Shown here piece by piece: positions 1 through 64,000 of a DNA stretch of 64,000 nt; the first letter of the stretch is position 1, and each line of letters starts with the position of its first letter. Under the pieces are notes generated by a model, which searched no databases, was not told the DNA's origin, and saw only the letters and a program-made list of their open reading frames with translations. The stretch is taken from positions 32,001 to 96,000 of the IMG/VR virus record IMGVR_UViG_3300008952_000015; one strand, 5' to 3'. Position numbers and translations under genes: made by a program. The stretch is from a virus.

Positions 1-3000
1 TAAGGAAAATATTGCAGCCTGAAGGGCTTCAGAACACTCTGTGATAGGCGTTAGGCTCTTCGCATAAAAATCTTCTCTATCTCCTAACTGATCATATTTT
101 CTGGCATACTCTTCAGAGCTTATTCCTATAACAATTTTATTTAAATCATCATGAGTAAGTTTTAATACCTTTTCAGCAGTTGATAAGTCAAGGCCTATAT
201 CATATCCTATATATGAAGGAGATTCATTGTCCCTCATATATAAATTGTAAGAGTTAGACACAACGTCTGCTAGATATAAAGCGGAAGCGCCCTCTAGAGT
301 TCTCCCCATATACTCTTTGCCCTTCATTTTAGCAACCTTGCTTGTAATGCCCTCTTTGGAACCAGTGGGTTTACCCTCTTCGTACCAATCGCCGCCCTTT
401 CCTGTGGCTAATGGGTCGAGCAAGATTCTTGACCTATCCATCTCACTAAGAGCAGGGGGCTTGAGACTTCCTATTATCTCGTCTATAAGAGAGCCTGCAG
501 TTGGTCCGCTAGGTCCTTTCTTTCCAAATAAGGATGTGTAATCTACCGCACCACCTTTTGTTAATTCCAATCGGAAAACATCACCCACCTGCTGGCGCTC
601 AGTCGAACTCAAGTTAGCATAAGCACTTGGAATGGAGCGAAGAATAGACTTTGCTATGCCAACTGCCAAAAACTCCCTTACATTTTCTGGCGAATGATAC
701 AGCATTCTTTTGTCAACAGATTGAAATTGACTTAAATATACTTCTGTAAAATAAGAGAAAGACTGTGCGAGAAGAGAATCTGCCTCTGCCGATAACTCGT
801 CCTCCTCCTCTATCTCAACCTGCCTTATAATGGCCTCTATTGCACGCTTAGACCTGTCTGTTGCCACTGGCCCAAAGGACCCCTCTGTATCATCTTCTAA
901 ATCTATAGCATCAGGACTACCTATCATAGAGCCATGTATCTCTAATGTTGTAGCGAGCTTTAACCAGCCTTGCATGCTCAGTAAAAATGAACGTAAAAGT
1001 CTTCCGATAACTGTCGTTGTCTGATTAAGACCCTCTTCTCCACGCTCGGCCAAACGCTTTGCGTTAGCGCCCTTGAGATCGCTTTGACCCCTTTCTTCCT
1101 CCCACCGACTCATAGATGCAGAACCTTCTGCGTCATGAGTTACATATTTACCATCTGAATCTTTAGTCCCCATACCTGTGAATGCTTCTGTTGATTCAAG
1201 ATAAGTTCGCGTAGCGCCATCTGCAGACTCTCGCTCCCTAGCCGAGCTAAGTGTATTGCCTTCTTCTGAGCCCCAAATAAAGTCTCTGGGGGCAGCATAA
1301 AATCCATAATGGTCGCCATTTGGCCCCTTAAACATAATTCTTTTTAGCTTTTTACCGGATATTTCACTATTCTTCCGCTTCCACTCATCATACAGATATT
1401 TCCGGCTAGAATCTGACCCTATAAGCTCGCTTTCCCTTGCCGCAGAAATATAGGCTCTATTATTTTTGTCTCTAAGGTTCTTGAAAGTATTTTCAAAATT
1501 TTCCTCACCCTCTGTAAGCAATACTCCAGATGCTATAACGCTATTTCTATCATATGCAAAAGCACTTCGGTTCTTAAAGTTTATTCCAGTATGAGTTCTT
1601 GCGAAATAAACAGAATCTCTCAAAGAAAATACATGACCATGTTGACAAACAAGCTTTATATCTCCAAGGATCTCCATTCGATTCATGTTTGTACCCTTAA
1701 CTCTTTTGGTTAAGTTTGCAGGAGAAGCCATTGCTACAGATAACAGCTGTGATATTTTATTTAGCCTGCCATAATTTTCCAAAATTGCCAACGTATCAGG
1801 CTTAGGCTTGTTCATTTCAGAGTCAATGTCATTCGAAATAGAATCTATAACTGGTGGCAGATTAATATCCGAAGAAGGATTACTAGGATCTTTAATAAAG
1901 GGAAGAATATCACTAAGGTCAACGCCAAGCTCCACAAGAGTGTCTACCAGAGCCTGAAGGGTCTCTGCTGCCTGAGGGCCCCTTTCCTCAGAAAAGAGAA
2001 CGGCGTCATCCATAAGGGTCTTTATAAGGGCCGGCAATGAGCCTTCTCCGTCCCTCAGAAAGGAGGATAAACTAGTCTTTGCCCCACACACTAAGTATGT
2101 CAGAGTACCCTCTACAAGGTTAGCTGGCTGGCCGGCTTCATTCACCGGAGGATATACCCTGGATCTTACTATGTCAATATGTCCATCTTCACCATATGCT
2201 ATTGAGTCTGCAGATATTGGCCCCGATATAGGGCTCGCTAAATAAGAATACTTAGACAAATATCCCTCGCTCTTAATAGCAGCGTTAGCCTTACTGGGAT
2301 CAGCCCGATCCTCGGGTGACATTTCTGGCAAAATATCAATTTTTGCGGGACAATTAAAAAACTTATTAGAAAACTTCCAGCCGCCGCCGGACCTTTTCTT
2401 CAGCTCAGACATAAATCTATCTTTAGCCGACGCATCTAACTCGCCAGACTCTATCGCCGCATCTAGCTTGGCCTCAAAAGTCTTCTTTCCAGAAGATCCA
2501 TCGGCTGGGCCTCTGATTGTTTGCAAAGACTCAGGAGAAACATTTCCTCCGGAAGATATTATGGGACTTGGATCAAGATATAAGCCGCACTCAAAGTCTG
2601 TAATTTTAGGCTTCCACTTTGTGCCGCCCTTCTTGGCATCCTCTATAGACTGAACAAGTTCGACCGGCCTATCCCTTTTATCTGAATAAGGACACTTGTA
2701 TTTCCTTGCTGATACAGGCTTATCTGATTCGCTAACTCTTCTGGCCCCAAGTTGACGAAAAGCTTCCGACCTCCTAACAACTCCCTCTATATGCTCTGCC
2801 TTAGAGCCTGAACTTACCAGAGAGCTTATCTCAGGCCACGTCTTGGCTCCAGCATATTCAGGATGAGATTCTGGAGGCAGAAAGCCTCCTTCTTTTTGGT
2901 TCAATACGTCTTCTGTTATTAGGTCTCCACTCTTTGTAAATAAACTATATGAGGGAACATCATATTCCGAGTAATCTGACTTCTCCACGGAACCACTTCT

Positions 3001-4677
3001 GCCGCTACCTTTTGGATTTATAATAGCGGTTCTTGTATAAACGTTCTTGCCGCAAACAGAACATGATGAATAATTCCAATGCTTTGTTTTTACCTGAAAG
3101 GCCTTATTGTAAGCAAGATGACACAGTATTGCTCGCTGAAGCCCTCTTGCTACCCAGCTGCAAAAGGAAGACCTGGCCCAAGCTCCCGATGCGCTTTTTG
3201 AAAAAAATGTTTGTATTTTATTATGCAGCTGATGCATAAAAATATCCATAAAAGTTGCACTTAACTTCTCGTAATTATCTCTAAACTTCGATGGGATACT
3301 AGAGCTCTCCCCTTCCCCCAAATGAAACACCTCTGTCTGTATATCTACGAACACCAATGAGCCGCATATAAGAGCTAAGTCTGAAGCCATTGAGCTTTCT
3401 GCATCTCTAAACTCAGAAGAGAGCTCATACCCCCTACTCCTTAAAGCCTTATGCACCCCAAAGCCTTTTTTCCTATAGTCTCTATATAACAAGTCCGTTA
3501 CATGCTGATCTCTCTTCTTGATTGCAGAAAGCAAGTCATCTGTCCGATTGGCCAGGCGTCTTCTTTTCTCGTTATAAGTAATAAGCGCTGCTCGAAGATC
3601 TCTGCCTTCTTCCTTTTTGGAAACGCCATCAAGCTCCTCCATCATTCTGGAGGCTTGGTCCGAGATTGTATCTAGCTCAAGCCCTACAGCCTGTCTTAGA
3701 GCGACCATCTTGTCCAGTGAAACCGAAACAACAGGGGGGTCTACTGTCTCATCAACAATCAGCCCTGTAGCCTTATCACCTAATTTCTTAAAAATAGGAT
3801 GAAAGTTTAACGGAGTAATATGATCATCTTCTTCTCTCGCAGCCCTAAGCCTTTGATAGTAATTATTTCCAGAATTTTCCGCTTCAAAAAACTTATCTGT
3901 CGTATCTACGCTCGTATAGACATTGTCTATATTTATTTTATCAGGCTCTGTCGGCCAATCATTTTGCCTTCCTGCGAATTTTCCGCTTACCGCCTCAAAC
4001 ATCTCTTCTGAGACAGCGTCAGAAGAATGTGGTTCATGAAGAGACTCTACGTCTAGAACAGGCTGCCGAATACGTTCGACTCTACTAGGAGCCTTGGGAT
4101 CTTCTGGCTCATCACCTTCACCTGCATAATATAAGCTTGTATTAAATTCATCTTCAAAAAAATCGCGAAGACCATACTCGCGTATAAAGAAGTCAATATT
4201 CTCTGCAGTCTCGCCCGATTCTTTATTAAGATTAATCTCAACGCCTGATGGCTGAAGAGCTATTGCCAAATATTCTGCAGCGTAAAGCACGCCACCTTCG
4301 TTGAAACGTGAATGAAAGTTAGTGTGAAGCTCCTTCATGAAAGCCTCTTCTTCCTTGCCCTGGCCTTCAGAGCCATAATCTTCCTCAGAGCCATAATCTT
4401 CCCGGCCTTCGGATTCATCATCATAATCGTCCTGCGGGTCCCAGCTAGTTAGAGTTCCCCACCCGTCGTCCTCGTCCGAGGGGTATGGATCTTCGTGGTC
4501 GCCGCCGTCGCCACCAAAAGTATCGTCTCTTAAAAGCCCAGGCTGATAGGGAGCTACCTGAAAGGCACTTGCTATTTCTTTGTGAACATCCCCTAGGGCA
4601 ATCACAAATTCACTATGAGCCTCCTCGCCTTCTATAGGTAGTTTTCTCAAGATTGCTTGAATTTTATATTTACTCAT
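1..4677 (-). CDS. Very large hypothetical protein (>1550 aa), truncated at the left window edge; acidic N-terminus and scattered Zn-knuckle motifs
   Basis: ATG at 4675-4677 (MSKYKIQAILRKLPIEGEE...). Hand translation found no stop from 4677 down to about 1560 or in bases 1-60; the rest was not translated. Its absence from the ORF track is consistent with no stop before the edge. Contains CSVC, YKCPY, ECGL, NCPA, VCGA and CQHGH. Confidence 0.85.
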   Translation of the reverse strand, partial: MSKYKIQAILRKLPIEGEEAHSEFVIALGDVHKEIASAFQVAPYQPGLLRDDTFGGDGGDHEDPYPSDEDDGWGTLTSWDPQDDYDDESEGREDYGSEEDYGSEGQGKEEEAFMKELHTNFHSRFNEGGVLYAAEYLAIALQPSGVEINLNKESGETAENIDFFIREYGLRDFFEDEFNTSLYYAGEGDEPEDPKAPSRVERIRQPVLDVESLHEPHSSDAVSEEMFEAVSGKFAGRQNDWPTEPDKINIDNVYTSVDTTDKFFEAENSGNNYYQRLRAAREEDDHITPLNFHPIFKKLGDKATGLIVDETVDPPVVSVSLDKMVALRQAVGLELDTISDQASRMMEELDGVSKKEEGRDLRAALITYNEKRRRLANRTDDLLSAIKKRDQHVTDLLYRDYRKKGFGVHKALRSRGYELSSEFRDAESSMASDLALICGSLVFVDIQTEVFHLGEGESSSIPSKFRDNYEKLSATFMDIFMHQLHNKIQTFFSKSASGAWARSSFCSWVARGLQRAILCHLAYNKAFQVKTKHWNYSSCSVCGKNVYTRTAIINPKGSGRSGSVEKSDYSEYDVPSYSLFTKSGDLITEDVLNQKEGGFLPPESHPEYAGAKTWPEISSLVSSGSKAEHIEGVVRRSEAFRQLGARRVSESDKPVSARKYKCPYSDKRDRPVELVQSIEDAKKGGTKWKPKITDFECGLYLDPSPIISSGGNVSPESLQTIRGPADGSSGKKTFEAKLDAAIESGELDASAKDRFMSELKKRSGGGWKFSNKFFNCPAKIDILPEMSPEDRADPSKANAAIKSEGYLSKYSYLASPISGPISADSIAYGEDGHIDIVRSRVYPPVNEAGQPANLVEGTLTYLVCGAKTSLSSFLRDGEGSLPALIKTLMDDAVLFSEERGPQAAETLQALVDTLVELGVDLSDILPFIKDPSNPSSDINLPPVIDSISNDIDSEMNKPKPDTLAILENYGRLNKISQLLSVAMASPANLTKRVKGTNMNRMEILGDIKLVCQHGHVFSLRDSVYFARTHTGINFKNRSAFAYDRNSVIASGVLLTEGEENFENTFKNLRDKNNRAYISAARESELIGSDSSRKYLYDEWKRKNSEISGKKLKRIMFKGPNGDHYGFYAAPRDFIWGSEEGNTLSSARERESADGATRTYLESTEAFTGMGTKDSDGKYVTHDAEGSASMSRWEEERGQSDLKGANAKRLAERGEEGLNQTTTVIGRLLRSFLLSMQGWLKLATTLEIHGSMIGSPDAIDLEDDTEGSFGPVATDRSKRAIEAIIRQVEIEEEDELSAEADSLLAQSFSYFTEVYLSQFQSVDKRMLYHSPENVREFLAVGIAKSILRSIPSAYANLSSTERQQVGDVFRLELTKGGAVDYTSLFGKKGPSGPTAGSLIDEIIGSLKPPALSEMDRSRILLDPLATGKGGDWYEEGKPTGSKEGITSKVAKMKGKEYMGRTLEGASALYLADVVSNSYNLYMRDNESPSYIGYDIGLDLSTAEKVLKLTHDDLNKIVIGISSEEYARKYDQLGDREDFYAKSLTPITECSEALQAAIFSL

Positions 4678-4754
4678 CTTATTCCCTTAAATTAAACCAC
4701 ATAGCAAAATAACTGCTCAACAAATATTCTTTTATAATCATCTCTATTCTTTTT

Positions 4755-4764
4755 ATTAGTAATA
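4755..4764 (-). promoter_or_regulatory. Motif B (TATTACTAAT), putative phage late promoter
   Basis: Lies about 80 nt upstream of the 4677 ATG; identical or near-identical copies at 40688-40697 (-) and 45377-45386 (+). Confidence 0.5.
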
Positions 4765-4815
4765 TAATCCTCTTCTGTAATATTAAAATATTATAGCGGC
4801 ATAATACTGCGTATA

Positions 4816-6105
4816 TTACCTTATTCCAAAGGTTAGCTCAAATTCCTCTTCTATAGAAGAAACAAGCGTAGAGATATACTCTTTGGCCCTCCCCAGGTGA
4901 GTCGCCTCAGACCTAGTCGCTGCAACCATAGCCCTAGAGAACGAGGGATCTACCCCTACAGAGTTATCTCCTGAATTGTTTATTGCAGAAATAATCTCTT
5001 TGTCACTTATGTCTATATGACCGGCCATAGGGCCTTCGATGCCAAGCATCGTAGATAGTTCTCTTTGCAAATATGGATTATCAATATGTTCTGGCCACTC
5101 CCAAACGGGCTTGGCAGCTATTGCTTTATAATAAACCCCATTATCATTGTAATTAAAAAAATCTTTCTCAAAAACAGGGGTAAGCCTAATTCCCTCGGAG
5201 GACCATAAATCAACGTATAAAAGTTCTATCGACTCATTGCCTACTCTCTTAATGGGGGTCGTTAGGCCGTACCCTCTTTTTACAAAGCGTTTCTTTATGT
5301 ATGTTCCATTTTCATTAAAAAACCTTTTATCTTGAGCCAAAAGCCTTCTTACGCTATAAGCGCCAGGATATCTGCAGAAAATATTGGACAAAGGATAAGT
5401 CGCTGAAATGAAATTATTATGCCCAAGAGTCCCATTGATAAGAAGGGGAACCTGCTCAATTCCGTCGTTATAATACTTAAACAATAAATATGGCATATCA
5501 GAGAAGAAGTCTGAGAGGGTGCTCTTGACACTGTCAAACTCTGCTGGTGTCAGACCCGCATCTATCTTTGCAACCAACCCCTTGGCTTTATCGTGAATAA
5601 ACCTAGCCACACAATATACCAGCACCTGGATTCGTGCCCGAGCCTTTGCTAGGGCCACCCCCTCTACCTCTAACATGTAGTCCATCCCATGAGACTCAAG
5701 GTCTTTATCGCTTACTCCTGACAGACCTCTTATATAGGCGTCCTGAATTAAATTGATCTCCTTTATATCTACATCTAAAAGATCTTTATATCTTTTCACA
5801 AAGAATTGCAGCCGACCCCTTAGCTGCTCTATTTGAACATCTGTAATGATTCTAGTTTTTTCTTCTGCTTTATTTTCATATTGCTCATAAAATAGATGTC
5901 TATTTCCTCGAAATAAACTCATAGCGGTACGCATTTCATCTATTGATTCCGCACCAATTTTTTCAAAGGGATACTCAACAAAATCTTTCTCTATGGCGAG
6001 AAGCCTTATTTTGTATTGCTTTTTAGAGCCTTTGTTGAGCAAAGATATCTTATATCTTGCAATATCTTTTTCTTCAGCAATATGTTTTAAAACAGCATCA
6101 TTCAT
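4816..6105 (-). CDS. Hypothetical protein
   Basis: 429-aa ORF overlapping the 3' end of the upstream sigma gene; no motif recognised. Confidence 0.8.
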   Translation of the reverse strand: MNDAVLKHIAEEKDIARYKISLLNKGSKKQYKIRLLAIEKDFVEYPFEKIGAESIDEMRTAMSLFRGNRHLFYEQYENKAEEKTRIITDVQIEQLRGRLQFFVKRYKDLLDVDIKEINLIQDAYIRGLSGVSDKDLESHGMDYMLEVEGVALAKARARIQVLVYCVARFIHDKAKGLVAKIDAGLTPAEFDSVKSTLSDFFSDMPYLLFKYYNDGIEQVPLLINGTLGHNNFISATYPLSNIFCRYPGAYSVRRLLAQDKRFFNENGTYIKKRFVKRGYGLTTPIKRVGNESIELLYVDLWSSEGIRLTPVFEKDFFNYNDNGVYYKAIAAKPVWEWPEHIDNPYLQRELSTMLGIEGPMAGHIDISDKEIISAINNSGDNSVGVDPSFSRAMVAATRSEATHLGRAKEYISTLVSSIEEEFELTFGIR

Positions 6106-6865
6106 CTCTTACTATCAAATCTCCAAGCATATCTGTTATGAGCTTGTACTTAGAAAGCTTCTTCAACCTCATACTTGCGGCCCACCCAGTTAGGCCAACT
6201 TCGCTAGCGGCATCTTTTATGGAGAACCCATCCAAACATACCTTTCTTAAAATAATGTAAGTCTTCTCGTCCACTAGAGAAGCCACTTTTTCTATGGCCA
6301 GCTCTAGATCTATTCTCTCATATACAGTTCCATCTTCAGAATACAAGGAATCAGAATTAGACAAAGTATTTTGAAATTCACAATACTCCTCCCCACTATT
6401 AGGGTCTACCTTTGCCATAGCGCTAAAGCTCAACTCCTCTCTTGATTTTCTATACTTAGGCTTCTCTTCTTCTCCAGGCGCAGAAAGCTCTCTCAAAGAG
6501 CATGCATCATTAGATAGCTTATTTACGCTTTTAATTTTAGATATCAACTTATTTCTAAGATGTGTATGTAAAAAGGTGCTTAATTTAACTTTTTTGTCAG
6601 GATCATAAGCGTTTATGCCCTCTACTATTATAATAGAAAGCTCTTGCTTTATATCCTCATAAGTATATCCAGGGAGATATGTCCTCGATGACCACTTGCA
6701 CAGCAGCGGGTCTATTCGCTCAAGAACCCTTGAGTACCCCTGTTTTGTCTTCATGTCAATATAGACCTTCTCTTCATACATCTCTACATATCCGCTGTAA
6801 GCATTCTTCATATGATCTCCCATCTCATTCCGCCCAGGCTTCTTGGCAGATTGCTTTATAGTCAC
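6098..6865 (-). CDS. Sigma-70 family RNA polymerase sigma factor (short, regions 2 and 4)
   Basis: Region 2-like EDIKQEL...AYDPDKKVKLSTFLHTHLRNKL; C-terminal HTH GFSIKDAASEVGLT. True start probably downstream (MGDH or MKNA). Confidence 0.8.
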   Translation of the reverse strand: MTIKQSAKKPGRNEMGDHMKNAYSGYVEMYEEKVYIDMKTKQGYSRVLERIDPLLCKWSSRTYLPGYTYEDIKQELSIIIVEGINAYDPDKKVKLSTFLHTHLRNKLISKIKSVNKLSNDACSLRELSAPGEEEKPKYRKSREELSFSAMAKVDPNSGEEYCEFQNTLSNSDSLYSEDGTVYERIDLELAIEKVASLVDEKTYIILRKVCLDGFSIKDAASEVGLTGWAASMRLKKLSKYKLITDMLGDLIVRDE

Positions 6866-7589
6866 ACCAGTTACATAAAAATGTTGGCTTCTTAATCCAC
6901 GTATTGTCAGTTTCTATGTGTGATGCATTTTTCAACAAAAGCTTGTTACACCTATCTAAGTCAGAAGCTCTAAAGGTAAAGTCTTTAGTTTTACACTTAT
7001 GCTTAAGAAGCAGAAAGGATCCATGTACAACCTTCACATCTCCATACTTGCGGTTTAAAGCCTCAGCATATACCAGGAGCTGAAACTCAGACAAATATTT
7101 TTCATTCTTACTTGTCTTATAATCAACTACCCTATACTCTCCTGGGCCTACTTTGTCAACTCTATCTATATAGCCTCGAACAATAGAATCTCCATCTATC
7201 TTAAATGAGAAAGGCATTTCAACCCCTATAACATTTGGCATTCCGTTTTCTTTGATATTGTCCAAATAATCTTGGATTATCTCCCTCATGTAAATTATGC
7301 CAGGCTGATCCCCATCTGGAGTCCAAGTAGGTTCCTCTAAGATGTTTATGTCAAACTCTTTTACGCCAGCCTGAAAACACTTCTTCATAAGAAGGGGGTA
7401 TTCTTCCTTCTTTACGGGCCTCTTTAGAATCTCTAGGTGAAAAAGCTCTAGAATCCTATGAGCACAAGAGCCGAACTCTGTAAAGTTCCACTTAGACTCC
7501 TCTACCTCCGGCTTTTCTATATACCTGTAATGATATTTCTTCGGACACTTTGTATATGTATCCATTGATGACACTGATAATTTTAACAA
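6825..7589 (-). CDS. PD-(D/E)XK RecB/Cas4-like exonuclease
   Basis: N-terminal LSVSS..TYTKCP, GYIDRVD, VVDYKT, QL.VY and C-terminal CNWC...C (four-Cys Fe-S pattern). Confidence 0.88.
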   Translation of the reverse strand: MLKLSVSSMDTYTKCPKKYHYRYIEKPEVEESKWNFTEFGSCAHRILELFHLEILKRPVKKEEYPLLMKKCFQAGVKEFDINILEEPTWTPDGDQPGIIYMREIIQDYLDNIKENGMPNVIGVEMPFSFKIDGDSIVRGYIDRVDKVGPGEYRVVDYKTSKNEKYLSEFQLLVYAEALNRKYGDVKVVHGSFLLLKHKCKTKDFTFRASDLDRCNKLLLKNASHIETDNTWIKKPTFLCNWCDYKAICQEAWAE

Positions 7590-7602
7590 AACTTTTCTCC
7601 AT

Positions 7603-8478
7603 TTAAAACAACTGACTTAATGCCCGATCCTGGATCCACCTATAAACAAAGCGCCCCGTTGATCCAGATCCAATTCTCAAGGTTTTCCGATCTATAGTCT
7701 GCTCCGATCTCAACCACCTAGACTCAAGGCTCTCCCAATAATATGATACATATTTCTTTGTCTTTGGGTTGTAAAAGCTTCTTACGAAATTTCCTGTTAT
7801 TATTGGCTCTTTCTCGCCCAGCCTCTCTTTATAAAAATTTGTAGTTGTTCCAAATGTATTATAGGGACGATTAACAATCTTGACAACTTGATTGTCTCTA
7901 GCTTCTTCTGTCGACCCATCTATAATAATAAACTTTGCAGACGGGTCGAAATTTGGGTTATTATTCGGAGAAGATATGGGGTCGGGCTTCATCGCCTGAT
8001 TTTTTAATGGAAAATTTATAAACTCCTTAGAGGTCTTGCCTCCTGCAATAGCTTCTCCGCCAGCATTGGTCTTAGAGCTTTTGATTTCAAGACCCCCTAT
8101 ATCCACAGAGGTCTTTTGAGCCTCCTCTCCATCAGATGTATACCCTAGACTATCGATAGACTCATCTCCGTATCTCATAACAACGATGCCTTCTTCTCCT
8201 AGAATTCTAGGTCCCCCAAGATCTGTAGAGCTATTCTCATATTGAGCAGTTACTATATCAGAAGAATCACTTCCAGAGATAGCTATAGCTTTCACCTTCA
8301 GCGTTCCAGCTAATGTGGGCAGGAATACCTTGCCTATGGCAATAAGAGAAAGCTCTGTAGGCTCTGAGTCATCTAAGGTGTAGTAAACAGTCGAGGGCAC
8401 GTCTGTTTCAAATGATATAGTCTCAGGAAACCCATCTAAAAGCTCTCCCTCTCCCTCTATTATAGTTAAACTAATCAT
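7603..8478 (-). CDS. Putative virion protein with N-terminal Fn3-associated/chitobiase-C-like domain
   Basis: TVYYTLDDSEPT...LKVKAIAI motif. Confidence 0.55.
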   Translation of the reverse strand: MISLTIIEGEGELLDGFPETISFETDVPSTVYYTLDDSEPTELSLIAIGKVFLPTLAGTLKVKAIAISGSDSSDIVTAQYENSSTDLGGPRILGEEGIVVMRYGDESIDSLGYTSDGEEAQKTSVDIGGLEIKSSKTNAGGEAIAGGKTSKEFINFPLKNQAMKPDPISSPNNNPNFDPSAKFIIIDGSTEEARDNQVVKIVNRPYNTFGTTTNFYKERLGEKEPIITGNFVRSFYNPKTKKYVSYYWESLESRWLRSEQTIDRKTLRIGSGSTGRFVYRWIQDRALSQLF

Positions 8479-8513
8479 CAGATCTCCTTACCTATATATT
8501 AAAAATTAATATA

Positions 8514-10619
8514 CTATCTCTTTAAAAACTCAAGCTCGCTCTCACCATTTATTTTCGTAACGTCTATAACGTTATCAAATTTCTCCTTTAGTGACTCATC
8601 ATGCGTAATTACCAAAATTTTGTATCTATCTTCTAATGATTTTATAACATTAACAAATAGGGTCTCTACCCCATACCTATCCAAAGGAGAGTTTACTTCA
8701 TCTAAAAGCAAAAACTCTAGAGAGGACCCGCCGTAACGACTCGAAATATCAGAAAGAGCAACTCTTAGTGCCAATGAAATTCTGAACTTCTCCCCGCCAC
8801 TTAATGACTTGAAGTTCTGTAAATGCCCATCCTTTCTAACTTTTAGGTCCAAAGTCTCAATGATAGAGACGCCATCTGCACCCATCCTTTGGGTATCCAG
8901 CACTATAACTGACGGCTCGTTGGATATAGATGACAAAATTCCATTTGAAGTCTCCTCTAGATCCTCTATAACAAAGTCTAATAATATAGTTTGAATGCCG
9001 CCCTTTCCAAACATTTTTCCAAGCTTTTCGAAGAGTGAGGCTCTCTTTAGCTTCTTCATAATCTTCTTCTTATCCTTCTGCATCTTGGCTTCACGTTGAG
9101 CTAAGACAGAATGCCTCTCAGCTAATCTTCCCGCTTCTTTGTCCTGCTCGGACATAAGAGCTTTTGCTTCATCCCTATCATTTTTAAGACTCTTTAATTT
9201 CGCCCTTAGGCTCTGAAAATCATCATTCTTAATAGACTCCAATATATCCATGTTATTTTTTATCTTAAACAAAACCTGTGATAACTTATTCTCGGATATT
9301 TTTGCGGCATCAAGCTCGCGCTTCAGAGAGTCCTCAATAAGATTTAGCTTGTATTGCGCAGAGTCTGTCTTTGACACAATTTTTGCAATCTCTTTGTTAT
9401 CTCTTTCAATAGAGATCGAAGCTTCCAGCTGCTCTTCTATAGTTAGAATTTTATCATTAGCTTCTGAAAACTGCTCAGAATAGCGCTTCTTCCTATCATT
9501 GTGATCGCACTTTAGCTTAGAGTGTATTTCGTCACTAATAGACTGCTCACATGTGTAGCACTCTCCGACCAAGATCTCTCTGTCATCTAAGGTCCTAAGT
9601 ACCTCTTGGGAAGAAGCCTTCCTCGCCTTATAGTGAATAAGCTGAGCTCTTAAGCCCTCTAGCCTACCCTCTTCCAAAGGGTTTATAGATCTTCCTGATA
9701 GCTCCTCGTCAAGGTTAGTCAAGGTCTTTTTCAGGGAAAGTTTATCCTTATCGTATGACTCTATTGTCTGCTTAAGCGTAAGACTCTTTTTTTCTAAAGA
9801 CTCTTTTTCTGAGTTCAATTTCCTTAGATCCTCTATAACTCTATCATAGGTATCTGTATCCAGAGACTTTTTCATAACAATATATTTGCTATCTAATGAT
9901 GCAATTTCATCCACAACGGACTGGTGCCGACTCTTTAAAGACGCAGCATTCTTTTCTGCCTCACCTATCTGCAAAGCTGTCTCTGCCAGCCTTTCCACCA
10001 CATCATCATAATCAGACACTGCCCCTCTTAATACTTTGCACTCTGAGTTAATATCTCGAACCCTTTTTCTTGCCCCCTTTTCGTAGTCATCCCATCTAGA
10101 TATATCTACAATAGACTTCAATATCTCCTTCTTCTTAGAAGGGTCAGACTCTGCAAATTCTGATATATCATTTTGTCTAAAGTAAACAGAGTTTATAAAA
10201 GTTTTATATTCTAACTTTATAAGCTCTTCTATTTTCAAGTTTGTATCACCAGATGTTGAACATGAAATATTTTGCCACTCCCCGTCCTTTCCTAGGATAT
10301 AAAACTCAACCGAAGAGGTGGAGCTCATTCTGTTTCTAACTCTCGTCACTAAATATTTTACATCGTTGTGAGAGAACTCAAGCTCCACCGAGCAAATTTT
10401 TTCTCCCCACCTAATGATATCATCCATCATTGCAGCTCTAGATTTATTAAACAGACACCACAGCACTGCTTCAAACACAGCGCTCTTTCCAGAGCCATTA
10501 GATTTACTGTAGTTCCCCTCTGTGTTTCCTATGAGCAAAGCTGAGTTAAACATAGAGAAATCAATTTCACTATCTTTGTGAGAAAAAAAGTTTTTCATCT
10601 TAAGTCTTGAGGGTATCAT
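8514..10619 (-). CDS. sbcC: SbcC/Rad50-like (T4 gp46-like) SMC ATPase
   Basis: Walker A NGSGKS, coiled coil with CYTC Zn hook, LSGGE signature, LLLDE Walker B, ITH H-loop. Confidence 0.93.
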   Translation of the reverse strand: MIPSRLKMKNFFSHKDSEIDFSMFNSALLIGNTEGNYSKSNGSGKSAVFEAVLWCLFNKSRAAMMDDIIRWGEKICSVELEFSHNDVKYLVTRVRNRMSSTSSVEFYILGKDGEWQNISCSTSGDTNLKIEELIKLEYKTFINSVYFRQNDISEFAESDPSKKKEILKSIVDISRWDDYEKGARKRVRDINSECKVLRGAVSDYDDVVERLAETALQIGEAEKNAASLKSRHQSVVDEIASLDSKYIVMKKSLDTDTYDRVIEDLRKLNSEKESLEKKSLTLKQTIESYDKDKLSLKKTLTNLDEELSGRSINPLEEGRLEGLRAQLIHYKARKASSQEVLRTLDDREILVGECYTCEQSISDEIHSKLKCDHNDRKKRYSEQFSEANDKILTIEEQLEASISIERDNKEIAKIVSKTDSAQYKLNLIEDSLKRELDAAKISENKLSQVLFKIKNNMDILESIKNDDFQSLRAKLKSLKNDRDEAKALMSEQDKEAGRLAERHSVLAQREAKMQKDKKKIMKKLKRASLFEKLGKMFGKGGIQTILLDFVIEDLEETSNGILSSISNEPSVIVLDTQRMGADGVSIIETLDLKVRKDGHLQNFKSLSGGEKFRISLALRVALSDISSRYGGSSLEFLLLDEVNSPLDRYGVETLFVNVIKSLEDRYKILVITHDESLKEKFDNVIDVTKINGESELEFLKR

Positions 10620-11785
10620 GCTTCTCCCATTATAATCTTAGCTTCCTTTAAAAGCTCTTCTCGATACTTCCCTTCTATCTCCTGAGACTCAAGAAACGCT
10701 TTAAGCATGGAGAAGTCATCTTTATGATCTAAAATAGTATTATCTCTAACTATCCTTTTGGACGTAGCCTCTATGATAATTTTAGACACATGAAATGCGC
10801 CTAACCTATAAAGCTCGGTTTGAATATATTGTTTATCTAAGGCTGGCAGGACCTTTTCGTCAACTGTTAGTTTCAGCCTTATTATCTTGCCCTCCATATC
10901 CTCTTCGTCAAGAGCCTTCTTTAAGCGATCCGCTACATTAGAAAAGTCAGAGCCAGACAGGTCTAGGGACTTATCCATAAGGCCTCGCACCTTTGATTTG
11001 CAGAACTTTATCTTCTTGTCGAAGATGCTGTAATCTATGAAGTACTTATCTACATTTGCATCACCAAAATTACTTCTCTCCATAGAACCGGAGTATATGC
11101 AAACAGGGGCTCTCTTCTGCAAGACGCGAAACTGATGAAGATGGCCCATTATCGCTATATCACACCCGTTAAACGATCCGGGGGCCGCCATGACCTCTGA
11201 GCCTCCATAGTCATTATAACTCCCTTCGAAAAAGAAATTATGTCCGACCGCCACAATCGGATTGTTATTATCTACTTTTGCGATAAGCTCTTCTATGTGG
11301 CTGTTGTAACCCGCCGTTCTTTCCCTTATATTTGATCCGGCATACATCCTTCTGTCTCTGTACGGGAAAAGCAACAGATTAACTTTTTCGTTCTTAGCAT
11401 TACAAACCTCTACTACTTCCGGCTCCAGAAGCATCCTTACGTTAGGATATTCAGATGCCGCCAATGAAGTGATGGAACTTGTAAACTCCTCCCCGCTCCG
11501 CTTATAATCGTGATTGCCCATGATTACAAACGTAGCTATATTTGCATTGGAAAGCCTTCTTAGTGCCTTATCCACTATCTTCATATGCTGAGGAGATGGC
11601 TCTCGATGCTCAAATAGATCTCCTGTTTGTACAAATATATCAGCTTTACTTTCAATCGTATAATCTATAATTGAATTTAAAGTAGATTCGTAATCATCAA
11701 TACGAGTATTCCCTCCATGACCGTTAGGTCTTCCAAGGCCAAATACCGCACCTATATGTGTGTCTCCACATATGACTGCTCTCAT
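10616..11785 (-). CDS. sbcD: SbcD/Mre11-like (T4 gp47-like) nuclease
   Basis: GDTH, GDLF, GNHD, GHLH and YSGS metallophosphoesterase motifs; adjacent to SbcC. Confidence 0.93.
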   Translation of the reverse strand: MRAVICGDTHIGAVFGLGRPNGHGGNTRIDDYESTLNSIIDYTIESKADIFVQTGDLFEHREPSPQHMKIVDKALRRLSNANIATFVIMGNHDYKRSGEEFTSSITSLAASEYPNVRMLLEPEVVEVCNAKNEKVNLLLFPYRDRRMYAGSNIRERTAGYNSHIEELIAKVDNNNPIVAVGHNFFFEGSYNDYGGSEVMAAPGSFNGCDIAIMGHLHQFRVLQKRAPVCIYSGSMERSNFGDANVDKYFIDYSIFDKKIKFCKSKVRGLMDKSLDLSGSDFSNVADRLKKALDEEDMEGKIIRLKLTVDEKVLPALDKQYIQTELYRLGAFHVSKIIIEATSKRIVRDNTILDHKDDFSMLKAFLESQEIEGKYREELLKEAKIIMGEA

Positions 11786-12315
11786 GAAAACCTCCTTTTT
11801 AACATTCCAAAGATCTTAGCCGATAATGCTTTCGATCTTTTTATATCATATCTATCAATTTTGATTATATACTCATCTGTCTTCTGCATAACTGCTTCTA
11901 TCCACCTTATGTCATCTGGATTTGCCTTCTGAGCATCTCTAAACATCTCGGATATATGCAGAAGTATAGTAAAGTTATTTTTTCTTCTTACCGTAGAAAC
12001 ATTTGATATCTTTTCTGGATCCACAAACTCAGACATCTCTGATAATGCTGTAGAAAAATCGCAACCAGTGCGTAAAATATAAAAGTCTATTACATTATTT
12101 GACGCACCACATCCAAAGCAGTAAAAATTATTATCTTCTCCGGCTATATAGAGCGATCCGGTTCGTTCCAAACCACTCTTATGTTCAGAAGAAGGACACT
12201 TGCACCTATGGGTAAAGTTTCCGCTGCACACCCGTTCCAAAGATATCGAAAACTTCTTCGCTAAATCCAGAATGGATACAGAATTTAAAATTTCTTCTTT
12301 AGAATATCTCTTCAT
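11782..12315 (-). CDS. Stand-alone CHC2 zinc-finger protein (DnaG Zn-binding-domain-like)
   Basis: CPSSEH...FYCFGCG..NVIDF...DFSTAL; no TOPRIM domain in 177 aa. Confidence 0.8.
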   Translation of the reverse strand: MKRYSKEEILNSVSILDLAKKFSISLERVCSGNFTHRCKCPSSEHKSGLERTGSLYIAGEDNNFYCFGCGASNNVIDFYILRTGCDFSTALSEMSEFVDPEKISNVSTVRRKNNFTILLHISEMFRDAQKANPDDIRWIEAVMQKTDEYIIKIDRYDIKRSKALSAKIFGMLKRRFS

Positions 12316-12387
12316 CTTCCCCTACTTCAGTGCTGCTCTTTGGCTGTTCTAAACTTTAATCACCGCCCCGTTACTGGCAATATTTAA

Positions 12388-13482
12388 TTAAAAAGAAAGC
12401 TTCTGCCAAAATGTTCGCCTAGGCTTCTCAAGAGGGTTGATTAACTCCAGTTCCGCCGAAACGTCACTTATATAGGGAGCCCTAAAGAGCGCTGGCTTCG
12501 ATATACTTCCATCAACATATAACCCTGTTCCTACGTCTGATATTTTTTCCGCGCCGTTTGAATCAAGAATAACCCTGCTATCTATAGCTGATGCAACCTT
12601 TAGAGCTATTCTTCCAGGGAAGTTTGCTTTAATTAAACCAGATATTACTCGGCAGGAAGGTCTTTGCGTTGCTAGAATTATAGAAATGCCAGCAGCCCTG
12701 CCTTTCTGGGCCACCAAGCACAATGGTTTCTGAATATCTTTGTCTTGTAAAACTAAGTCTGCCCACTCATCTACCACTATTACTACCGGCCTCATTCGCT
12801 TTTCCGGAGAAACTCTCTCATTATATTCTGACGCACTTCTAACCTTGGCTTTGGAAAGATATGTAAATCGAGTTTCCATCAGACCTCTTACATCCTCTAT
12901 CAGAAGATGAGCATCTTCCACGGTATGAACTAAAGACTTTACTGAATCTAAATCAGAATACATACTGAACTCTACTGTCTTAGGGTCAATCAGATACAAG
13001 CAAGCGTCACACTTCAGCAAAGAAAGTATAAAGCTGTGTAATAACACGCTTTTGCCAGAGCCAGTTGTTCCTCCTACCAATAAATTTGGTATTCGATTTA
13101 GATCTACAAATAAAGGTTCGCCATGATGATCGGACCCTAATGCGATGGGAGAGTAAGAAGAGGCATCAAATGACCGCGCAACACTCTGAAAGGTAGGCGA
13201 CTCTAGCTCTGCCTTTTGCACTTCGATCCTATAAACCCCGTCCCTTAAGACGGGATAGCCGACAGGGTGTGCGTGACTCTCTATTGCCATACCAAGGTCA
13301 ACAAGCATTCTATCTAGTTTTGACGACCTCACCCCTGGCGATAACTTTATGTCATATACATCAAAAAACTTTTTATTTTCAAGCTTAACGTATTCAGCTT
13401 TTACTCCGAATGAATTCAGGAGGGAAAAGAATCTTTCCTCTTTATTCGGAGTAAATATATCAATCGTTTGTGGTCCTATCAT
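12388..13482 (-). CDS. FtsK/SpoIIIE-family ATPase (motor domain only)
   Basis: PNLLVGGTTGSGKS, IDPK, VVDEWADL, GRAAGI..ILATQRP, DSRVILD. Confidence 0.9.
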   Translation of the reverse strand: MIGPQTIDIFTPNKEERFFSLLNSFGVKAEYVKLENKKFFDVYDIKLSPGVRSSKLDRMLVDLGMAIESHAHPVGYPVLRDGVYRIEVQKAELESPTFQSVARSFDASSYSPIALGSDHHGEPLFVDLNRIPNLLVGGTTGSGKSVLLHSFILSLLKCDACLYLIDPKTVEFSMYSDLDSVKSLVHTVEDAHLLIEDVRGLMETRFTYLSKAKVRSASEYNERVSPEKRMRPVVIVVDEWADLVLQDKDIQKPLCLVAQKGRAAGISIILATQRPSCRVISGLIKANFPGRIALKVASAIDSRVILDSNGAEKISDVGTGLYVDGSISKPALFRAPYISDVSAELELINPLEKPRRTFWQKLSF

Positions 13483-13666
13483 TTATGCTCCTTAGGTCTT
13501 CAAGGGACTCCTGCAGCCCCTTCCTGTATCCTACAAGAGCAGTATATACACCGTTCGCCTCTGGTGCAACAGAAAATTTTCTGCAATCATCCTCAATGGC
13601 CCTGATTCTTTTAGATGCGCTAGAAATCTTGCTTAAAAGCATCTGAGTGACATCTTCTTTAAGCAT
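13460..13666 (-). CDS. Hypothetical protein
   Basis: Short ORF coupled to neighbours on both sides. Confidence 0.6.
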   Translation of the reverse strand: MLKEDVTQMLLSKISSASKRIRAIEDDCRKFSVAPEANGVYTALVGYRKGLQESLEDLRSINDRTTND

Positions 13667-14019
13667 TATCTCTTGCCTTGATTCTTCTTAAGTCTGCCTA
13701 TCTCTCTCTTAAGCTCACGAATCTCAACCTCCATCTTAATAGCCTCATCCTTAAGTTTTAATGTAGATCTCAAAGATAGAACTATCAGACCAAAAATACC
13801 CTCTCCTGGGTTTACCTCATCCAGCTGATCTGCTGCTACTAGCAATCTGTTTAAAATCGAAACCACATTATTGTGGTAAGCCGGAGACTGATTATCCGGA
13901 TGAATTTTATCTGAAAGAAGCTTCTTAAAATCGTTAAAAGCATTCTCAACAGATCCTTGGGCTTCTGTCTTCTTAGAATCCATATAACGATTATTCTTAG
14001 GAACCTTTACATCCGTCAT
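13666..14019 (-). CDS. Hypothetical protein with C-terminal coiled coil
   Basis: ORF with AGGAGG RBS; heptad-like C-terminus. Confidence 0.7.
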   Translation of the reverse strand: MTDVKVPKNNRYMDSKKTEAQGSVENAFNDFKKLLSDKIHPDNQSPAYHNNVVSILNRLLVAADQLDEVNPGEGIFGLIVLSLRSTLKLKDEAIKMEVEIRELKREIGRLKKNQGKR

Positions 14020-14341
14020 AATAATCCTCCTTTAACATTATTATTATATATAAGCCACATCTTTTATGCATTTTTAAAAAACTCTGTATTTTATGAAGCA
14101 TATCATCATCTATGATACCAAATTGTCTGTATAAAAAATTAACTATATTTATGCATTTATTGTAATCGTAACAAGCAGAGTCAAATAACCCGCAGGCTTG
14201 GTCTAAAAAATTCTCAAGCTTTTCCCTGGATTCTGCTGGAGCCTTAGACAGGTCGACAATCGGATTTATGATTGAGCTGCAATATGCAAATCTTGCTGGA
14301 TCGGTTAGTCCATTGCACCCTAAGAGAATAAAGGCATCCAT
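13997..14341 (-). CDS. Hypothetical protein
   Basis: ORF with AAGGAGAG RBS. Confidence 0.7.
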   Translation of the reverse strand: MDAFILLGCNGLTDPARFAYCSSIINPIVDLSKAPAESREKLENFLDQACGLFDSACYDYNKCINIVNFLYRQFGIIDDDMLHKIQSFLKMHKRCGLYIIIMLKEDYYDGCKGS

Positions 14342-14405
14342 TAGCTCTCCTTTTAATCAGTAGTTTGAGATATGACAACAGTTTCTTTAAAAAAGCTTAA
14401 GGGAG

Positions 14406-17400
14406 TCATCCCGATTCATCGCCGGCAACATTTGAGATTATGATATTAGGCACCGCAGTATTCTGGTTGCCCATTACAATCTGCGATCCGGTGCCTGATG
14501 TATTATAAAGCTCAGGTTCATATAAATTTCCAAGAATATCATTAGCGACAAACTGATACGTCTGACTAACATCAAAAATCAAACTCTCTGATGCATCATA
14601 GTATTTGAAAAATAAAGTATCACCCTCGCTGTTACTACGCAACTGCATCTCATAAATAATGCTCCCCGCATACGGTCCAAAAGGAGCTATGAGCTGTGTT
14701 GCAACCCCCCTTACCTTGCCATCCTCATCAAATGCTGCAAACAGATCTCCTTCTTCGGCAAAGCCAGAACCCTCGTTCATTGAAGGATTCACTACCCCCA
14801 CCGCTATAGTTGCCGTAAGTTCATAAGCGCCTGGATCATCTTCCCAATTAGGAGTGCTATCAGGCGGTGTGCCATTTATTGTGAGGGTGACAGTAGCCAT
14901 ACTGCTATCTGACTCTCCATCATTAACCACAAGCCCATACTCATGAACTCCTGCGCCAAGCGACTCTCCTGATCCGATGCCTAAAAGAGGAGTGCTCAAA
15001 GAGCCGGGATTTAACAGCGTAGGGGTTCCGCTATCCGCTGGCACGCTATAAAAAGAATACGACACTATCTGATCTCCATCGGGGTCGCTTCCAAGTCCAT
15101 TTAAATAATATACAATACTGTCTGGATCCCCCGACATGACGGGCTCTCCGCCAGGTGCTCCTGCGCTAATATACAAAGAAGCAGTAGGCGTCTGATTGGC
15201 TTCAATTACTGTAACTTCCCTTTTCCCCTCATCTGCAGAGCCTCCCTGGGGGTCTTCGACATTATATGTAACTATATAAACCCCTGGGGTAGAAGTGTCT
15301 ACGTTATTGGTCGTAACAATGCGTTCAGTTATATCGTTACCTTCTCCGTCATCGGCTGTTGCTCCTTCATCCATATACGAATCATGTTGTGAAACCGAGA
15401 CAGAAGAGGCCCCTGTTATAGTTATAATTGGCCTCTCATTTATAGCTAACTCAGAAAATGCAGTAAATAACTTGTCGAAGGTTCCGCTTCCTGTTTCAAT
15501 ATCGGGAACCACCGTATATTCCACCTGCTCACTCGTCTTCCAAACCTTAAGTACCATTAGGTTGCCCTCGACAGCCCCTGCTGATATTGGGCCGCTAAAA
15601 TCTGAAAAGTCGTAAGACATAATTCCTACCACCTCAAGTTGATTTCCGGTCCAGACGCCAGACCCAACTAAGACCTCTCCATACTCTGGATTTGTATCAG
15701 TTGGGTACAGAACACCATTCCGATCAAAAAGTCCGACTTCATCTCCGGGCTCTAATAACGTTATTGAGTCCAAAAGTATTGCTAGCGAAGATACTCCTGT
15801 GTCGGCTATACTTACTACAAAGTGACTCGGCTGAGGTCTGGCTACAGCAATTGTCTTCACAGCAACTGCTCCTGTATTTATCCCATCACTAGCTGTCAGC
15901 TTAACCGTATAGTCCCCCTCGGCATCTGGAGTCAAAAAAGCCTCAACAGTACCTGAGGTGCCCGTCATCTCCTGCGCACCGACCGGCGTAAGCTCTGCTA
16001 AAGAGCCAGCGGGCTGGTCCGTCATAAGCCACTCATAAGTAATTGTATCATCATAATCTTGGTCCCATACAAATGCTGTAAAATGAATCTGATCTGATAT
16101 CACAGGACTGTCCGGATAAGACTGTATGTCTGCAATATTTACAGCGACATTCGCAGGCACCACAGTGACCTCTCTAGTTACTTCATCTGCTGCCTGTCCA
16201 TGACTGTCCGTTACATTGTATCTGACAGTATAGGTGCCAGGAGTGGTCGTATCAACTGGATTTAGCGTATCAATACTAGGGGTCAAATCACCGTCCTCAG
16301 AGTCTATGGCTGTAGCTCCAGCGTCAACGTAACTCACATCAGCACCTGCTATAATATCCGGAACATCTAAGGGGGGATTAGGCGTTATTACAGGCTTGTT
16401 ATTTGCCAAGCATCTAACGGTTCTAGAGGCAGTTGTTACGTTTCCAAAGCTGTCCGTAACGCTATATATAACTTGACTCTCACCTTCGGTCGATGTGTTA
16501 ACTGGCAGCCCCTCTATCATAATTTGATCAGAGGTGTATACCCCATCAACATCATCAACAGCATAAGCGCCCTTATCGTAATAAGGTGACTCGCCAGGTC
16601 CATGAAGAGCATCCTCTGCCGCTCCATATGTATCTCCCACCGTAATCTCAACTATTTGATCTCCGTATACAGTTATTATAGCAGGATCGTCAGGAATCAC
16701 ATCAACTATTCTAATTCCAATTTCTGAGTTTCCAACAGAGTCTGTTGCCGTATATATAACCTCGTTGCCTAAGCTTGAAGTTGATGTATCAATAGGCAAT
16801 CCGCTAATCATAATGTCAACGGAGCCGCCCTCTGGGTCAACAGCATAAGCGCCCATATCATAATCAGGGAGACCATTAAGGGCATCCTCCGCCTCTCCGT
16901 ACTCACCATAGCTAGGAGTTTGCCTAATAATCTTTGGATTATCACCCAAGACAACCACCTCTGGAGGCTGATTAGGCATACAGTATGTAGTATTTATTGC
17001 AGCAACACTATCTAGTTGACCATCATTTACTACCAAGCTTATCTCGTAAGTACCCTCTGCATCTGGAATAAAAACTCCTGTTGATGAGGAAAGATCATCT
17101 AAGCTTATGTAGGATCCTTGTGGCTGACTAACAAAACTCCATACATATTCTATGCTATCTCCATCTGGATCTGAAGAGCCGGTAGCATCAAGGGATACCT
17201 CGGTCCCAACAACTGTGTATGGATCAACAGTAAAAGATGCTATCGGGGCACTATTTGTATTTTCTATATAACAACTAAAATCTGCAGGAACGCTATATGC
17301 GTTATTAGCTCTAACTACTAATGAGACATCTAGATCTATATTTAGCATCTTTGCAAATATCCGATCGCTGGTATCTATTGTAAAGACCGGCTTGCTCATT

Positions 17401-20099
17401 ACTCCAAGCTCTTCTCCATTTATAAATAAAGTCCACATATATTCGTCTATGACATCACCATCGTGATCATAAGAGCCTCTTCCATCAAATGTAAGGACGG
17501 CTCCCATCTCAACAATCTCGCCATTATAAACGGGCGTATCTCCATTAAATACTTTAATATCGGCAATTGGAGGCATATCCATATTATCACAGGGACAATA
17601 ATTAGACATTATAAACCAATGATTGACTCTCGTCTTCATCTTATCGTTCTTATCCGTTATGCAGCAAACTTGAACTGTATTCTTTGGTGGCAAGATATAG
17701 CCTCGAAACAACGGCTCACCATCCAATGTATCCATGCTGTTATCGCTAACTATAGGAATCGGAACATAAAGCTGCCGATTATGAGTCACTTCCGGCAACG
17801 GCCTATATTGCGCATCTATATGCCCGCCTCCTGTCGTATAACTAGTATTAGTTGTAGCATAAAGGGCTCCATTCGTATCGAGTGAATCAGCTGATGCGTT
17901 AAGTCCAAACGAGTCAACTGATGCGCTCACATTAGAAATATAGGTGTTGGTCGAAGCATAAAACATTCTATTTGAGCCAAGAGAATCTACTGATACATTT
18001 ACTGAGTCGAGAGTCGCAACCTTATATATCCCCTCCGAATCAAACGCGTCAGTTGCATCACTAAACACCCTGATATCGCCGGTTGTTCGAAAGAATGTAT
18101 CTTTAATATTAAGCGAATCAACCGATGCTTCCATAAGTTCAAAAGTATACTCATCTTCGCTATAGACCGCCATAGCAGGCGTCACATGATGGTAGGCATT
18201 CGTGCTATAACTCGCAGCCGTACTACGGGTCTTTATGCCTGCATTTGAAACCTTGCCCAAATAAATAGACATATTTTTTATCCAAAAATTATCTCCAGTT
18301 TCAAACTCACCGAGCTGCGGATTCCCTTCCGGCGTATCTAATGTTGCGTTGGTCGTTGCTCCATCTGATGTTGCGTTGGTCGTTGCTCCATCTGACGTAT
18401 AATAAGGGCCTGGATCAGGAGGAACGGGAGGTGTCGGTTCCTCTCCTAAGGTCGGATCACGCCAGTCAGGTAATGGGGGGAAGTGAGGAATCACTACTCT
18501 GCTGCGACCATCCCAAACTCCTGCAACAATTATCATCGCCCCTATGTCTTCTGTATCAAGAACAATATCTCCACCATCTTGGGGCCAGGTTTTTATCCTT
18601 GGCTCCACAGGGTGCTTTCTTGGAGGCTCATGAAATAAATCTCCAGTCTTTTCGTCCCAAACAACATTTGCTCCAGTACCGCGAGGCAAATCATTTATTC
18701 TTACCGGCGGAACTCCCGAAGTATCCTTTACATGTAACTTTCTCTTGGGCTCTCCGGCATTACTTGAAACTCCGATACCAAGATTTAATTTAGAATCTAT
18801 TCTTATTGAGTCATCACCAGAAAACTGCCCGCCCTTATTATATTGAATAGACCCAGGAGGTTGGGAGGGCTCGCCTCCCTTTCCAAGCTTTACTATCTTT
18901 CCATCTTTATCCTTATAGTATAGCTTATTTTCCTCTAAGGCAGCACCATTCTCATCTACACTTCCTGCTATGGCTACAAATATAGCTCCCTTGCCTGGGC
19001 CAGTAGGCACCCCTGGCTGATGCTGGTCGGCATCGCCATTGGGGTTAACCTCTGAAAAAATAATTCCGATAGGATCTATACAGCCCGTTACGTCAATGTC
19101 TCCATCAAAAAAGGCAACCATATCATTAACCGGACATCCACTTGGCGATGCAAGTTGTGGCTCTCCATATAGCTTTACTTTGCCTCCACAGAAGCTACTG
19201 TCTCCTCCTACAACCTCGAACCTGTTAGTTGGAGTCTCTGTTCCTATACCAACGTTACCATCACTTTTTATAATAACTCTTGTGTGAGTGCTCCAGTTTA
19301 TACCACCGGGTCCAGAAGGCCTTGTTACGAGTCTCAACTCAGATGATACATCACCATCCGAAGGAATCCCGTCTACTCTAAACTGAATGCCCCCAGCTTT
19401 CCCATAACTATCTCCATCCCAGCCTCTCGCAACTATTGTCCCTAAATAGTCACCGTCCTGTACGGTGTCTCCTGATCTTGACTTATCAAAGTATGCGTCT
19501 GGGCCGTAAATCGATTCATCAGACTCTCTTAGTATCAGAGTATCAGTGTTATCATAAGAGCCGATGGCCAGCTTTGCGTCTGGAGAAGAAACCCCTATGC
19601 CTACTCTATGCTGATTGTAATCAAAGACAAAAGTTGGGCTCCCTCCGAGATGCCCTCCCTCGTTGTATTGAACATGGGTATCATCCCCACCAATCATCGT
19701 TGAGAGGTCTAAGTAATAACACTTCTCTCCTGTATCAGGATCAACGTCATACACGGGAATAGCAAACCCCTCCCCATGGGGTCCATATTGATCTTCAGGG
19801 TAACATTGTATATTATCTTTATTTACAGCCGGTGTAGTTCCACCGGTTCCGCCTAAATTAGCATGAGAAAGCGTTCCTCTAACATGCGCACCTTGTGTTA
19901 AAAGTACCTTAGACGCATGACCGTCTGCATGATCACCATCATGAATGTGGCCTGCCACAAGTGGGTGGTATTGATCTTCCGCATAAAGAGATAAGTTATG
20001 GGCATACTCTCCCCCATAGAGAGCATTCATAACATCAGCTGTAACAACAGTTACGGCCGATGTATATCTGGTAAGCTTTTTGTTGCTATCAGTTGCCAT
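14406..20099 (-). CDS. Large fibre/adhesin-like virion protein with PKD and Ig-like repeats (1897 aa)
   Basis: VGIG..P fibre repeats; PKD-like SSDPDGD..Y.W; repeated Ig-like DAGATAID.EDG.LT...VDT..PG.Y.V.Y.V.D; N-terminus paralogous to the neighbouring gene. Confidence 0.75.
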   Translation of the reverse strand: MATDSNKKLTRYTSAVTVVTADVMNALYGGEYAHNLSLYAEDQYHPLVAGHIHDGDHADGHASKVLLTQGAHVRGTLSHANLGGTGGTTPAVNKDNIQCYPEDQYGPHGEGFAIPVYDVDPDTGEKCYYLDLSTMIGGDDTHVQYNEGGHLGGSPTFVFDYNQHRVGIGVSSPDAKLAIGSYDNTDTLILRESDESIYGPDAYFDKSRSGDTVQDGDYLGTIVARGWDGDSYGKAGGIQFRVDGIPSDGDVSSELRLVTRPSGPGGINWSTHTRVIIKSDGNVGIGTETPTNRFEVVGGDSSFCGGKVKLYGEPQLASPSGCPVNDMVAFFDGDIDVTGCIDPIGIIFSEVNPNGDADQHQPGVPTGPGKGAIFVAIAGSVDENGAALEENKLYYKDKDGKIVKLGKGGEPSQPPGSIQYNKGGQFSGDDSIRIDSKLNLGIGVSSNAGEPKRKLHVKDTSGVPPVRINDLPRGTGANVVWDEKTGDLFHEPPRKHPVEPRIKTWPQDGGDIVLDTEDIGAMIIVAGVWDGRSRVVIPHFPPLPDWRDPTLGEEPTPPVPPDPGPYYTSDGATTNATSDGATTNATLDTPEGNPQLGEFETGDNFWIKNMSIYLGKVSNAGIKTRSTAASYSTNAYHHVTPAMAVYSEDEYTFELMEASVDSLNIKDTFFRTTGDIRVFSDATDAFDSEGIYKVATLDSVNVSVDSLGSNRMFYASTNTYISNVSASVDSFGLNASADSLDTNGALYATTNTSYTTGGGHIDAQYRPLPEVTHNRQLYVPIPIVSDNSMDTLDGEPLFRGYILPPKNTVQVCCITDKNDKMKTRVNHWFIMSNYCPCDNMDMPPIADIKVFNGDTPVYNGEIVEMGAVLTFDGRGSYDHDGDVIDEYMWTLFINGEELGVMSKPVFTIDTSDRIFAKMLNIDLDVSLVVRANNAYSVPADFSCYIENTNSAPIASFTVDPYTVVGTEVSLDATGSSDPDGDSIEYVWSFVSQPQGSYISLDDLSSSTGVFIPDAEGTYEISLVVNDGQLDSVAAINTTYCMPNQPPEVVVLGDNPKIIRQTPSYGEYGEAEDALNGLPDYDMGAYAVDPEGGSVDIMISGLPIDTSTSSLGNEVIYTATDSVGNSEIGIRIVDVIPDDPAIITVYGDQIVEITVGDTYGAAEDALHGPGESPYYDKGAYAVDDVDGVYTSDQIMIEGLPVNTSTEGESQVIYSVTDSFGNVTTASRTVRCLANNKPVITPNPPLDVPDIIAGADVSYVDAGATAIDSEDGDLTPSIDTLNPVDTTTPGTYTVRYNVTDSHGQAADEVTREVTVVPANVAVNIADIQSYPDSPVISDQIHFTAFVWDQDYDDTITYEWLMTDQPAGSLAELTPVGAQEMTGTSGTVEAFLTPDAEGDYTVKLTASDGINTGAVAVKTIAVARPQPSHFVVSIADTGVSSLAILLDSITLLEPGDEVGLFDRNGVLYPTDTNPEYGEVLVGSGVWTGNQLEVVGIMSYDFSDFSGPISAGAVEGNLMVLKVWKTSEQVEYTVVPDIETGSGTFDKLFTAFSELAINERPIITITGASSVSVSQHDSYMDEGATADDGEGNDITERIVTTNNVDTSTPGVYIVTYNVEDPQGGSADEGKREVTVIEANQTPTASLYISAGAPGGEPVMSGDPDSIVYYLNGLGSDPDGDQIVSYSFYSVPADSGTPTLLNPGSLSTPLLGIGSGESLGAGVHEYGLVVNDGESDSSMATVTLTINGTPPDSTPNWEDDPGAYELTATIAVGVVNPSMNEGSGFAEEGDLFAAFDEDGKVRGVATQLIAPFGPYAGSIIYEMQLRSNSEGDTLFFKYYDASESLIFDVSQTYQFVANDILGNLYEPELYNTSGTGSQIVMGNQNTAVPNIIISNVAGDESG
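18341..18395. repeat. 27-bp perfect tandem duplication (SDGATTNAT x2)
   Basis: atgttgcgttggtcgttgctccatctg repeated twice, in frame. Confidence 0.9.
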
Positions 20100-20100
20100 C

Positions 20101-23100
20101 TTACCCTATAACCTCTTGTGCATATTTCCCTAAAAATAAGAGGTTCTCCACCACGTCTGCTCTAGCCATAAGACTCTCGCCTATAAGCTCTCTCCCTGTT
20201 CCATTTGCATTCGCATACATATTAGCATGAGTAGAGAGAGGGACGACAGTAGAATTCCCCGTATTATTGACAACATATAAACTAAACTGCGGCGGCCACG
20301 CCTTAGGGCCGGTTGCGTTACCCCAGGGAGCATGTGGCTGCGGCCAACGACCATCTGCCTTAAAGCCAGGATCTCCCAAGTTATCCTTATAAGCATTTAA
20401 AGGAGTTGTTGGAATACCATTTTCTATGTTCCATTCAGGGCAAAAGGCTATACTAAAGTCTGAGCCTGTTAGTCCCGCAGGTGATGGCGGGCCTGCAAGG
20501 TGGCCGGGATCAAATAACTCAAGGGGGCGATAAGTACCCATGTTATGCTCCGGATCAGTACTCATAACATCCGTTAATATTCCACCATATTTGCCCGACC
20601 CATCAGGCTGAACCGATATATAACCCTTATACGTAAAAGAGATTACCTCATGCCACCCAATTCCATATGGGCCTCCATCGGTAGGGGCGTGTTGTGGATC
20701 TCTGGTTGTATAACTTATCGTGCCATTTATAACAAACTGATAACTGGCAGGATACCTTGGAATAAAACACCTATCCCCTTCATGCGGCCCACCAGATGGT
20801 TCATCATGACCTCCATCTAAATATGCTTTAAACTCAAACCACGGAGGCCCAGAATTCACCGGATACCAGTCTTCTGTTCCATCCGCATTCACATCATCAG
20901 TAATTTCGCTTTTATTATAGCTCCAACTACCATAGAAGGTCAAAGAAGAGGCCTGTGCTGTACCGGGCTGATCCCATGTAGTCTTCTTTATATCATTCCA
21001 AGGAGAGCCAAGCAAGACCATGTGATCGGGCTGAGCAGGCGGTGGGGAGGTCGGGTATGATGCGGGATATATCGGTGGGCGATGTTGATAAGACGCTGGA
21101 CCAAACCCTTGTCCTACAAACTTTTTATGTAAATGTCCTCCAGACGCATACACACGCTGTCCGTATAAGTAAGAGTAACTCTCCTTGCCTTGTGCTATAC
21201 AAAAAAGAGGCTCGGACAGGCCCGTCAATGTCCACTTTGTGTTAGGGTTTCCATTCGGGTATAGCCCCCAGATTGGTCCCATATGATCCATGGGGAAGAA
21301 GTATTTTTTTACGAGATTTGAAGTCCCATTAAGTATGGAGGAATGATGCCCCCCCTCTATAATATTTGAATAATGATAAGGAAGAAGCTCATAAGGAGGA
21401 TGCTTGGTTCCGGCTCTATGATCAATAAAAGCTCCGCCGCCAAGTATGCTAGACCCATAGCTAGAAGAAATGTGATTCCTTTGGCCGCCCAAGATAGATG
21501 AGTAAAGGCTGTTGTCTAAAAATGTACCAGCAACTGCTGAAGAATGTTCTGGGGAGCTTGTTATAACGTTACTAACACCTCCGACAATATAGGATGTTTG
21601 GACTCCGAACCCTGACGATCCCCAATGTCGTGGATTCGAAGCGCCAAAGTGAGGCCACCTTGGACCAGCACTAGGTTCAGCCCACGGAGCTAAGCATCCC
21701 CAAAACGCATTGTGACTTGGATCTGGATCTCCTTTATGTGGCGTATGATTTATGCCGTTACCAATTCCTCCGAAAATCCCTGAATAGAGCACATCTGTAG
21801 AGTATTGGTCCTGAAGTATAACGTTGTTTCCGCCGCCAACAATGATGTCGTTAAACATCATCTTATAGGGACCTACTGAGCCAAAGGCGGTCAGCTCATT
21901 GTTTACTCCTCCGAAAATTTGAGAATGCGAATTGCCCGACTCCACTCCGCCCATTCGACAGTTATCACTACCAATTATAAAATTAAAAGAAGGCTTTACA
22001 GGCCCCCCAGTAATATGATTACCTGACCCCCCAATCACTCCGGAGAAATGTGACGGAGTCCCTTTTATAATCCTGGTATTAAAAGATGTATACCCCTCTC
22101 CTATCGTAAGTGGCTCGGCATTAGATCCGTGTCCAAAGAGAATACTGTTACTAGACTCTCTTATCGAACCAAACGATCCGCCTATACTTATTGATTTGTT
22201 TCCAGAGATACGAACATTATCTCCGCCTATGATAGTAGAGTTATAGCCATAAATAGTGTTGACCTTACCCCCGATGATAGTACCGAAATCAGGCTTTGGC
22301 CAGGGGGAAGCTGGATCAAACTTGAGAATATTTCTTTCCCCCCCAGCAACTATAGAGGCGTCCGAAAAGATCTCGTTCTTCACCCCTCCAGAAATAATAG
22401 AAGCGGCCCCACTTACTACATTTTCAGTACCGCCAGAGATGGTGGAGAAATCGCCTGCTACTCGCTGCGATATACCTCCGCCGATAGAAGAGGCTTCTCC
22501 TACTACCAGATTCTTGTATCCGCCTAAAATAGAAGAGGAATCTCCGTCTACAGTATTATTAGACCCCCCTCCTATTACCTGCCCCCTTGGGCTCGCAGGA
22601 GGCACTGTTGTCTTTGTCTTATTGTTACGGCCTCCTGAAATTGCAGAGAAATCTCCTTCTGCAACGTTGTTATGCCCGCCGCCCACAGCGGTATGAAGCC
22701 CAACAGTAACATTGCGATTACCTCCGGAGACTACGGATTCAAAGCCATACGCCTTATTCTCCCGCCCTCCGCCAATACACGCGCCTTCCTCTTGAATAAT
22801 GTTTCCATGACCACCTGCAATATTTGAATGTATTGCAGAAATAGTTGCTTTATTTCCCTCTCCTCCAGAGACCACAGAATACTGCCCACTAGCAAGGTTG
22901 TCTTTGCCTCCGCCAACAGCGGCCCCTCTCTCTGTCGCAGAAGTGTTAAATCCTAAGGCAACAGAGAAATCGCCTCGATTACTAACGTCCCATGCATCTC
23001 CAGTAACAGCTCCCGCTCTAAAGGCTCCCTTTGATTTGTCAAATTGGAAGCGACTATCTCCCTCCCCTCCGGCTAAATCAAGATCGTCCAACGATGATGA

Positions 23101-23616
23101 TCCAAACACAAAGTCAAACCCCGTAGACGTGTCCCAAACATCCGGAATGGGGATGTAATTAGTTCCATCAAAGGTTGTACTCCTTTGTCTTATTAGCTTG
23201 GGCTGTGTACCATCTCCCGCAGGATCTTCATCTTCTTGAAAAACAAGGTCTGCACGTATATGTCTTAGATCTAAATAGTAATAAGTCTTTAGATCGACAG
23301 GATCTACCCTATACTCTGGTATAGCATTTTCTACATGTACGCCGTCCCGAACATTTCTCTTCGTAACTGCGTCATCACCAAGGTTTGGATTTGTTAACTG
23401 GTCTGTTACATGGTCAACTAAATGTACCCGAGGAGCGTGACCGTCACCCCTTAATCCAGAGTGTACGTGTCCACGCACACGCGGATCTTCGTCGTCCATA
23501 GAGTCTGCGTCAGCCGAACCATACAGTCCTCCAAAAATAGAGTTTGCAAAATCTGCTGTTACAACAGTAACGGTAGATTTAAACTTCGTTAGTTTTATGT
23601 CACTGTCCGTAGCCAT
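20101..23616 (-). CDS. Tail fibre-like protein with Gly-rich beta-helix/YadA-head-like repeats (1171 aa)
   Basis: FDKSKGAFRAG.V.G..WD..NRG motif followed by many ~14-aa S.[IV].GG..N repeats. Confidence 0.75.
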   Translation of the reverse strand: MATDSDIKLTKFKSTVTVVTADFANSIFGGLYGSADADSMDDEDPRVRGHVHSGLRGDGHAPRVHLVDHVTDQLTNPNLGDDAVTKRNVRDGVHVENAIPEYRVDPVDLKTYYYLDLRHIRADLVFQEDEDPAGDGTQPKLIRQRSTTFDGTNYIPIPDVWDTSTGFDFVFGSSSLDDLDLAGGEGDSRFQFDKSKGAFRAGAVTGDAWDVSNRGDFSVALGFNTSATERGAAVGGGKDNLASGQYSVVSGGEGNKATISAIHSNIAGGHGNIIQEEGACIGGGRENKAYGFESVVSGGNRNVTVGLHTAVGGGHNNVAEGDFSAISGGRNNKTKTTVPPASPRGQVIGGGSNNTVDGDSSSILGGYKNLVVGEASSIGGGISQRVAGDFSTISGGTENVVSGAASIISGGVKNEIFSDASIVAGGERNILKFDPASPWPKPDFGTIIGGKVNTIYGYNSTIIGGDNVRISGNKSISIGGSFGSIRESSNSILFGHGSNAEPLTIGEGYTSFNTRIIKGTPSHFSGVIGGSGNHITGGPVKPSFNFIIGSDNCRMGGVESGNSHSQIFGGVNNELTAFGSVGPYKMMFNDIIVGGGNNVILQDQYSTDVLYSGIFGGIGNGINHTPHKGDPDPSHNAFWGCLAPWAEPSAGPRWPHFGASNPRHWGSSGFGVQTSYIVGGVSNVITSSPEHSSAVAGTFLDNSLYSSILGGQRNHISSSYGSSILGGGAFIDHRAGTKHPPYELLPYHYSNIIEGGHHSSILNGTSNLVKKYFFPMDHMGPIWGLYPNGNPNTKWTLTGLSEPLFCIAQGKESYSYLYGQRVYASGGHLHKKFVGQGFGPASYQHRPPIYPASYPTSPPPAQPDHMVLLGSPWNDIKKTTWDQPGTAQASSLTFYGSWSYNKSEITDDVNADGTEDWYPVNSGPPWFEFKAYLDGGHDEPSGGPHEGDRCFIPRYPASYQFVINGTISYTTRDPQHAPTDGGPYGIGWHEVISFTYKGYISVQPDGSGKYGGILTDVMSTDPEHNMGTYRPLELFDPGHLAGPPSPAGLTGSDFSIAFCPEWNIENGIPTTPLNAYKDNLGDPGFKADGRWPQPHAPWGNATGPKAWPPQFSLYVVNNTGNSTVVPLSTHANMYANANGTGRELIGESLMARADVVENLLFLGKYAQEVIG

Positions 23617-23637
23617 AACGCCTCTTGCCCAGTCTTT

Positions 23638-23922
23638 TTACTCAGACTCTTTAAAATGCTTCTTAACCTTATCACTTACTTTAAACTTCACTGACTTATA
23701 TGGCTTTAGCATCATTTTCTCTTGAGTTTTCGGGTTTCTAACAGGTCTTGCGGAATGCTCATATAAAAAGAACTTTCCAAAGCCTACGATGGAAACTTCT
23801 CCATCCTCTTCTAGCCCACTAATAATAGACTTGATCATCTCGTCTATCACCTGCAGGGCTTCCTTTTGAGAAAGGAGTGTTTTATCTGAAATATTTTTAG
23901 CCAATTCTCTTTTGTTTATCAT
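23638..23922 (-). CDS. hup: HU/IHF-family DNA-binding protein
   Basis: MINKRELA...GEVSIVGFGKF...RPVRNPKT...VKFKVS. Confidence 0.93.
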   Translation of the reverse strand: MINKRELAKNISDKTLLSQKEALQVIDEMIKSIISGLEEDGEVSIVGFGKFFLYEHSARPVRNPKTQEKMMLKPYKSVKFKVSDKVKKHFKESE

Positions 23923-23932
23923 ACCTAACCCT

Positions 23933-23954
23933 ATATGCGTGCATATGCGTGCAT
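23933..23954. repeat. 10-bp tandem repeat upstream of HU
   Basis: atatgcgtgc x2 between motif B and the HU start. Confidence 0.6.
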
Positions 23955-23968
23955 TACTGATACAAACA

Positions 23969-23984
23969 TTATTATTAATAGTAA
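23969..23984 (-). promoter_or_regulatory. Motif B variant (TTACTATTAATAATAA)
   Basis: 16-mer identical to 58345-58360; upstream of HU and the fibre genes. Confidence 0.55.
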
Positions 23985-23988
23985 GAGG

Positions 23989-24204
23989 CTAAAGAGTTTC
24001 CTCGTCAGAGAATTGGTCGGCGTGCTGTTTTGATTTCTGGTAATCTTCTTCTAATTGCCCAGGGTTTTCTCTATAGTGTCCATAAACTCTAGATAAATCA
24101 CCGTCGTCTGATACAGGGTCTATCCCGTAGTTCTCATACATCTGGTCGACCTTCTTCTTTAAAGCCTCATTCTCTAGCTCGATCTTTGTTTTCTTTGGTG
24201 ACAC
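23989..24204 (-). CDS. Hypothetical protein
   Basis: 71-aa ORF, GTG start with GGAG RBS. Confidence 0.6.
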   Translation of the reverse strand: MSPKKTKIELENEALKKKVDQMYENYGIDPVSDDGDLSRVYGHYRENPGQLEEDYQKSKQHADQFSDEETL

Positions 24205-24221
24205 CGCTACTCCGATAATCC

Positions 24222-24602
24222 TTAATGCAAATCTGCCTTCTTAACAACAGCTCTGCATACCTCTATCATAGACTCCTTTGACATCTTTAGCTTTAAAGCA
24301 TTAACACAATAGGCGCACCAGACAACGTTCCCTTTAACGTAGCCTAGTAGGGGGTCTACACAGTCGAGCGACATCTTAAATGGGTCATGAGTTCTGGAGG
24401 CATCTGACTTTACAACATTCAGCTTTATACCCGAATAAAAGCACTTTCCACCTTGCTCCTCAAACATGGTCATTACATCATCCCTCGTTAGGTCAAATGG
24501 TATGTTTTTCTTAGAAGCCCTAGAGCGGGCATTAGTTACTGCTCTTCCAAACATTATGTTGGGGTAATTCAAGCACTTCTGTCTCCATCCAATCTCAGTC
24601 AT
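24222..24602 (-). CDS. HNH/His-Me-like endonuclease
   Basis: CFYSG...SLDCVDP..GY..GNVVWC..CVN pattern typical of phage endonucleases. Confidence 0.75.
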   Translation of the reverse strand: MTEIGWRQKCLNYPNIMFGRAVTNARSRASKKNIPFDLTRDDVMTMFEEQGGKCFYSGIKLNVVKSDASRTHDPFKMSLDCVDPLLGYVKGNVVWCAYCVNALKLKMSKESMIEVCRAVVKKADLH

Positions 24603-24604
24603 GT

Positions 24605-24859
24605 TTACTCCATCGGCTTATTAAAAACATTCACCATAATTCTCTCACCATGTTTTGCGCCAGAGGCCTTCGCAACAGTTCTAATCGCATTAGCAATTCT
24701 TCCCTGCTTTCCAATAACCTTCCCCACATCTTCTTTGCCAACCTTTATTTCATATAAAGTACCCTCTTTGTCTGTCTCTGCCTGAGCGACACTTACCGAA
24801 GCTTCATCATCAACAATTGCTACAACCATAGTCTTAATAAGATCTTCTATTCCACTCAT
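24605..24859 (-). CDS. khpA: KH-domain RNA-binding protein, KhpA/YlqC family
   Basis: LIKTMVVAIVD...DVGKVIGKQGRIANAIRTV, with the GxxG loop. Confidence 0.9.
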   Translation of the reverse strand: MSGIEDLIKTMVVAIVDDEASVSVAQAETDKEGTLYEIKVGKEDVGKVIGKQGRIANAIRTVAKASGAKHGERIMVNVFNKPME

Positions 24860-24860
24860 T

Positions 24861-25385
24861 TTATTTCTCCTTTACATTAATTTTGATAGGCTCAACGGCC
24901 TCGCTTCTCGGCACAAATACCTCTAACATTCCGTCTTTCATTGAGGCGGCTGAAAGCTTTAGGTTGAAACTAGGATGTATAAAATACTTAGTCCTAAAGT
25001 TTCTCCTGGCAATACCTCTGACAATCATCCCTTGTTGTACTCCAGTCTTAGGAGCCTTAGGAGGATATTCATCAGCCATCTCTGCCTTGCCTTCATCAAG
25101 AGCGCCTCTTGGTCTATCAGCCTTGTTCCCAATGCCTCCAATGCACAACAGATTGCCCTCGACCGTTATAGATACATCAGACGGAGAATATCCGGCCAAC
25201 GCAAAGGCCATATGAAAGCCCTCTTCATCGCACCACTGATCACATCTTGGAAACTTTCCAGCCGATGTCACCTTCTTGTTGCCACCGACCTCTCTATAAA
25301 ACTCATCATCAGCCCAAAGAAGATCAAAAATCCTTCCCGGCACCGAAACTCTGCTCAACATTTCTTTCATATTATTCTTCTCCAT
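24861..25385 (-). CDS. Small heat-shock protein (Hsp20/IbpA-like)
   Basis: ALAGYSPSDVSI...RGIARRNFR...ASMKDGMLEV. Confidence 0.88.
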   Translation of the reverse strand: MEKNNMKEMLSRVSVPGRIFDLLWADDEFYREVGGNKKVTSAGKFPRCDQWCDEEGFHMAFALAGYSPSDVSITVEGNLLCIGGIGNKADRPRGALDEGKAEMADEYPPKAPKTGVQQGMIVRGIARRNFRTKYFIHPSFNLKLSAASMKDGMLEVFVPRSEAVEPIKINVKEK

Positions 25386-25689
25386 CTTCTAATTCTAGAT
25401 GAGCATCCAGATAAAGGCTGACTGTATTAAATGACTCTACGATGCTTGAAATTGACCAGCCAAGCAAAGCTGATATCGCTCCAGCAAACACCGGGTTTAT
25501 TTCAAACCAAAAAGAGCAAGCTACTCCAACCCAAAACCCCGTACACATCGTGCAATTAATTAACTTATTTAAAAAATTAGATTTGCTTGATATAAATTCC
25601 CTTATTGGCTCAAGTAAAGAGCTTAAGACGACTATAACTGTGATTCCAGTACAGCCTAATGTAAAAATTAAAAATTCAACCAAACTCAT
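25372..25689 (-). CDS. Membrane protein, DUF1360-like
   Basis: Hydrophobic helices and CTMCTGFW (CxxCxxxW). Confidence 0.65.
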   Translation of the reverse strand: MSLVEFLIFTLGCTGITVIVVLSSLLEPIREFISSKSNFLNKLINCTMCTGFWVGVACSFWFEINPVFAGAISALLGWSISSIVESFNTVSLYLDAHLELEDGEE

Positions 25690-25792
25690 TATAACTCCGA
25701 CTATCTTATATATACTGTAAAATCATATAACTATCAACAATTTTTGGTTTAAAGTATTTGGAACTGTAAACCTTTTGCCCGAAACTTTCTAT

Positions 25793-26362
25793 TTAAACGA
25801 TCTCGTCTATGACACCAAGCTCTAAAGCACTTTCTGCCGTCATAAACCAATCAACTTTATTTTTTAATACTTCTGTTAATTTCTTTTTGGAAATCTTAGT
25901 AAGCCTAAGGGTCATCTCCTCTATCTTTTTCTGAAGACGCTTTGTCTCTTCAAGCTTCTCTTCTAAATCTTTTACTTTTCCAAAAAACCCAGAAGAGACT
26001 TGGTGGTAAAGGGGTGTTGCATGTCTATAGGCAAATCTTCGATGTCCATTTATCAGGATTACAAACCCACAGGACATGGCAGCTCCTGTCACAACTGTAT
26101 GAATAGGTGTTTCGCTATTTTCCATAACACCAATTAACCCAAAGCATTGATACACTTTTCCTCCATAAGAATCTATATATATCCTTATAGGGTTCGGACT
26201 GTACTCAAGTCCATAAACACAATAAAGCTTGCGCAAGTGCTCATCGTTCTCATTTATTTCTATAATACTTTTAGTGAGTTCGTTTATGGAAGCCTGATCC
26301 ACCTGTTTCGATAGATATAAACTTCTATCCTTTGGAATAGGCAACGTATTTGCCGTAGCCAT
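25793..26362 (-). CDS. clpP: ClpP-family serine protease
   Basis: IYIDSYGG, AMSCG (Ser), YHQ (His), DWFMTAESALELGVIDEI (Asp). Confidence 0.9.
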   Translation of the reverse strand: MATANTLPIPKDRSLYLSKQVDQASINELTKSIIEINENDEHLRKLYCVYGLEYSPNPIRIYIDSYGGKVYQCFGLIGVMENSETPIHTVVTGAAMSCGFVILINGHRRFAYRHATPLYHQVSSGFFGKVKDLEEKLEETKRLQKKIEEMTLRLTKISKKKLTEVLKNKVDWFMTAESALELGVIDEIV

Positions 26363-26526
26363 CTAACCTCCTTTTTGCATAATATGTTATATAAATTTTT
26401 CTATAAATCTGTGTAAAAGATCTTCTTGGTCAAAGTATATACACGGCCAAACTTTTGTCCACATCGAAAAGGTGCTGCTGCACACATACACGCATGTACC
26501 CTCAGGTCTTCTGTGGATAAACCATG

Positions 26527-27255
26527 CTAATCTCTATTATCTTTTGCCTTCAGATAAGACTCAACTGTTACTGGAAAAAGATTCTTTGCAAAATCAAGGC
26601 ACGCCTCTGCAACAACTTGAATCTCCTGCTGCGCTCCTTCATGTATCCTTAGGTCTATAAACTTTAGAAGATTAGATAGGTTGCAGGTTCCGTAGTATTC
26701 GGTATACAAGTTTTGAGGAAGAACACCCCTAGCCTGCTCTCTGCATATATCGTTTTCAATTAGCTCATTATATAGCTCCAGAGACTTTGCATGTAGCTCT
26801 TTTACTCTCTCTCTAGCAGTTCGAGTAACGCTATACTCTCTTACTAAGTCGGGATTAATAAGCTTGTCTACGTTTGAGGCCTGTCTATTGCTCTTGTGCT
26901 GTGTTCTAAACCATTCAGGCTCATAGAACCGAAGGTCGCAATCTGTGTATCTTCTGCTAATTTCATTATAAGACCAGGTTCTATGCCTATGATGCTGCGA
27001 TCTTATGAACAATGGAACAACGAACTTAAAGGTTATTCCACAATGTTCCAATGTAGATGTATGCTTATTTTTAATAAGATATTCCACAAGCCTAACATCC
27101 CTTTCAGAAAGCTCTTCTCCGACTGAATCCTTCCCGAAGGAAACTCTTGCAGATCTTACTACCGTGGCATCTGACCCCCAATGCTGTACAAGCTGTACTC
27201 TTCCTATATCATCTCCGTAAAGATACTTAGTAAGGCCAAACTCCTCGTCATTCAT
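26527..27255 (-). CDS. thyX: FAD-dependent thymidylate synthase
   Basis: ARVS, HTSTLEH, RHRTWSYNEISRRY, EQARGVLP. Confidence 0.96.
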   Translation of the reverse strand: MNDEEFGLTKYLYGDDIGRVQLVQHWGSDATVVRSARVSFGKDSVGEELSERDVRLVEYLIKNKHTSTLEHCGITFKFVVPLFIRSQHHRHRTWSYNEISRRYTDCDLRFYEPEWFRTQHKSNRQASNVDKLINPDLVREYSVTRTARERVKELHAKSLELYNELIENDICREQARGVLPQNLYTEYYGTCNLSNLLKFIDLRIHEGAQQEIQVVAEACLDFAKNLFPVTVESYLKAKDNRD

Positions 27256-28450
27256 CAGGATTTCCTCTGCAAACCATTGTTAGTCTCCGGTCCTCGTCTA
27301 ACAATATATTCGCAACACTTCTAACATCCTCTCTAGTAACCAGATCAATCTTATCTATATACTCCTCGATAGTTGGACATTTAAAAAGCTTTTGCTTAAC
27401 GCCCCAATAAGCGATGCTATAACTATCTTCTATGGCTGAATAAAAAGATGATCTCATTTTGTTCTTTGCCCTCTGCAACTCTTCTTCTGAAACCAGGCTC
27501 TCCCTCATCTTTTGAAGCTCGCTGTCAACTATATTAAGAGCCTCTTCGACATTTGCATCTCTTGTAGAGAAGTCCACCATGCTCACAGCTCCATGCTCCC
27601 AATCATTGTAACTAGACGAAACTCCATAGACCAAGCCCTTCTTTTCTCTAACTTCAGCAAAAAGCCTTGAGTCCATACCTCTACCAAGGATTGTTGTCAT
27701 CAGTTGCGTAGAGTAAATGTGTTCAGAAGGGGTATTAAATCCGGGCGTACCCATCCATACATACGTGTGCTCTATCCCCGCTCGCTCTGCCTCTAAGACC
27801 CTACTCTCTTCATATTTAGAATCAGAAAAAGTTTTACTACCTCGGATCTTGCCAGTCTGCTTACCAAAGTATTTGTTAAGCATATCTCTCATCTTTGTCT
27901 TACTGAGGTTGCTGCAAATAGAGACTATAGCGTCCTTTCTGTTGCAAAACTCGGAGTGAAATCTTGATATTTCAGATCTACTAAACCCAGAAATAGACTC
28001 CGCAGTACCCAAGACAGGAGTTGTGAGATAGTTATCAAAAAAGTTTTCTGAAAACCCCCTCCAGATAAACGCCCCTACATCGTCTAAAGAAGATGCCTCC
28101 TCTTCTTTTACAACCTCTATCTCTCTAAGAATCTCCTCCTCAGGAAAGATAGGATTAAAAACCATATCTGAAAGTATCTCTACACACTTTTCAAGATTTT
28201 CATATGGGACTGATATATAATAGGCGACTGACTCATGCGAAGTAAAGGCATTAGAGTGTCCTCCGAGAAAGGCTATCTCTCTTTGGATTTCAGTTCCAGT
28301 TCTAGTGTGCGTTCCCTTGAATAAAGAGTGCTCTAACATATGAGAGATTCCAGAGCTATAACCCCCCTTCTCCTCGACTCTTGATCCAGCATTAAAAGAT
28401 ATTATTATAGTAGCTAACCTACTATGTGTTTTTGAAACTACATGAATCAC
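27248..28450 (-). CDS. M16 (pitrilysin/insulinase) zinc peptidase
   Basis: HMLEH inverted zincin, NAFT, SRLFAEVREKKGLVY. Confidence 0.93.
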   Translation of the reverse strand: MIHVVSKTHSRLATIIISFNAGSRVEEKGGYSSGISHMLEHSLFKGTHTRTGTEIQREIAFLGGHSNAFTSHESVAYYISVPYENLEKCVEILSDMVFNPIFPEEEILREIEVVKEEEASSLDDVGAFIWRGFSENFFDNYLTTPVLGTAESISGFSRSEISRFHSEFCNRKDAIVSICSNLSKTKMRDMLNKYFGKQTGKIRGSKTFSDSKYEESRVLEAERAGIEHTYVWMGTPGFNTPSEHIYSTQLMTTILGRGMDSRLFAEVREKKGLVYGVSSSYNDWEHGAVSMVDFSTRDANVEEALNIVDSELQKMRESLVSEEELQRAKNKMRSSFYSAIEDSYSIAYWGVKQKLFKCPTIEEYIDKIDLVTREDVRSVANILLDEDRRLTMVCRGNPDE

Positions 28451-28505
28451 TAACTACTCCTATAAATTGTAAAACTATTGCCCGAAATCTTCATTCGGGA
28501 AAACG

Positions 28506-28540
28506 AAAAATGGGGAGGGAGATATTTTCCCCCTCCCCAT
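28506..28540 (-). terminator. Rho-independent terminator
   Basis: 10-bp stem atggggaggg/ccctccccat with a minus-strand U tract, after the vWA gene. Confidence 0.75.
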
Positions 28541-28546
28541 CCAATG

Positions 28547-29689
28547 TTACCGATTCTTGCTTTCAATAACTACTTTCTTTCCATACGGGAATTGAACCCC
28601 AGCATCCTGCTCACATACAGCCCATAACATTCGAGTCTTAGGCTTAGATGGGAATGGGGCATAACCATCTGTGAATACCACTAAGCCATCATACTTGCGT
28701 TCATCTGCAAGATGAATTACCGGCTCAAAGCATGTTCCACCTCGACCAACTATATCAACCTTTGCCGCCTTTTTGCTAAAGGGCTTAGGGTCGCCATGTA
28801 GCCTTGTATCAAATTGAATAAAGTCAACCTCTACATGGTCTATCATTCCATTTAATTCTGTAACAAAGTATTCTAGCTGAGAGTCCGAAACAGACCCAGA
28901 GGTATCAAACGCCACAAGCAATCGACTTGTGTAGTTTCTCTTAGAGCCAGGAGAGGTGAAACCATATCGTCTATTTGGCCTCATTCGGGTGCTCTTTCGC
29001 CCCATAAGAACAAGCTTATTAATAAACCACCTTACTTCCTTCTTCCAATTAACAACTGGCTTATTGGCGGCTATAATCTGGGAAGCTATATTTCCGCTAA
29101 TAGAACCCCAGCCCTTTTTCTCCTGCTCTTTAATAGCTTTCTCTGCGATGTTTCTGACCTTCTCTTCGACAATATCATCGTCAAAGTCATCCCACATAGA
29201 GTGGTCATCAACGGTATCTCCTTTTCCTTCAATGAGTTCATCAAAGTCCTTTCCTTGGCCTTCGCACTCCTTCTTTAGCTTCTCGTAATACCACTCTGAA
29301 GACTGATTATCTTCCAGACCAAACTGATTAGGGTACAAAGCACCCTGCGGCAGACCCTCGATATGACAGTTAATTGCACAATCAGCAGCTATATTGTAGC
29401 CTCTAGGGTTATAAGCAAAGTGCTTAGCTCTAGTAAGATGGTGCAACAAAACGTGCAGAGCCTCATGCTTAAGAACACTTCTAAGCTCAGTCGTGCTAAG
29501 GCCATCTACAAAATCTGGATTATAGTAAAGTGCTAAGTCAACTCGTCTAATAACACCTACGGCAAGCGTTGGAATATCCTTTCTCTCCTTCTTATTAAGG
29601 TGAAGAAAGACCTCTCCGTATAGAGGCTGGAACGTAACAAGCTTTGAGATTGCCGACTCAAGTTTGTTCTTAACATTTGTGTTAGCCAT
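28547..29689 (-). CDS. Metallopeptidase-like plus vWA domain protein (DUF2201-type)
   Basis: HEALH, NIAADCAIN, DTSGS MIDAS, GGT.F, FTDG. Confidence 0.88.
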   Translation of the reverse strand: MANTNVKNKLESAISKLVTFQPLYGEVFLHLNKKERKDIPTLAVGVIRRVDLALYYNPDFVDGLSTTELRSVLKHEALHVLLHHLTRAKHFAYNPRGYNIAADCAINCHIEGLPQGALYPNQFGLEDNQSSEWYYEKLKKECEGQGKDFDELIEGKGDTVDDHSMWDDFDDDIVEEKVRNIAEKAIKEQEKKGWGSISGNIASQIIAANKPVVNWKKEVRWFINKLVLMGRKSTRMRPNRRYGFTSPGSKRNYTSRLLVAFDTSGSVSDSQLEYFVTELNGMIDHVEVDFIQFDTRLHGDPKPFSKKAAKVDIVGRGGTCFEPVIHLADERKYDGLVVFTDGYAPFPSKPKTRMLWAVCEQDAGVQFPYGKKVVIESKNR

Positions 29690-29758
29690 AATTATAGTCT
29701 CCTGTGAAAGTTAAGACACCTTTTAACCCTGTGCCTTCCCGTGGGTAGAAATAAGGGC

Positions 29759-30835
29759 TTACGAAGAGAGATAAATCTGCTTCAAATGCTCCCTAAAATC
29801 TTCATCACTCTGCCATTCCATAACAATCTTCTTGCTCTTCTGACCACCGAGAAGGGCGACCCAAGCTTGCGAAGCAACATCATTTGGAAGCATCATAAAG
29901 AAGTCTCTCAAATTAGCTCGTTCCTTAGTCTTAGTCTTAGTCAAGCTTCTTTCATTAACCTCTGCAACAACCGAGCGAGAAAGGGCTGCGATAACTTCAA
30001 TGTCATTACAGGCAGACTCTACCTTACTCTTAACCTTCTCAAAGTTGTCCAAGACATCACTTGGCCGAAGCTGAGAGAATTCATTGGTCAGAAACTTCTG
30101 AAACATTACAGCAATCTCTCGACCGACCCAACCCTTAGTAACCTGAGTAAGCATACCATCATCTGTGCGCTTATCTAGACCCATAAGCTGCAAGGTATCA
30201 GAAAAGGCAACCCAGCTTCTTCGGGAAGGATAAACTCTACCAGCCTCAAGGTTTCCTACTGGTGGGTCAAGGAGGTTTTGATTACGATTAATAAACTCTA
30301 CTACAGCCTCATGGACACTATTTTGTCTGGCCCAATCTAGCCACTCTTGAGTAGATGGATCAAAGTCGATGTGGAACCATCTATCATGCAAAGCAGGATC
30401 AAGCTCCACTACATCGTAGTCTTCATCAGAGTTTACCGCAGAGACAACTCGCCATCCATCTGGAAGCTTCTCTCCATCCAAGCGCCTATCTAAGCAAATC
30501 TCAAAGACTGCTTGAAGAACATCCTTTGAAGCTCGATTAAGCTCATCAAAGAATAGAATACCCTTTGAGTCCTGTGCTTTAGGCCACCATTCTTGCTTCA
30601 AGAAACGAAGCACATCCTTCTCAGTATCTTTGTGAGGCATACCTTTAATGTCACCCACTTCACACTGAGAGAGTCTTACATCATAAAAGCCGTATGACTC
30701 ACCTGTTTCTTCTGTTAACTCATCAGCAACCTGCTTGACGACTGAGGACTTCCCCACGCCATGCTTTGCGTGAAGCATCACAGATTTATCTTTCGGCATC
30801 CTCTTTAGGATTTCCTTCGTTTGTTCAATGTTCAT
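29759..30835 (-). CDS. MoxR-like AAA+ ATPase
   Basis: AKHGVGKS Walker A variant, LFFDELNRA Walker B, DPAL.DRW, SRRSW; adjacent to vWA. Confidence 0.88.
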   Translation of the reverse strand: MNIEQTKEILKRMPKDKSVMLHAKHGVGKSSVVKQVADELTEETGESYGFYDVRLSQCEVGDIKGMPHKDTEKDVLRFLKQEWWPKAQDSKGILFFDELNRASKDVLQAVFEICLDRRLDGEKLPDGWRVVSAVNSDEDYDVVELDPALHDRWFHIDFDPSTQEWLDWARQNSVHEAVVEFINRNQNLLDPPVGNLEAGRVYPSRRSWVAFSDTLQLMGLDKRTDDGMLTQVTKGWVGREIAVMFQKFLTNEFSQLRPSDVLDNFEKVKSKVESACNDIEVIAALSRSVVAEVNERSLTKTKTKERANLRDFFMMLPNDVASQAWVALLGGQKSKKIVMEWQSDEDFREHLKQIYLSS

Positions 30836-30885
30836 GCTTTCTCCTTTTCAGCAAGATTCGATAATGGGACACTTCCCACGGAGCT

Positions 30886-30909
30886 ATATAACTGATGTAG
30901 AAAATATTT
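30886..30909 (-). promoter_or_regulatory. Motif A, putative phage promoter
   Basis: + strand atataactgatgtagaaaatattt; one of five copies, each just upstream of a minus-strand gene. Confidence 0.7.
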
Positions 30910-30917
30910 CTACTTTT

Positions 30918-31277
30918 TTATTCTCCCTCTTCACCTGAGGGAGTATCTTCTTTTGGAAGGTCTGCTACGGCATCCCTGACCGAAGCCAGTCTTCCCTGAA
31001 ATGTCTTCAAAGAAGCTACCAAATCCCCTATAGACTCCGGTGAGTCTTGACCAAAAGCACCTCCATCAAATGCCTGTGAATCATAAGCTTGAGGATTAAG
31101 CAAAGATGAAAAGGTGCTTTTGATCGCCTCTAATCCATCCGAAGGCATAACCCCGTCCTCTCCTAATACAGAACCAGCAAAGCTTGTAGCGTCATTCAAT
31201 GTCTCTTCTATTGAAGAGAGCCTTGAACTAATATCCTCTAACTTGGATATAACCATTGTTTCAAAATCACTTGACAT
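30918..31277 (-). CDS. Hypothetical acidic protein
   Basis: ORF with AGGAG RBS. Confidence 0.7.
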   Translation of the reverse strand: MSSDFETMVISKLEDISSRLSSIEETLNDATSFAGSVLGEDGVMPSDGLEAIKSTFSSLLNPQAYDSQAFDGGAFGQDSPESIGDLVASLKTFQGRLASVRDAVADLPKEDTPSGEEGE

Positions 31278-31285
31278 GTTTTCTC

Positions 31286-32389
31286 CTATTTTTTTGTTCC
31301 AAAAGCGTGAGACTCATCCAACGCAGATGGCGTTAACCTTATAAACCTAGAGTTATTTCTTAGGTCATTTAAATTGTAAGAGTTAGTATAAGTCATAGCT
31401 GACCTTAACCCCCCACAAAACTCATCTAAAATATAGTAAGCCTTTCCCTTTAAAGGGATATGTGTCGAAACACCTTCTGCACAAGTTCCAGGCTTAAGCC
31501 CCTCTCTCCTCTCCTCTTGAACCTCTTTTGATGCCATTCCTCTATAAACCTTAACTCTTCTGCCATCTAAAGAAATAACTTCCCCAGGAGACTCTATTGT
31601 TCCTGCAAATATTCGTCCGGCAATAATAGCATCTGCACCAGCAGCTAAGCTCTTAACAAAATCTGCTGGATACCTTATTCCCCCATCTGCTATAATAGAC
31701 ACCTTCCCAAATGTAGCACTACTTTCTCTGGCTGAGAAGCAGTCTGCAACAGAAGCAAGAGTTGGAACTCCTATCCCTGTCATTATCCTTGTCTTACAAA
31801 TTGATCCACCACCTATGCCAACTCTAATGGCACTTGCACCGGCTTCAGCAAGCCTAAGGAATCCTTTGCCTGTAGCTACATTTCCGGCTATAATAGGAAT
31901 ATTCCCAGATGTTTCTCTTTCCACCCACCTTATCATGTCTAGCATGTAACTTGAGTCGCCATTAGCAACGTCAATAGCAACAGCAGAAAGAGAGTCTTTA
32001 AATCTTCCGTAAAGATAATTAAATCTTTTCTTTTCGGATCGTCCAACACCAATAGCAGGAACTACCTTGGCAAGTTTTGATCCGGTTATCTCTGCGTTTT
32101 TATTAAGAATGTCCTCTATAGACAAGGCCTGTTCTTCTTTCGACATAAACCTATGAAGAATTCCAAGACCTCCATTTGAACCCATAGCAAAAGCCATCGT
32201 TGAACCCGTCACAGTATCCATAGGAGAAGATATAATCGGTATATCCAGCTCTATATTCTCTGTTATAAAGGATCTGGTATCAGGTTCACTTCTAGATTTT
32301 AATTCCGAATAAGTAGGAACAATCATTACATCATCAAAAGAGGGAGGTTCGCCATCCTCCATCAAAACCTTCATCGTCTTTCCTATCAT
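31286..32389 (-). CDS. IMP dehydrogenase/GMP reductase family enzyme lacking CBS domains
   Basis: SSPMDTVT, GNVAT, VGIGGGSICKTR (catalytic Cys), IIADGG, YRGMAS, EGV. Confidence 0.9.
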   Translation of the reverse strand: MIGKTMKVLMEDGEPPSFDDVMIVPTYSELKSRSEPDTRSFITENIELDIPIISSPMDTVTGSTMAFAMGSNGGLGILHRFMSKEEQALSIEDILNKNAEITGSKLAKVVPAIGVGRSEKKRFNYLYGRFKDSLSAVAIDVANGDSSYMLDMIRWVERETSGNIPIIAGNVATGKGFLRLAEAGASAIRVGIGGGSICKTRIMTGIGVPTLASVADCFSARESSATFGKVSIIADGGIRYPADFVKSLAAGADAIIAGRIFAGTIESPGEVISLDGRRVKVYRGMASKEVQEERREGLKPGTCAEGVSTHIPLKGKAYYILDEFCGGLRSAMTYTNSYNLNDLRNNSRFIRLTPSALDESHAFGTKK

Positions 32390-32390
32390 C

Positions 32391-33065
32391 TTAACGGCTC
32401 CTCATATAATATGATTCAAAAGCTTGTGCAAAGGCCTCAGACGTTCCTGATACATGTGATGTAATACACATTCTATCCCACCAATAATGCGCTAATTCAT
32501 GAGCTAAAACTTGCTCATTCAAATAAGGGCTAACGTCTGTTAGCAGTATTGAAGAATTGTTCGCAATCTCAGGAGTGCTGTCATAATAGCCCCACAGGGT
32601 TCTTCCTTCAAGTTTAGCTACGCCAAACTTCCTTTTATAAAAACTACGAAACCTAGCATCATCTTGAAGGATATTTGCAGATACAACTACCACAATTAAA
32701 TTATACTTATATCCCCTACAATCCGAAAGCGTTATTCCTTTTTCCTTTAAAAAGAGATCCATAACATCAGAGGTTCTTTTCACCATACCCTCTACAAAGA
32801 GGGGCTTATGAGTTTTATAGACAGAGGGAATCGCCTTCCCTTCTCTCGCTTCATATAGGATAGTTAAATTAACTGACCTTTTCTTTGAAGCTATTTTCTT
32901 AGAAACAGTAGCTTCTGTTTCTACGTCCGAAATTAACGGTAACTTATAAGCCTTTTGCGCTGGCCCCTCTGCTCCGTTAGCATCACAACTTGCTGTTGTG
33001 AAAAGACTAAGAAGTAATACTGTTACGATCCTTTTGTAAAGTTTTCCTGTATTCATCGCCACCAT
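32391..33065 (-). CDS. Exported/lipoprotein-like protein with HExxH zincin motif
   Basis: Signal-like N-terminus ending TASC; AHELAH followed by a downstream E (SEAFA). Confidence 0.6.
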   Translation of the reverse strand: MVAMNTGKLYKRIVTVLLLSLFTTASCDANGAEGPAQKAYKLPLISDVETEATVSKKIASKKRSVNLTILYEAREGKAIPSVYKTHKPLFVEGMVKRTSDVMDLFLKEKGITLSDCRGYKYNLIVVVVSANILQDDARFRSFYKRKFGVAKLEGRTLWGYYDSTPEIANNSSILLTDVSPYLNEQVLAHELAHYWWDRMCITSHVSGTSEAFAQAFESYYMRSR

Positions 33066-33213
33066 CCCTATAGTGACCCAATATATCTACCTCTAGATTT
33101 GGGCTAAGTTTAAGCATTTCAACATGCTCATAGGGAATTTTGCTATGAATATATACAGCTTTCGTATCAAGATTGGTAACTTTAATCTTACAGAAGAAAT
33201 TATCTTTACTCAT
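33007..33213 (-). CDS. Hypothetical protein
   Basis: Short ORF in operon context. Confidence 0.55.
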   Translation of the reverse strand: MSKDNFFCKIKVTNLDTKAVYIHSKIPYEHVEMLKLSPNLEVDILGHYRDGGDEYRKTLQKDRNSITS

Positions 33214-33258
33214 AAGTGCCTCTTCTTTCTTTTAGAGAATCAATCTATGCTTTCAAAA

Positions 33259-34236
33259 TCACTCGCTATCGTCACCTTCGTCAATAAGACGGTTAAGCCT
33301 TTGTCCTAACCAATGGTGTCCTGATGCAGAAGGCAATAGCCAAGGCAAATTATCCCTAGACAAGCAGTCTATCAGGCTCTCTACAACTTTATAATCATCA
33401 CAGCCTACAAACAGCATAGCCCTAGCTTCTAGCTTGGCAACTCTTTCTTTGGCAAGTTCAACTTGGTCAGCTTCAGCTTCATTTTCCTGATTCTTCAATG
33501 ACCTCAGCCTTCTATCTGCTCTTTCCTTGTCCTCTCTTATGCCTTCGACAATAGTTCTCTTAAGTCTCTTGGGCGATGACTTTGCAATCTTTGCAACAAG
33601 TGAATCGGACAGAGCATCATTTGACATAGCTGCCCTAATTATACCTTGCTTCTTATCTACAGCGCCCTTCTCTCTTTTTACTTGGGACCAAAGGTAATCA
33701 AACAACTCTTCATCCTTAGATGAACTCAGAGCAACTCTTTCCCACAGGGAGAACAGGTCGCTATCATCTTCTATAAGAGAATACTTGTGAAGCTCGCTTA
33801 GATAATCAAAGCCCTTGTCTACAACAGGTGCGATTCTTGCTCGCAACTTATTCGTATCCACCTTGTCATCCACAGGTATATCAGAATAAAACTTGATTAA
33901 GAAGCTTTCGCAAAAAGTCTCTGACAAAGACTTTATTCTGTGGCCGTAACCAGATTTATCAACTGCGTTTATTGTTATACCTAAAAGATCACCCCGCTGA
34001 TCGGGAAAAGAATTCCAAATATAATCAAAGGTATCATCTTTAATGATAGCCTGAGCCTTCTGTGAATTCCAGTATGACCCAAAAGCCTCAACTGCATTTT
34101 CTATTGCGTAATTAAAGACAACTGATAGATACTCGTCTTTCAGAAAGTCATCCTTAAAAGTAGAGATTGATTCAACTGTATATGTATTTAGGTAATCAGA
34201 CATCGTTAACATCCTCCGTTGAGAGTCTTCCTTCAA
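33259..34236 (-). CDS. Alpha-helical HEAT-like family protein (paralog 1)
   Basis: C-terminal FVGCDDYKVVESLIDCLSRDNLPWLL resembles three other ORFs; start probably at about 34203-34212. Confidence 0.65.
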   Translation of the reverse strand: MKEDSQRRMLTMSDYLNTYTVESISTFKDDFLKDEYLSVVFNYAIENAVEAFGSYWNSQKAQAIIKDDTFDYIWNSFPDQRGDLLGITINAVDKSGYGHRIKSLSETFCESFLIKFYSDIPVDDKVDTNKLRARIAPVVDKGFDYLSELHKYSLIEDDSDLFSLWERVALSSSKDEELFDYLWSQVKREKGAVDKKQGIIRAAMSNDALSDSLVAKIAKSSPKRLKRTIVEGIREDKERADRRLRSLKNQENEAEADQVELAKERVAKLEARAMLFVGCDDYKVVESLIDCLSRDNLPWLLPSASGHHWLGQRLNRLIDEGDDSE

Positions 34237-34915
34237 GTTTTGAAGAGATCCACTTATTTTTCAAATTCCTATTTGCCAAAAGCATTGGTAAGTATTCAGA
34301 AGAAATTTTTGTAATTAACTCTGAAAATGGTCCTCTCGCTATTTCCTTGGTCATATCATTTAGCTTTTCATACCCAACGGGAGCCATTCTGACCCCCTCT
34401 TGTCTTATGTCTGCTATTTTGTCTGACAGCATCAAGTCTAAACACTCTACTGGCCCAAGCCTCTGAAAGACTGCCTTCCTAACCTTTGTAGACTTTGCAT
34501 CAACTATATCTCTAAGAGCCTCAATGCTACAGAACTGTGCGGCAATAAACTGAACCTCGCCCTCTTCATTTCTAGCAACATGATCAAGAACAGAAACATC
34601 CGAGTAAAGCCCTCGGCAAAGGACGAGTTCTTTCGCTCTATAGACAGTGGATTCTTTTAATATGCGATCTGACTTATCACTATGCTTAGAAAGTGCTGCC
34701 AAAAGAATCTTGTCTCCAACCCAAGAAGATAGCCCAACATCATTCACAAGCTTGTTATAAACTTTGTCTTCAAAGAATACTTCATCAAAAGTTTTCTCGT
34801 CTAACTCTGGAATATTATCCTGAATTATTTGATCTGCTTCTCTCCATCCTGCTTTATTTACGGCAGTAAGAAAGTTGGCGAATTTATTTATTCTCTCTTT
34901 TTTTGTCATTATCAT
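34196..34915 (-). CDS. HEAT-like repeat protein (paralog 2)
   Basis: Repeats of the type L..D....VR..(A/V)..RL. Confidence 0.7.
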   Translation of the reverse strand: MIMTKKERINKFANFLTAVNKAGWREADQIIQDNIPELDEKTFDEVFFEDKVYNKLVNDVGLSSWVGDKILLAALSKHSDKSDRILKESTVYRAKELVLCRGLYSDVSVLDHVARNEEGEVQFIAAQFCSIEALRDIVDAKSTKVRKAVFQRLGPVECLDLMLSDKIADIRQEGVRMAPVGYEKLNDMTKEIARGPFSELITKISSEYLPMLLANRNLKNKWISSKLEGRLSTEDVNDV

Positions 34916-35741
34916 CTCCTACAGCTAATTGTGACAAGTTCTCTATTCGGAATCCAGAAGCGTTCTTATGACCCCCACCTCCAAACTCTGCGGCAACCAA
35001 AGATACATCATCACCACCCTCTTTTGATCTCAAGGAAAACTTATAAGCCTCCCCGTCAAAATAATAAGCGGCAGCGTAATCAGCCGTTAGAGCTAACTCT
35101 GCTGCTATCTCTGATTGAAAAAATGGAATGTTTATAATAGGAATAGTCTTCCCCATTATATTCGCCTGATACGCGTTTCTCATTAATGACTTTATTAGAT
35201 TCTTTTTATATTGAAGAATCCCCTCTCCCATCGTCTTAACTCTTTTCCATCTAGCAGAATCCTCTGCATCTAAGTAACTGTGAAGCATATCCCAATTCTC
35301 AAATGTTCTTTCAAAAGAATCTACTGCTGACAAGATTTCTTCTGTAGAATCAAGGTCCCATTTCCACAAATCTCTATCTTCAACATACCTTATTAAGAGT
35401 GGCACGTTCTCTCCTGAGAAAAGATATTCCCACGCTAAAAAGGCACCCGAATGACTCATATCAAAGCTGCAAAACTCAAGATCACCACACTCTTCTTGGG
35501 AGGACTTATGATGATCTAGCACCACAAGACTGTTTGCATCAGCTTTCATCTGTATCATTATCGGCCTCTTATAACAGAAATCGGCCATAAATACATCGCA
35601 ATCATCAACATTAGGTGGTTCGGTTCCATGAGACACAGGGATATACTCTATAGAGCTTCCATACTTTCTCCAAAAAGCCCACGCTGCTCCAAACCCATCT
35701 GGACACCCTGCATGATATAGTAACACTGTTTTTCTTGACAT
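34884..35741 (-). CDS. DHH/DHHA1 phosphoesterase (NrnB-like)
   Basis: YH.GCPDG, DF, LDHH, SGA.LAW, DRDLW, SLRS...GGGGHKNASGF. Confidence 0.9.
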   Translation of the reverse strand: MSRKTVLLYHAGCPDGFGAAWAFWRKYGSSIEYIPVSHGTEPPNVDDCDVFMADFCYKRPIMIQMKADANSLVVLDHHKSSQEECGDLEFCSFDMSHSGAFLAWEYLFSGENVPLLIRYVEDRDLWKWDLDSTEEILSAVDSFERTFENWDMLHSYLDAEDSARWKRVKTMGEGILQYKKNLIKSLMRNAYQANIMGKTIPIINIPFFQSEIAAELALTADYAAAYYFDGEAYKFSLRSKEGGDDVSLVAAEFGGGGHKNASGFRIENLSQLAVGDDNDKKRENK

Positions 35742-36758
35742 TTAAATTCCTTCTGGAGAAGAGGAAAAAGTTATACTACGAATAAGGTCTGAACAATCTC
35801 TCACTGATCCGTGAATATAATGCTTCATTTCATCAATAGAGGTAAATGTATATAATGAATCTCTGTGATATGCTTTGTAGATACCAAGCTCTCTAAGTAC
35901 ATCACATTTACTTACTACCAAATCTGTAGTTCCAGTTACCTTAATAGCCTTGCAAAGATAGTCTAAGTTCAGCCAGTTAACCTTTCTTCTTCTCCCTGTT
36001 GTTACGCCATACTCCTGTCCTATACGGCCAATTTCACTTAACTCTGAATCATCAAGAAGAGAGGCCGGAAACATCGGATCTTCACCACTTCTTGTATCAT
36101 AAATCTTTGCTGCACCCCAAACCCTATCTATCTTTTGAGAAGGAAAGCCAATGCTACAAGCTCCATAAGGAAGCGTTGTTGACGATGTAACATAGGGATA
36201 ATTACCTTGATCTAAGTCAAGCCAAACACCTTGCGCTCCTTCACACAAAATGTTGCCACTTAACTCTCCCTTCCAAATCAGATTGTCCTCTAAAATATCT
36301 TCTGCCAAAACACCCGTTCTGCCAGCTTTAGCAGCATAACATGGAGCAATTCCCCTGCTAGTTGTGCCAAGCTTTTCTGCTAAGTTATCTTTATCAAATT
36401 GCAAAAACTCATCTTTAACTATGTGGCACTTTGGAGATACCTTGACCAAGGAGGTATCAAAGCCGCTCTTCTTTAAATACTCTAGCTCTTCATAAAAGGA
36501 TTCTGGATGAAGAACACATGCTGGTCCGACCAACGAAGGAATCCCATGAAAGACTCCAGATGGAACAAGGTGTGTCTTATACTTCTTTCCGCTAACATAC
36601 ACAGTATGTCCTGCATTGTTTCCACCCGCCCACCTTGCAACTAATGAGTAATAAGGCAACCCATCTGATCCCACTTGCGATGCAAGTTGACTGGTGATCT
36701 TTCCCTTCGCCTCGTCGCCCCATGCAAGTCCAACAACTACGTCTGCTTTATTTGTCAT
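35742..36758 (-). CDS. purA: Adenylosuccinate synthetase (short form)
   Basis: WGDEAKG, GGNNAGHT, HLVPSG, GTT.RGI, EGAQG..LDLD.G.YPYVTSS, EYGVTTGRRR. Confidence 0.93.
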   Translation of the reverse strand: MTNKADVVVGLAWGDEAKGKITSQLASQVGSDGLPYYSLVARWAGGNNAGHTVYVSGKKYKTHLVPSGVFHGIPSLVGPACVLHPESFYEELEYLKKSGFDTSLVKVSPKCHIVKDEFLQFDKDNLAEKLGTTSRGIAPCYAAKAGRTGVLAEDILEDNLIWKGELSGNILCEGAQGVWLDLDQGNYPYVTSSTTLPYGACSIGFPSQKIDRVWGAAKIYDTRSGEDPMFPASLLDDSELSEIGRIGQEYGVTTGRRRKVNWLNLDYLCKAIKVTGTTDLVVSKCDVLRELGIYKAYHRDSLYTFTSIDEMKHYIHGSVRDCSDLIRSITFSSSPEGI

Positions 36759-37374
36759 CTATCATCACCTTTTTAAGCTCTGGCTCCGCAAGAGAAATGG
36801 GAGCATGAATCTCTGATACCCTGATTTTACTTGGACGACGCAGAAAAGTAATACCCTCTTTATGAGCAGACACCGTTGCTGTAAATGAAATTATATTTCC
36901 AGCGGCGAAGTCATAGGCTTTAGAGGTTTTGAAATAAAACCTCCACCCTCTGTCATCCATACAGATTATTGCTGGCATAGGATACTCAGCATCATCCTTT
37001 GCGGCAACTATCTTTGCTATCACAAGGTCTTTGAACTCAATCCTATCGCCTTCGGCATAATCTGGTGGATCAAGAAGAATTGCTTTAGAGATTGAATCAA
37101 CCAACTTATTTATAGAAGCAATCCATTTATCTGTAAGAAAATGAGGAGTTTCTGATATGACTTTCAACGAAGACCTTAAAAAATCATTATTAGGATTTTC
37201 CTGAACCTTTACTGCCAAAAGACCAAAAGCCATAGGATTTATCTTTGAAAGCTTTTCTTCTCCAGCTTCAGATAAATCTTTACTACGGCTTTTAGAGCGT
37301 TTCTTAGAACGCTTTTTGCGAACCTTAGATCCGCTATTTGTATTGAATATATTAATCAAAACAATTCCTCGCAC
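36748..37374 (-). CDS. Hypothetical protein, basic N-terminus and possible C-terminal OB-like fold
   Basis: K/R/S-rich N-terminal segment; beta-rich C-terminus (FTATV..H....FLRRP). Confidence 0.6.
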   Translation of the reverse strand: MRGIVLINIFNTNSGSKVRKKRSKKRSKSRSKDLSEAGEEKLSKINPMAFGLLAVKVQENPNNDFLRSSLKVISETPHFLTDKWIASINKLVDSISKAILLDPPDYAEGDRIEFKDLVIAKIVAAKDDAEYPMPAIICMDDRGWRFYFKTSKAYDFAAGNIISFTATVSAHKEGITFLRRPSKIRVSEIHAPISLAEPELKKVMIDDK

Positions 37375-37386
37375 CTTCTCAACCAG

Positions 37387-37410
37387 ATATAACTGGTGGA
37401 GGAATTATTT
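37387..37410 (-). promoter_or_regulatory. Motif A copy
   Basis: atataactggtggaggaattattt upstream of the purA operon. Confidence 0.65.
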
Positions 37411-37462
37411 TAAATATTATCTATAGCTAACTTAATAGCTATCTTTTAACCAGAAGTCATTA

Positions 37463-39775
37463 CTAGCTTTGGGGCGTTTGCTTTCTTGTCGTAGGAGTCT
37501 CTTGCTCTGCCTTCTGTCTGGCTTTCCATTCTGCGTACTGAGCCTCATTCCTTTCAAGCTCTACGGCCCTCAGGCCTTCCAACGCTTTCGATGCTTCGTC
37601 TAAGTAGGCATACTCTTTCTCTCTTGAATCTCGGAAGGCTGATGCAAACCCAGTCTGAGCCTCTGTATCAGACTCTATTGCCTGACCATACATATTGAAC
37701 CAATACTTCCAAGCCTCTTTAGCTTCATCTGTTTTCTGCTGTTCTACAATCCAGTTTCCTTCGGCTTCTGTAAGGTTTGATGGGCCTCCACCGCCATTTT
37801 CGGCGCTCACTCTTCTTCTTAACTCTAGCTCGACTATCCCTACCTGCTTTCCATCTCGTGACTTCGCCATAAAAAATGCGTTTCCAAGCTTAAATTGACC
37901 CTGTGATCCATCCCCTCTTGATACAAAGACTGTTCCGAGAGGATACTGTCCATCGGGACCTCTGGTAGCGCCTTTGGTCGCAACAAAGAATTTATTTAAA
38001 TCCATAAAGATCTTTTTGGACCCTGCTTCTTCTGGCTTTGAAGCCTCATCTGGCGTCTTAGCACGCGCTCTATCAATAGCCGAAAAAGTAAGCTTATCGG
38101 CCAAAGCTCCATCCTTATTGTCCACTCTAAAGGCTTGTATTACTTGCTTTTTAAGCCCATCTCTCTTCATAATTTCTACTACATCATCTTTAGACTGCTG
38201 CGTTAGCTCTCCCTCTGGACCTCGCTTAAAGGTATCAATCCGGCCCCATCTAGAAAGCAATTTGGTTCTCTCTGCTGCGACAGTCCCATCAGGATCATTA
38301 AGATATAGGTACTCGGTCAATAGCTCATCAGTAGGGGGAAGAGTCGCCTGTCCCTCAGACTCAGCTGGCTTTACAACCTTACCTTCAGAGGCCAAGTATT
38401 CTTTGCTCCATGCGTCCCATGCTTTTATCATGTACGAGTTGTTCCATCTGCCTTTATCGTCTAACGTGCGTCCTCCCCAATTCGGGATTTCAACCTTAGA
38501 TGCACCCTCTTTTCCATGAGTCTTAACGGCCCATTGTCGAAACTTAGTTCCGGTCGCTTCATTGTGAATCTTGCCGCCGGAATGAGCCTTCATATCAACC
38601 TTCGGCTTACTAGAGGTAGGCTTCTTTGTAGTAGCAGTATCACCTGTAGCAGTATCACCTGTAGCAGTATCACCTGCGGGGGTAGCCGTTTGCTCTGCAA
38701 AAGCCTTTGCTTCAGCTTCAGAGTTAAACCTCTTCTTCTCGCCTGTTACGGCGTTATGACCAAACCACATGTTGCTGCTTCTCTGATCATCAGGGCCTGT
38801 TCCTTCTCGCCAGTAATTGGCACTTTGTGTGGCGCTTGGCCTTCCCTTTGCACGGTCAGCAATCGCTGGTTCAGTATTGCCTGTAGCATACTTAGCTATC
38901 GGAGAAGTTCCTCTTGATGCACTCTTCCATATTCCGTCATCAGACTTGTATCCATAGTAGGTAAACATAGCTTTTGTGGCCGGATCAGACCATGAGCAAT
39001 TCTGGTCAGTGAAACATGAAGGGACGTTGTCGCAATCCCAGTCAGTAGGACATTTGCTTACATAGTATTCAACTCTATCAGGAAGTCTGTCAGTGGCGGG
39101 TTGTCGTTGTCTAAAGATATATGTTTTATTGTCAGACCAATCAAAATCGCCCTCTTCCTTTTGTCGGATTCTTTCTTGTTTCTTTGAATGTCCAGCCTTC
39201 TCTGCGTCATGTGCATTTTTCCACGCAGTAAAGAGATCAGAGTTTCGTTCCTTGATAAGCCACCAAGCAAGGGGTTGTTTGACCATGTAAGATTCTAATG
39301 AACCTTGGTGTCTTCTAAGAACAGGAACTATAGACTTGTAACTCCCAGTTTCACCAGGAGGCAGCTTCGGCAGTTCACTTCTATCCAACATGGCGTTTAA
39401 GGCCTCATCATAGGCTGCTTCTTTATCCTTAGGTGAAAAGTCTTTCCAGTTTGCTTGAGCGCCACGCAGCGTATTAAAAGCGTTCGTATAAACTTTTTTC
39501 ATCCAGTTAAAAGTATTCAGGACACCCGCTTTATCGGAGGACAGCCCGTGTTCGCTGTCGGAGTAAATATCATAATCTGCCCAAATATTCTTAACGAAAT
39601 CCTGATAGGCGGCATCACAGAGTTCGTAAAATTGCCTAATCAAAGCATTGTTTTGTGCCGTTAACCTAGCTGACTTAACGAGCCTCAATGCACTTACAGT
39701 CTCCGCTTGTTTTGTATGCCCTCGTTGTTCCAAGGCTTTCGCCAGTCTTCCTAATTCTCTTTGTTCTATATTCAT
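37463..39775 (-). CDS. Hypothetical multidomain protein with N-terminal shared leader motif
   Basis: 770 aa; begins ELGRLAKALEQRGHTKQAETVSALRLVKSA; low-complexity linkers. Confidence 0.8.
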   Translation of the reverse strand: MNIEQRELGRLAKALEQRGHTKQAETVSALRLVKSARLTAQNNALIRQFYELCDAAYQDFVKNIWADYDIYSDSEHGLSSDKAGVLNTFNWMKKVYTNAFNTLRGAQANWKDFSPKDKEAAYDEALNAMLDRSELPKLPPGETGSYKSIVPVLRRHQGSLESYMVKQPLAWWLIKERNSDLFTAWKNAHDAEKAGHSKKQERIRQKEEGDFDWSDNKTYIFRQRQPATDRLPDRVEYYVSKCPTDWDCDNVPSCFTDQNCSWSDPATKAMFTYYGYKSDDGIWKSASRGTSPIAKYATGNTEPAIADRAKGRPSATQSANYWREGTGPDDQRSSNMWFGHNAVTGEKKRFNSEAEAKAFAEQTATPAGDTATGDTATGDTATTKKPTSSKPKVDMKAHSGGKIHNEATGTKFRQWAVKTHGKEGASKVEIPNWGGRTLDDKGRWNNSYMIKAWDAWSKEYLASEGKVVKPAESEGQATLPPTDELLTEYLYLNDPDGTVAAERTKLLSRWGRIDTFKRGPEGELTQQSKDDVVEIMKRDGLKKQVIQAFRVDNKDGALADKLTFSAIDRARAKTPDEASKPEEAGSKKIFMDLNKFFVATKGATRGPDGQYPLGTVFVSRGDGSQGQFKLGNAFFMAKSRDGKQVGIVELELRRRVSAENGGGGPSNLTEAEGNWIVEQQKTDEAKEAWKYWFNMYGQAIESDTEAQTGFASAFRDSREKEYAYLDEASKALEGLRAVELERNEAQYAEWKARQKAEQETPTTRKQTPQS
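38631..38675. repeat. 15-bp tandem repeat x3 (GDTAT linker)
   Basis: gtagcagtatcacct x3, in frame. Confidence 0.9.
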
Positions 39776-39796
39776 TATAACCCCTAAGTCCTTTTT

Positions 39797-40321
39797 TTAT
39801 TTTCTCTCAAATTTCCCGTCAAACGAGTTGAGAAAACTAAAGAAATCTTCAAACTCATTTTGTTCAAGAATATTAATAGGTTTATTATTACATCGTTCTA
39901 TATTAGCAGGTGGAGAAGACTCTTCTGATTCAATATTTGATTCTGCTCCAAAAAAACTCTCCGCAACTTCTTTGTCCTGTTGCTCATATTTGTCTCTTTG
40001 CCTATGAGATACGTCTTCACCGTGACTACCGTAAGGCACATCGAATAACCCATGAGCCTTCTTTCCTATTTCATCATCATCTGTAAAATTATTGCCCGGT
40101 TCGGGGTCGTCGGAATAGCTTATAATGCGCTGAGGCATCTTATCCTTAAGAACAACTCCTGTTTCATAGTTTCCAATTAAATCTATTATACTAAAAGCAT
40201 CATCATCAGAAGGACACTCCCCCTCTTTCGCATACTTAGCCAAGGCGCTCAGGAAGGCTGCCTCTTTATGAAACCCTTTTTTGTAAAGATATGCTTTCAA
40301 TTTTAAGAGTTTATCAAACAC
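39797..40321 (-). CDS. Acidic hypothetical protein with N-terminal shared leader motif
   Basis: KLLKLKAYLYKKGFHKEAAFLSALAKYA; GAGGA RBS with GTG start. Confidence 0.75.
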   Translation of the reverse strand: MFDKLLKLKAYLYKKGFHKEAAFLSALAKYAKEGECPSDDDAFSIIDLIGNYETGVVLKDKMPQRIISYSDDPEPGNNFTDDDEIGKKAHGLFDVPYGSHGEDVSHRQRDKYEQQDKEVAESFFGAESNIESEESSPPANIERCNNKPINILEQNEFEDFFSFLNSFDGKFERK

Positions 40322-40336
40322 GGCATCCTCAGCTAT

Positions 40337-41149
40337 TTAGCCTCGACTGACATTCCCGCCAGCAGTTAATGAGAACTCTCTTGAGATTCGCTTAGCCATT
40401 TCATTGATCCTATCAGAAGCAGTTGCCTCTACTGGCGCATCATCTATTGCAGCCTGATCTTTTACAGCTTGCTCAACCGTCTCTGTGGTTTCTGACTGCT
40501 CGTTCAATATGGCTTCCAACTCAGGAGGAATTTCCATTTCTGCACTCTTTAATATAGCATCAAGTCTATCTGCAAGATCGGAATGACCTAGCTTATCCAA
40601 GTGATTTGCTAATTTTATTATTTCTTTCTTCATTTTAATATCTCCATTTTTAGATAATTCTAAAGGTGAAATTACCTTATTACTAACATTAGTAATAGAT
40701 GCTGGTCCAAAATTAGGAGTAAAAGCGTTCTCACGGGACTCAGCAACGCCCTCTCCTCCGGGGAAAGCCCCATCCTTATGATCATCAATATGAGCTAACT
40801 CGTGTATTAATGTTTTAGCAACCCCGTTCAAAATATCTTGAAACACTGGATCTGATTCATCCATCTGATTTATTTTAGACAGAATATCTTGGGGCCATTC
40901 CTTCTCAAGATTTGTAACTACTATATTTATAGTCTCTATGTTTCCATCATCGTTCGTATCTTCTGTTGTAACGTAGGCCTTTGCGTCAGGTGCTATACCT
41001 GGAGGCAAAGCTTGGTGAAACTTAAGTTTATCTCTGTTGCCTAACACGGCATGTACTGGGCCAGGAAGGTTTGTAATCTTCCTTAAACCGCCCTCTATCT
41101 TATCCCAATAACTTGGTCTTGCTATCTTTTTCATAAGCCTCTCACTCAT
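40337..41149 (-). CDS. Zincin-like (HELAH) protein with internal copy of the shared leader motif
   Basis: LIHELAH...GEGVAE; internal MKKEIIKLANHLDKLGHSDLADRLDAILKSA. Confidence 0.75.
   Translation of the reverse strand: MSERLMKKIARPSYWDKIEGGLRKITNLPGPVHAVLGNRDKLKFHQALPPGIAPDAKAYVTTEDTNDDGNIETINIVVTNLEKEWPQDILSKINQMDESDPVFQDILNGVAKTLIHELAHIDDHKDGAFPGGEGVAESRENAFTPNFGPASITNVSNKVISPLELSKNGDIKMKKEIIKLANHLDKLGHSDLADRLDAILKSAEMEIPPELEAILNEQSETTETVEQAVKDQAAIDDAPVEATASDRINEMAKRISREFSLTAGGNVSRG
40678..40697. promoter_or_regulatory. Intragenic inverted pair of motif B
   Basis: tattactaa-ca-ttagtaata (9-bp inverted repeat), about 45-65 nt upstream of an internal GGAGA-RBS ATG at 40633. Confidence 0.5.
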
Positions 41150-41163
41150 TTCTTAATTATACC

Positions 41164-41577
41164 TTAAAACTTTGGGATAAAAACCCTTGACTTTCGAGGC
41201 TTTTTATAATAGGTTGATGTTGTAATTATATCTATACCTTCGGGCCTTATTACAGAAAAGAAAAAATTAAATGCTTTTCTTGTTTTAACTTTCCTTATCT
41301 CTATCCAGCTTCTCTTTTTGGAATCTATACTTGATGTGTTTGAGACAAACATATGAACAACTCCATCAGCACTTACGGCAAAGTCTTGAGCTATAATGTC
41401 ATTAAGCTGCCTATTACTCAGGTCCTCTAGCATATCTCTTCTGTCCGACCAGAATTCATTAAAATACTTCCTATATTTAATTCTAGCAGTAGTAGATACA
41501 CGAATTGGAAGTCCGGTCCTCGGATCGGTTAGTGTCGCTTGCTCCATCCCTGCGTTCTTTATATGATCAGTCTTCAT
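41164..41577 (-). CDS. Hypothetical protein
   Basis: First gene after the terminator; N-terminus MKTDHIKNA. Confidence 0.7.
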   Translation of the reverse strand: MKTDHIKNAGMEQATLTDPRTGLPIRVSTTARIKYRKYFNEFWSDRRDMLEDLSNRQLNDIIAQDFAVSADGVVHMFVSNTSSIDSKKRSWIEIRKVKTRKAFNFFFSVIRPEGIDIITTSTYYKKPRKSRVFIPKF

Positions 41578-41619
41578 ACTCTGTCCTAAAGCTTACAGAA
41601 TATTACCTAATATTAGCAT

Positions 41620-41648
41620 AAAAAAAGCCCAACTAAAAAGTTGGGCTT
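41620..41648 (-). terminator. Rho-independent terminator
   Basis: aagcccaact-aaaa-agttgggctt stem-loop with a minus-strand U run. Confidence 0.8.
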
Positions 41649-41671
41649 AAATTAGACATATTAAATGTTTT

Positions 41672-41932
41672 TTATAAGGATACGAAATAAGCTAAAAACT
41701 TATACAGATCATCCTCTGTCTCTACCTTTAGGTCTTTTGGCATTTTCTCATACCCCGCCTTTACCATCTGAACATTATTATCAATATAATGTTGCTCAAC
41801 AAGCCCTCTTTCTACTGCCATTATAGATCCGTCAAAGCTGAGCTGTAACGTCGATAACTCGTCAAGGTCAATCTCTTTAAACCTATTTTTATGAAGTGGC
41901 ATATCCAGCCATACAAAATCAGACATTATCAT
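41672..41932 (-). CDS. Hypothetical protein
   Basis: Coupled ORF ending before the terminator. Confidence 0.65.
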   Translation of the reverse strand: MIMSDFVWLDMPLHKNRFKEIDLDELSTLQLSFDGSIMAVERGLVEQHYIDNNVQMVKAGYEKMPKDLKVETEDDLYKFLAYFVSL

Positions 41933-42890
41933 ACTCCAGCTTATCTTCCCATCTATCTTCGTTTTGTTTGGCAGCCTCTTTGTCTGCCTCTATCTGCTCA
42001 AGCCTTCTCTCTACACGTCGCTTGCCACGATATGATTCAGTTCCCATAAGTGAAGTAATTAAATACTCAGGCAAAGTATCTGCAAGCAGGATTATTACAT
42101 CATCATATTTAGAATCCGTAAATTGCAACAGAAGGTCATCGTAATTAAAATACTTCTCTTTGTTTTCAACCAAGCTCTTTAGACCTGCAACAGAAGAATC
42201 TGACGAGGCATCACTACGAATCTTTCGTGCGGTTTTCAGCGTTAAAAATCCAGACTCAACGTATTGGCTATACATAGCGCCCCTTGCTGCGTAACAAGGC
42301 TTTGTCTTTGAAAAGAATATCTCCTCTTCAGTAAGGTCTTTAAATGCAGTTGGAAGACTATTTGCATAGTTTTTAAGGATTTTTCTAAAAGTTTCTCTTA
42401 CATAATTATTATGTTTTTGAATCTCCCAAGTCTTGCTGAAGAGATTGTCCCACTTAAAACTGTCAACCATTCCTGCCGCAGCAATAGCATACCCTCTGTA
42501 TCCGTTCCAAATGTCGTGAGCAGAAGTGTTCTCTGTAAAAAGAGACTCCGCTAAATCCGCTATAGGCTTTTGCCAGTCAGGAATAGAGTATAGATTAAGA
42601 TCAATAGTCTCAGCATGTAACAGAATTGCATTTAAGAAATTCTCATCGCTCTCTACTGTAGCTCGCTTAACCTCTGGCAAAAGCATCTTACCATCTTTCA
42701 AGAGAAAGGTCTTTGCTGCAAGCAAGAGTCTTAGCTCAGGAGAGGGAGAGGGAGAGGTCGTACTTCTGGGGTTACGATAATGCCTAGAGTTAACATAGAA
42801 AAGCTTTCTTAAGCCTTGCTGCTGCATATACTCCATAGGTGTTAGGTCTTTAGTCATTAGAAGACTCCTTGATCCACCTCTTAAATTCAT
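41919..42890 (-). CDS. Alpha-helical HEAT-like family protein (paralog 3)
   Basis: C-terminal FTDSKYDDVIILLADTLPEYLITSLMG...RVERRLE; probable start ATG 42857 (AAGGAG RBS). Confidence 0.65.
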   Translation of the reverse strand: MNLRGGSRSLLMTKDLTPMEYMQQQGLRKLFYVNSRHYRNPRSTTSPSPSPELRLLLAAKTFLLKDGKMLLPEVKRATVESDENFLNAILLHAETIDLNLYSIPDWQKPIADLAESLFTENTSAHDIWNGYRGYAIAAAGMVDSFKWDNLFSKTWEIQKHNNYVRETFRKILKNYANSLPTAFKDLTEEEIFFSKTKPCYAARGAMYSQYVESGFLTLKTARKIRSDASSDSSVAGLKSLVENKEKYFNYDDLLLQFTDSKYDDVIILLADTLPEYLITSLMGTESYRGKRRVERRLEQIEADKEAAKQNEDRWEDKLEYDNV

Positions 42891-43176
42891 CTAAGTGCAT
42901 ATTAATAATAGCTATTTTGACCTGATCGTTCAGGTGCTCCCAGGCATTAACTAGGGTAGAAAGAGGCAGCTCTATATATGCTTGATACATCTTCTTAGCC
43001 GTTTCATCATACTGTCTGTGACTGGCATTTACACCGACAGCTGTGAGGTAATTTACAACCTCTTCCTCGCTCATAATATCTTCTTGCACCTCTTCTGGTA
43101 CAACTTCTAAATTTTTAATCTCAGCTTGCATCGGTAACAACTCCTTTTTATCAATAAACCGTAGCCTTCGGAACAT
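42850..43176 (-). CDS. Hypothetical protein
   Basis: Probable start at MQAEI (about 43131) after AAGGAG. Confidence 0.65.
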   Translation of the reverse strand: MFRRLRFIDKKELLPMQAEIKNLEVVPEEVQEDIMSEEEVVNYLTAVGVNASHRQYDETAKKMYQAYIELPLSTLVNAWEHLNDQVKIAIINMHLDEFKRWIKESSND

Positions 43177-43191
43177 ATTTCTTACAGATTA

Positions 43192-43215
43192 ATATAACTG
43201 GTGTAGATTTTTTTT
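43192..43215 (-). promoter_or_regulatory. Motif A copy
   Basis: atataactggtgtagatttt upstream of the 42850 ORF. Confidence 0.65.
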
Positions 43216-43227
43216 ATAAAAGTTTAT

Positions 43228-44826
43228 CTACTCTTTTTCCTCATTTATCTCACATACCGTTACTTCGGTAGTTAAGAGAGTCCCACTTGCTGAAGCGGCA
43301 TTTTGAATAGCGGATCTAACTACCTTTACCGGATCTATAATACCTCCATCTACCATGTCTGCAACGAAAGCACCTTTAAGCGCATCAAAGCCACAGGCTT
43401 TGTTTTTGGAGGATATAATCTTCTCCATATAAGAGTGATATTCCTCTCCGGAATTCGCCAACACTTGCTTAAATGGAGCCTTTATTGCCTTAAGGATAAT
43501 GTCTACTCCTACTAACTCTTCAGTCATCATAGGCTCCTTTCTTAGAGCCGCCAGATCCTTTACACAGTGTAAGAGTGCTGCTCCACCACCCGGAACAATG
43601 CCTTCTTCTATTGCGGCTTTAACTGCATTTATTGCATCCTCTACTCGATCCTTCTTCTCCTTAACCTCAGACTCAGATAGACCTCCTACGCTCAAAACTG
43701 CAACAGCTCCAGATAATGAAGACAAACGCTGCTTTAATGCGGCGTGCTCATAAGCCTCTAGTGATTGGTTGGCCTGAGCTTTTATCTGCCTGACCCTTTC
43801 ACCTACTGCCTCCTGTGTTCCTGCTCCATCAATTATAGAAGTTAAGTCTCTTAATACCGCGACCTTTCTGGCTTGCCCAAGATCCTCTAAGGCCAAACCC
43901 CTCAGGCTTCCCGTTACCTCAGAGGTAAATAACTTGCCCCCACATACAACAGCTATATCTTCCATCATATCTTTTCTTATGTCACCAAACCCAGGCGCTC
44001 TAACAGCACAAGAAACCAAAGCTCCACGAGCCTTATTTAATACCAAGGTCTGCAAAGCTTCTCCCTCAACTGTCTGAGCGATAACAAGCAGCGTTCTTCC
44101 TTCTTCAGAAATTGCTTCAAGAATAGGAAGTAACTCAGACGTTGCAGATATTTTGCCATCGTATAATAGGATATATGGATTATCTAATTCACACGACAGT
44201 TTCTCTAAGTTGGTGGCAAAGGTAGGAGTTATATATCCTCTATCAAAATTCACTCCTTCCGTATAAGAAACAGAAGTCTCAAGGCCGGTCGCTTCTTCTA
44301 CAGAGATCATACCGTCATCACCTACGGCAGCTACGACAGAACCTATAAGGTTCCCTAGCTTTACATCATTATTTGCAGATATAACAGCAACACTATTAAT
44401 TAACTCTTCACTATCAACAGACTGGCTTATATCATTCAGCTTGGCTACGACAACATCGACAGCTTTATCTATACCTCTTTTTATAAGAACAGGATTGTGA
44501 CCAGCGGAAACCATCTTAGCCCCTTCTGTATATATAGCTTGAGCTAAAACAGTAGCCGTTGTAGTCCCATCACCAGCAGCGTTATTTGTCGCACTTGCAA
44601 CGCTCTTGATTAGCTCCGCTCCCATATTTTGAACTCTATCATTCAAAGTTATTGACCTAGCAACCGTAACTCCATCTTTAGTTATAAGCGGTGGCCCGAA
44701 CCTCCTTTCAATAGCGGCGTTTCTGCCCCTTGGTCCGAGAGTGGCCTTTACCGCATTAGCCAAAACATCAAGACCCTCTTGTAACCCTTGTCTTGCATCA
44801 GAACTAAATCGAACTTCTTTACCCAT
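43228..44826 (-). CDS. groEL: Chaperonin GroEL
   Basis: AVKATLGPRGRN, ITKDGVTVA, AGDGTTTATVLA, APGFGD, AIEEGIVPGGG; start at MGKEV (GGAGA RBS); no GGM tail. Confidence 0.96.
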   Translation of the reverse strand: MGKEVRFSSDARQGLQEGLDVLANAVKATLGPRGRNAAIERRFGPPLITKDGVTVARSITLNDRVQNMGAELIKSVASATNNAAGDGTTTATVLAQAIYTEGAKMVSAGHNPVLIKRGIDKAVDVVVAKLNDISQSVDSEELINSVAVISANNDVKLGNLIGSVVAAVGDDGMISVEEATGLETSVSYTEGVNFDRGYITPTFATNLEKLSCELDNPYILLYDGKISATSELLPILEAISEEGRTLLVIAQTVEGEALQTLVLNKARGALVSCAVRAPGFGDIRKDMMEDIAVVCGGKLFTSEVTGSLRGLALEDLGQARKVAVLRDLTSIIDGAGTQEAVGERVRQIKAQANQSLEAYEHAALKQRLSSLSGAVAVLSVGGLSESEVKEKKDRVEDAINAVKAAIEEGIVPGGGAALLHCVKDLAALRKEPMMTEELVGVDIILKAIKAPFKQVLANSGEEYHSYMEKIISSKNKACGFDALKGAFVADMVDGGIIDPVKVVRSAIQNAASASGTLLTTEVTVCEINEEKE

Positions 44827-44977
44827 TTGTATCTCCATTATTCATTTTCTTAAAATCAACACCATCATTGATGGTATCATTAACCTTTGCAGCTATTAGA
44901 TAACCCATAAGAAAGAGTGATAGTACCAAAAATACTTGAAAACCAAGTATTATTTTGAACTGCAAATACTTCTCCAT
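44819..44977 (-). CDS. Small single-pass membrane protein (52 aa, below track cut-off)
   Basis: MEKYLQFKIILGFQVFLVLSLFLMGYLIAAK...; its stop overlaps the GroEL start. Confidence 0.5.
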   Translation of the reverse strand: MEKYLQFKIILGFQVFLVLSLFLMGYLIAAKVNDTINDGVDFKKMNNGDTNG

Positions 44978-45040
44978 GTAAACTATATTACCATTATAAC
45001 GGCTAAGTTACAAGTGCGTTTAGGTCTTTTTGACATCCAT

Positions 45041-45367
45041 CTATTCCTGGTCCTCATCTCTACACTCTTCAGTCTCTTTAGCCTTCTTTGCAGCTATCCT
45101 ATCGAGTCTCTTTATTCTTCCAGAAATTCTCTCTGCCGCAAAAACTACTTCATCCTCATCAAGTTCTTCCGCAAAGAAATAAAAGATAGCCTTCCCGCCA
45201 TCAGTTAAACCTGCCTCAATTTCTGCAACCTTCTGCTTAAGAGCCGAAAGATTTATCATATCTCTAAGCAATTCTTGACCAGCCTCAAGCACCTTTGGAT
45301 CGTCGGCCTTATCAATCATTGTTCTAAATTCATCAAGTTTACTCATCAAAAACTCCTGCTGTTTCAT
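45041..45367 (-). CDS. Hypothetical helical protein
   Basis: 108-aa ORF; not GroES-like. Confidence 0.65.
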   Translation of the reverse strand: MKQQEFLMSKLDEFRTMIDKADDPKVLEAGQELLRDMINLSALKQKVAEIEAGLTDGGKAIFYFFAEELDEDEVVFAAERISGRIKRLDRIAAKKAKETEECRDEDQE

Positions 45368-45376
45368 GGGTTATTT

Positions 45377-45386
45377 TACTACTAAT
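45377..45386 (+). promoter_or_regulatory. Motif B copy (TACTACTAAT)
   Basis: Upstream of the large plus-strand gene, in plus orientation. Confidence 0.5.
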
Positions 45387-45415
45387 ATTAAAAATATAGT
45401 TAGTTTTCGTTACTT

Positions 45416-46966
45416 ATGGAGAAAATTATGGACATATCAAACAGAGCGGCCTTACTTGAAACTATGTATAAAAGTGCTAACCCAGCCAGAGGAGCTGGCA
45501 AAGCAACCTCTGAAACCGTCAAAGAACTGTCTCAGCCATTCCTATCTCTTGAGGAGAGACAGGAGAGGCTAAGAGCGATTCAAAATTCGCTTCGTGGTGC
45601 AGATGGACCATTAACTTACACTGAAGAACAAAAGAAAAAACTAGCATCATATAAAGACCTTGTTGATAACTGGGATTCTTACAAAGAATATGTAAACCCC
45701 CAGTTACAAGCTTTGGGTGATTTGGTTGCCGAAAAAACTATTCTGCCAATCATAAAGGCTATAAAGGGTGGAGAGAAAGGAGCGGTAGAGCACGGAATTC
45801 CTGTTCCCAAAAAGCGCGATACAGCCAAAGCTGAAGCAGATATAAAGGCAACTGGATCAACCATTCACGATCTCCGATGTTTCAAGCAAACCTATGCCGC
45901 ACTTCAGAATAATACTTTTCATAAAATTGCCTCTTCAAAAATGGCTAGAGAAGACATATCCTCTGCCTTTCAAACAGAATTTGATAAGTCTTATGACATA
46001 TTCATAAAAAACGCTAAAGACTACGGAGATTTAGATCACGAGACATACGCTCAATTTCACGAACTTGCCGTAGCACATCATATTTTAACCCAAGAAGGGT
46101 TCGTTAAAGATGCTAAGGTTATAGATAACTTTGTCATAAAAAATGCTGGATTCTGGAGCACTGTAGGTGACGGGTTATCTGACGGGTTATCTTATGCTTG
46201 GGATGCAGCAAAAGGTGTAGCCTCAAAAGCTATTGAGTATGGTGGCAAAGCAATAAGCTTTGTTGCCGATGTAGCTGTCGGTGCAGTTAAAGCAGTCGGA
46301 AAGGCCGCATGGGGAGTGTTAAAAGGCTTAAAATATATCGTTACAAAGCTTCCTTTTATTGGAATCATTTTTTCTGCTCCCTTTTTCCTAAAAAATCTTA
46401 TTGAAAGTTACCAAAACGGAAAACGAATACTTTTAGAACAACCGCTTGAGAAATATGGATGGAACCCATATATCGTCATAACTCCCGCTGGTCTTGGTCA
46501 TGTTCGTTCGACGTTTATAAAAGCAGTTGATAAGCATAAGAAAGATCCAGACGCTCTAAAGGAAATCTTAACTATCTTTAGAACAATAGGCGCATTTTGG
46601 ATTGACCTTCTGTTTATGATAACTAATGGATTCATGCTCTTTCTTGACTTATGTGCTCTCATTGGATTCATAGCTGGGTTTTTTACTGCTGGTGCAGGTT
46701 GGCTGGTAGCTGTTGGTGCCTACGGAGGAAGCTTTCTCTTAGCCCTCGGAATAGGCGCATTAGAACTTGGTGCCGAATACTTCAAAGATGAAATGTGGGA
46801 CAAAGATTGTCTGTACTTACTCGATGAAGCTAAGAAGGAAATCAAAATCTTGCTATCAGAAGGAACCCCTGCTAAACGATCCAAAACTACGGTGGTAAAC
46901 CCCTATGAGGAATCTAGCTCTGATGTTATCGAAACATCAGAAGATCCTATTCCTATTGCTGCCTAG
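45416..46966 (+). CDS. Putative membrane-inserting virion protein with internal leader motif
   Basis: ELAVAHHILTQEGFVKDAKVIDNFVIKNA, then a Gly/Ala amphipathic region and a long C-terminal hydrophobic hairpin; probable start 45428. Confidence 0.75.
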   Translation: MEKIMDISNRAALLETMYKSANPARGAGKATSETVKELSQPFLSLEERQERLRAIQNSLRGADGPLTYTEEQKKKLASYKDLVDNWDSYKEYVNPQLQALGDLVAEKTILPIIKAIKGGEKGAVEHGIPVPKKRDTAKAEADIKATGSTIHDLRCFKQTYAALQNNTFHKIASSKMAREDISSAFQTEFDKSYDIFIKNAKDYGDLDHETYAQFHELAVAHHILTQEGFVKDAKVIDNFVIKNAGFWSTVGDGLSDGLSYAWDAAKGVASKAIEYGGKAISFVADVAVGAVKAVGKAAWGVLKGLKYIVTKLPFIGIIFSAPFFLKNLIESYQNGKRILLEQPLEKYGWNPYIVITPAGLGHVRSTFIKAVDKHKKDPDALKEILTIFRTIGAFWIDLLFMITNGFMLFLDLCALIGFIAGFFTAGAGWLVAVGAYGGSFLLALGIGALELGAEYFKDEMWDKDCLYLLDEAKKEIKILLSEGTPAKRSKTTVVNPYEESSSDVIETSEDPIPIAA

Positions 46967-47203
46967 ACAACTTATTACTAGGCTTTCTACTCCACCATCT
47001 TAACCATTCCTGTTCCCACTCTTCCTGGGAAACTCGCCGCGATCTTCCTCTTATGATAGAGAAGTAAATGGTTCTCGAAACATTGTTCACTATATTATCT
47101 CCTAGATATGTCAAAAGAAGCTTCGCTCTAATAGCCAAACCCACAGCAATATAACTCATGCAGATTATTTTTCATAAATCTGCTACCCAAGCTTCTGTTT
47201 TTT

Positions 47204-47650
47204 TCAAGTATTGGCTTGAATTAACTTAAAGATTCTGCCATACTGTGTGAATTTACCGCCATCCTTTAAAAGCTTCGCAAGAGATAATAGAAATTCTCCT
47301 TCTCCCTCTCTATAATTTGGATTAGAGGATTTTCTTATGCCTTCAAGTTGAGGCAAATCTTTTTCCCATTTAGACAAGAAGTCACTTGGAGAATCACCCG
47401 TAAGCGATTTGAAGTATCTCAAGTAATCTGACAAAGATGCTGCGTTTACTCCCGCCTCTTTTGACCACCTAACATCGGCCTCGTTGATACTTTTTGCCTT
47501 AGACCCATAAGAAACAACAAATGGAAGCTCAAGGCTGTCCTTCTCCATAGGTATCCAGCCAAAGGTAATCTCCGTATCTGAAGCACGTTCTTCATGGTAT
47601 GCGAAGCAACTTTTTACTTTAAGCTTCTTTATAGTGTCATTACTACTCAT
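47204..47650 (-). CDS. Hypothetical protein
   Basis: Coupled to the glutamine synthetase gene. Confidence 0.7.
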   Translation of the reverse strand: MSSNDTIKKLKVKSCFAYHEERASDTEITFGWIPMEKDSLELPFVVSYGSKAKSINEADVRWSKEAGVNAASLSDYLRYFKSLTGDSPSDFLSKWEKDLPQLEGIRKSSNPNYREGEGEFLLSLAKLLKDGGKFTQYGRIFKLIQANT

Positions 47651-48707
47651 TTGATTCCTTATCTACCGCTGTAGCCTCAAGGAGATAAGTAGCTACCTTA
47701 TAGGGATCTGCGTTAGAGTTAGGTCTACGGTCCTCAAAGTACCCCAGACCCTGCTTTTCTACATGCCAAGGAATTCTAATTGAAGCGCCTCTATCTGAAA
47801 CTCCATAGCGAAACTCATTTATAGAGCATGTCTCATGTTGCCCCGTAAGCCTTCTCTCTAAGCCTTCTCCGTAAACGCTAGAAATCTTTTCTAAATTACT
47901 GGAAAGACCCAACTTTTCACAGGCTGCGTTAATATGCTCTAGACCACCCTCTTCTCGCATATCTTTCGTTGAGAAGTTAGTGTGCATACCGCTTCCATTC
48001 CAGTCGCCAGAAACAGGCTTTGGATCAAGCTCAATACTCAAGCCTCTTGTTTCGGCAATTCTGTTTAGAATAAACCTAGAAACCCACAGATGATCGCATG
48101 TAGCTACTGCATTAATGCCCGGTCCTCCAATCTGATATTCCCACTGACCTAAAGCTACTTCTGCGTTTACACCTACGATAGATATTCCAGAGCCTAAGCA
48201 AGCTGTCAGATGAAGTTCTGATACCGACCTTCCTTCAGCTAAGCCTCCACCAACAGCACAATAGTACGGACCTTGAGGATCTGGATCTCCAGACTTACCC
48301 CAGCCCATAGGTCTGTTAGTTTCAGTATCAATTATAAAGTATTCCTGCTCAAACCCAAGAAACGGCTCTGACCCTCCATGCTCTATCATGGCATCAATCA
48401 TCCTTGCTCTAGAGTTTGACGAATGAGGTGTCAAGTCTGCATTAAGAACATCACATAACACCAAGATTCCATTCTGCCTATTTGAGTCAACACAGGCGAA
48501 AACGGGCCTTAAAACGCAATCAGATGACTCAGTAGTAGCTTGCCCCGTACTGCTTCCGTCGAACCCCCATACGGGAATGTCTGAAAGACTTAACTTCCAA
48601 TCTTCATCCTCAGATTGGATGTTCAGAACCCTCGTCTTAGACCTAATCTGCGGCGTATCGCCTCCATCTAACCAAATATATTCGCACTTTAATGTAGCTG
48701 CACTCAT
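47643..48707 (-). CDS. glnII: Glutamine synthetase type II
   Basis: EYIWLDG..RSKTR, WGFDGSST, GFEQEY, PQGPYYC, NAEV..GQWEYQ, GDWNGSGMHTNFST, RLTGQHET, DRGASIRIP, YFEDRRP; 354 aa. Confidence 0.93.
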   Translation of the reverse strand: MSAATLKCEYIWLDGGDTPQIRSKTRVLNIQSEDEDWKLSLSDIPVWGFDGSSTGQATTESSDCVLRPVFACVDSNRQNGILVLCDVLNADLTPHSSNSRARMIDAMIEHGGSEPFLGFEQEYFIIDTETNRPMGWGKSGDPDPQGPYYCAVGGGLAEGRSVSELHLTACLGSGISIVGVNAEVALGQWEYQIGGPGINAVATCDHLWVSRFILNRIAETRGLSIELDPKPVSGDWNGSGMHTNFSTKDMREEGGLEHINAACEKLGLSSNLEKISSVYGEGLERRLTGQHETCSINEFRYGVSDRGASIRIPWHVEKQGLGYFEDRRPNSNADPYKVATYLLEATAVDKESNE

Positions 48708-48722
48708 TGTATAATCTCCTGT

Positions 48723-49568
48723 TTAGCTATTGTCTATAGTCTCTGAAAAGGTAGAAACAAACTTACCGTAATAAGGTTCCTTCAACATGCTCTCAAATCC
48801 CATACTTTCAAATGAAGCTCTCACTTCCTGTTCGTTAAATTCTGAGGTCGAAACCTCAAGGCCCGTAGTGTCAACGGGCATAAGTCTTATTAAATCGTAA
48901 CTAGTATTATACTCATTGTAGAAACGAGAATCTTTCAATCTATTTTCTAATTCACCATCTTTGGAAAGAATCTTTGAAGCAGTCTTTTTTCCGATGCCTT
49001 TAACCCCAGGAATATTATCAGACTTATCTCCCACCATAGCCTTCCAAGAGACATAATCATAATCTGTATTCTGTCGATAAGAAGAGGCTACTGGATTGTA
49101 TAGCTTTACTGTATCTGGATAGTCGTTTAAAATTTGTATAAAGTCCGTATCGCTTGACACTATGAGTACATCATCGGATGCGTGTAAAGTCTTTATTATG
49201 TGCAAAACAAGATCATCGCACTCGTAATCAGGGTGATACATAGAAGTTACGGGAAAATGCTTTCCCATCAGCTCTATAATGGTATCCTTTTGTCGCTTAA
49301 AAGACTTCCAGTAAGCAACCTCATCTGGATCAGTAGTTTCAACGCGCCTAGTCCCTTTATACTCAGGGTACATCTCCAGTCTTACGGTAGGCTTTCCATC
49401 CAAGGGAAAGTATATCTTATCAGGTTCAAACTGTTCTACGGTTGCCCTTAAAGTTCTCATAAAATTAAAAACTATCTGGTTATCACCAGTGGCAAACCCA
49501 CCTCCCCACTGAAACCGACACCTATGTATCATGTTGTAAGCATCAATTATCATTATTTTCTTCTTCAT
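48723..49568 (-). CDS. 5'-3' exonuclease / flap endonuclease (Pol I N-terminal, T4 RNase H-like)
   Basis: IIDAYN, YPEYKGTR, ECDD, SSDTDFIQ, GDKSDNIPGVKGIGKKTA. Confidence 0.92.
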   Translation of the reverse strand: MKKKIMIIDAYNMIHRCRFQWGGGFATGDNQIVFNFMRTLRATVEQFEPDKIYFPLDGKPTVRLEMYPEYKGTRRVETTDPDEVAYWKSFKRQKDTIIELMGKHFPVTSMYHPDYECDDLVLHIIKTLHASDDVLIVSSDTDFIQILNDYPDTVKLYNPVASSYRQNTDYDYVSWKAMVGDKSDNIPGVKGIGKKTASKILSKDGELENRLKDSRFYNEYNTSYDLIRLMPVDTTGLEVSTSEFNEQEVRASFESMGFESMLKEPYYGKFVSTFSETIDNS

Positions 49569-49652
49569 ATCTCTTCCTATATACTTATGTTGCTCTCGTT
49601 AAGAAAATATACCCACAACTTTGATATTTTCAACTTCTTTATGAAAAAAAAC

Positions 49653-49686
49653 AAAAAGCCGTGGAGACAGCTATATCTCCACGGCT
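49653..49686 (-). terminator. Rho-independent terminator
   Basis: 11-bp stem agccgtggaga/tctccacggct with a U tract on the minus strand. Confidence 0.8.
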
Positions 49687-49701
49687 AATTGCAATCTTGA
49701 T

Positions 49702-49902
49702 TTAGCTTAAGTTTTGATTTAAAAAACTCTTCAAAGCCTTAGCATCCCGAATAGTCATGCTAACAGTCTGATCGCTAAGCCGCCAGTCATCAGAGCTGAC
49801 AGTCAGCGTCAGATTATTGCTACCAGCTTGCTTTCGAGTGCTATGGTTTGTTAGCTCCATCTTAACGCTCTTTGTATCGTGAACTTTATTTATATTCGAC
49901 AT
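49702..49902 (-). CDS. Small hypothetical protein
   Basis: AAGGAG RBS; followed directly by the terminator. Confidence 0.7.
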   Translation of the reverse strand: MSNINKVHDTKSVKMELTNHSTRKQAGSNNLTLTVSSDDWRLSDQTVSMTIRDAKALKSFLNQNLS

Positions 49903-50114
49903 TTATTTCTCCTTTGTGTTGAAAATCATAATTTTATCATCAAGCTTAGGCTCATCCTTAGGCTTGCTCTTGACCTCTCTTTGCTTATCGCTCAGAGTAC
50001 CTTCTTCTTCTGTTGCAGACTCTTCGTTCATCAATCCTCCTTCTCCGGTTAAGTCTCCCCATAGTGGAGAGAACGGGTTATTTCCAAAGCAATATACGCC
50101 TTGGCTCTCTACTG

Positions 50115-50390
50115 CTAGTTCTTTAGAAAATCTTTTTTAAAACCTTCTAATGAAATGATATAATTTATCGTAGTGATATTGTCATCGCTATCTGCTGTTC
50201 TATAGTGGATAAGGCAGTTGTTCAGATCAATATCTGTTACAACACCTTTTTTAAACCTCTCACTCTTAGATTTAGTAGATACTCTTATCGAATCTCCTTT
50301 GCGAAAATCTTTGATAAAAAAACAATGAAACTCGTCGAAAGGCTTACCCCTCATCTTCTTCGCGCCCTTTTTGTAAGGCTTGTCAGACAT
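50115..50390 (-). CDS. Small basic protein (possible SH3/KOW-like barrel)
   Basis: FRKGDSIRV...KGVVTDID. Confidence 0.6.
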   Translation of the reverse strand: MSDKPYKKGAKKMRGKPFDEFHCFFIKDFRKGDSIRVSTKSKSERFKKGVVTDIDLNNCLIHYRTADSDDNITTINYIISLEGFKKDFLKN

Positions 50391-50444
50391 TTTCTTTTCC
50401 TTTAATTAAGGTTTTGATTAGGCATCATCGCCACATGACGATGA

Positions 50445-50618
50445 TTAAGTAGGATCATTAAAGTGAACAACTTGATCTCCAGCAACAATGGCTAATACGT
50501 CGCCCTTAAACCCTTTCTTAAGAAAAGATAGGGTGTCGCTTTTTCCATGCGGCCCATGAATAACCTTTGAGGATAATTCATAAGTACAAGGCTCTCTGTA
50601 TATAACTGTCCAAATCAT
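50445..50618 (-). CDS. Small hypothetical protein
   Basis: ATG 50618 with GGAGGAG RBS; the track start at 50666 lies inside the tRNA. Confidence 0.55.
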   Translation of the reverse strand: MIWTVIYREPCTYELSSKVIHGPHGKSDTLSFLKKGFKGDVLAIVAGDQVVHFNDPT

Positions 50619-50638
50619 ATCGCTCTCCTCCAGGCAAG

Positions 50639-50725
50639 TGGTAGGGATGATGGGACTCGAACCCATAAGATCATTTGATCGACAGATTTTAAGTCTGTTG
50701 CGTATGCCAATTCCGCCACATCCCC
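50639..50725 (-). tRNA. tRNA-Leu(UAA)
   Basis: GGGGATG...CATCCCT-A-CCA acceptor, D arm GGCGGAATTGGCATACGC, anticodon arm ACAGA-CTTAAAA-TCTGT, long variable arm, GGTTCGAGTCC T arm; encoded CCA. Confidence 0.95.
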
Positions 50726-50739
50726 ATTGTAGTCATAAA

Positions 50740-51360
50740 TCAAATAATGTCAATAGAATTTTCAAACATATGTTTGACCTTCTTTTTTATCACCTTGTTA
50801 ATACCAGGGTTGATAGTTAAAACATTTTCCATCAGTTTGTGCCGGATAAGATTCCGCATATAAGAAGTGTCAGCGTTACTAGGATCTTCTAAGAATGGGA
50901 CTTCTTTTCTGGCGCACCAGCCCGTTAGAGCAAGTTTGCTGGTAGCTAAGAATGGTCTGATAAAGTTGTCCCGACTATATGGAATAAGCATTGGGTTGCC
51001 ATGAATGGATGTAAATAGCCATGTTTCAACTGCGTCATCTAGGTGATGGCATGTGATAATCTTTTTGTCTAAAAAGTTAGAGAAAAATGCGTATCTTTCA
51101 TTTCTCCAGTATTCTTCTTTTGATTCGTCAGAAGCTCGTTCTCTCTCTACCGTTCCGACCTCAAGTCGAAGATTTCTGTTCTCACAATAATTTCTAACAA
51201 AAGCTTCTGCTTTGGGCGCAAATGCAGTACCATGATTAAAATGGAGCACGAGCAATTCTCTATTGCTTCGACTAAGAAAGTCCAATACAGCCATGCTATC
51301 AGAGCCTCCAGAGACAGCTACCGCTACCTTCTTTGGAATACTCCCTAAAATATTAATCAT
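50740..51360 (-). CDS. tilS: tRNA(Ile)-lysidine synthetase, catalytic domain only
   Basis: AVSGGSDSM PP-loop, HFNHG, RNERY, CHHLDDAVET, IRPFL, EDPSN, RNLIRH. Confidence 0.88.
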   Translation of the reverse strand: MINILGSIPKKVAVAVSGGSDSMAVLDFLSRSNRELLVLHFNHGTAFAPKAEAFVRNYCENRNLRLEVGTVERERASDESKEEYWRNERYAFFSNFLDKKIITCHHLDDAVETWLFTSIHGNPMLIPYSRDNFIRPFLATSKLALTGWCARKEVPFLEDPSNADTSYMRNLIRHKLMENVLTINPGINKVIKKKVKHMFENSIDII

Positions 51361-51395
51361 AAAGCAATACCCTACCAGTAATGATTCCTATGTCA

Positions 51396-51419
51396 ATATA
51401 ACTGATGAAGAAAATATTT
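51396..51419 (-). promoter_or_regulatory. Motif A copy
   Basis: atataactgatgaagaaaatattt upstream of tilS and tRNA-Leu. Confidence 0.7.
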
Positions 51420-51427
51420 AAAATAAT

Positions 51428-51712
51428 TTAATGAAGCATCCCATCATCACCACCGAACCCGCCGCTTGAGGATATTATGTGAGATAGGATCTGTTCAAAT
51501 GTCTGCAACTTTGTTACATTAAGTTGGATTTGTGTCTGATGTAATGTTTGCTGTTGCTCTAAAATAGATAGCTCTTTCTCTAAAAGTTCAAAGCTTTTAT
51601 TTATGATCTCTGATTTTAAATGCTTTTGTATCATAAACATCGAATATATGTTTGCAACAGATAGAATTAAGGCTATCATTAATAATGCTATTGAAAAATA
51701 ATCTATATACAT
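51428..51712 (-). CDS. Membrane-anchored coiled-coil protein
   Basis: N-terminal TM helix followed by a Q/L-rich helix. Confidence 0.65.
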   Translation of the reverse strand: MYIDYFSIALLMIALILSVANIYSMFMIQKHLKSEIINKSFELLEKELSILEQQQTLHQTQIQLNVTKLQTFEQILSHIISSSGGFGGDDGMLH

Positions 51713-51714
51713 AT

Positions 51715-52032
51715 CTATTCTATATACTCAGTTAATAAGTTTTTAATTTCTTCAAGGTCACTTGCATCAAATGACTCATATATAATACTAACAAGTTCGC
51801 TTTTAAACATTTCATTTGTAGCGTTTGCTTGAATTTCTGCCCTAAGGTCATCAAAGTCAGCCCCGCGACTATACCCCTCTTCTGCCTCTAGGCTAAGTTC
51901 ATCAGAGGTACTTGTAGCGACTCCATAAAGCTTATGTATCATGTCGTCAATATATATTGACTCCTCAGTCATCTCTAGTTCATAAAGTTCTTTTGATAAT
52001 CTTAATAATTCAGCTAACATTTTAATCTCCAA
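51715..52032 (-). CDS. Acidic protein with divergent shared leader motif
   Basis: MLAELLRLSKELYELEMTEESIYIDDMI; probable start 52020 (GGAGA RBS). Confidence 0.65.
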   Translation of the reverse strand: MEIKMLAELLRLSKELYELEMTEESIYIDDMIHKLYGVATSTSDELSLEAEEGYSRGADFDDLRAEIQANATNEMFKSELVSIIYESFDASDLEEIKNLLTEYIE

Positions 52033-52105
52033 TTCTATTATTTTTCACAAGTAACATTACATCGTATTACTATATTTTATTATTTTTCAATAATAGAACA
52101 ACTTT

Positions 52106-52363
52106 ATGTGCAAGAAGAGAATAAATCTTATGAAAATTATACCGAAAATTGTTTTATATGTTGCTGTAGTTCTGCTGCTATCTGTTTCTTTAAACGAAAA
52201 AGCTGATTCTCAAATTGAGTCGTCAATAATAGAACCTATTGTGATTGAGAGTCAAGCAAAAGTAGAGCCTACCCCCTATAGCGTTAGCGACGAAAATAAA
52301 ATTAAGAACCCAATATATAAAGAGAAAATAATTTTAAGCTCTAGTTTAAAATTAGATCATTAG
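52106..52363 (+). CDS. Small exported/membrane protein
   Basis: Hydrophobic N-terminal segment; TATTACTATA (motif B-like) at 52065-52074. Confidence 0.55.
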   Translation: MCKKRINLMKIIPKIVLYVAVVLLLSVSLNEKADSQIESSIIEPIVIESQAKVEPTPYSVSDENKIKNPIYKEKIILSSSLKLDH

Positions 52364-52667
52364 ATCTAGAAAAATTAGAATAAGCATCTATGTGAAACTT
52401 ATCTATAAAATCTAAATATATATCTTGGTCTGGAAAGACTATAGTAGATGCGATTGCTCCACCGCTAGGCTTTTCTACGCAGAATGTCATAACTGGAAAC
52501 GAAAACTCTTCCTCAATACCTTCGCTTCCCATAACCGATATAAAGCCCTGCATATTCTCTACTGAGCTGCCAAAAGGAATTGTTGTTAGAAGTCTTCCTC
52601 CTAAGCCTTTTTGTTGTTCCCATAATGTTTGAGGGGTTTCTTCATTCATCTTTGACGCAAAAGTCAT
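52341..52667 (-). CDS. Hypothetical protein
   Basis: ORF in operon context. Confidence 0.6.
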   Translation of the reverse strand: MTFASKMNEETPQTLWEQQKGLGGRLLTTIPFGSSVENMQGFISVMGSEGIEEEFSFPVMTFCVEKPSGGAIASTIVFPDQDIYLDFIDKFHIDAYSNFSRSNDLILN

Positions 52668-52677
52668 ATATGCCTAC

Positions 52678-52956
52678 CTATGTTTTGATTTTATCAAGCA
52701 AAAATAACGCAGGGTATGACAATGTTTCCTCTAACTCTACAAACTCCCAGAGTGGTAGGTCTTCAAGAACACCCTCATACCTCTTAGTCTTATAAGAACT
52801 GTCTCTAAGGCGCTTTAATCCATTATTAATAGCTCGTACAGCATCTCCTTTTCTAGGCCATGTCTTCCCTACTTTGGTCCATTTCTCTCGCGAGAGAGAA
52901 GACAGAAAGAGCTTTGTTTTAGTATGCCGAACTTTATATCCAAGAACTTTTCTCAT
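52678..52956 (-). CDS. Hypothetical basic protein
   Basis: YKVRH..TKLF...WTKVGKTW, a phage-like small protein. Confidence 0.65.
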   Translation of the reverse strand: MRKVLGYKVRHTKTKLFLSSLSREKWTKVGKTWPRKGDAVRAINNGLKRLRDSSYKTKRYEGVLEDLPLWEFVELEETLSYPALFLLDKIKT

Positions 52957-52992
52957 GGGTATATTATACCCATTATTATTTTCAGTCTCTAT

Positions 52993-53226
52993 TTATTCTT
53001 TTTTAGAAACAATCGTGCCAGATATATTATCATCAGTCTTGCCAGCCAATGTAGTTGATACAAACTTTTGAAAACGCTTATGAGAAAACCTCTTTAGGCC
53101 CTCTCTTTTTTTGAACCATTCTACAAAATCTTTGTCTAAATCAAAGTGTAAAGTAGACGTTCCGTTTTTATTATCTGTAATTTTAGATATTTTAAGTCGA
53201 GCAATATGTTCTGCTTCACTCTTCAT
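52993..53226 (-). CDS. Hypothetical protein
   Basis: Coupled ORF. Confidence 0.6.
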   Translation of the reverse strand: MKSEAEHIARLKISKITDNKNGTSTLHFDLDKDFVEWFKKREGLKRFSHKRFQKFVSTTLAGKTDDNISGTIVSKKE

Positions 53227-53809
53227 CTTTCAAGCTCCTAACTTTGGCTCTAGCGGCAGCTCCTTCTTCGGTAAATATTTCATACAAAGACCGAACTTCT
53301 CTGGTTAACTCCGATAACCCAAGGCTTTCTTCCCAGTCATTAATAGACCCAACGCCCTCTTCCAAGGAAGAGTAATTCACGGCCTCTAACTCAACAACGC
53401 TGCGTCCATCAGATAAGGTATAGTAGGACACGTCACAGTTATCAAAGTGCCATATCCAAGCCTCCTTATAGACCTGAAATGCTTTTTCGTATCCAGCCAA
53501 GGTTAAGAACTCTACTACAGCAGAGTCTTCGTTGTCTGTAACATTTAGGTTAATTTCTTTTCTTATAACATTTGTCTTGAGCTTCCTCTTTAATGTTAGC
53601 TCGTAAATGCCGCCACCTTTTCTAAAGCGCACAAAGTTTTGCCCATCATCTTCATTTCTTAGATAATAATCATCACAGGATACAACGTAAATAGTTTCCG
53701 GGGTTTCCAGAGAATTATTCCCTATTACAACCTCTTCTATTCGCGCAAACAAATCTTCTTTAGTAAAAGATTTTGCCCAATATTTATATTCAATTTCCTT
53801 ATAATCCAT
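53216..53809 (-). CDS. CYTH-domain (triphosphate tunnel / CyaB-like) protein
   Basis: EIEYK (ExExK), D.YY, VRFR, ELTLK, RKEIN, VELE, SLYE. Confidence 0.82.
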   Translation of the reverse strand: MDYKEIEYKYWAKSFTKEDLFARIEEVVIGNNSLETPETIYVVSCDDYYLRNEDDGQNFVRFRKGGGIYELTLKRKLKTNVIRKEINLNVTDNEDSAVVEFLTLAGYEKAFQVYKEAWIWHFDNCDVSYYTLSDGRSVVELEAVNYSSLEEGVGSINDWEESLGLSELTREVRSLYEIFTEEGAAARAKVRSLKDEE

Positions 53810-53818
53810 TTCTTACTC

Positions 53819-54175
53819 CTATTTTATTCTATGTATAGCATAGCCTTCTGATACCATCAGGTCATTTACACTACACCAAGAACCATCTGGACTCTCTATC
53901 CATATGTTCGCCAAATATCGCCCATACTTACCCTTCTTGTCTCGTATTGTTTGAACAAGAACGCTTCTGTCTAAGACTTTAGACCTAAGAAAGTCCCTAG
54001 ACTCCCTTGCTTTTATCAAGGTCTTTCCTCTAAGCTCAGGAGAGTCTATTCCATAAAGTCTCATCTTCAAGCCATCTCGCTTAATCTTCATGCCCAAATC
54101 AAGACTTATAGTCACAGTATCTCCGTCATAAACGCCTGTAATAACCCCTTTGTAAAAATATAAGTTATCTATCAA
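53819..54175 (-). CDS. Thermonuclease (SNase) family protein
   Basis: VYDGDTV, RLYGIDSPE, GKYGRYLA, VNDLMVSEGYA. Confidence 0.9.
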   Translation of the reverse strand: MIDNLYFYKGVITGVYDGDTVTISLDLGMKIKRDGLKMRLYGIDSPELRGKTLIKARESRDFLRSKVLDRSVLVQTIRDKKGKYGRYLANIWIESPDGSWCSVNDLMVSEGYAIHRIK

Positions 54176-54184
54176 GTTTTCTCC

Positions 54185-55165
54185 CTAGATATAGATATGA
54201 GACACAGACGGAGGAAAAGTTCTTTCTGCATCAAGAAACTCTCTTACTCCATCTAAATTCTTTCTGCCTAATAGAAAAAGGGCGTAATCGCCTCTAAATG
54301 TCTTCATTTTTGTAAAATGTTTAAAACATAACTCAAATGATCTCACCATATCTTTAAAGTCACTTCCGGCAAGAAGAACTTTCCCATACACATCATTAAC
54401 AAGAGTTACTTTCTTCTGATATTCAGAATAATCTATAGTATCTGTGTCAACATATATTTGATATATAAGCTCAGATAGCGAAGGTGAAAAGTCTAATAAG
54501 TATCTTTTGGAATACTTAAAGGCCCTTAGCCCTGCGTATATTCTCTGAGACATAGAGCGATCACTCAGATAGTTTGTTGGGTTATTGATTCTTAATTTGA
54601 AATCATCAAAAGCAGAATCTAACGCAGAGTCATAATAAAGAACCCCATCGTGATAAGCAACGCAACAATTTATAAAATCAAAAGTCTCAAATAAATCTCC
54701 TATTGAAGAGACAGGCTTTTTTATAGCTTGAAAAACATATGATGTTGGGGCAACTTCTCTGAGAAAACTATTCGCCCACTTGCTAGTCTTTACTATTCTG
54801 TAGTCAGATCCAAGTGGAGAAGATAGACTCGGAACCCCAACCGTTTCTTTTAAGAGTGTATCAAGGTCTGATAGCATCCAAGATCCAAACCCATTAGAGT
54901 GTAATGGGCTGCTCTCAAAGAACCAAGCGTCTATATCTCCAAACTTATCTAGCTTGTCCTCAAAGACAACATTCCTAGTTCCACTGAAAGTGGCGGCTCT
55001 CTCAAGCTGCCTCCACTTTGAGTCTGAATCATAAAGCCGATAAGCTCTGTATACAGAGAGCATTGAGCCTCCTGCAAAAACAGGCTTTAGCTGCATGAGG
55101 TTATCATCTTTTACAATGTGACTTACAAGCCAATCAATTCGTTTATCGGAAATGGTTTTAATCAT
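54185..55165 (-). CDS. Pol-beta-superfamily nucleotidyltransferase-like protein
   Basis: FAGGS...DID.W and FDFINCCVAY motifs, as in phage PolyA/CCA-like NTases. Confidence 0.65.
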   Translation of the reverse strand: MIKTISDKRIDWLVSHIVKDDNLMQLKPVFAGGSMLSVYRAYRLYDSDSKWRQLERAATFSGTRNVVFEDKLDKFGDIDAWFFESSPLHSNGFGSWMLSDLDTLLKETVGVPSLSSPLGSDYRIVKTSKWANSFLREVAPTSYVFQAIKKPVSSIGDLFETFDFINCCVAYHDGVLYYDSALDSAFDDFKLRINNPTNYLSDRSMSQRIYAGLRAFKYSKRYLLDFSPSLSELIYQIYVDTDTIDYSEYQKKVTLVNDVYGKVLLAGSDFKDMVRSFELCFKHFTKMKTFRGDYALFLLGRKNLDGVREFLDAERTFPPSVSHIYI

Positions 55166-55971
55166 GTATGCTTTAGCTTTCGCTCTAAGGCTCTTGAGAT
55201 CCTCTCGCCAGCATTTCTTAGGTTAATAAAATACAAGGCATCTTCTGGTGACATTCGGCTAATTAAAGCCGTTAGCATCATTTCCATATTGCTATAGTTT
55301 AGATCTATAGACGGATCAAGCTCTTTTGCTTGCTCTATAAGAGGTGCAAACTCTTCTGGCTCAGCAAGGGCAATAGCCTGTCTGTGAAGCCAAGTTGACC
55401 ACCACCACTGGCTCTCTTCTTTATTCACAGTTAAAGAGGAAGGAAGAAAGGTCTTGTAGCAATTATCAACACCTATTCTTGTCATAGCCATGTTTCTTAC
55501 ACTATACTTCTTATCTCCCAGCATAGGCTTTAAAAACTTTACAGGCAGGATTCTTGCACACCTAGTTCTAATACGAGCATCAGGAGAGTTACGAAGCCTC
55601 TTAGCCATCTTAAGCCTAATTGACGAATGAGCATTGTCCAACATAAAGATTGCCCATACGCCACTGGAGCTGTTCGTTAAAACCTTTAGATCCTCTTGCC
55701 TTTGGACGCTCAAGGAACTCATTACAACCTCGTTGATTAGAACTCCAAATCTCTTTTTCGACCCCTTAGTAAAAGACGTTAGAGGGTAATGGTTCCATCT
55801 TGAATCTGAAATAAGCTTAGCCTTAGAGCGGCTAGACATAGCGTTCCATACCTCAAAGACTTGATCTGTATTACTAAAGGAAAGTCCTTGCCACCTTCTT
55901 CCGTCATCAGTTGTTGTAAGCCTTAGGGCTTTTGAAAATTTTTCATATGGATGATTTACAGCTTTCTTCAT
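55162..55971 (-). CDS. HEAT-like repeat protein (paralog 4)
   Basis: SPDARIRTRCARIL, MLGDKKYSVRNMAMTRIG; C-terminal ISRALERKL. Confidence 0.7.
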   Translation of the reverse strand: MKKAVNHPYEKFSKALRLTTTDDGRRWQGLSFSNTDQVFEVWNAMSSRSKAKLISDSRWNHYPLTSFTKGSKKRFGVLINEVVMSSLSVQRQEDLKVLTNSSSGVWAIFMLDNAHSSIRLKMAKRLRNSPDARIRTRCARILPVKFLKPMLGDKKYSVRNMAMTRIGVDNCYKTFLPSSLTVNKEESQWWWSTWLHRQAIALAEPEEFAPLIEQAKELDPSIDLNYSNMEMMLTALISRMSPEDALYFINLRNAGERISRALERKLKHT

Positions 55972-56026
55972 CGTATCCTCATATTGTTAAATTGTTATGG
56001 AAATTGTCTTAGCAAAATCCTATGTC

Positions 56027-56608
56027 TCATTTTCCTTTTTCCCATCTTTTTCTACAAATTTCTTCCCAATTTTTATGGCAATCAGAACAGAGGGTTCTGA
56101 TCCAGCCACCACTCCTCTCTTCGCCAGGACTTCCACATTCTTCACAAGTCTTGCAAGAAAGCTCTTCTGCTTTACTAATCAAGTTATAAATCTCATCATT
56201 TCCAGCGGTCATATAGAATCTAAGTCCACCATACTTTTCTTTTACCTGTATTGCTTTTGGGTAAGATCCCTTGTATTCATCACAAAAGCAAGCATAGTAG
56301 TTTACAGGCGGCTTCTCCTTTGACTCTAAATCTTCATGGATGGATAGACACCTTCCTGGGCTTTGCGTCTTACAGGCGTAATGACGCTCCTTAGAGCACC
56401 CACATTTAGAACAGGACAGATTGGGGTTGTCGTCAATAATACCCTGTATGATAGGCTCAAGCTTTGAGGATAAATCCCAAACTATATCAAACCATCCATC
56501 GCCACACTCAAAGCCCCAACACATGCAGGTTGCTTGCATCGAACCTTGTCTGTCGCTATAAAGAAGCGGAAAGCTCTCAACCAGCTTTTTATCTAACTCT
56601 TCATTCAT
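56027..56608 (-). CDS. Conserved phage-type Zn-binding hypothetical protein
   Basis: ECGDGW..., QVKEKYGGLRFY, CEECG...WIRTLC..C, with an extra Cys-rich insert. Confidence 0.7.
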   Translation of the reverse strand: MNEELDKKLVESFPLLYSDRQGSMQATCMCWGFECGDGWFDIVWDLSSKLEPIIQGIIDDNPNLSCSKCGCSKERHYACKTQSPGRCLSIHEDLESKEKPPVNYYACFCDEYKGSYPKAIQVKEKYGGLRFYMTAGNDEIYNLISKAEELSCKTCEECGSPGEERSGGWIRTLCSDCHKNWEEICRKRWEKGK

Positions 56609-56704
56609 CTTAAGCCCTTAAGTATTAAATGGCAAGACCCAGCCAACCTGCCTGTTGCTACGCAACCCACCCACTACGAACGGGGTAACTTCATAATATA
56701 TCAG

Positions 56705-56917
56705 TTAGCCCTTATCCTGAACGAACTGATAAAGTTTTTCAGCTTCTTCTAAAACGTCTTCTGTCGTATAAGGCTCAACGGCATCACGCTGCCCCTCTGG
56801 TCTTAAGTGTTCATTTTGAAATTGTTGGTTTACCCGACTTTCCAAAATGCCAATAGCCATCCCCAATAGATCTGTGCGAATCTCATATCCGTTTTTATTT
56901 ATATTATATGTGCTCAT
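56705..56917 (-). CDS. Small phage hypothetical protein
   Basis: NGYEIRTDLL..A...PYTTEDVLEEAEKLYQFV, a pattern recalled from T4-like phages. Confidence 0.7.
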   Translation of the reverse strand: MSTYNINKNGYEIRTDLLGMAIGILESRVNQQFQNEHLRPEGQRDAVEPYTTEDVLEEAEKLYQFVQDKG

Positions 56918-56993
56918 TTCATCTTCTCTCTCTGTGTTAAAGGCTTAATTGCCTCAATTATATTATACCACAAAAAGATTAACTTATACTAAG

Positions 56994-57364
56994 TGGTGGA
57001 GGCGGCGGGAGTCGAACCCGCGTCCAAAATAAGTCACGCATCAAGTCATTCACAAGCTTGTCTGATGTATTCCCACAACAGCAAGGTAGCTACAGAAAAC
57101 CCTTTTCCTATGTAGCCTCGGAAGCCCACTCATTAAAATGAGGCATCCATCTTGATTTTTTATTTTAGCAGGATCTCTACCTGTTATTTAACATTGGATT
57201 ACAAGGCTGTTAAAGGCCCAGACAACTAAGCTGCTAAAGCAAATTCGTTGTAGTAATAATTGTCATTGGCAATTATAAGTTTTGCAACAAGTTTTAAGCC
57301 ATTTGTTACCGTAGACTGCTTGCACTATCCGCTATCATTACCCTGTCGATACCATTTCGCCCCC
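56994..57364 (-). ncRNA. ssrA: tmRNA; tag (A)ANDNYYYNEFALAA at 57226-57270
   Basis: 5' GGGGGCGAAATGGTATCGAC; 3' GGACGCGGGTTCGACTCCCGCCGCCTCCACCA; G3-U70 pair; tag ORF GCC AAT GAC AAT...GCT TTA GCA GCT TAG; 371 nt. Confidence 0.95.
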
Positions 57365-57386
57365 ATATATAGATTAGGTCAAAGTC

Positions 57387-57410
57387 ATATAATTGATGTA
57401 GAAAAAATAA
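57387..57410 (-). promoter_or_regulatory. Motif A copy
   Basis: atataattgatgtagaaaaaataa, about 22 nt upstream of the tmRNA 5' end. Confidence 0.7.
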
Positions 57411-57426
57411 CAAAAATTATTACAAG

Positions 57427-57870
57427 CTAGTTAGAAAGGCGGTATATGCAGTAGCCGCTATTCTCCTTAACGACGCTTAAATCTAAAGAAACACTCCTTT
57501 GAAAGCCTCTTGAGGTCTTGCCATCTTTCTTTATATCCCTTCTGACAGCTATAAAGGCATGTCCTCCTTTTCTCAAAAGAGACTTAATAGAACTTAAAAT
57601 TTCACTTTCAGACTCTTCGCTTACAACATTTAAAACATAAGTGCATAATATGGTGTCAAAAGACAGCCCTGTAAGGTCCATAGGTCGCCAATGTGGGTCG
57701 TAAGCCTCAACAGTATGTCCGGCTTTTTTAAGGTGGTCAAAGTCAGCTCCCCTTCCACAGCCGTAGTCTAGAATGGCTCCACTTAGTAGGCCACTCTCTT
57801 GAAGGAATCTCAAAGGAGCCGAAGCTGCCTTTCTGGATATAGCGGTATTATAACTTTGTACAGTTTGCAT
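57427..57870 (-). CDS. Class I SAM-dependent methyltransferase
   Basis: ILDYGCGRG.D, YDPH, FDTILCTYVLNVV. Confidence 0.85.
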   Translation of the reverse strand: MQTVQSYNTAISRKAASAPLRFLQESGLLSGAILDYGCGRGADFDHLKKAGHTVEAYDPHWRPMDLTGLSFDTILCTYVLNVVSEESESEILSSIKSLLRKGGHAFIAVRRDIKKDGKTSRGFQRSVSLDLSVVKENSGYCIYRLSN

Positions 57871-57936
57871 ATCAACTCCGTTATCATGTTATGATGTATA
57901 TCTTGCTTTTATAGTAAGCAGCATTGAATGGAGTGC

Positions 57937-58320
57937 TTACTCATCCCTATGTAGAATATCTTGAAACAGCTGATCTGCCTGTGCTCTTTCCTCGTCTGTA
58001 GGAGCACCTGCACCTTCTACCTCTGCTGCCAACTGATTCATTTCTCTTACAGCCGCAGCTGCCGCGCCGTTCATATCTAATCCAAACTCTTGAATATTTC
58101 GCATAAACAAAGCTCTAAACATATCTGCATAAGACTCAGGATCTAGCCAATCGCTATCCAGAAAGCCTTTATGCACAGCCTCATCCTCCCTGCTCAAAGG
58201 CTCATTATTAAAGCCTTCCGCAAGAGTTCCTGCGAACTTGTCTAAAACATCAGCTTCTTTAGCTAACCCCTTGCTATCTAGCTCTTGAGCTAATTTCAAA
58301 ACCTTTGTTAATAATGACAT
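57937..58320 (-). CDS. Acidic protein with N-terminal shared leader motif
   Basis: KVLKLAQELDSKGLAKEADVLDKFA; AAGGAG RBS. Confidence 0.75.
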   Translation of the reverse strand: MSLLTKVLKLAQELDSKGLAKEADVLDKFAGTLAEGFNNEPLSREDEAVHKGFLDSDWLDPESYADMFRALFMRNIQEFGLDMNGAAAAAVREMNQLAAEVEGAGAPTDEERAQADQLFQDILHRDE

Positions 58321-58340
58321 TATATTCTCCTTTGCCTCTA

Positions 58341-58541
58341 TTATTTATTATTAATAGTAACAGATTTTTCGGGAACCTTTGATAAAAATTTCTCCATTTC
58401 TTTGGAAAGGCTTTCAGAAAACTTCTCTAACTCTTCCAAAGAAAAGCTTTCTAAGTGCATAAAGCCAACGTCATCTCTCCAAATGAGATACTTATACTTC
58501 CTGTATGTTTCATCTTTTTTATGTGGAGGTTTAATGTTCAT
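58341..58541 (-). CDS. Hypothetical protein
   Basis: 66-aa ORF. Confidence 0.5.
   Translation of the reverse strand: MNIKPPHKKDETYRKYKYLIWRDDVGFMHLESFSLEELEKFSESLSKEMEKFLSKVPEKSVTINNK
58345..58360 (-). promoter_or_regulatory. Motif B variant (TTACTATTAATAATAA)
   Basis: Identical to 23969-23984; 25 nt upstream of the 58320 ATG. Confidence 0.55.
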
Positions 58542-58576
58542 TACTTTAATGTTACCGAAAAATATTCTTAAAAGAA

Positions 58577-58741
58577 TTAATTATTTTTCCTTAAAAGACT
58601 TCCGGCTTCATTAAATACCTTTTTAATCTTTTCCCTGAAATCCTTTTGTACCCATCCGTCATTTCTGGGATTGCTTGCTTCGCTACCCCAGTCCTTAAGC
58701 GCATCTAAGACTTCTCTCAAAGAGGGTTTGCTTTTGCTCAT
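58577..58741 (-). CDS. Small hypothetical protein (54 aa, below track cut-off)
   Basis: ATGA overlap with the sigma stop; MSKSKPSLREVLDALKDWGSEASNPRNDGW... Confidence 0.6.
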   Translation of the reverse strand: MSKSKPSLREVLDALKDWGSEASNPRNDGWVQKDFREKIKKVFNEAGSLLRKNN

Positions 58742-59610
58742 TTGTACTCCTCTATCCCATAATGTACCCTTAGCCTCTTTCTAAGCCTATCTATTGCCCT
58801 CTTCTCTACTCTTCTGACCCACTCCCTAGATATATTTAACTCTTTCTCTAAGACCCTTAATGTTTTTGGCTCTTCGGTTAAGAATCTATTTTTTATAATT
58901 TTTCGCTCAAGATCGGGTAAGGTTGGCATTATCTCGTTAATAGCAAGCGTAAGGCTGTTTAACTCGTCTGCATCTTCATACTCACTGTGAGGACTGATGG
59001 GGTCTTGCAATAAATCTACTCTAAGAGTAGTTCCATCCTCACCTGCTTTAATAGGCGTATCTAGCCTAACGTCAGCGCCTTTTAAGGAGGCCATCATTTG
59101 TCGCAAAGAATCTTTTTTTACAGACAGAGAAGTTGCTATATAATTTAACTTATCTTCTCCTGTCAGCTCGCTCTCTTCAGCTTCTTTTAAGGATTTAGAT
59201 AGATTGGAAAACAGAGTTCTGTCATCTCTGGTCGTTCCCATCTTGACCACTGATTTATAATCCATAATATATCTTTTCATATTCGCCCTAACCCACCACA
59301 TAGCATAAGTTAGGAAAGTCACCTCTTGTGTTGTATCAAACATGCTTGCCGCCTTAAGCAGTCCCGCAATACCTTCTTGCATCAAGTCTTCGTAAGAAAT
59401 ATAATAATTCTTAGCCTTTAGCTTAAAGGCTTCCTTTGAAACAATCTTCATATTAGACAATACAAGTTGGTCTAAAGCAGGTTTATTAGAGTTGACCTGC
59501 CACTTCTTTACCAGATCAAGCTGCACATTTGCAGGAAGAACAGGGTTGTCTTTTATAATATCTTTTATTAAATCTATCGACGGCATACAGTCTCCTTTAC
59601 CATTCATCAC
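58738..59610 (-). CDS. Sigma-70 family factor, RpoH/RpoS-like (regions 1.2-4)
   Basis: LVLSNMKIV, EDLMQEGIAGLLKA..FD...FLTYAMWWVRA, KTLRVL...ISREWVRRVEKRAI; probable start 59586. Confidence 0.92.
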   Translation of the reverse strand: MMNGKGDCMPSIDLIKDIIKDNPVLPANVQLDLVKKWQVNSNKPALDQLVLSNMKIVSKEAFKLKAKNYYISYEDLMQEGIAGLLKAASMFDTTQEVTFLTYAMWWVRANMKRYIMDYKSVVKMGTTRDDRTLFSNLSKSLKEAEESELTGEDKLNYIATSLSVKKDSLRQMMASLKGADVRLDTPIKAGEDGTTLRVDLLQDPISPHSEYEDADELNSLTLAINEIMPTLPDLERKIIKNRFLTEEPKTLRVLEKELNISREWVRRVEKRAIDRLRKRLRVHYGIEEYK

Positions 59611-59842
59611 GCTGTTTGTATAAACGTTTTTTTGAACGCCTTATTTTTGAATTTTTGTTCTGAATCTCTCCAACATCATACCACTCGTCCCACTCATCCT
59701 CCTTTGGGTCGTAAACAATATCCTTAGGCCCTTTCTTTTCTTCCTCTGTATTGTAATTAGAGTCACCCCTATCGCTCTTCTCCGAAGAATCCATTTCGCT
59801 ACCTGCTCCTTTTATCTCTCTATTTATTAGAGTCTGTTCCAA
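59597..59842 (-). CDS. Low-complexity hypothetical protein
   Basis: Charged short ORF; start uncertain. Confidence 0.45.
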   Translation of the reverse strand: MEQTLINREIKGAGSEMDSSEKSDRGDSNYNTEEEKKGPKDIVYDPKEDEWDEWYDVGEIQNKNSKIRRSKKRLYKQRDEW

Positions 59843-60263
59843 ACATTCTGTCTACTACAGGATAAATGCCCCCATAATTACTGTGGGGATCTTTCAAATG
59901 ATGGTGCATGTGATGTTCTGCCCAATAAGCAGCTGACCCATTATGAGCCTTCCAGTGTCTATGAGCATAAACGGGAAAGAAAGAGCAGACTCCTAGCGCA
60001 AAGGGCAGACTTATGTAGCCAAGGCTGATCATAAAAATGGCGATAAGAACCTTAGACCATCCTGGGAACAATGCTCTTTCCAAGGAATCTGGCTTAGCAT
60101 GGTGCCTTGTGTGAATGGCTCTAATCTTATTTAGGATAGGCAGGGTTCCTAGTTTGCCGTGAAAAACAAACCTGTGAGTAAAGTAAAATGCTAAGGCACC
60201 AGAAATGTGTCCAGCAAAGATTAGTAATATAAAAAGTAACGTATCAAATAGTGTATGTTCCAA
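59820..60263 (-). CDS. Fatty acid hydroxylase / sterol desaturase-like membrane di-iron enzyme
   Basis: His boxes HRFVFH, HTRHH, H...H, HHMHHH and NYGG...DRMFGT, with TM helices. Confidence 0.85.
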   Translation of the reverse strand: MEHTLFDTLLFILLIFAGHISGALAFYFTHRFVFHGKLGTLPILNKIRAIHTRHHAKPDSLERALFPGWSKVLIAIFMISLGYISLPFALGVCSFFPVYAHRHWKAHNGSAAYWAEHHMHHHLKDPHSNYGGIYPVVDRMFGTDSNK

Positions 60264-60265
60264 GT

Positions 60266-60562
60266 TTAGTCTCCAGATTCTTTTATCATTCTTATTATTT
60301 CCCGGTCAAAAGTGAAGCTTTTTGTTTTAGAAAGCCTTTCTTTTCCAGTATAAGGAACGCACATTTCTTTCAAAGCATACAGATCTTTTCTTCTGACGAA
60401 AGATCCCTCAAACCCTTTCACATGGGTTATTTCTCCGCTTTGCCACTCGGTAACTCTATCTATAATCTTTTTAACTTTTTTATAAACTTTTGGTCCAGCA
60501 GCAGTCTTTACCTCTAAAATATCACCGACTTTGTAGGTAATGTTATTCTTTTTCGTTTTCAT
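60266..60562 (-). CDS. Hypothetical basic protein
   Basis: YKVGDIL.V SH3-like start. Confidence 0.6.
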   Translation of the reverse strand: MKTKKNNITYKVGDILEVKTAAGPKVYKKVKKIIDRVTEWQSGEITHVKGFEGSFVRRKDLYALKEMCVPYTGKERLSKTKSFTFDREIIRMIKESGD

Positions 60563-60731
60563 TTTTATTCAACTCCATAGATAGCAGGACTGTGGCGTAA
60601 GACATGCCAGAAAGTAGCATCAAGTCAAGGTTGTCATAATATAGACCCGCCCCAAAGACGAACGCATTTATAACAAGCAAAGATGTTAAAAAGGTTTTAT
60701 TCCTCAATATTTTCAAGAAGTTACTGTTCAT
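60543..60731 (-). CDS. Small two-TM membrane protein
   Basis: Two hydrophobic segments; TACTATTAA motif upstream. Confidence 0.6.
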   Translation of the reverse strand: MNSNFLKILRNKTFLTSLLVINAFVFGAGLYYDNLDLMLLSGMSYATVLLSMELNKNENEKE

Positions 60732-60767
60732 ATCCTGTTCCTTTCTAGCTACATATTTAATAGTATA

Positions 60768-61130
60768 TCAAAGCCTCATAATCTCCCACGTTCCATCCCA
60801 CTCTGTATAGTGAACTTTTCTTACTCCATGCTTCTTTAAGAACCTTTGACAGTACAAGCAGGGCTTAGACATTGTTGGAACACCATTTTTAGAAAACCTT
60901 ATAACTCTTATCTCGCTTATCTCACCTGGCTTAAACTGCCGGATAAGATCCATCTCTGCATGAAGATGAAAACCCTTAGTGCCGTCTGGATGAACTCTCT
61001 TAAATTTTGCTGAAGACCTATCAGAGTTTGTTCCGAATATAACAGACGAACCTCTTTTGGCCCAAGCCGCAAGGTGATAGTCGTGACTATTATTTAGAGC
61101 AATCTCTCTTGCTTTATTTAGATAATACAC
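60768..61130 (-). CDS. Cytidine/dCMP deaminase-fold protein
   Basis: HAE and SKPCLYC Zn motifs. Confidence 0.85.
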   Translation of the reverse strand: MYYLNKAREIALNNSHDYHLAAWAKRGSSVIFGTNSDRSSAKFKRVHPDGTKGFHLHAEMDLIRQFKPGEISEIRVIRFSKNGVPTMSKPCLYCQRFLKKHGVRKVHYTEWDGTWEIMRL

Positions 61131-61178
61131 TGGACATTATGCCGCCTCCTAACGGGGCTAATATTAAGAAAATATATT

Positions 61179-61616
61179 CTACCACTCATATTTAGGAAAA
61201 TCCTCATACTCTGGGCCATCCGAATCTAAATCTAGATACTGACAGTCGTTTGATATGGCAAACAAAATAAGCATCCTCAGTCCCTCGCTAACAGTGACCT
61301 CTCCTATTTCTTTTAGCAAGTCTTCTCTTAGGTGTATTCTTGTCCCATAATGATGGTCGTGAAGCGAGAAGATTTCGGGGAAGTAGGCCAACGTATCAAA
61401 GTCCTTCTGCTCTACATGGCAGGTTGAGGCTACCATAGTTTTATATACCTCAAAGCCTTCGCCAACAGGTGTTAAATCTTCTGTGCCTCTACTCTTATCT
61501 ATTTTGGTCATCAATGATTCTATTTCAGAAGAATAATTATATTTAAATTGAAACGATAATGTATCAATAATAAGATTAAGCTCTTCTTCAGTTAGCTCTA
61601 CTTTGCAAGTAGACAT
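61179..61616 (-). CDS. Hypothetical protein
   Basis: STCHV...LDLDSDGP.YEDFPKYEW C-terminal pattern. Confidence 0.65.
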   Translation of the reverse strand: MSTCKVELTEEELNLIIDTLSFQFKYNYSSEIESLMTKIDKSRGTEDLTPVGEGFEVYKTMVASTCHVEQKDFDTLAYFPEIFSLHDHHYGTRIHLREDLLKEIGEVTVSEGLRMLILFAISNDCQYLDLDSDGPEYEDFPKYEW

Positions 61617-61828
61617 TAGTTTGTTCCCGTAAGAAGGGGGCTTAACTCTTCTGTCGCTTTAAAGATATAATCCATAGCATGATCTATGTTTTCAAACTTT
61701 GTTGTTACCTGATGACCATTACTAAGGTTAATAATAATGCCATTAGAATCTTTCGCAATAGACGCAATATGCTCTGCGTTTACAAGAATGATCTTGCCCG
61801 TTGTAGTTTCTATTGGAAGTAATTTCAT
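61616..61828 (-). CDS. Small hypothetical protein (FlbD-like beta fold possible)
   Basis: ILVNAEHIASI...IINLSNG. Confidence 0.6.
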   Translation of the reverse strand: MKLLPIETTTGKIILVNAEHIASIAKDSNGIIINLSNGHQVTTKFENIDHAMDYIFKATEELSPLLTGTN

Positions 61829-61839
61829 ACTATTCTCCT

Positions 61840-62976
61840 TTACTCGTAATCTCTTACGCTAATTCCAACGGGAAACCTTGGCCTACCATCATCAGTAAGC
61901 TCTTGATATTTAACCGTTAAATCCTTACCTATATAAGAGTTAAGATTCTTGTATATCTCAGCCCTGTCTTCGTGAGTTCCCTTTGGTCTAACGTCAAACT
62001 CAAGCCCGTCAGCAGTTACGCATCTAAAGATAACAAGGCCAGTCTCTCTGCCAGTGCCATCTTTTCCTCCGATAATCTTAAACTCATTATCGACAAACCT
62101 CTTTACCTTCTGTAAATCATAAGAGCGATGCTTATATTTGTAGGGACTATTTTGATTGCGAACCATCATTCCCTCATAGCCATCGCCAATAAATCTTGAT
62201 TCATAAAGATCAAATTCCTCTTGATTTTCAATGTCAACCGTTTCTACAAACTTAATGTTATCAATAAGTCCGATATGCCCGTTCCATTCTTTGCAATACG
62301 CCGGAAACATAGTGGTACACATAGTTCTCTTGGGAATCCTATCTTCAAAGGAAAGGCTTGGGTGTGGACTGTCATAAATATGATACTCCAAGAGGTCTGT
62401 ATCGGCTCTCTTTTTCTTAACCGCAGAGATAATTCTTTGAAAGGTCCAGTCGTGAACATATATTTCTCCGTCTACACACTGACCTTCGCTTAGCATTACC
62501 CCTAATTGAGTAGCGATTTTATCTGGAATATCCATTTCCTTGCCCTTTCTAGACCACATCAGTATATTGCCATCTTCTTTCTTGGCAATCATCCTGACTC
62601 CATCCAATTTAGGCTGAACCCAACATGGAAACTTAATCTTCGCACTATGCTTATCGTATCTGTGGGCAAGCATAGGAAGGAATAACCCGTCAGATGCAGA
62701 TGGAATCTTGCTCTTATCCTCTACATACCCTGAGTCTTTCTTGCGACTATGGGCAGACTTAGCCTCAGACAATGCTTGTTCATAGGGAGAAGTTTCATTG
62801 GCTCTGCCAATATTTTTTCCTTCCTCTATATAGCGTTGATCAAGCTGCTTCTTGCCATCTTCATAGCCATGCTCGGTTTCGATATAGCAGGTTCCATCGG
62901 CCATTTTAAGAACCGAGATATTCCACTCCTTAATCTTACCGTTAGTGGATCTTCCATACAGCGTAGATAAACTCAT
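61840..62976 (-). CDS. lig: ATP-dependent DNA ligase
   Basis: PMLA, QPKLDGVR (motif I), DGEIY, YHIYD, EGMMVR, LQKVK, PRFP. Confidence 0.95.
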   Translation of the reverse strand: MSLSTLYGRSTNGKIKEWNISVLKMADGTCYIETEHGYEDGKKQLDQRYIEEGKNIGRANETSPYEQALSEAKSAHSRKKDSGYVEDKSKIPSASDGLFLPMLAHRYDKHSAKIKFPCWVQPKLDGVRMIAKKEDGNILMWSRKGKEMDIPDKIATQLGVMLSEGQCVDGEIYVHDWTFQRIISAVKKKRADTDLLEYHIYDSPHPSLSFEDRIPKRTMCTTMFPAYCKEWNGHIGLIDNIKFVETVDIENQEEFDLYESRFIGDGYEGMMVRNQNSPYKYKHRSYDLQKVKRFVDNEFKIIGGKDGTGRETGLVIFRCVTADGLEFDVRPKGTHEDRAEIYKNLNSYIGKDLTVKYQELTDDGRPRFPVGISVRDYE

Positions 62977-63171
62977 CTATTCCTCCTCTTCAACATAGCC
63001 TAAAACCGTTAACAATATAATTCCATCATCAACACCAGATACTTCCCAGGAAATGCCCTGAAGATAAGGCTCTCCGGTTAAGTCACAAAGATGATCATTA
63101 AAATCATCAATAGTCGTACCAACAACATCGTCGAAATCTATTTCAACAACTTTCTTTACATCATAAGTCAT
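62977..63171 (-). CDS. Small acidic hypothetical protein
   Basis: Abuts the ligase start. Confidence 0.6.
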   Translation of the reverse strand: MTYDVKKVVEIDFDDVVGTTIDDFNDHLCDLTGEPYLQGISWEVSGVDDGIILLTVLGYVEEEE

Positions 63172-63284
63172 GTGCTTATTTCCCTTTGAAAAGATTTATA
63201 GCAAAGAGATTGTAGAAAACAACCGCTGAAAAACCTGAACTAAAAATAATACAGGCTAAGATAGCTGCTTCATATAGAACTTGC

Positions 63285-63521
63285 TTACTCAAACCTAAAT
63301 CCTTCTTCAAGCTTTTCAGTAGGTATTCTGAGCGCCATATAAACCTTGTCATTACGATTGACCAGAACCCCTTTTTGTGCGGGACGATAAGCAAATACTT
63401 CGTTATCCCACTTCAAAAGGCTCCATTCAAGGCGACTAAATAAGACGCTTTTAATGTGAATCCCCAAGGTTAATCCTGCTATAAAAAGAATTATACCAAG
63501 CATTACTGACATTTCAATCAC
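63285..63521 (-). CDS. Small membrane-anchored protein
   Basis: N-terminal TM helix; coupled to the upstream ORF. Confidence 0.55.
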   Translation of the reverse strand: MIEMSVMLGIILFIAGLTLGIHIKSVLFSRLEWSLLKWDNEVFAYRPAQKGVLVNRNDKVYMALRIPTEKLEEGFRFE

Positions 63522-63987
63522 CTAAATCCATTCCATATTCAAAATTTACAGTTGTAGCGTTTACTCTATATTCTTTTGCGTTATTTTTCACATGAAATCT
63601 TCTCGCCATCTTTGTAATGGGAGATAGAGTTACGACACGCCTTATTGAAGGCTTCGTCTTAGCCATACTTATTACTCTCTTAACGATCTCTTTCCCAGCT
63701 CCAGCCTGATAACTCCATACAGTATAAGGTACTGCTATAGGTCCATCAACACATGAAAGCGTATCCAGTGATTCTATATCATATGGAACTTCTAATGTTC
63801 TAGCTAAACATAAAAATGCTGCATAAAAATCACTATCATCGACTAAGGCAAAGACTTTTCTGCCAGATGAAACTCGGAATCCCCTTGGTAATTCTGGCCT
63901 TACAGGGTCTTTCCCTTCCCACAATCGAGGGCTGTCTGTAACATCATTAACCGTGTGATTCTCATAGCTTATTCTCTTTCGGGTCAC
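63514..63987 (-). CDS. GNAT-like fold phage protein
   Basis: YTVWSYQAGAGKEI...VVTLSP..MARRFH..NNA; GGAGG RBS with GTG start. Confidence 0.6.
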   Translation of the reverse strand: MTRKRISYENHTVNDVTDSPRLWEGKDPVRPELPRGFRVSSGRKVFALVDDSDFYAAFLCLARTLEVPYDIESLDTLSCVDGPIAVPYTVWSYQAGAGKEIVKRVISMAKTKPSIRRVVTLSPITKMARRFHVKNNAKEYRVNATTVNFEYGMDLGD

Positions 63988-64000
63988 ACTACCCTCCGAT

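Follow-up and report, generated by a model that had tools for sequence, protein, structure and literature searches.

A two-helix hairpin domain of about 28 residues carried by unrelated proteins of uncultured jumbo phages: a candidate docking or sorting module

The window, a 64,000-nucleotide stretch of viral DNA within a 128.5-kb contig, encodes several unrelated proteins that carry copies of one lineage-specific protein domain of about 28 residues (consensus KELIKLANhLDxKGLxKEADyLDxII), whose predicted fold, from models, is a hairpin of two helices with an invariant Gly at the turn. This is a genuine domain, selected at the protein level, and its carriers belong to a family of uncultured jumbo phages with genomes of about 330 kb, of which our contig represents about 38%. 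It has the look of a module for docking or sorting, and its sequence family is new. By analogy with known capsid-targeting signals we favor, at somewhat less than an even chance, a portable hairpin docking tag that would gather dozens of proteins, most likely at the procapsid. Whatever the destination, the hairpin defines a new and well-delimited domain family, unusually clear in its modularity, that is absent from current domain libraries.

Tagged Proteins in the Window and Its Contig

The initial annotation had read six peptides of the window as one shared N-terminal leader, and all six are encoded where it had placed them. Their grouping in a single family holds for four. When leave-one-out profiles were ranked against 2030 six-frame ORFs, with 11 training rows, p127 (E 4.7e-9), p270 (1e-6), p174 (0.11) and p770 (0.8) each took rank 12 of 2030, the first place past the training rows; profile support is strong for p127 and p270 and weak for p174 and p770. 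Eight further copies were found elsewhere in the contig with the profile of the segments, and the refined profile returned ten contig copies at E 6e-15 to 2e-11, plus two at 1e-3 and 6e-3. The best E values in the controls were 0.18–3.6 for ten shuffles and 0.68 for the reversed set. In ten of the 12 contig copies the motif starts at residue 2–8, which agrees with an N-terminal leader, but that of p270 starts at residue 176 of 270.

The p127 copy lies at 58225..58308 on the minus strand (residues 5–32; gene 57937–58320). The other three belong to a gene run led by gene 41164–41577 and continuing with p270, p174 and p770. The p270 copy (40544..40627, minus strand; gene 40337–41149) occupies residues 176–203, preceded by an HExxH region (HELAHIDDH) and followed by an acidic linker, which varies, and a C-terminal tail, which is conserved, a fused single-ORF layout that is kept in two of two relatives. 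Since an in-frame ATG stands two codons ahead of the motif, with GGAG 8 nt upstream, the gene may contain a nested start close ahead of the motif. The p174 copy (40232..40315, minus strand; residues 3–30; gene 39797–40321, GTG start) precedes an acidic stretch and scores E 6e-7 with the broad profile. The p770 copy (39677..39760, minus strand; residues 6–33; gene 37463–39775) is of a divergent "SAL" subtype; it scores E 9e-12 with p770 itself in the training set, and the broad family profile misses it.

The two remaining segments are unsupported by profile. No profile detected the p516 segment (46061..46147, plus strand; gene 45416–46966; E 81, rank 91 of 2030 six-frame ORFs), after which comes a glycine-rich hydrophobic region. 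Residues 214–251 of p516 align over 38 aa, at 47% identity, to a canonical N-terminal copy from the relative L005 (pairwise BLASTP E 1e-5, the partner having been chosen post hoc), and the segment is possibly a degenerate internal copy. The p105 segment (51950..52020, minus strand), which has neither the invariant Gly nor the LD/EAD residues, scored E 6.6 at rank 17 of 2030 and is not supported as a member.

Ahead of the gene run, the palindrome TAATATTA (41608..41615) follows directly on a DNA hairpin and T-run and lies 31 nt ahead of gene 41164–41577. It is enriched between genes, with seven of its 12 contig sites within the 10% intergenic share, and also occurs ahead of one tagged gene outside the window. 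Three other elements were rejected as shared promoters: CTATTAATATT is not enriched (5 found vs. 3.5 expected), TTTTCTaCATCrGTTATAT is found mostly in the small-gene region at 109–128 kb of the contig and ahead of no tagged gene, and ATAAATAATAG precedes only two of the 12 tagged copies.

Conservation and Predicted Fold

Core residues of the motif are 95–100% conserved, the polar residues N8, D11, E18, D20 and D23 are nearly invariant, and the conserved surface is acidic, not basic. Nucleotide identity between copies is only 49%, and identical residues share a codon in only 40% of cases, and on these figures a DNA repeat or gene conversion was rejected as the source of the similarity. Judged by sequence, the hairpin appears to belong to no curated family: searches of Pfam-A, PHROGs v4, NCBIfam 20 and PDB sequences gave no significant match over the motif, the best being phrog_13228 (unknown function; E 5.7e-4 over residues 1–42 of one protein) and PDB 2inw (E 0.79). 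Word-based protein searches matched only unnamed metagenome proteins, and a literature search by motif sequence and concept yielded nothing relevant and no phage precedent for a linear tag.

The ESM Atlas model of p127 residues 1–40 is a two-helix hairpin, and for the tag the Atlas matched unnamed viral clusters and generic look-alikes of hairpins, nothing else; it returned nothing for a neighboring 519-aa protein. P0030, a protein of 67 aa with two motif copies, is modeled as four helices (pLDDT 84, pTM 0.65). The best Foldseek matches of the two-copy model in the PDB, to designed bundles and to consensus TPRs, all had E>0.5, and TPR profiles matched neither the scanned proteins nor the isolated segments. 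A YscG-type TPR chaperone model was matched at E 0.026, far under that model's cut-off. A complex prediction for two copies from the motif alignment gave no answer (score 0.03, mark 0.42), which speaks neither for nor against pairing.

Distribution, Modularity and Cargo

A profile search of the whole library (1.84 billion representatives) found the motif in 1993 protein clusters at E<=1e-3, with copies starting mostly at residue 3. Among 185,579 species genomes of cellular organisms it occurs in only four short MAG contigs. The viral contigs that bear the tag are largely of the same portal family, and related records hold 3–22 copies, often as tandem arrays. In the top 150 library proteins, 129 of 208 copies begin no later than residue 12, with 56 more inside the protein and 23 at the C-terminus, some of them ending 2–6 residues ahead of the stop codon. 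The many N-terminal matches on unrelated proteins that the initial annotation had predicted are borne out, but the obligatory N-terminal leader is not, given 79 of 208 copies elsewhere and the frequency of multi-copy forms: two copies in 45 of 149 proteins and three in seven. Some carriers are little more than two hairpins.

When 164 N-tagged proteins were clustered by their remaining sequence, they fell into 116 clusters, 100 of them singletons, and the largest was joined only through second motif copies. The tag is usually followed by an acidic low-complexity linker and then by an unrelated "cargo" domain. With a mean net charge of −6 per 100 aa, the cargo parts are acidic. These results establish the domain, its copy number, position bias and modularity, and its restriction to phages. 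Since there are many N-terminal matches on unrelated proteins and no known non-virion domain corresponds to the motif, the portable address, or docking module, of the initial annotation is a fair reading; the obligatory leader and K-x-A cleavage site attached to it are unsupported.

Some cargo would fit virion or ejected proteins (two LysM domains plus a cell-wall hydrolase, PG_binding_1, ArdC-N anti-restriction, methyltransferase, the HExxH region), and some resembles cytoplasmic enzymes or regulators (ArcS-like/DUF5591, cupin, PilZ, AP2, phosphoheptose isomerase, DnaJ-type zinc finger). No toxin domain was recognized among the carriers. Directly downstream of p127 lies an untagged SAM methyltransferase (Methyltransf_23; 57427..57870, minus strand), and in a relative (L100:11503-12150) the tag is fused to a Methyltransf_23 domain with 49% identity to this enzyme (E 2e-36). 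Tagged genes are found upstream of the terminase and portal genes, at a distance of one to six genes, and the slot beside the terminase holds tagged genes whose bodies differ between relatives, the local body being matched in only one of 80 loci. Five tagged genes lie among metabolic genes, distant from the head genes, and at L003:9048-14276 tagged and metabolic genes are interleaved.

A conserved protein of 299 aa, encoded near the portal among packaging genes (L001:15978-16877), has the motif internal and repeated. It was rejected as a universal receptor, and is not an obligatory one, because 18 of its 42 orthologues have no canonical motif (24 carry it, often C-terminally) and one record has an orthologue with a different tail, yet 13 tagged genes. 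In its model, residues about 118–273, including hairpins 1 and 2, align to ferritin/Dps-type four-helix bundles at Z 8–10, a range that the tool calls common for helical bundles. The model also has a small beta domain at residues 74–119. The best BFVD fold match was an uncharacterized phage protein (E 5e-3, TM 0.16), the VIA-wide fold search returned only generic helical bundles, and the PDB searched by sequence had no match for the motif or this protein; no match in these searches names it.

Possible Functions of the Hairpin

We infer the binding, partner and destination of the hairpin as follows. Its hydrophobic stripe, together with N8, D11, E18, D20 and D23, would bind one common partner, which might be another hairpin copy, forming a four-helix bundle, or some phage protein. 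Such binding would collect dozens of different proteins at one place, most likely the assembling head, as with the capsid-targeting signals of T4 and P1. Proteins docked at the procapsid would be packaged and would probably be ejected as cargo; removal of the tag would not be required, the K-x-A simply ending helix 2. The procapsid is proposed by analogy, because these phages have no cultured relative and no major capsid protein or scaffold was identified in the 38% genome fragment. Against 50,697 cultured phage records, the terminase reached a best identity of at most about 26% and tblastn with a canonical tagged protein gave no match at E<=1, and a search with Pfam PF05065 for a capsid gene found no match in the contig or four relatives. 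The virion-type cargo and the nearness of tagged genes to the terminase and portal genes count for this destination; the cytoplasmic-type cargo, the five tagged genes among metabolic genes and the acidity of the cargo count against it. If the hairpin does serve as a signal for sorting or docking, a single short profile would mark a whole set of co-localized proteins that are probably packaged or injected; this set comprises about 2000 protein clusters, very few of them with a known function. It would also make the loading of accessory proteins by giant phages accessible to experiment, and provide a compact natural tag to try for loading foreign ones.

A different possibility, on the whole unlikely, is an intracellular scaffold-and-client network, in which hairpins would pair, one-copy proteins acting as clients and multi-copy ones as linkers of an unpackaged assembly or condensate (a replication, modification or assembly factory). 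The 52 of 149 proteins with two or three copies, the mini-proteins of two hairpins and the acidic low-complexity spacers after the tag are consistent with such a network, as are the many DNA- or metabolism-related clients (ArcS-like, methyltransferase, AP2, ArdC-N, cupin) and the interleaving at L003:9048-14276. The models also pack two hairpins together, but this four-helix packing is seen in intramolecular models only. In addition, peptidoglycan-binding and lytic cargo would suit a cytoplasmic factory poorly, and the literature offered no phage precedent with a linear tag. Doubtful, too, is a self-pairing "sticker", with single-copy clients and two- or three-copy linkers and branch points building a phage-encoded matrix, either an inner body of the giant capsid or a cell factory, that concentrates dozens of enzymes of a fast-evolving repertoire. 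If true, it would amount to a genome-wide protein-sorting code based on one folded 28-residue domain in a widespread family of roughly 330-kb phages.

The initial annotation had proposed a cleavable N-terminal capsid-targeting leader, cut by the prohead protease after K-x-A, which we now regard as improbable. Cleaved head proteins are known from T4 (PMC3012670) and also from giant phages (PMC7411985), and a ClpP-family protease at 25793–26362 of the window also matches PHROG head-maturation proteases, but its gene does not adjoin the portal. K-x-A does follow five of the six segments, as claimed. It is better described, from the alignment, as the weakly conserved end of helix 2: Ala at the fixed offset is present in 54% of N-terminal, 39% of internal and 17% of C-terminal copies, vs. 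95–100% for the core, which itself includes K17-E18-A19. Lys or Arg at position 27 (80%) and Ala or Ser at position 29 (65%) are commoner in N-terminal than in C-terminal copies (69%, and Ala 17%), as a cleaved leader might lead one to expect. The internal and C-terminal copies, some almost at the stop codon, argue against one. Additional K-x-A sites reported near the N-termini of neighbors occur at chance level: across the N-terminal 45 aa of 169 untagged proteins their frequency is 0.46 per 100 aa, vs. 0.49 expected from composition.

Host-directed targeting also seems improbable. Here the hairpin would bind a conserved host structure, such as the envelope, the nucleoid or some hub protein, and deliver varied effectors during takeover. 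The nearly invariant surface-type residues N8, D11, E18, D20 and D23 imply one common ligand, the small tagged genes, fast-changing and arrayed in tandem, are reminiscent of effector islands, and PilZ, anti-restriction and wall-binding domains are among the cargo; against this, a conserved protein encoded among the packaging genes carries the motif as well. Finally, a DNA-binding SAP/HeH-like helix-extension-helix motif is very improbable: the spacing of helix 1 and turn (L-x3-L-x2-[KR]-G-L) resembles the SAP consensus and some carriers are DNA-related, but helix 2 is out of register with that pattern, the conserved surface is acidic, and by sequence the hairpin does not appear to belong to SAP, HeH, LEM or Rho_N, none of which matched eight window proteins at E<=0.1, 11 isolated motif segments at E<=10 or, at E<=1e-3, 97 proteins of the library and 56 of the loci.

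Comparison with Known Systems

The docking tag that we favor is close in concept to the capsid targeting sequence of T4, which is the only element common to the internal proteins, loads diverse, fast-changing proteins into the scaffolding core and can carry foreign ones (PMC3012670). Both are short N-terminal elements shared by otherwise diverse proteins, a feature seen here in ten of 12 local and 129 of 208 library copies. In contrast to the T4 sequence, the hairpin is longer and apparently a folded two-helix domain, is also internal, C-terminal and multi-copy, numbers a dozen or more per genome fragment and has no conserved cleavage motif. In P1 DarB, an N-terminal stretch of <30 residues, also given as the N-terminal 30 residues, suffices for reporter entry into the capsid, and its fold may be important, in the authors' view (PMC9024508). 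The same source describes no consensus N-terminus common to the Dar proteins (PMC9024508), whereas the consensus of the hairpin tag is very strong and common to about 2000 protein clusters.

T4 internal proteins are basic, unlike the acidic cargo described here (−6 per 100 aa). The scaffolding protein of P22 docks to the inside of the procapsid through a basic C-terminal helix-turn-helix coat-binding domain. This module is small and two-helix, as is the hairpin, and the 299-residue protein often ends in the motif, with 24 of 42 orthologues carrying it; the tag, however, is acidic or neutral, and no coat or capsid gene was found near that protein.

Polymorphic toxins and effectors, including phage MuF-fused ones, join an N-terminal trafficking module to hypervariable C-terminal domains in tandem arrays, similarly to the conserved module, variable remainder and tandem arrays observed here; the hairpin is much smaller than those trafficking domains and its carriers have no recognized toxin domains. 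The encapsulation peptides of bacterial microcompartments and the cargo-loading peptides of encapsulins are cellular, consisting of single amphipathic helices or short peptides that sort cargo into a protein shell, whereas the hairpin is a two-helix domain in phages. Like the hairpin tag, they are helical, sit at one or the other terminus of diverse enzymes and are joined to them through a flexible linker.

A Two-Helix Motif on Unrelated Proteins

The initial annotation had assigned six peptide segments to one family of N-terminal leaders. All six are present where it placed them, and a profile built from four of them and run on all 2030 six-frame ORFs of the contig recovers further copies outside the training set. 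On iteration the profile yields twelve copies, ten with E between 6e-15 and 2e-11 and the others at 1e-3 and 6e-3, against best E values of 0.18-3.6 over ten shuffled databases and 0.68 for the reversed database; when each copy is left out in turn, it is the first non-training match in 12/12 cases (E from 1.4e-11 to 0.8). A single family holds for the segments of p127, p270, p174 and p770 (leave-one-out E 4.7e-9, 1e-6, 0.11 and 0.8, respectively; names give protein length in aa), but the profile does not support p516 (E 81, rank 91) or p105 (E 6.6, rank 17). Residues 214-251 of p516 align with the tag of a relative and the 'AGF.S.VG' following it (47% identity, pairwise E 1e-5 with a partner picked post hoc), and the segment may be a decayed motif copy. 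Outside the window, the profile places eight extra copies at two other loci of the contig, L003 (13713-14276, 12976-13182, 11148-11840, 10058-10621, 9048-10061 and 2063-3313) and L001 (10501-11106, and 15978-16877, which has three copies). Nucleotide identity between copies is 49% on average, and where residues are identical, the codon matches in only 40% of positions; the motif is therefore conserved at the protein level and is not a DNA repeat. Weak motif-like segments also occur in two conserved proteins whose genes flank those for portal and terminase, MLADEMDGEGEHVMANFADFMIK in L001:4373-4918 (-; E 0.045) and ANTLEKHGQKDVAEMLVKIA in L001:13495-14982 (-; E about 0.5), and these may be very old copies or chance.

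The expectation that a profile would find many N-terminal matches on unrelated proteins was borne out. Searching 1.84 billion protein cluster representatives with a profile of eleven local copies (cut-off E<=1e-3) returned 1993 clusters, 45 of them at <=1e-10, with single-copy matches starting mostly at residue 3. The best 150 of these 1993 matches, a choice which biases position and conservation statistics towards canonical copies, comprise 208 copies in 149 proteins. The proposed N-terminal leader stands as a strong bias (129 of the 208 copies; locally, 10/12 start at residue 2-8) but not as a rule, given that 56 copies are internal and 23 lie <=12 residues from the C-terminus. Two copies are found in 45 of the 149 proteins and three in 7, and there are near-minimal two-hairpin proteins of 67, 72 and 95 aa. 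In p270, a HExxH region precedes the motif and a conserved C-terminal tail follows, a single-ORF layout kept in 2/2 relatives found; an in-frame ATG precedes the motif by 2 codons and has GGAG 8 nt upstream.

The motif core spans positions 3-26, with the consensus L-I-K-L-A-N-h-L-D-x-K-G-L-x-K-E-A-D-y-L-D-x-I-I. In the same best 150 of 1993 matches, L10, D11, G14, E18, A19 and D23 are retained in 91-100% of copies, N-terminal (127 tabulated), internal (56) and C-terminal (23) alike. Helix-turn-helix is predicted in the Atlas model of p127 residues 1-40 and in AlphaFold models, and L10-x3-G14-L15 would fit a helix C-cap pattern. The sequence behind the tag is acidic (its first 30 residues carry a net charge of -2.3, and the overall figure is -6 per 100 residues) and of low complexity.

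No significant match to the tag was obtained in Pfam-A, PHROGs, NCBIfam or PDB sequences. The tag has what we take to be a resemblance to the SAP/HeH pattern; this identity was dropped, as profile scans gave it no support. The structures returned by Foldseek were all designed bundles or consensus TPRs, with E>0.5. The 67-aa two-copy protein forms four helices in its model (pLDDT 84, pTM 0.65, single sequence), and in the model of L001:15978-16877 (pLDDT 67.5, pTM 0.32) the stretch of hairpins 1 and 2 can be overlaid on four-helix bundles of the ferritin/Dps type with Z 8-10, a range common for helical proteins. Self-pairing of the hairpin is suggested, and only suggested, by these models.

The K-x-A Site

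The initial annotation saw the leader end in K-x-A in five of six segments and proposed K-x-A as a cleavage site. At fixed offsets after helix 2, Lys/Arg is found in 80% of N-terminal, 66% of internal and 69% of C-terminal copies, and Ala in 54%, 39% and 17%, respectively. The N-terminal bias of K-x-A is thus modest, and its conservation is far below that of the core, which itself includes K17-E18-A19. Contig-wide, K-x-A occurs at 0.58 per 100 aa versus 0.49 expected, and in the first 45 residues of 169 untagged proteins at 0.46 per 100 aa; the additional sites quoted near the N-termini of neighboring proteins therefore carry no signal. For a cut after K-x-A, the sequences give no support beyond a mild compositional bias.

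Phage Lineage and Distribution

The window covers bases 32001-96000 of one virus contig of 128,565 bp. The contig encodes a GpA-type large terminase, portal, DnaE, split DnaG, RecA, ThyX, TilS, HU, several sigma-factor-like proteins, glutamine synthetase, two GroEL paralogues, Hsp20, ClpP and an M16 peptidase, with 156 of its 181 genes on the minus strand (simple gene calls, with starts set by simple ORF rules). No close cultured phage was found, terminase identity being at most about 26% to anything among 50,697 phage records; in IMG/VR, the portal protein identifies 310 relatives. CheckV estimates completeness at 38% here, rising to 66-68% in relatives of 222-233 kb, 94% at 317 kb and 99% at 332 kb, which makes the lineage a jumbo phage of about 330 kb. 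Over half of the genome is absent from the contig, probably including the capsid gene.

Related records hold 3-22 motif matches each, often in tandem arrays (a 223-kb record, for example, packs 12 genes into 9 kb, and this contig has 5 within about 5 kb), and in a more distant clade the motif is absent or almost absent. Viral contigs with exact motif patterns are mostly the same ones found through the portal, and of the Atlas clusters resembling the tag, the few for which a taxon is recorded all belong to Uroviricota. When 185,579 species genomes were scanned for the pattern, only four loci were confirmed, all on short MAG contigs.

The contig carries further features of its own. Two GroEL/Cpn60 paralogues reside in one phage contig (window 43228-44838 and L002:6719-8377, another locus of the contig, both -), and together with Hsp20 (window 24861-25385), the M16 peptidase (27248-28450), a DUF2201 metallopeptidase/VWA protein (28547-29689) and an AAA_5 ATPase (29759-30835) the collection is an unusually large proteostasis set. 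A phage-encoded tmRNA (window 56994-57364, -; tag peptide ANDNYYYNEFALAA) shares the contig with the ClpP-family protease (25793-26362), and a tRNA-Leu (anticodon TAA; 50639-50725, -) lies just downstream of the TilS-like PP-loop gene at 50740-51360. Purine/nitrogen auxiliary metabolic genes, namely an IMPDH/GMP-reductase-family gene, adenylosuccinate synthetase and glutamine synthetase, map to window 31286-32389, 35742-36758 and 47643-48707 (-). Three giant minus-strand ORFs encode 2294 aa (L112:793-7677, elsewhere on the contig; no Pfam match), 1897 aa (window 14406-20099; Ig-like and PKD domains) and 1171 aa (20101-23616).

Putative Regulatory Elements

Of 12 sites of the palindrome TAATATTA, 7 fall in the intergenic 10% of the contig (window 41608-41615; contig 36778, 77383, 93159, 100778, 108297 and 109389), 16-101 nt upstream of seven minus-strand genes; the palindrome is a possible second promoter class. 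Genes downstream include L003:13713-14276, the 2294-aa ORF and window 41164-41577, which follows a terminator-like hairpin and heads a run with p270, p174 and p770. Among the 7 sites of a third element, ATAAATAATAG, are ones upstream of p127 and of L003:2063-3313. The long conserved promoter-like element TTTTCTaCATCrGTTATAT is present in about 25 copies on both strands of the small-gene region at contig 109-128 kb (L004), with window copies at 30893, 37394, 43199 and 51403 (-); no copy lies directly upstream of any tagged gene on the contig.

What the Tag Is Attached To

BLASTP sorts the bodies of 164 N-tagged proteins into 116 clusters, of which 100 have a single member; the only large cluster arises artefactually, its members being joined by second motif copies. 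At E<=1e-3 Pfam assigns no family to 90/97 library proteins and 48/56 locus proteins, and PHROGs gives weak matches only, to 7/96 library proteins, with a functional label on just one. Bodies that could be named in relatives are two LysM domains with a cell-wall hydrolase, LysM, ArdC-N, SAM methyltransferase, PilZ, cupin, AP2, phosphoheptose isomerase and zinc ribbons; those on the contig are the HExxH region, PG_binding_1, an ArcS-like/DUF5591 domain and a DnaJ-type CxxCxGxG zinc finger (read by eye). The untagged methyltransferase adjoining p127 is 49% identical to a tagged methyltransferase of a relative, so that a given enzyme can occur with or without the tag.

One gene upstream of the terminase (L001:10501-11106, -) lies a tagged gene whose body differs between relatives (e.g., L005:6658-7137, L042:5322-5942 and L081:6513-7400): zinc finger, PilZ, LysM-hydrolase or a hydrophobic glycine-rich region, between flanking genes conserved in 61-66 of 80 loci. 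The tagged archaeosine-synthase-like protein (L003:9048-10061, -; ArcS/DUF5591, Pfam E 2.6e-7, NCBIfam E 5.4e-9) is surrounded by methyltransferase, cupin/cysteine-dioxygenase-like, enoyl-CoA-hydratase-like and DUF2827 genes, a neighborhood that may constitute an island for modifying nucleic acids or sugars.

Six genes upstream of the terminase gene, L001:15978-16877 is disordered at its N-terminus and continues with a small, conserved beta domain and then one to three hairpins; several orthologues stop 2-6 residues past the motif. Its 42 orthologues in 80 portal loci have the canonical motif in 24 cases and lack it in 18, some of the latter bearing another helical tail and others stopping just past the beta domain. 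Records whose orthologue lacks a tail contain 0, 0, 0, 0, 0, 1 (weak) and 3 tagged genes, versus 3-14 with a canonical one, a split that tracks phylogeny. A 317-kb record has a different tail, yet 13 tagged genes. A role of this protein as receptor of the tag was rejected given the motif-less orthologues and the 317-kb record, so it is better seen as one more carrier.

Possible Function and Destination

Position bias, linker-plus-cargo layout, cargo diversity, multivalency, an invariant polar surface and restriction to one lineage point to a docking domain that would bring many proteins to one partner. Several cargo domains look cytoplasmic, and tagged proteins may accordingly gather in an intracellular assembly, or the tag may direct them to a host target. 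The best single guess for their destination is nonetheless the procapsid, because of the cargo types (wall-binding and lytic domains, an anti-restriction domain, a methyltransferase and a protease-like region), the tagged genes adjoining packaging genes and the precedents of T4 and P1 (PMC3012670, PMC9024508).
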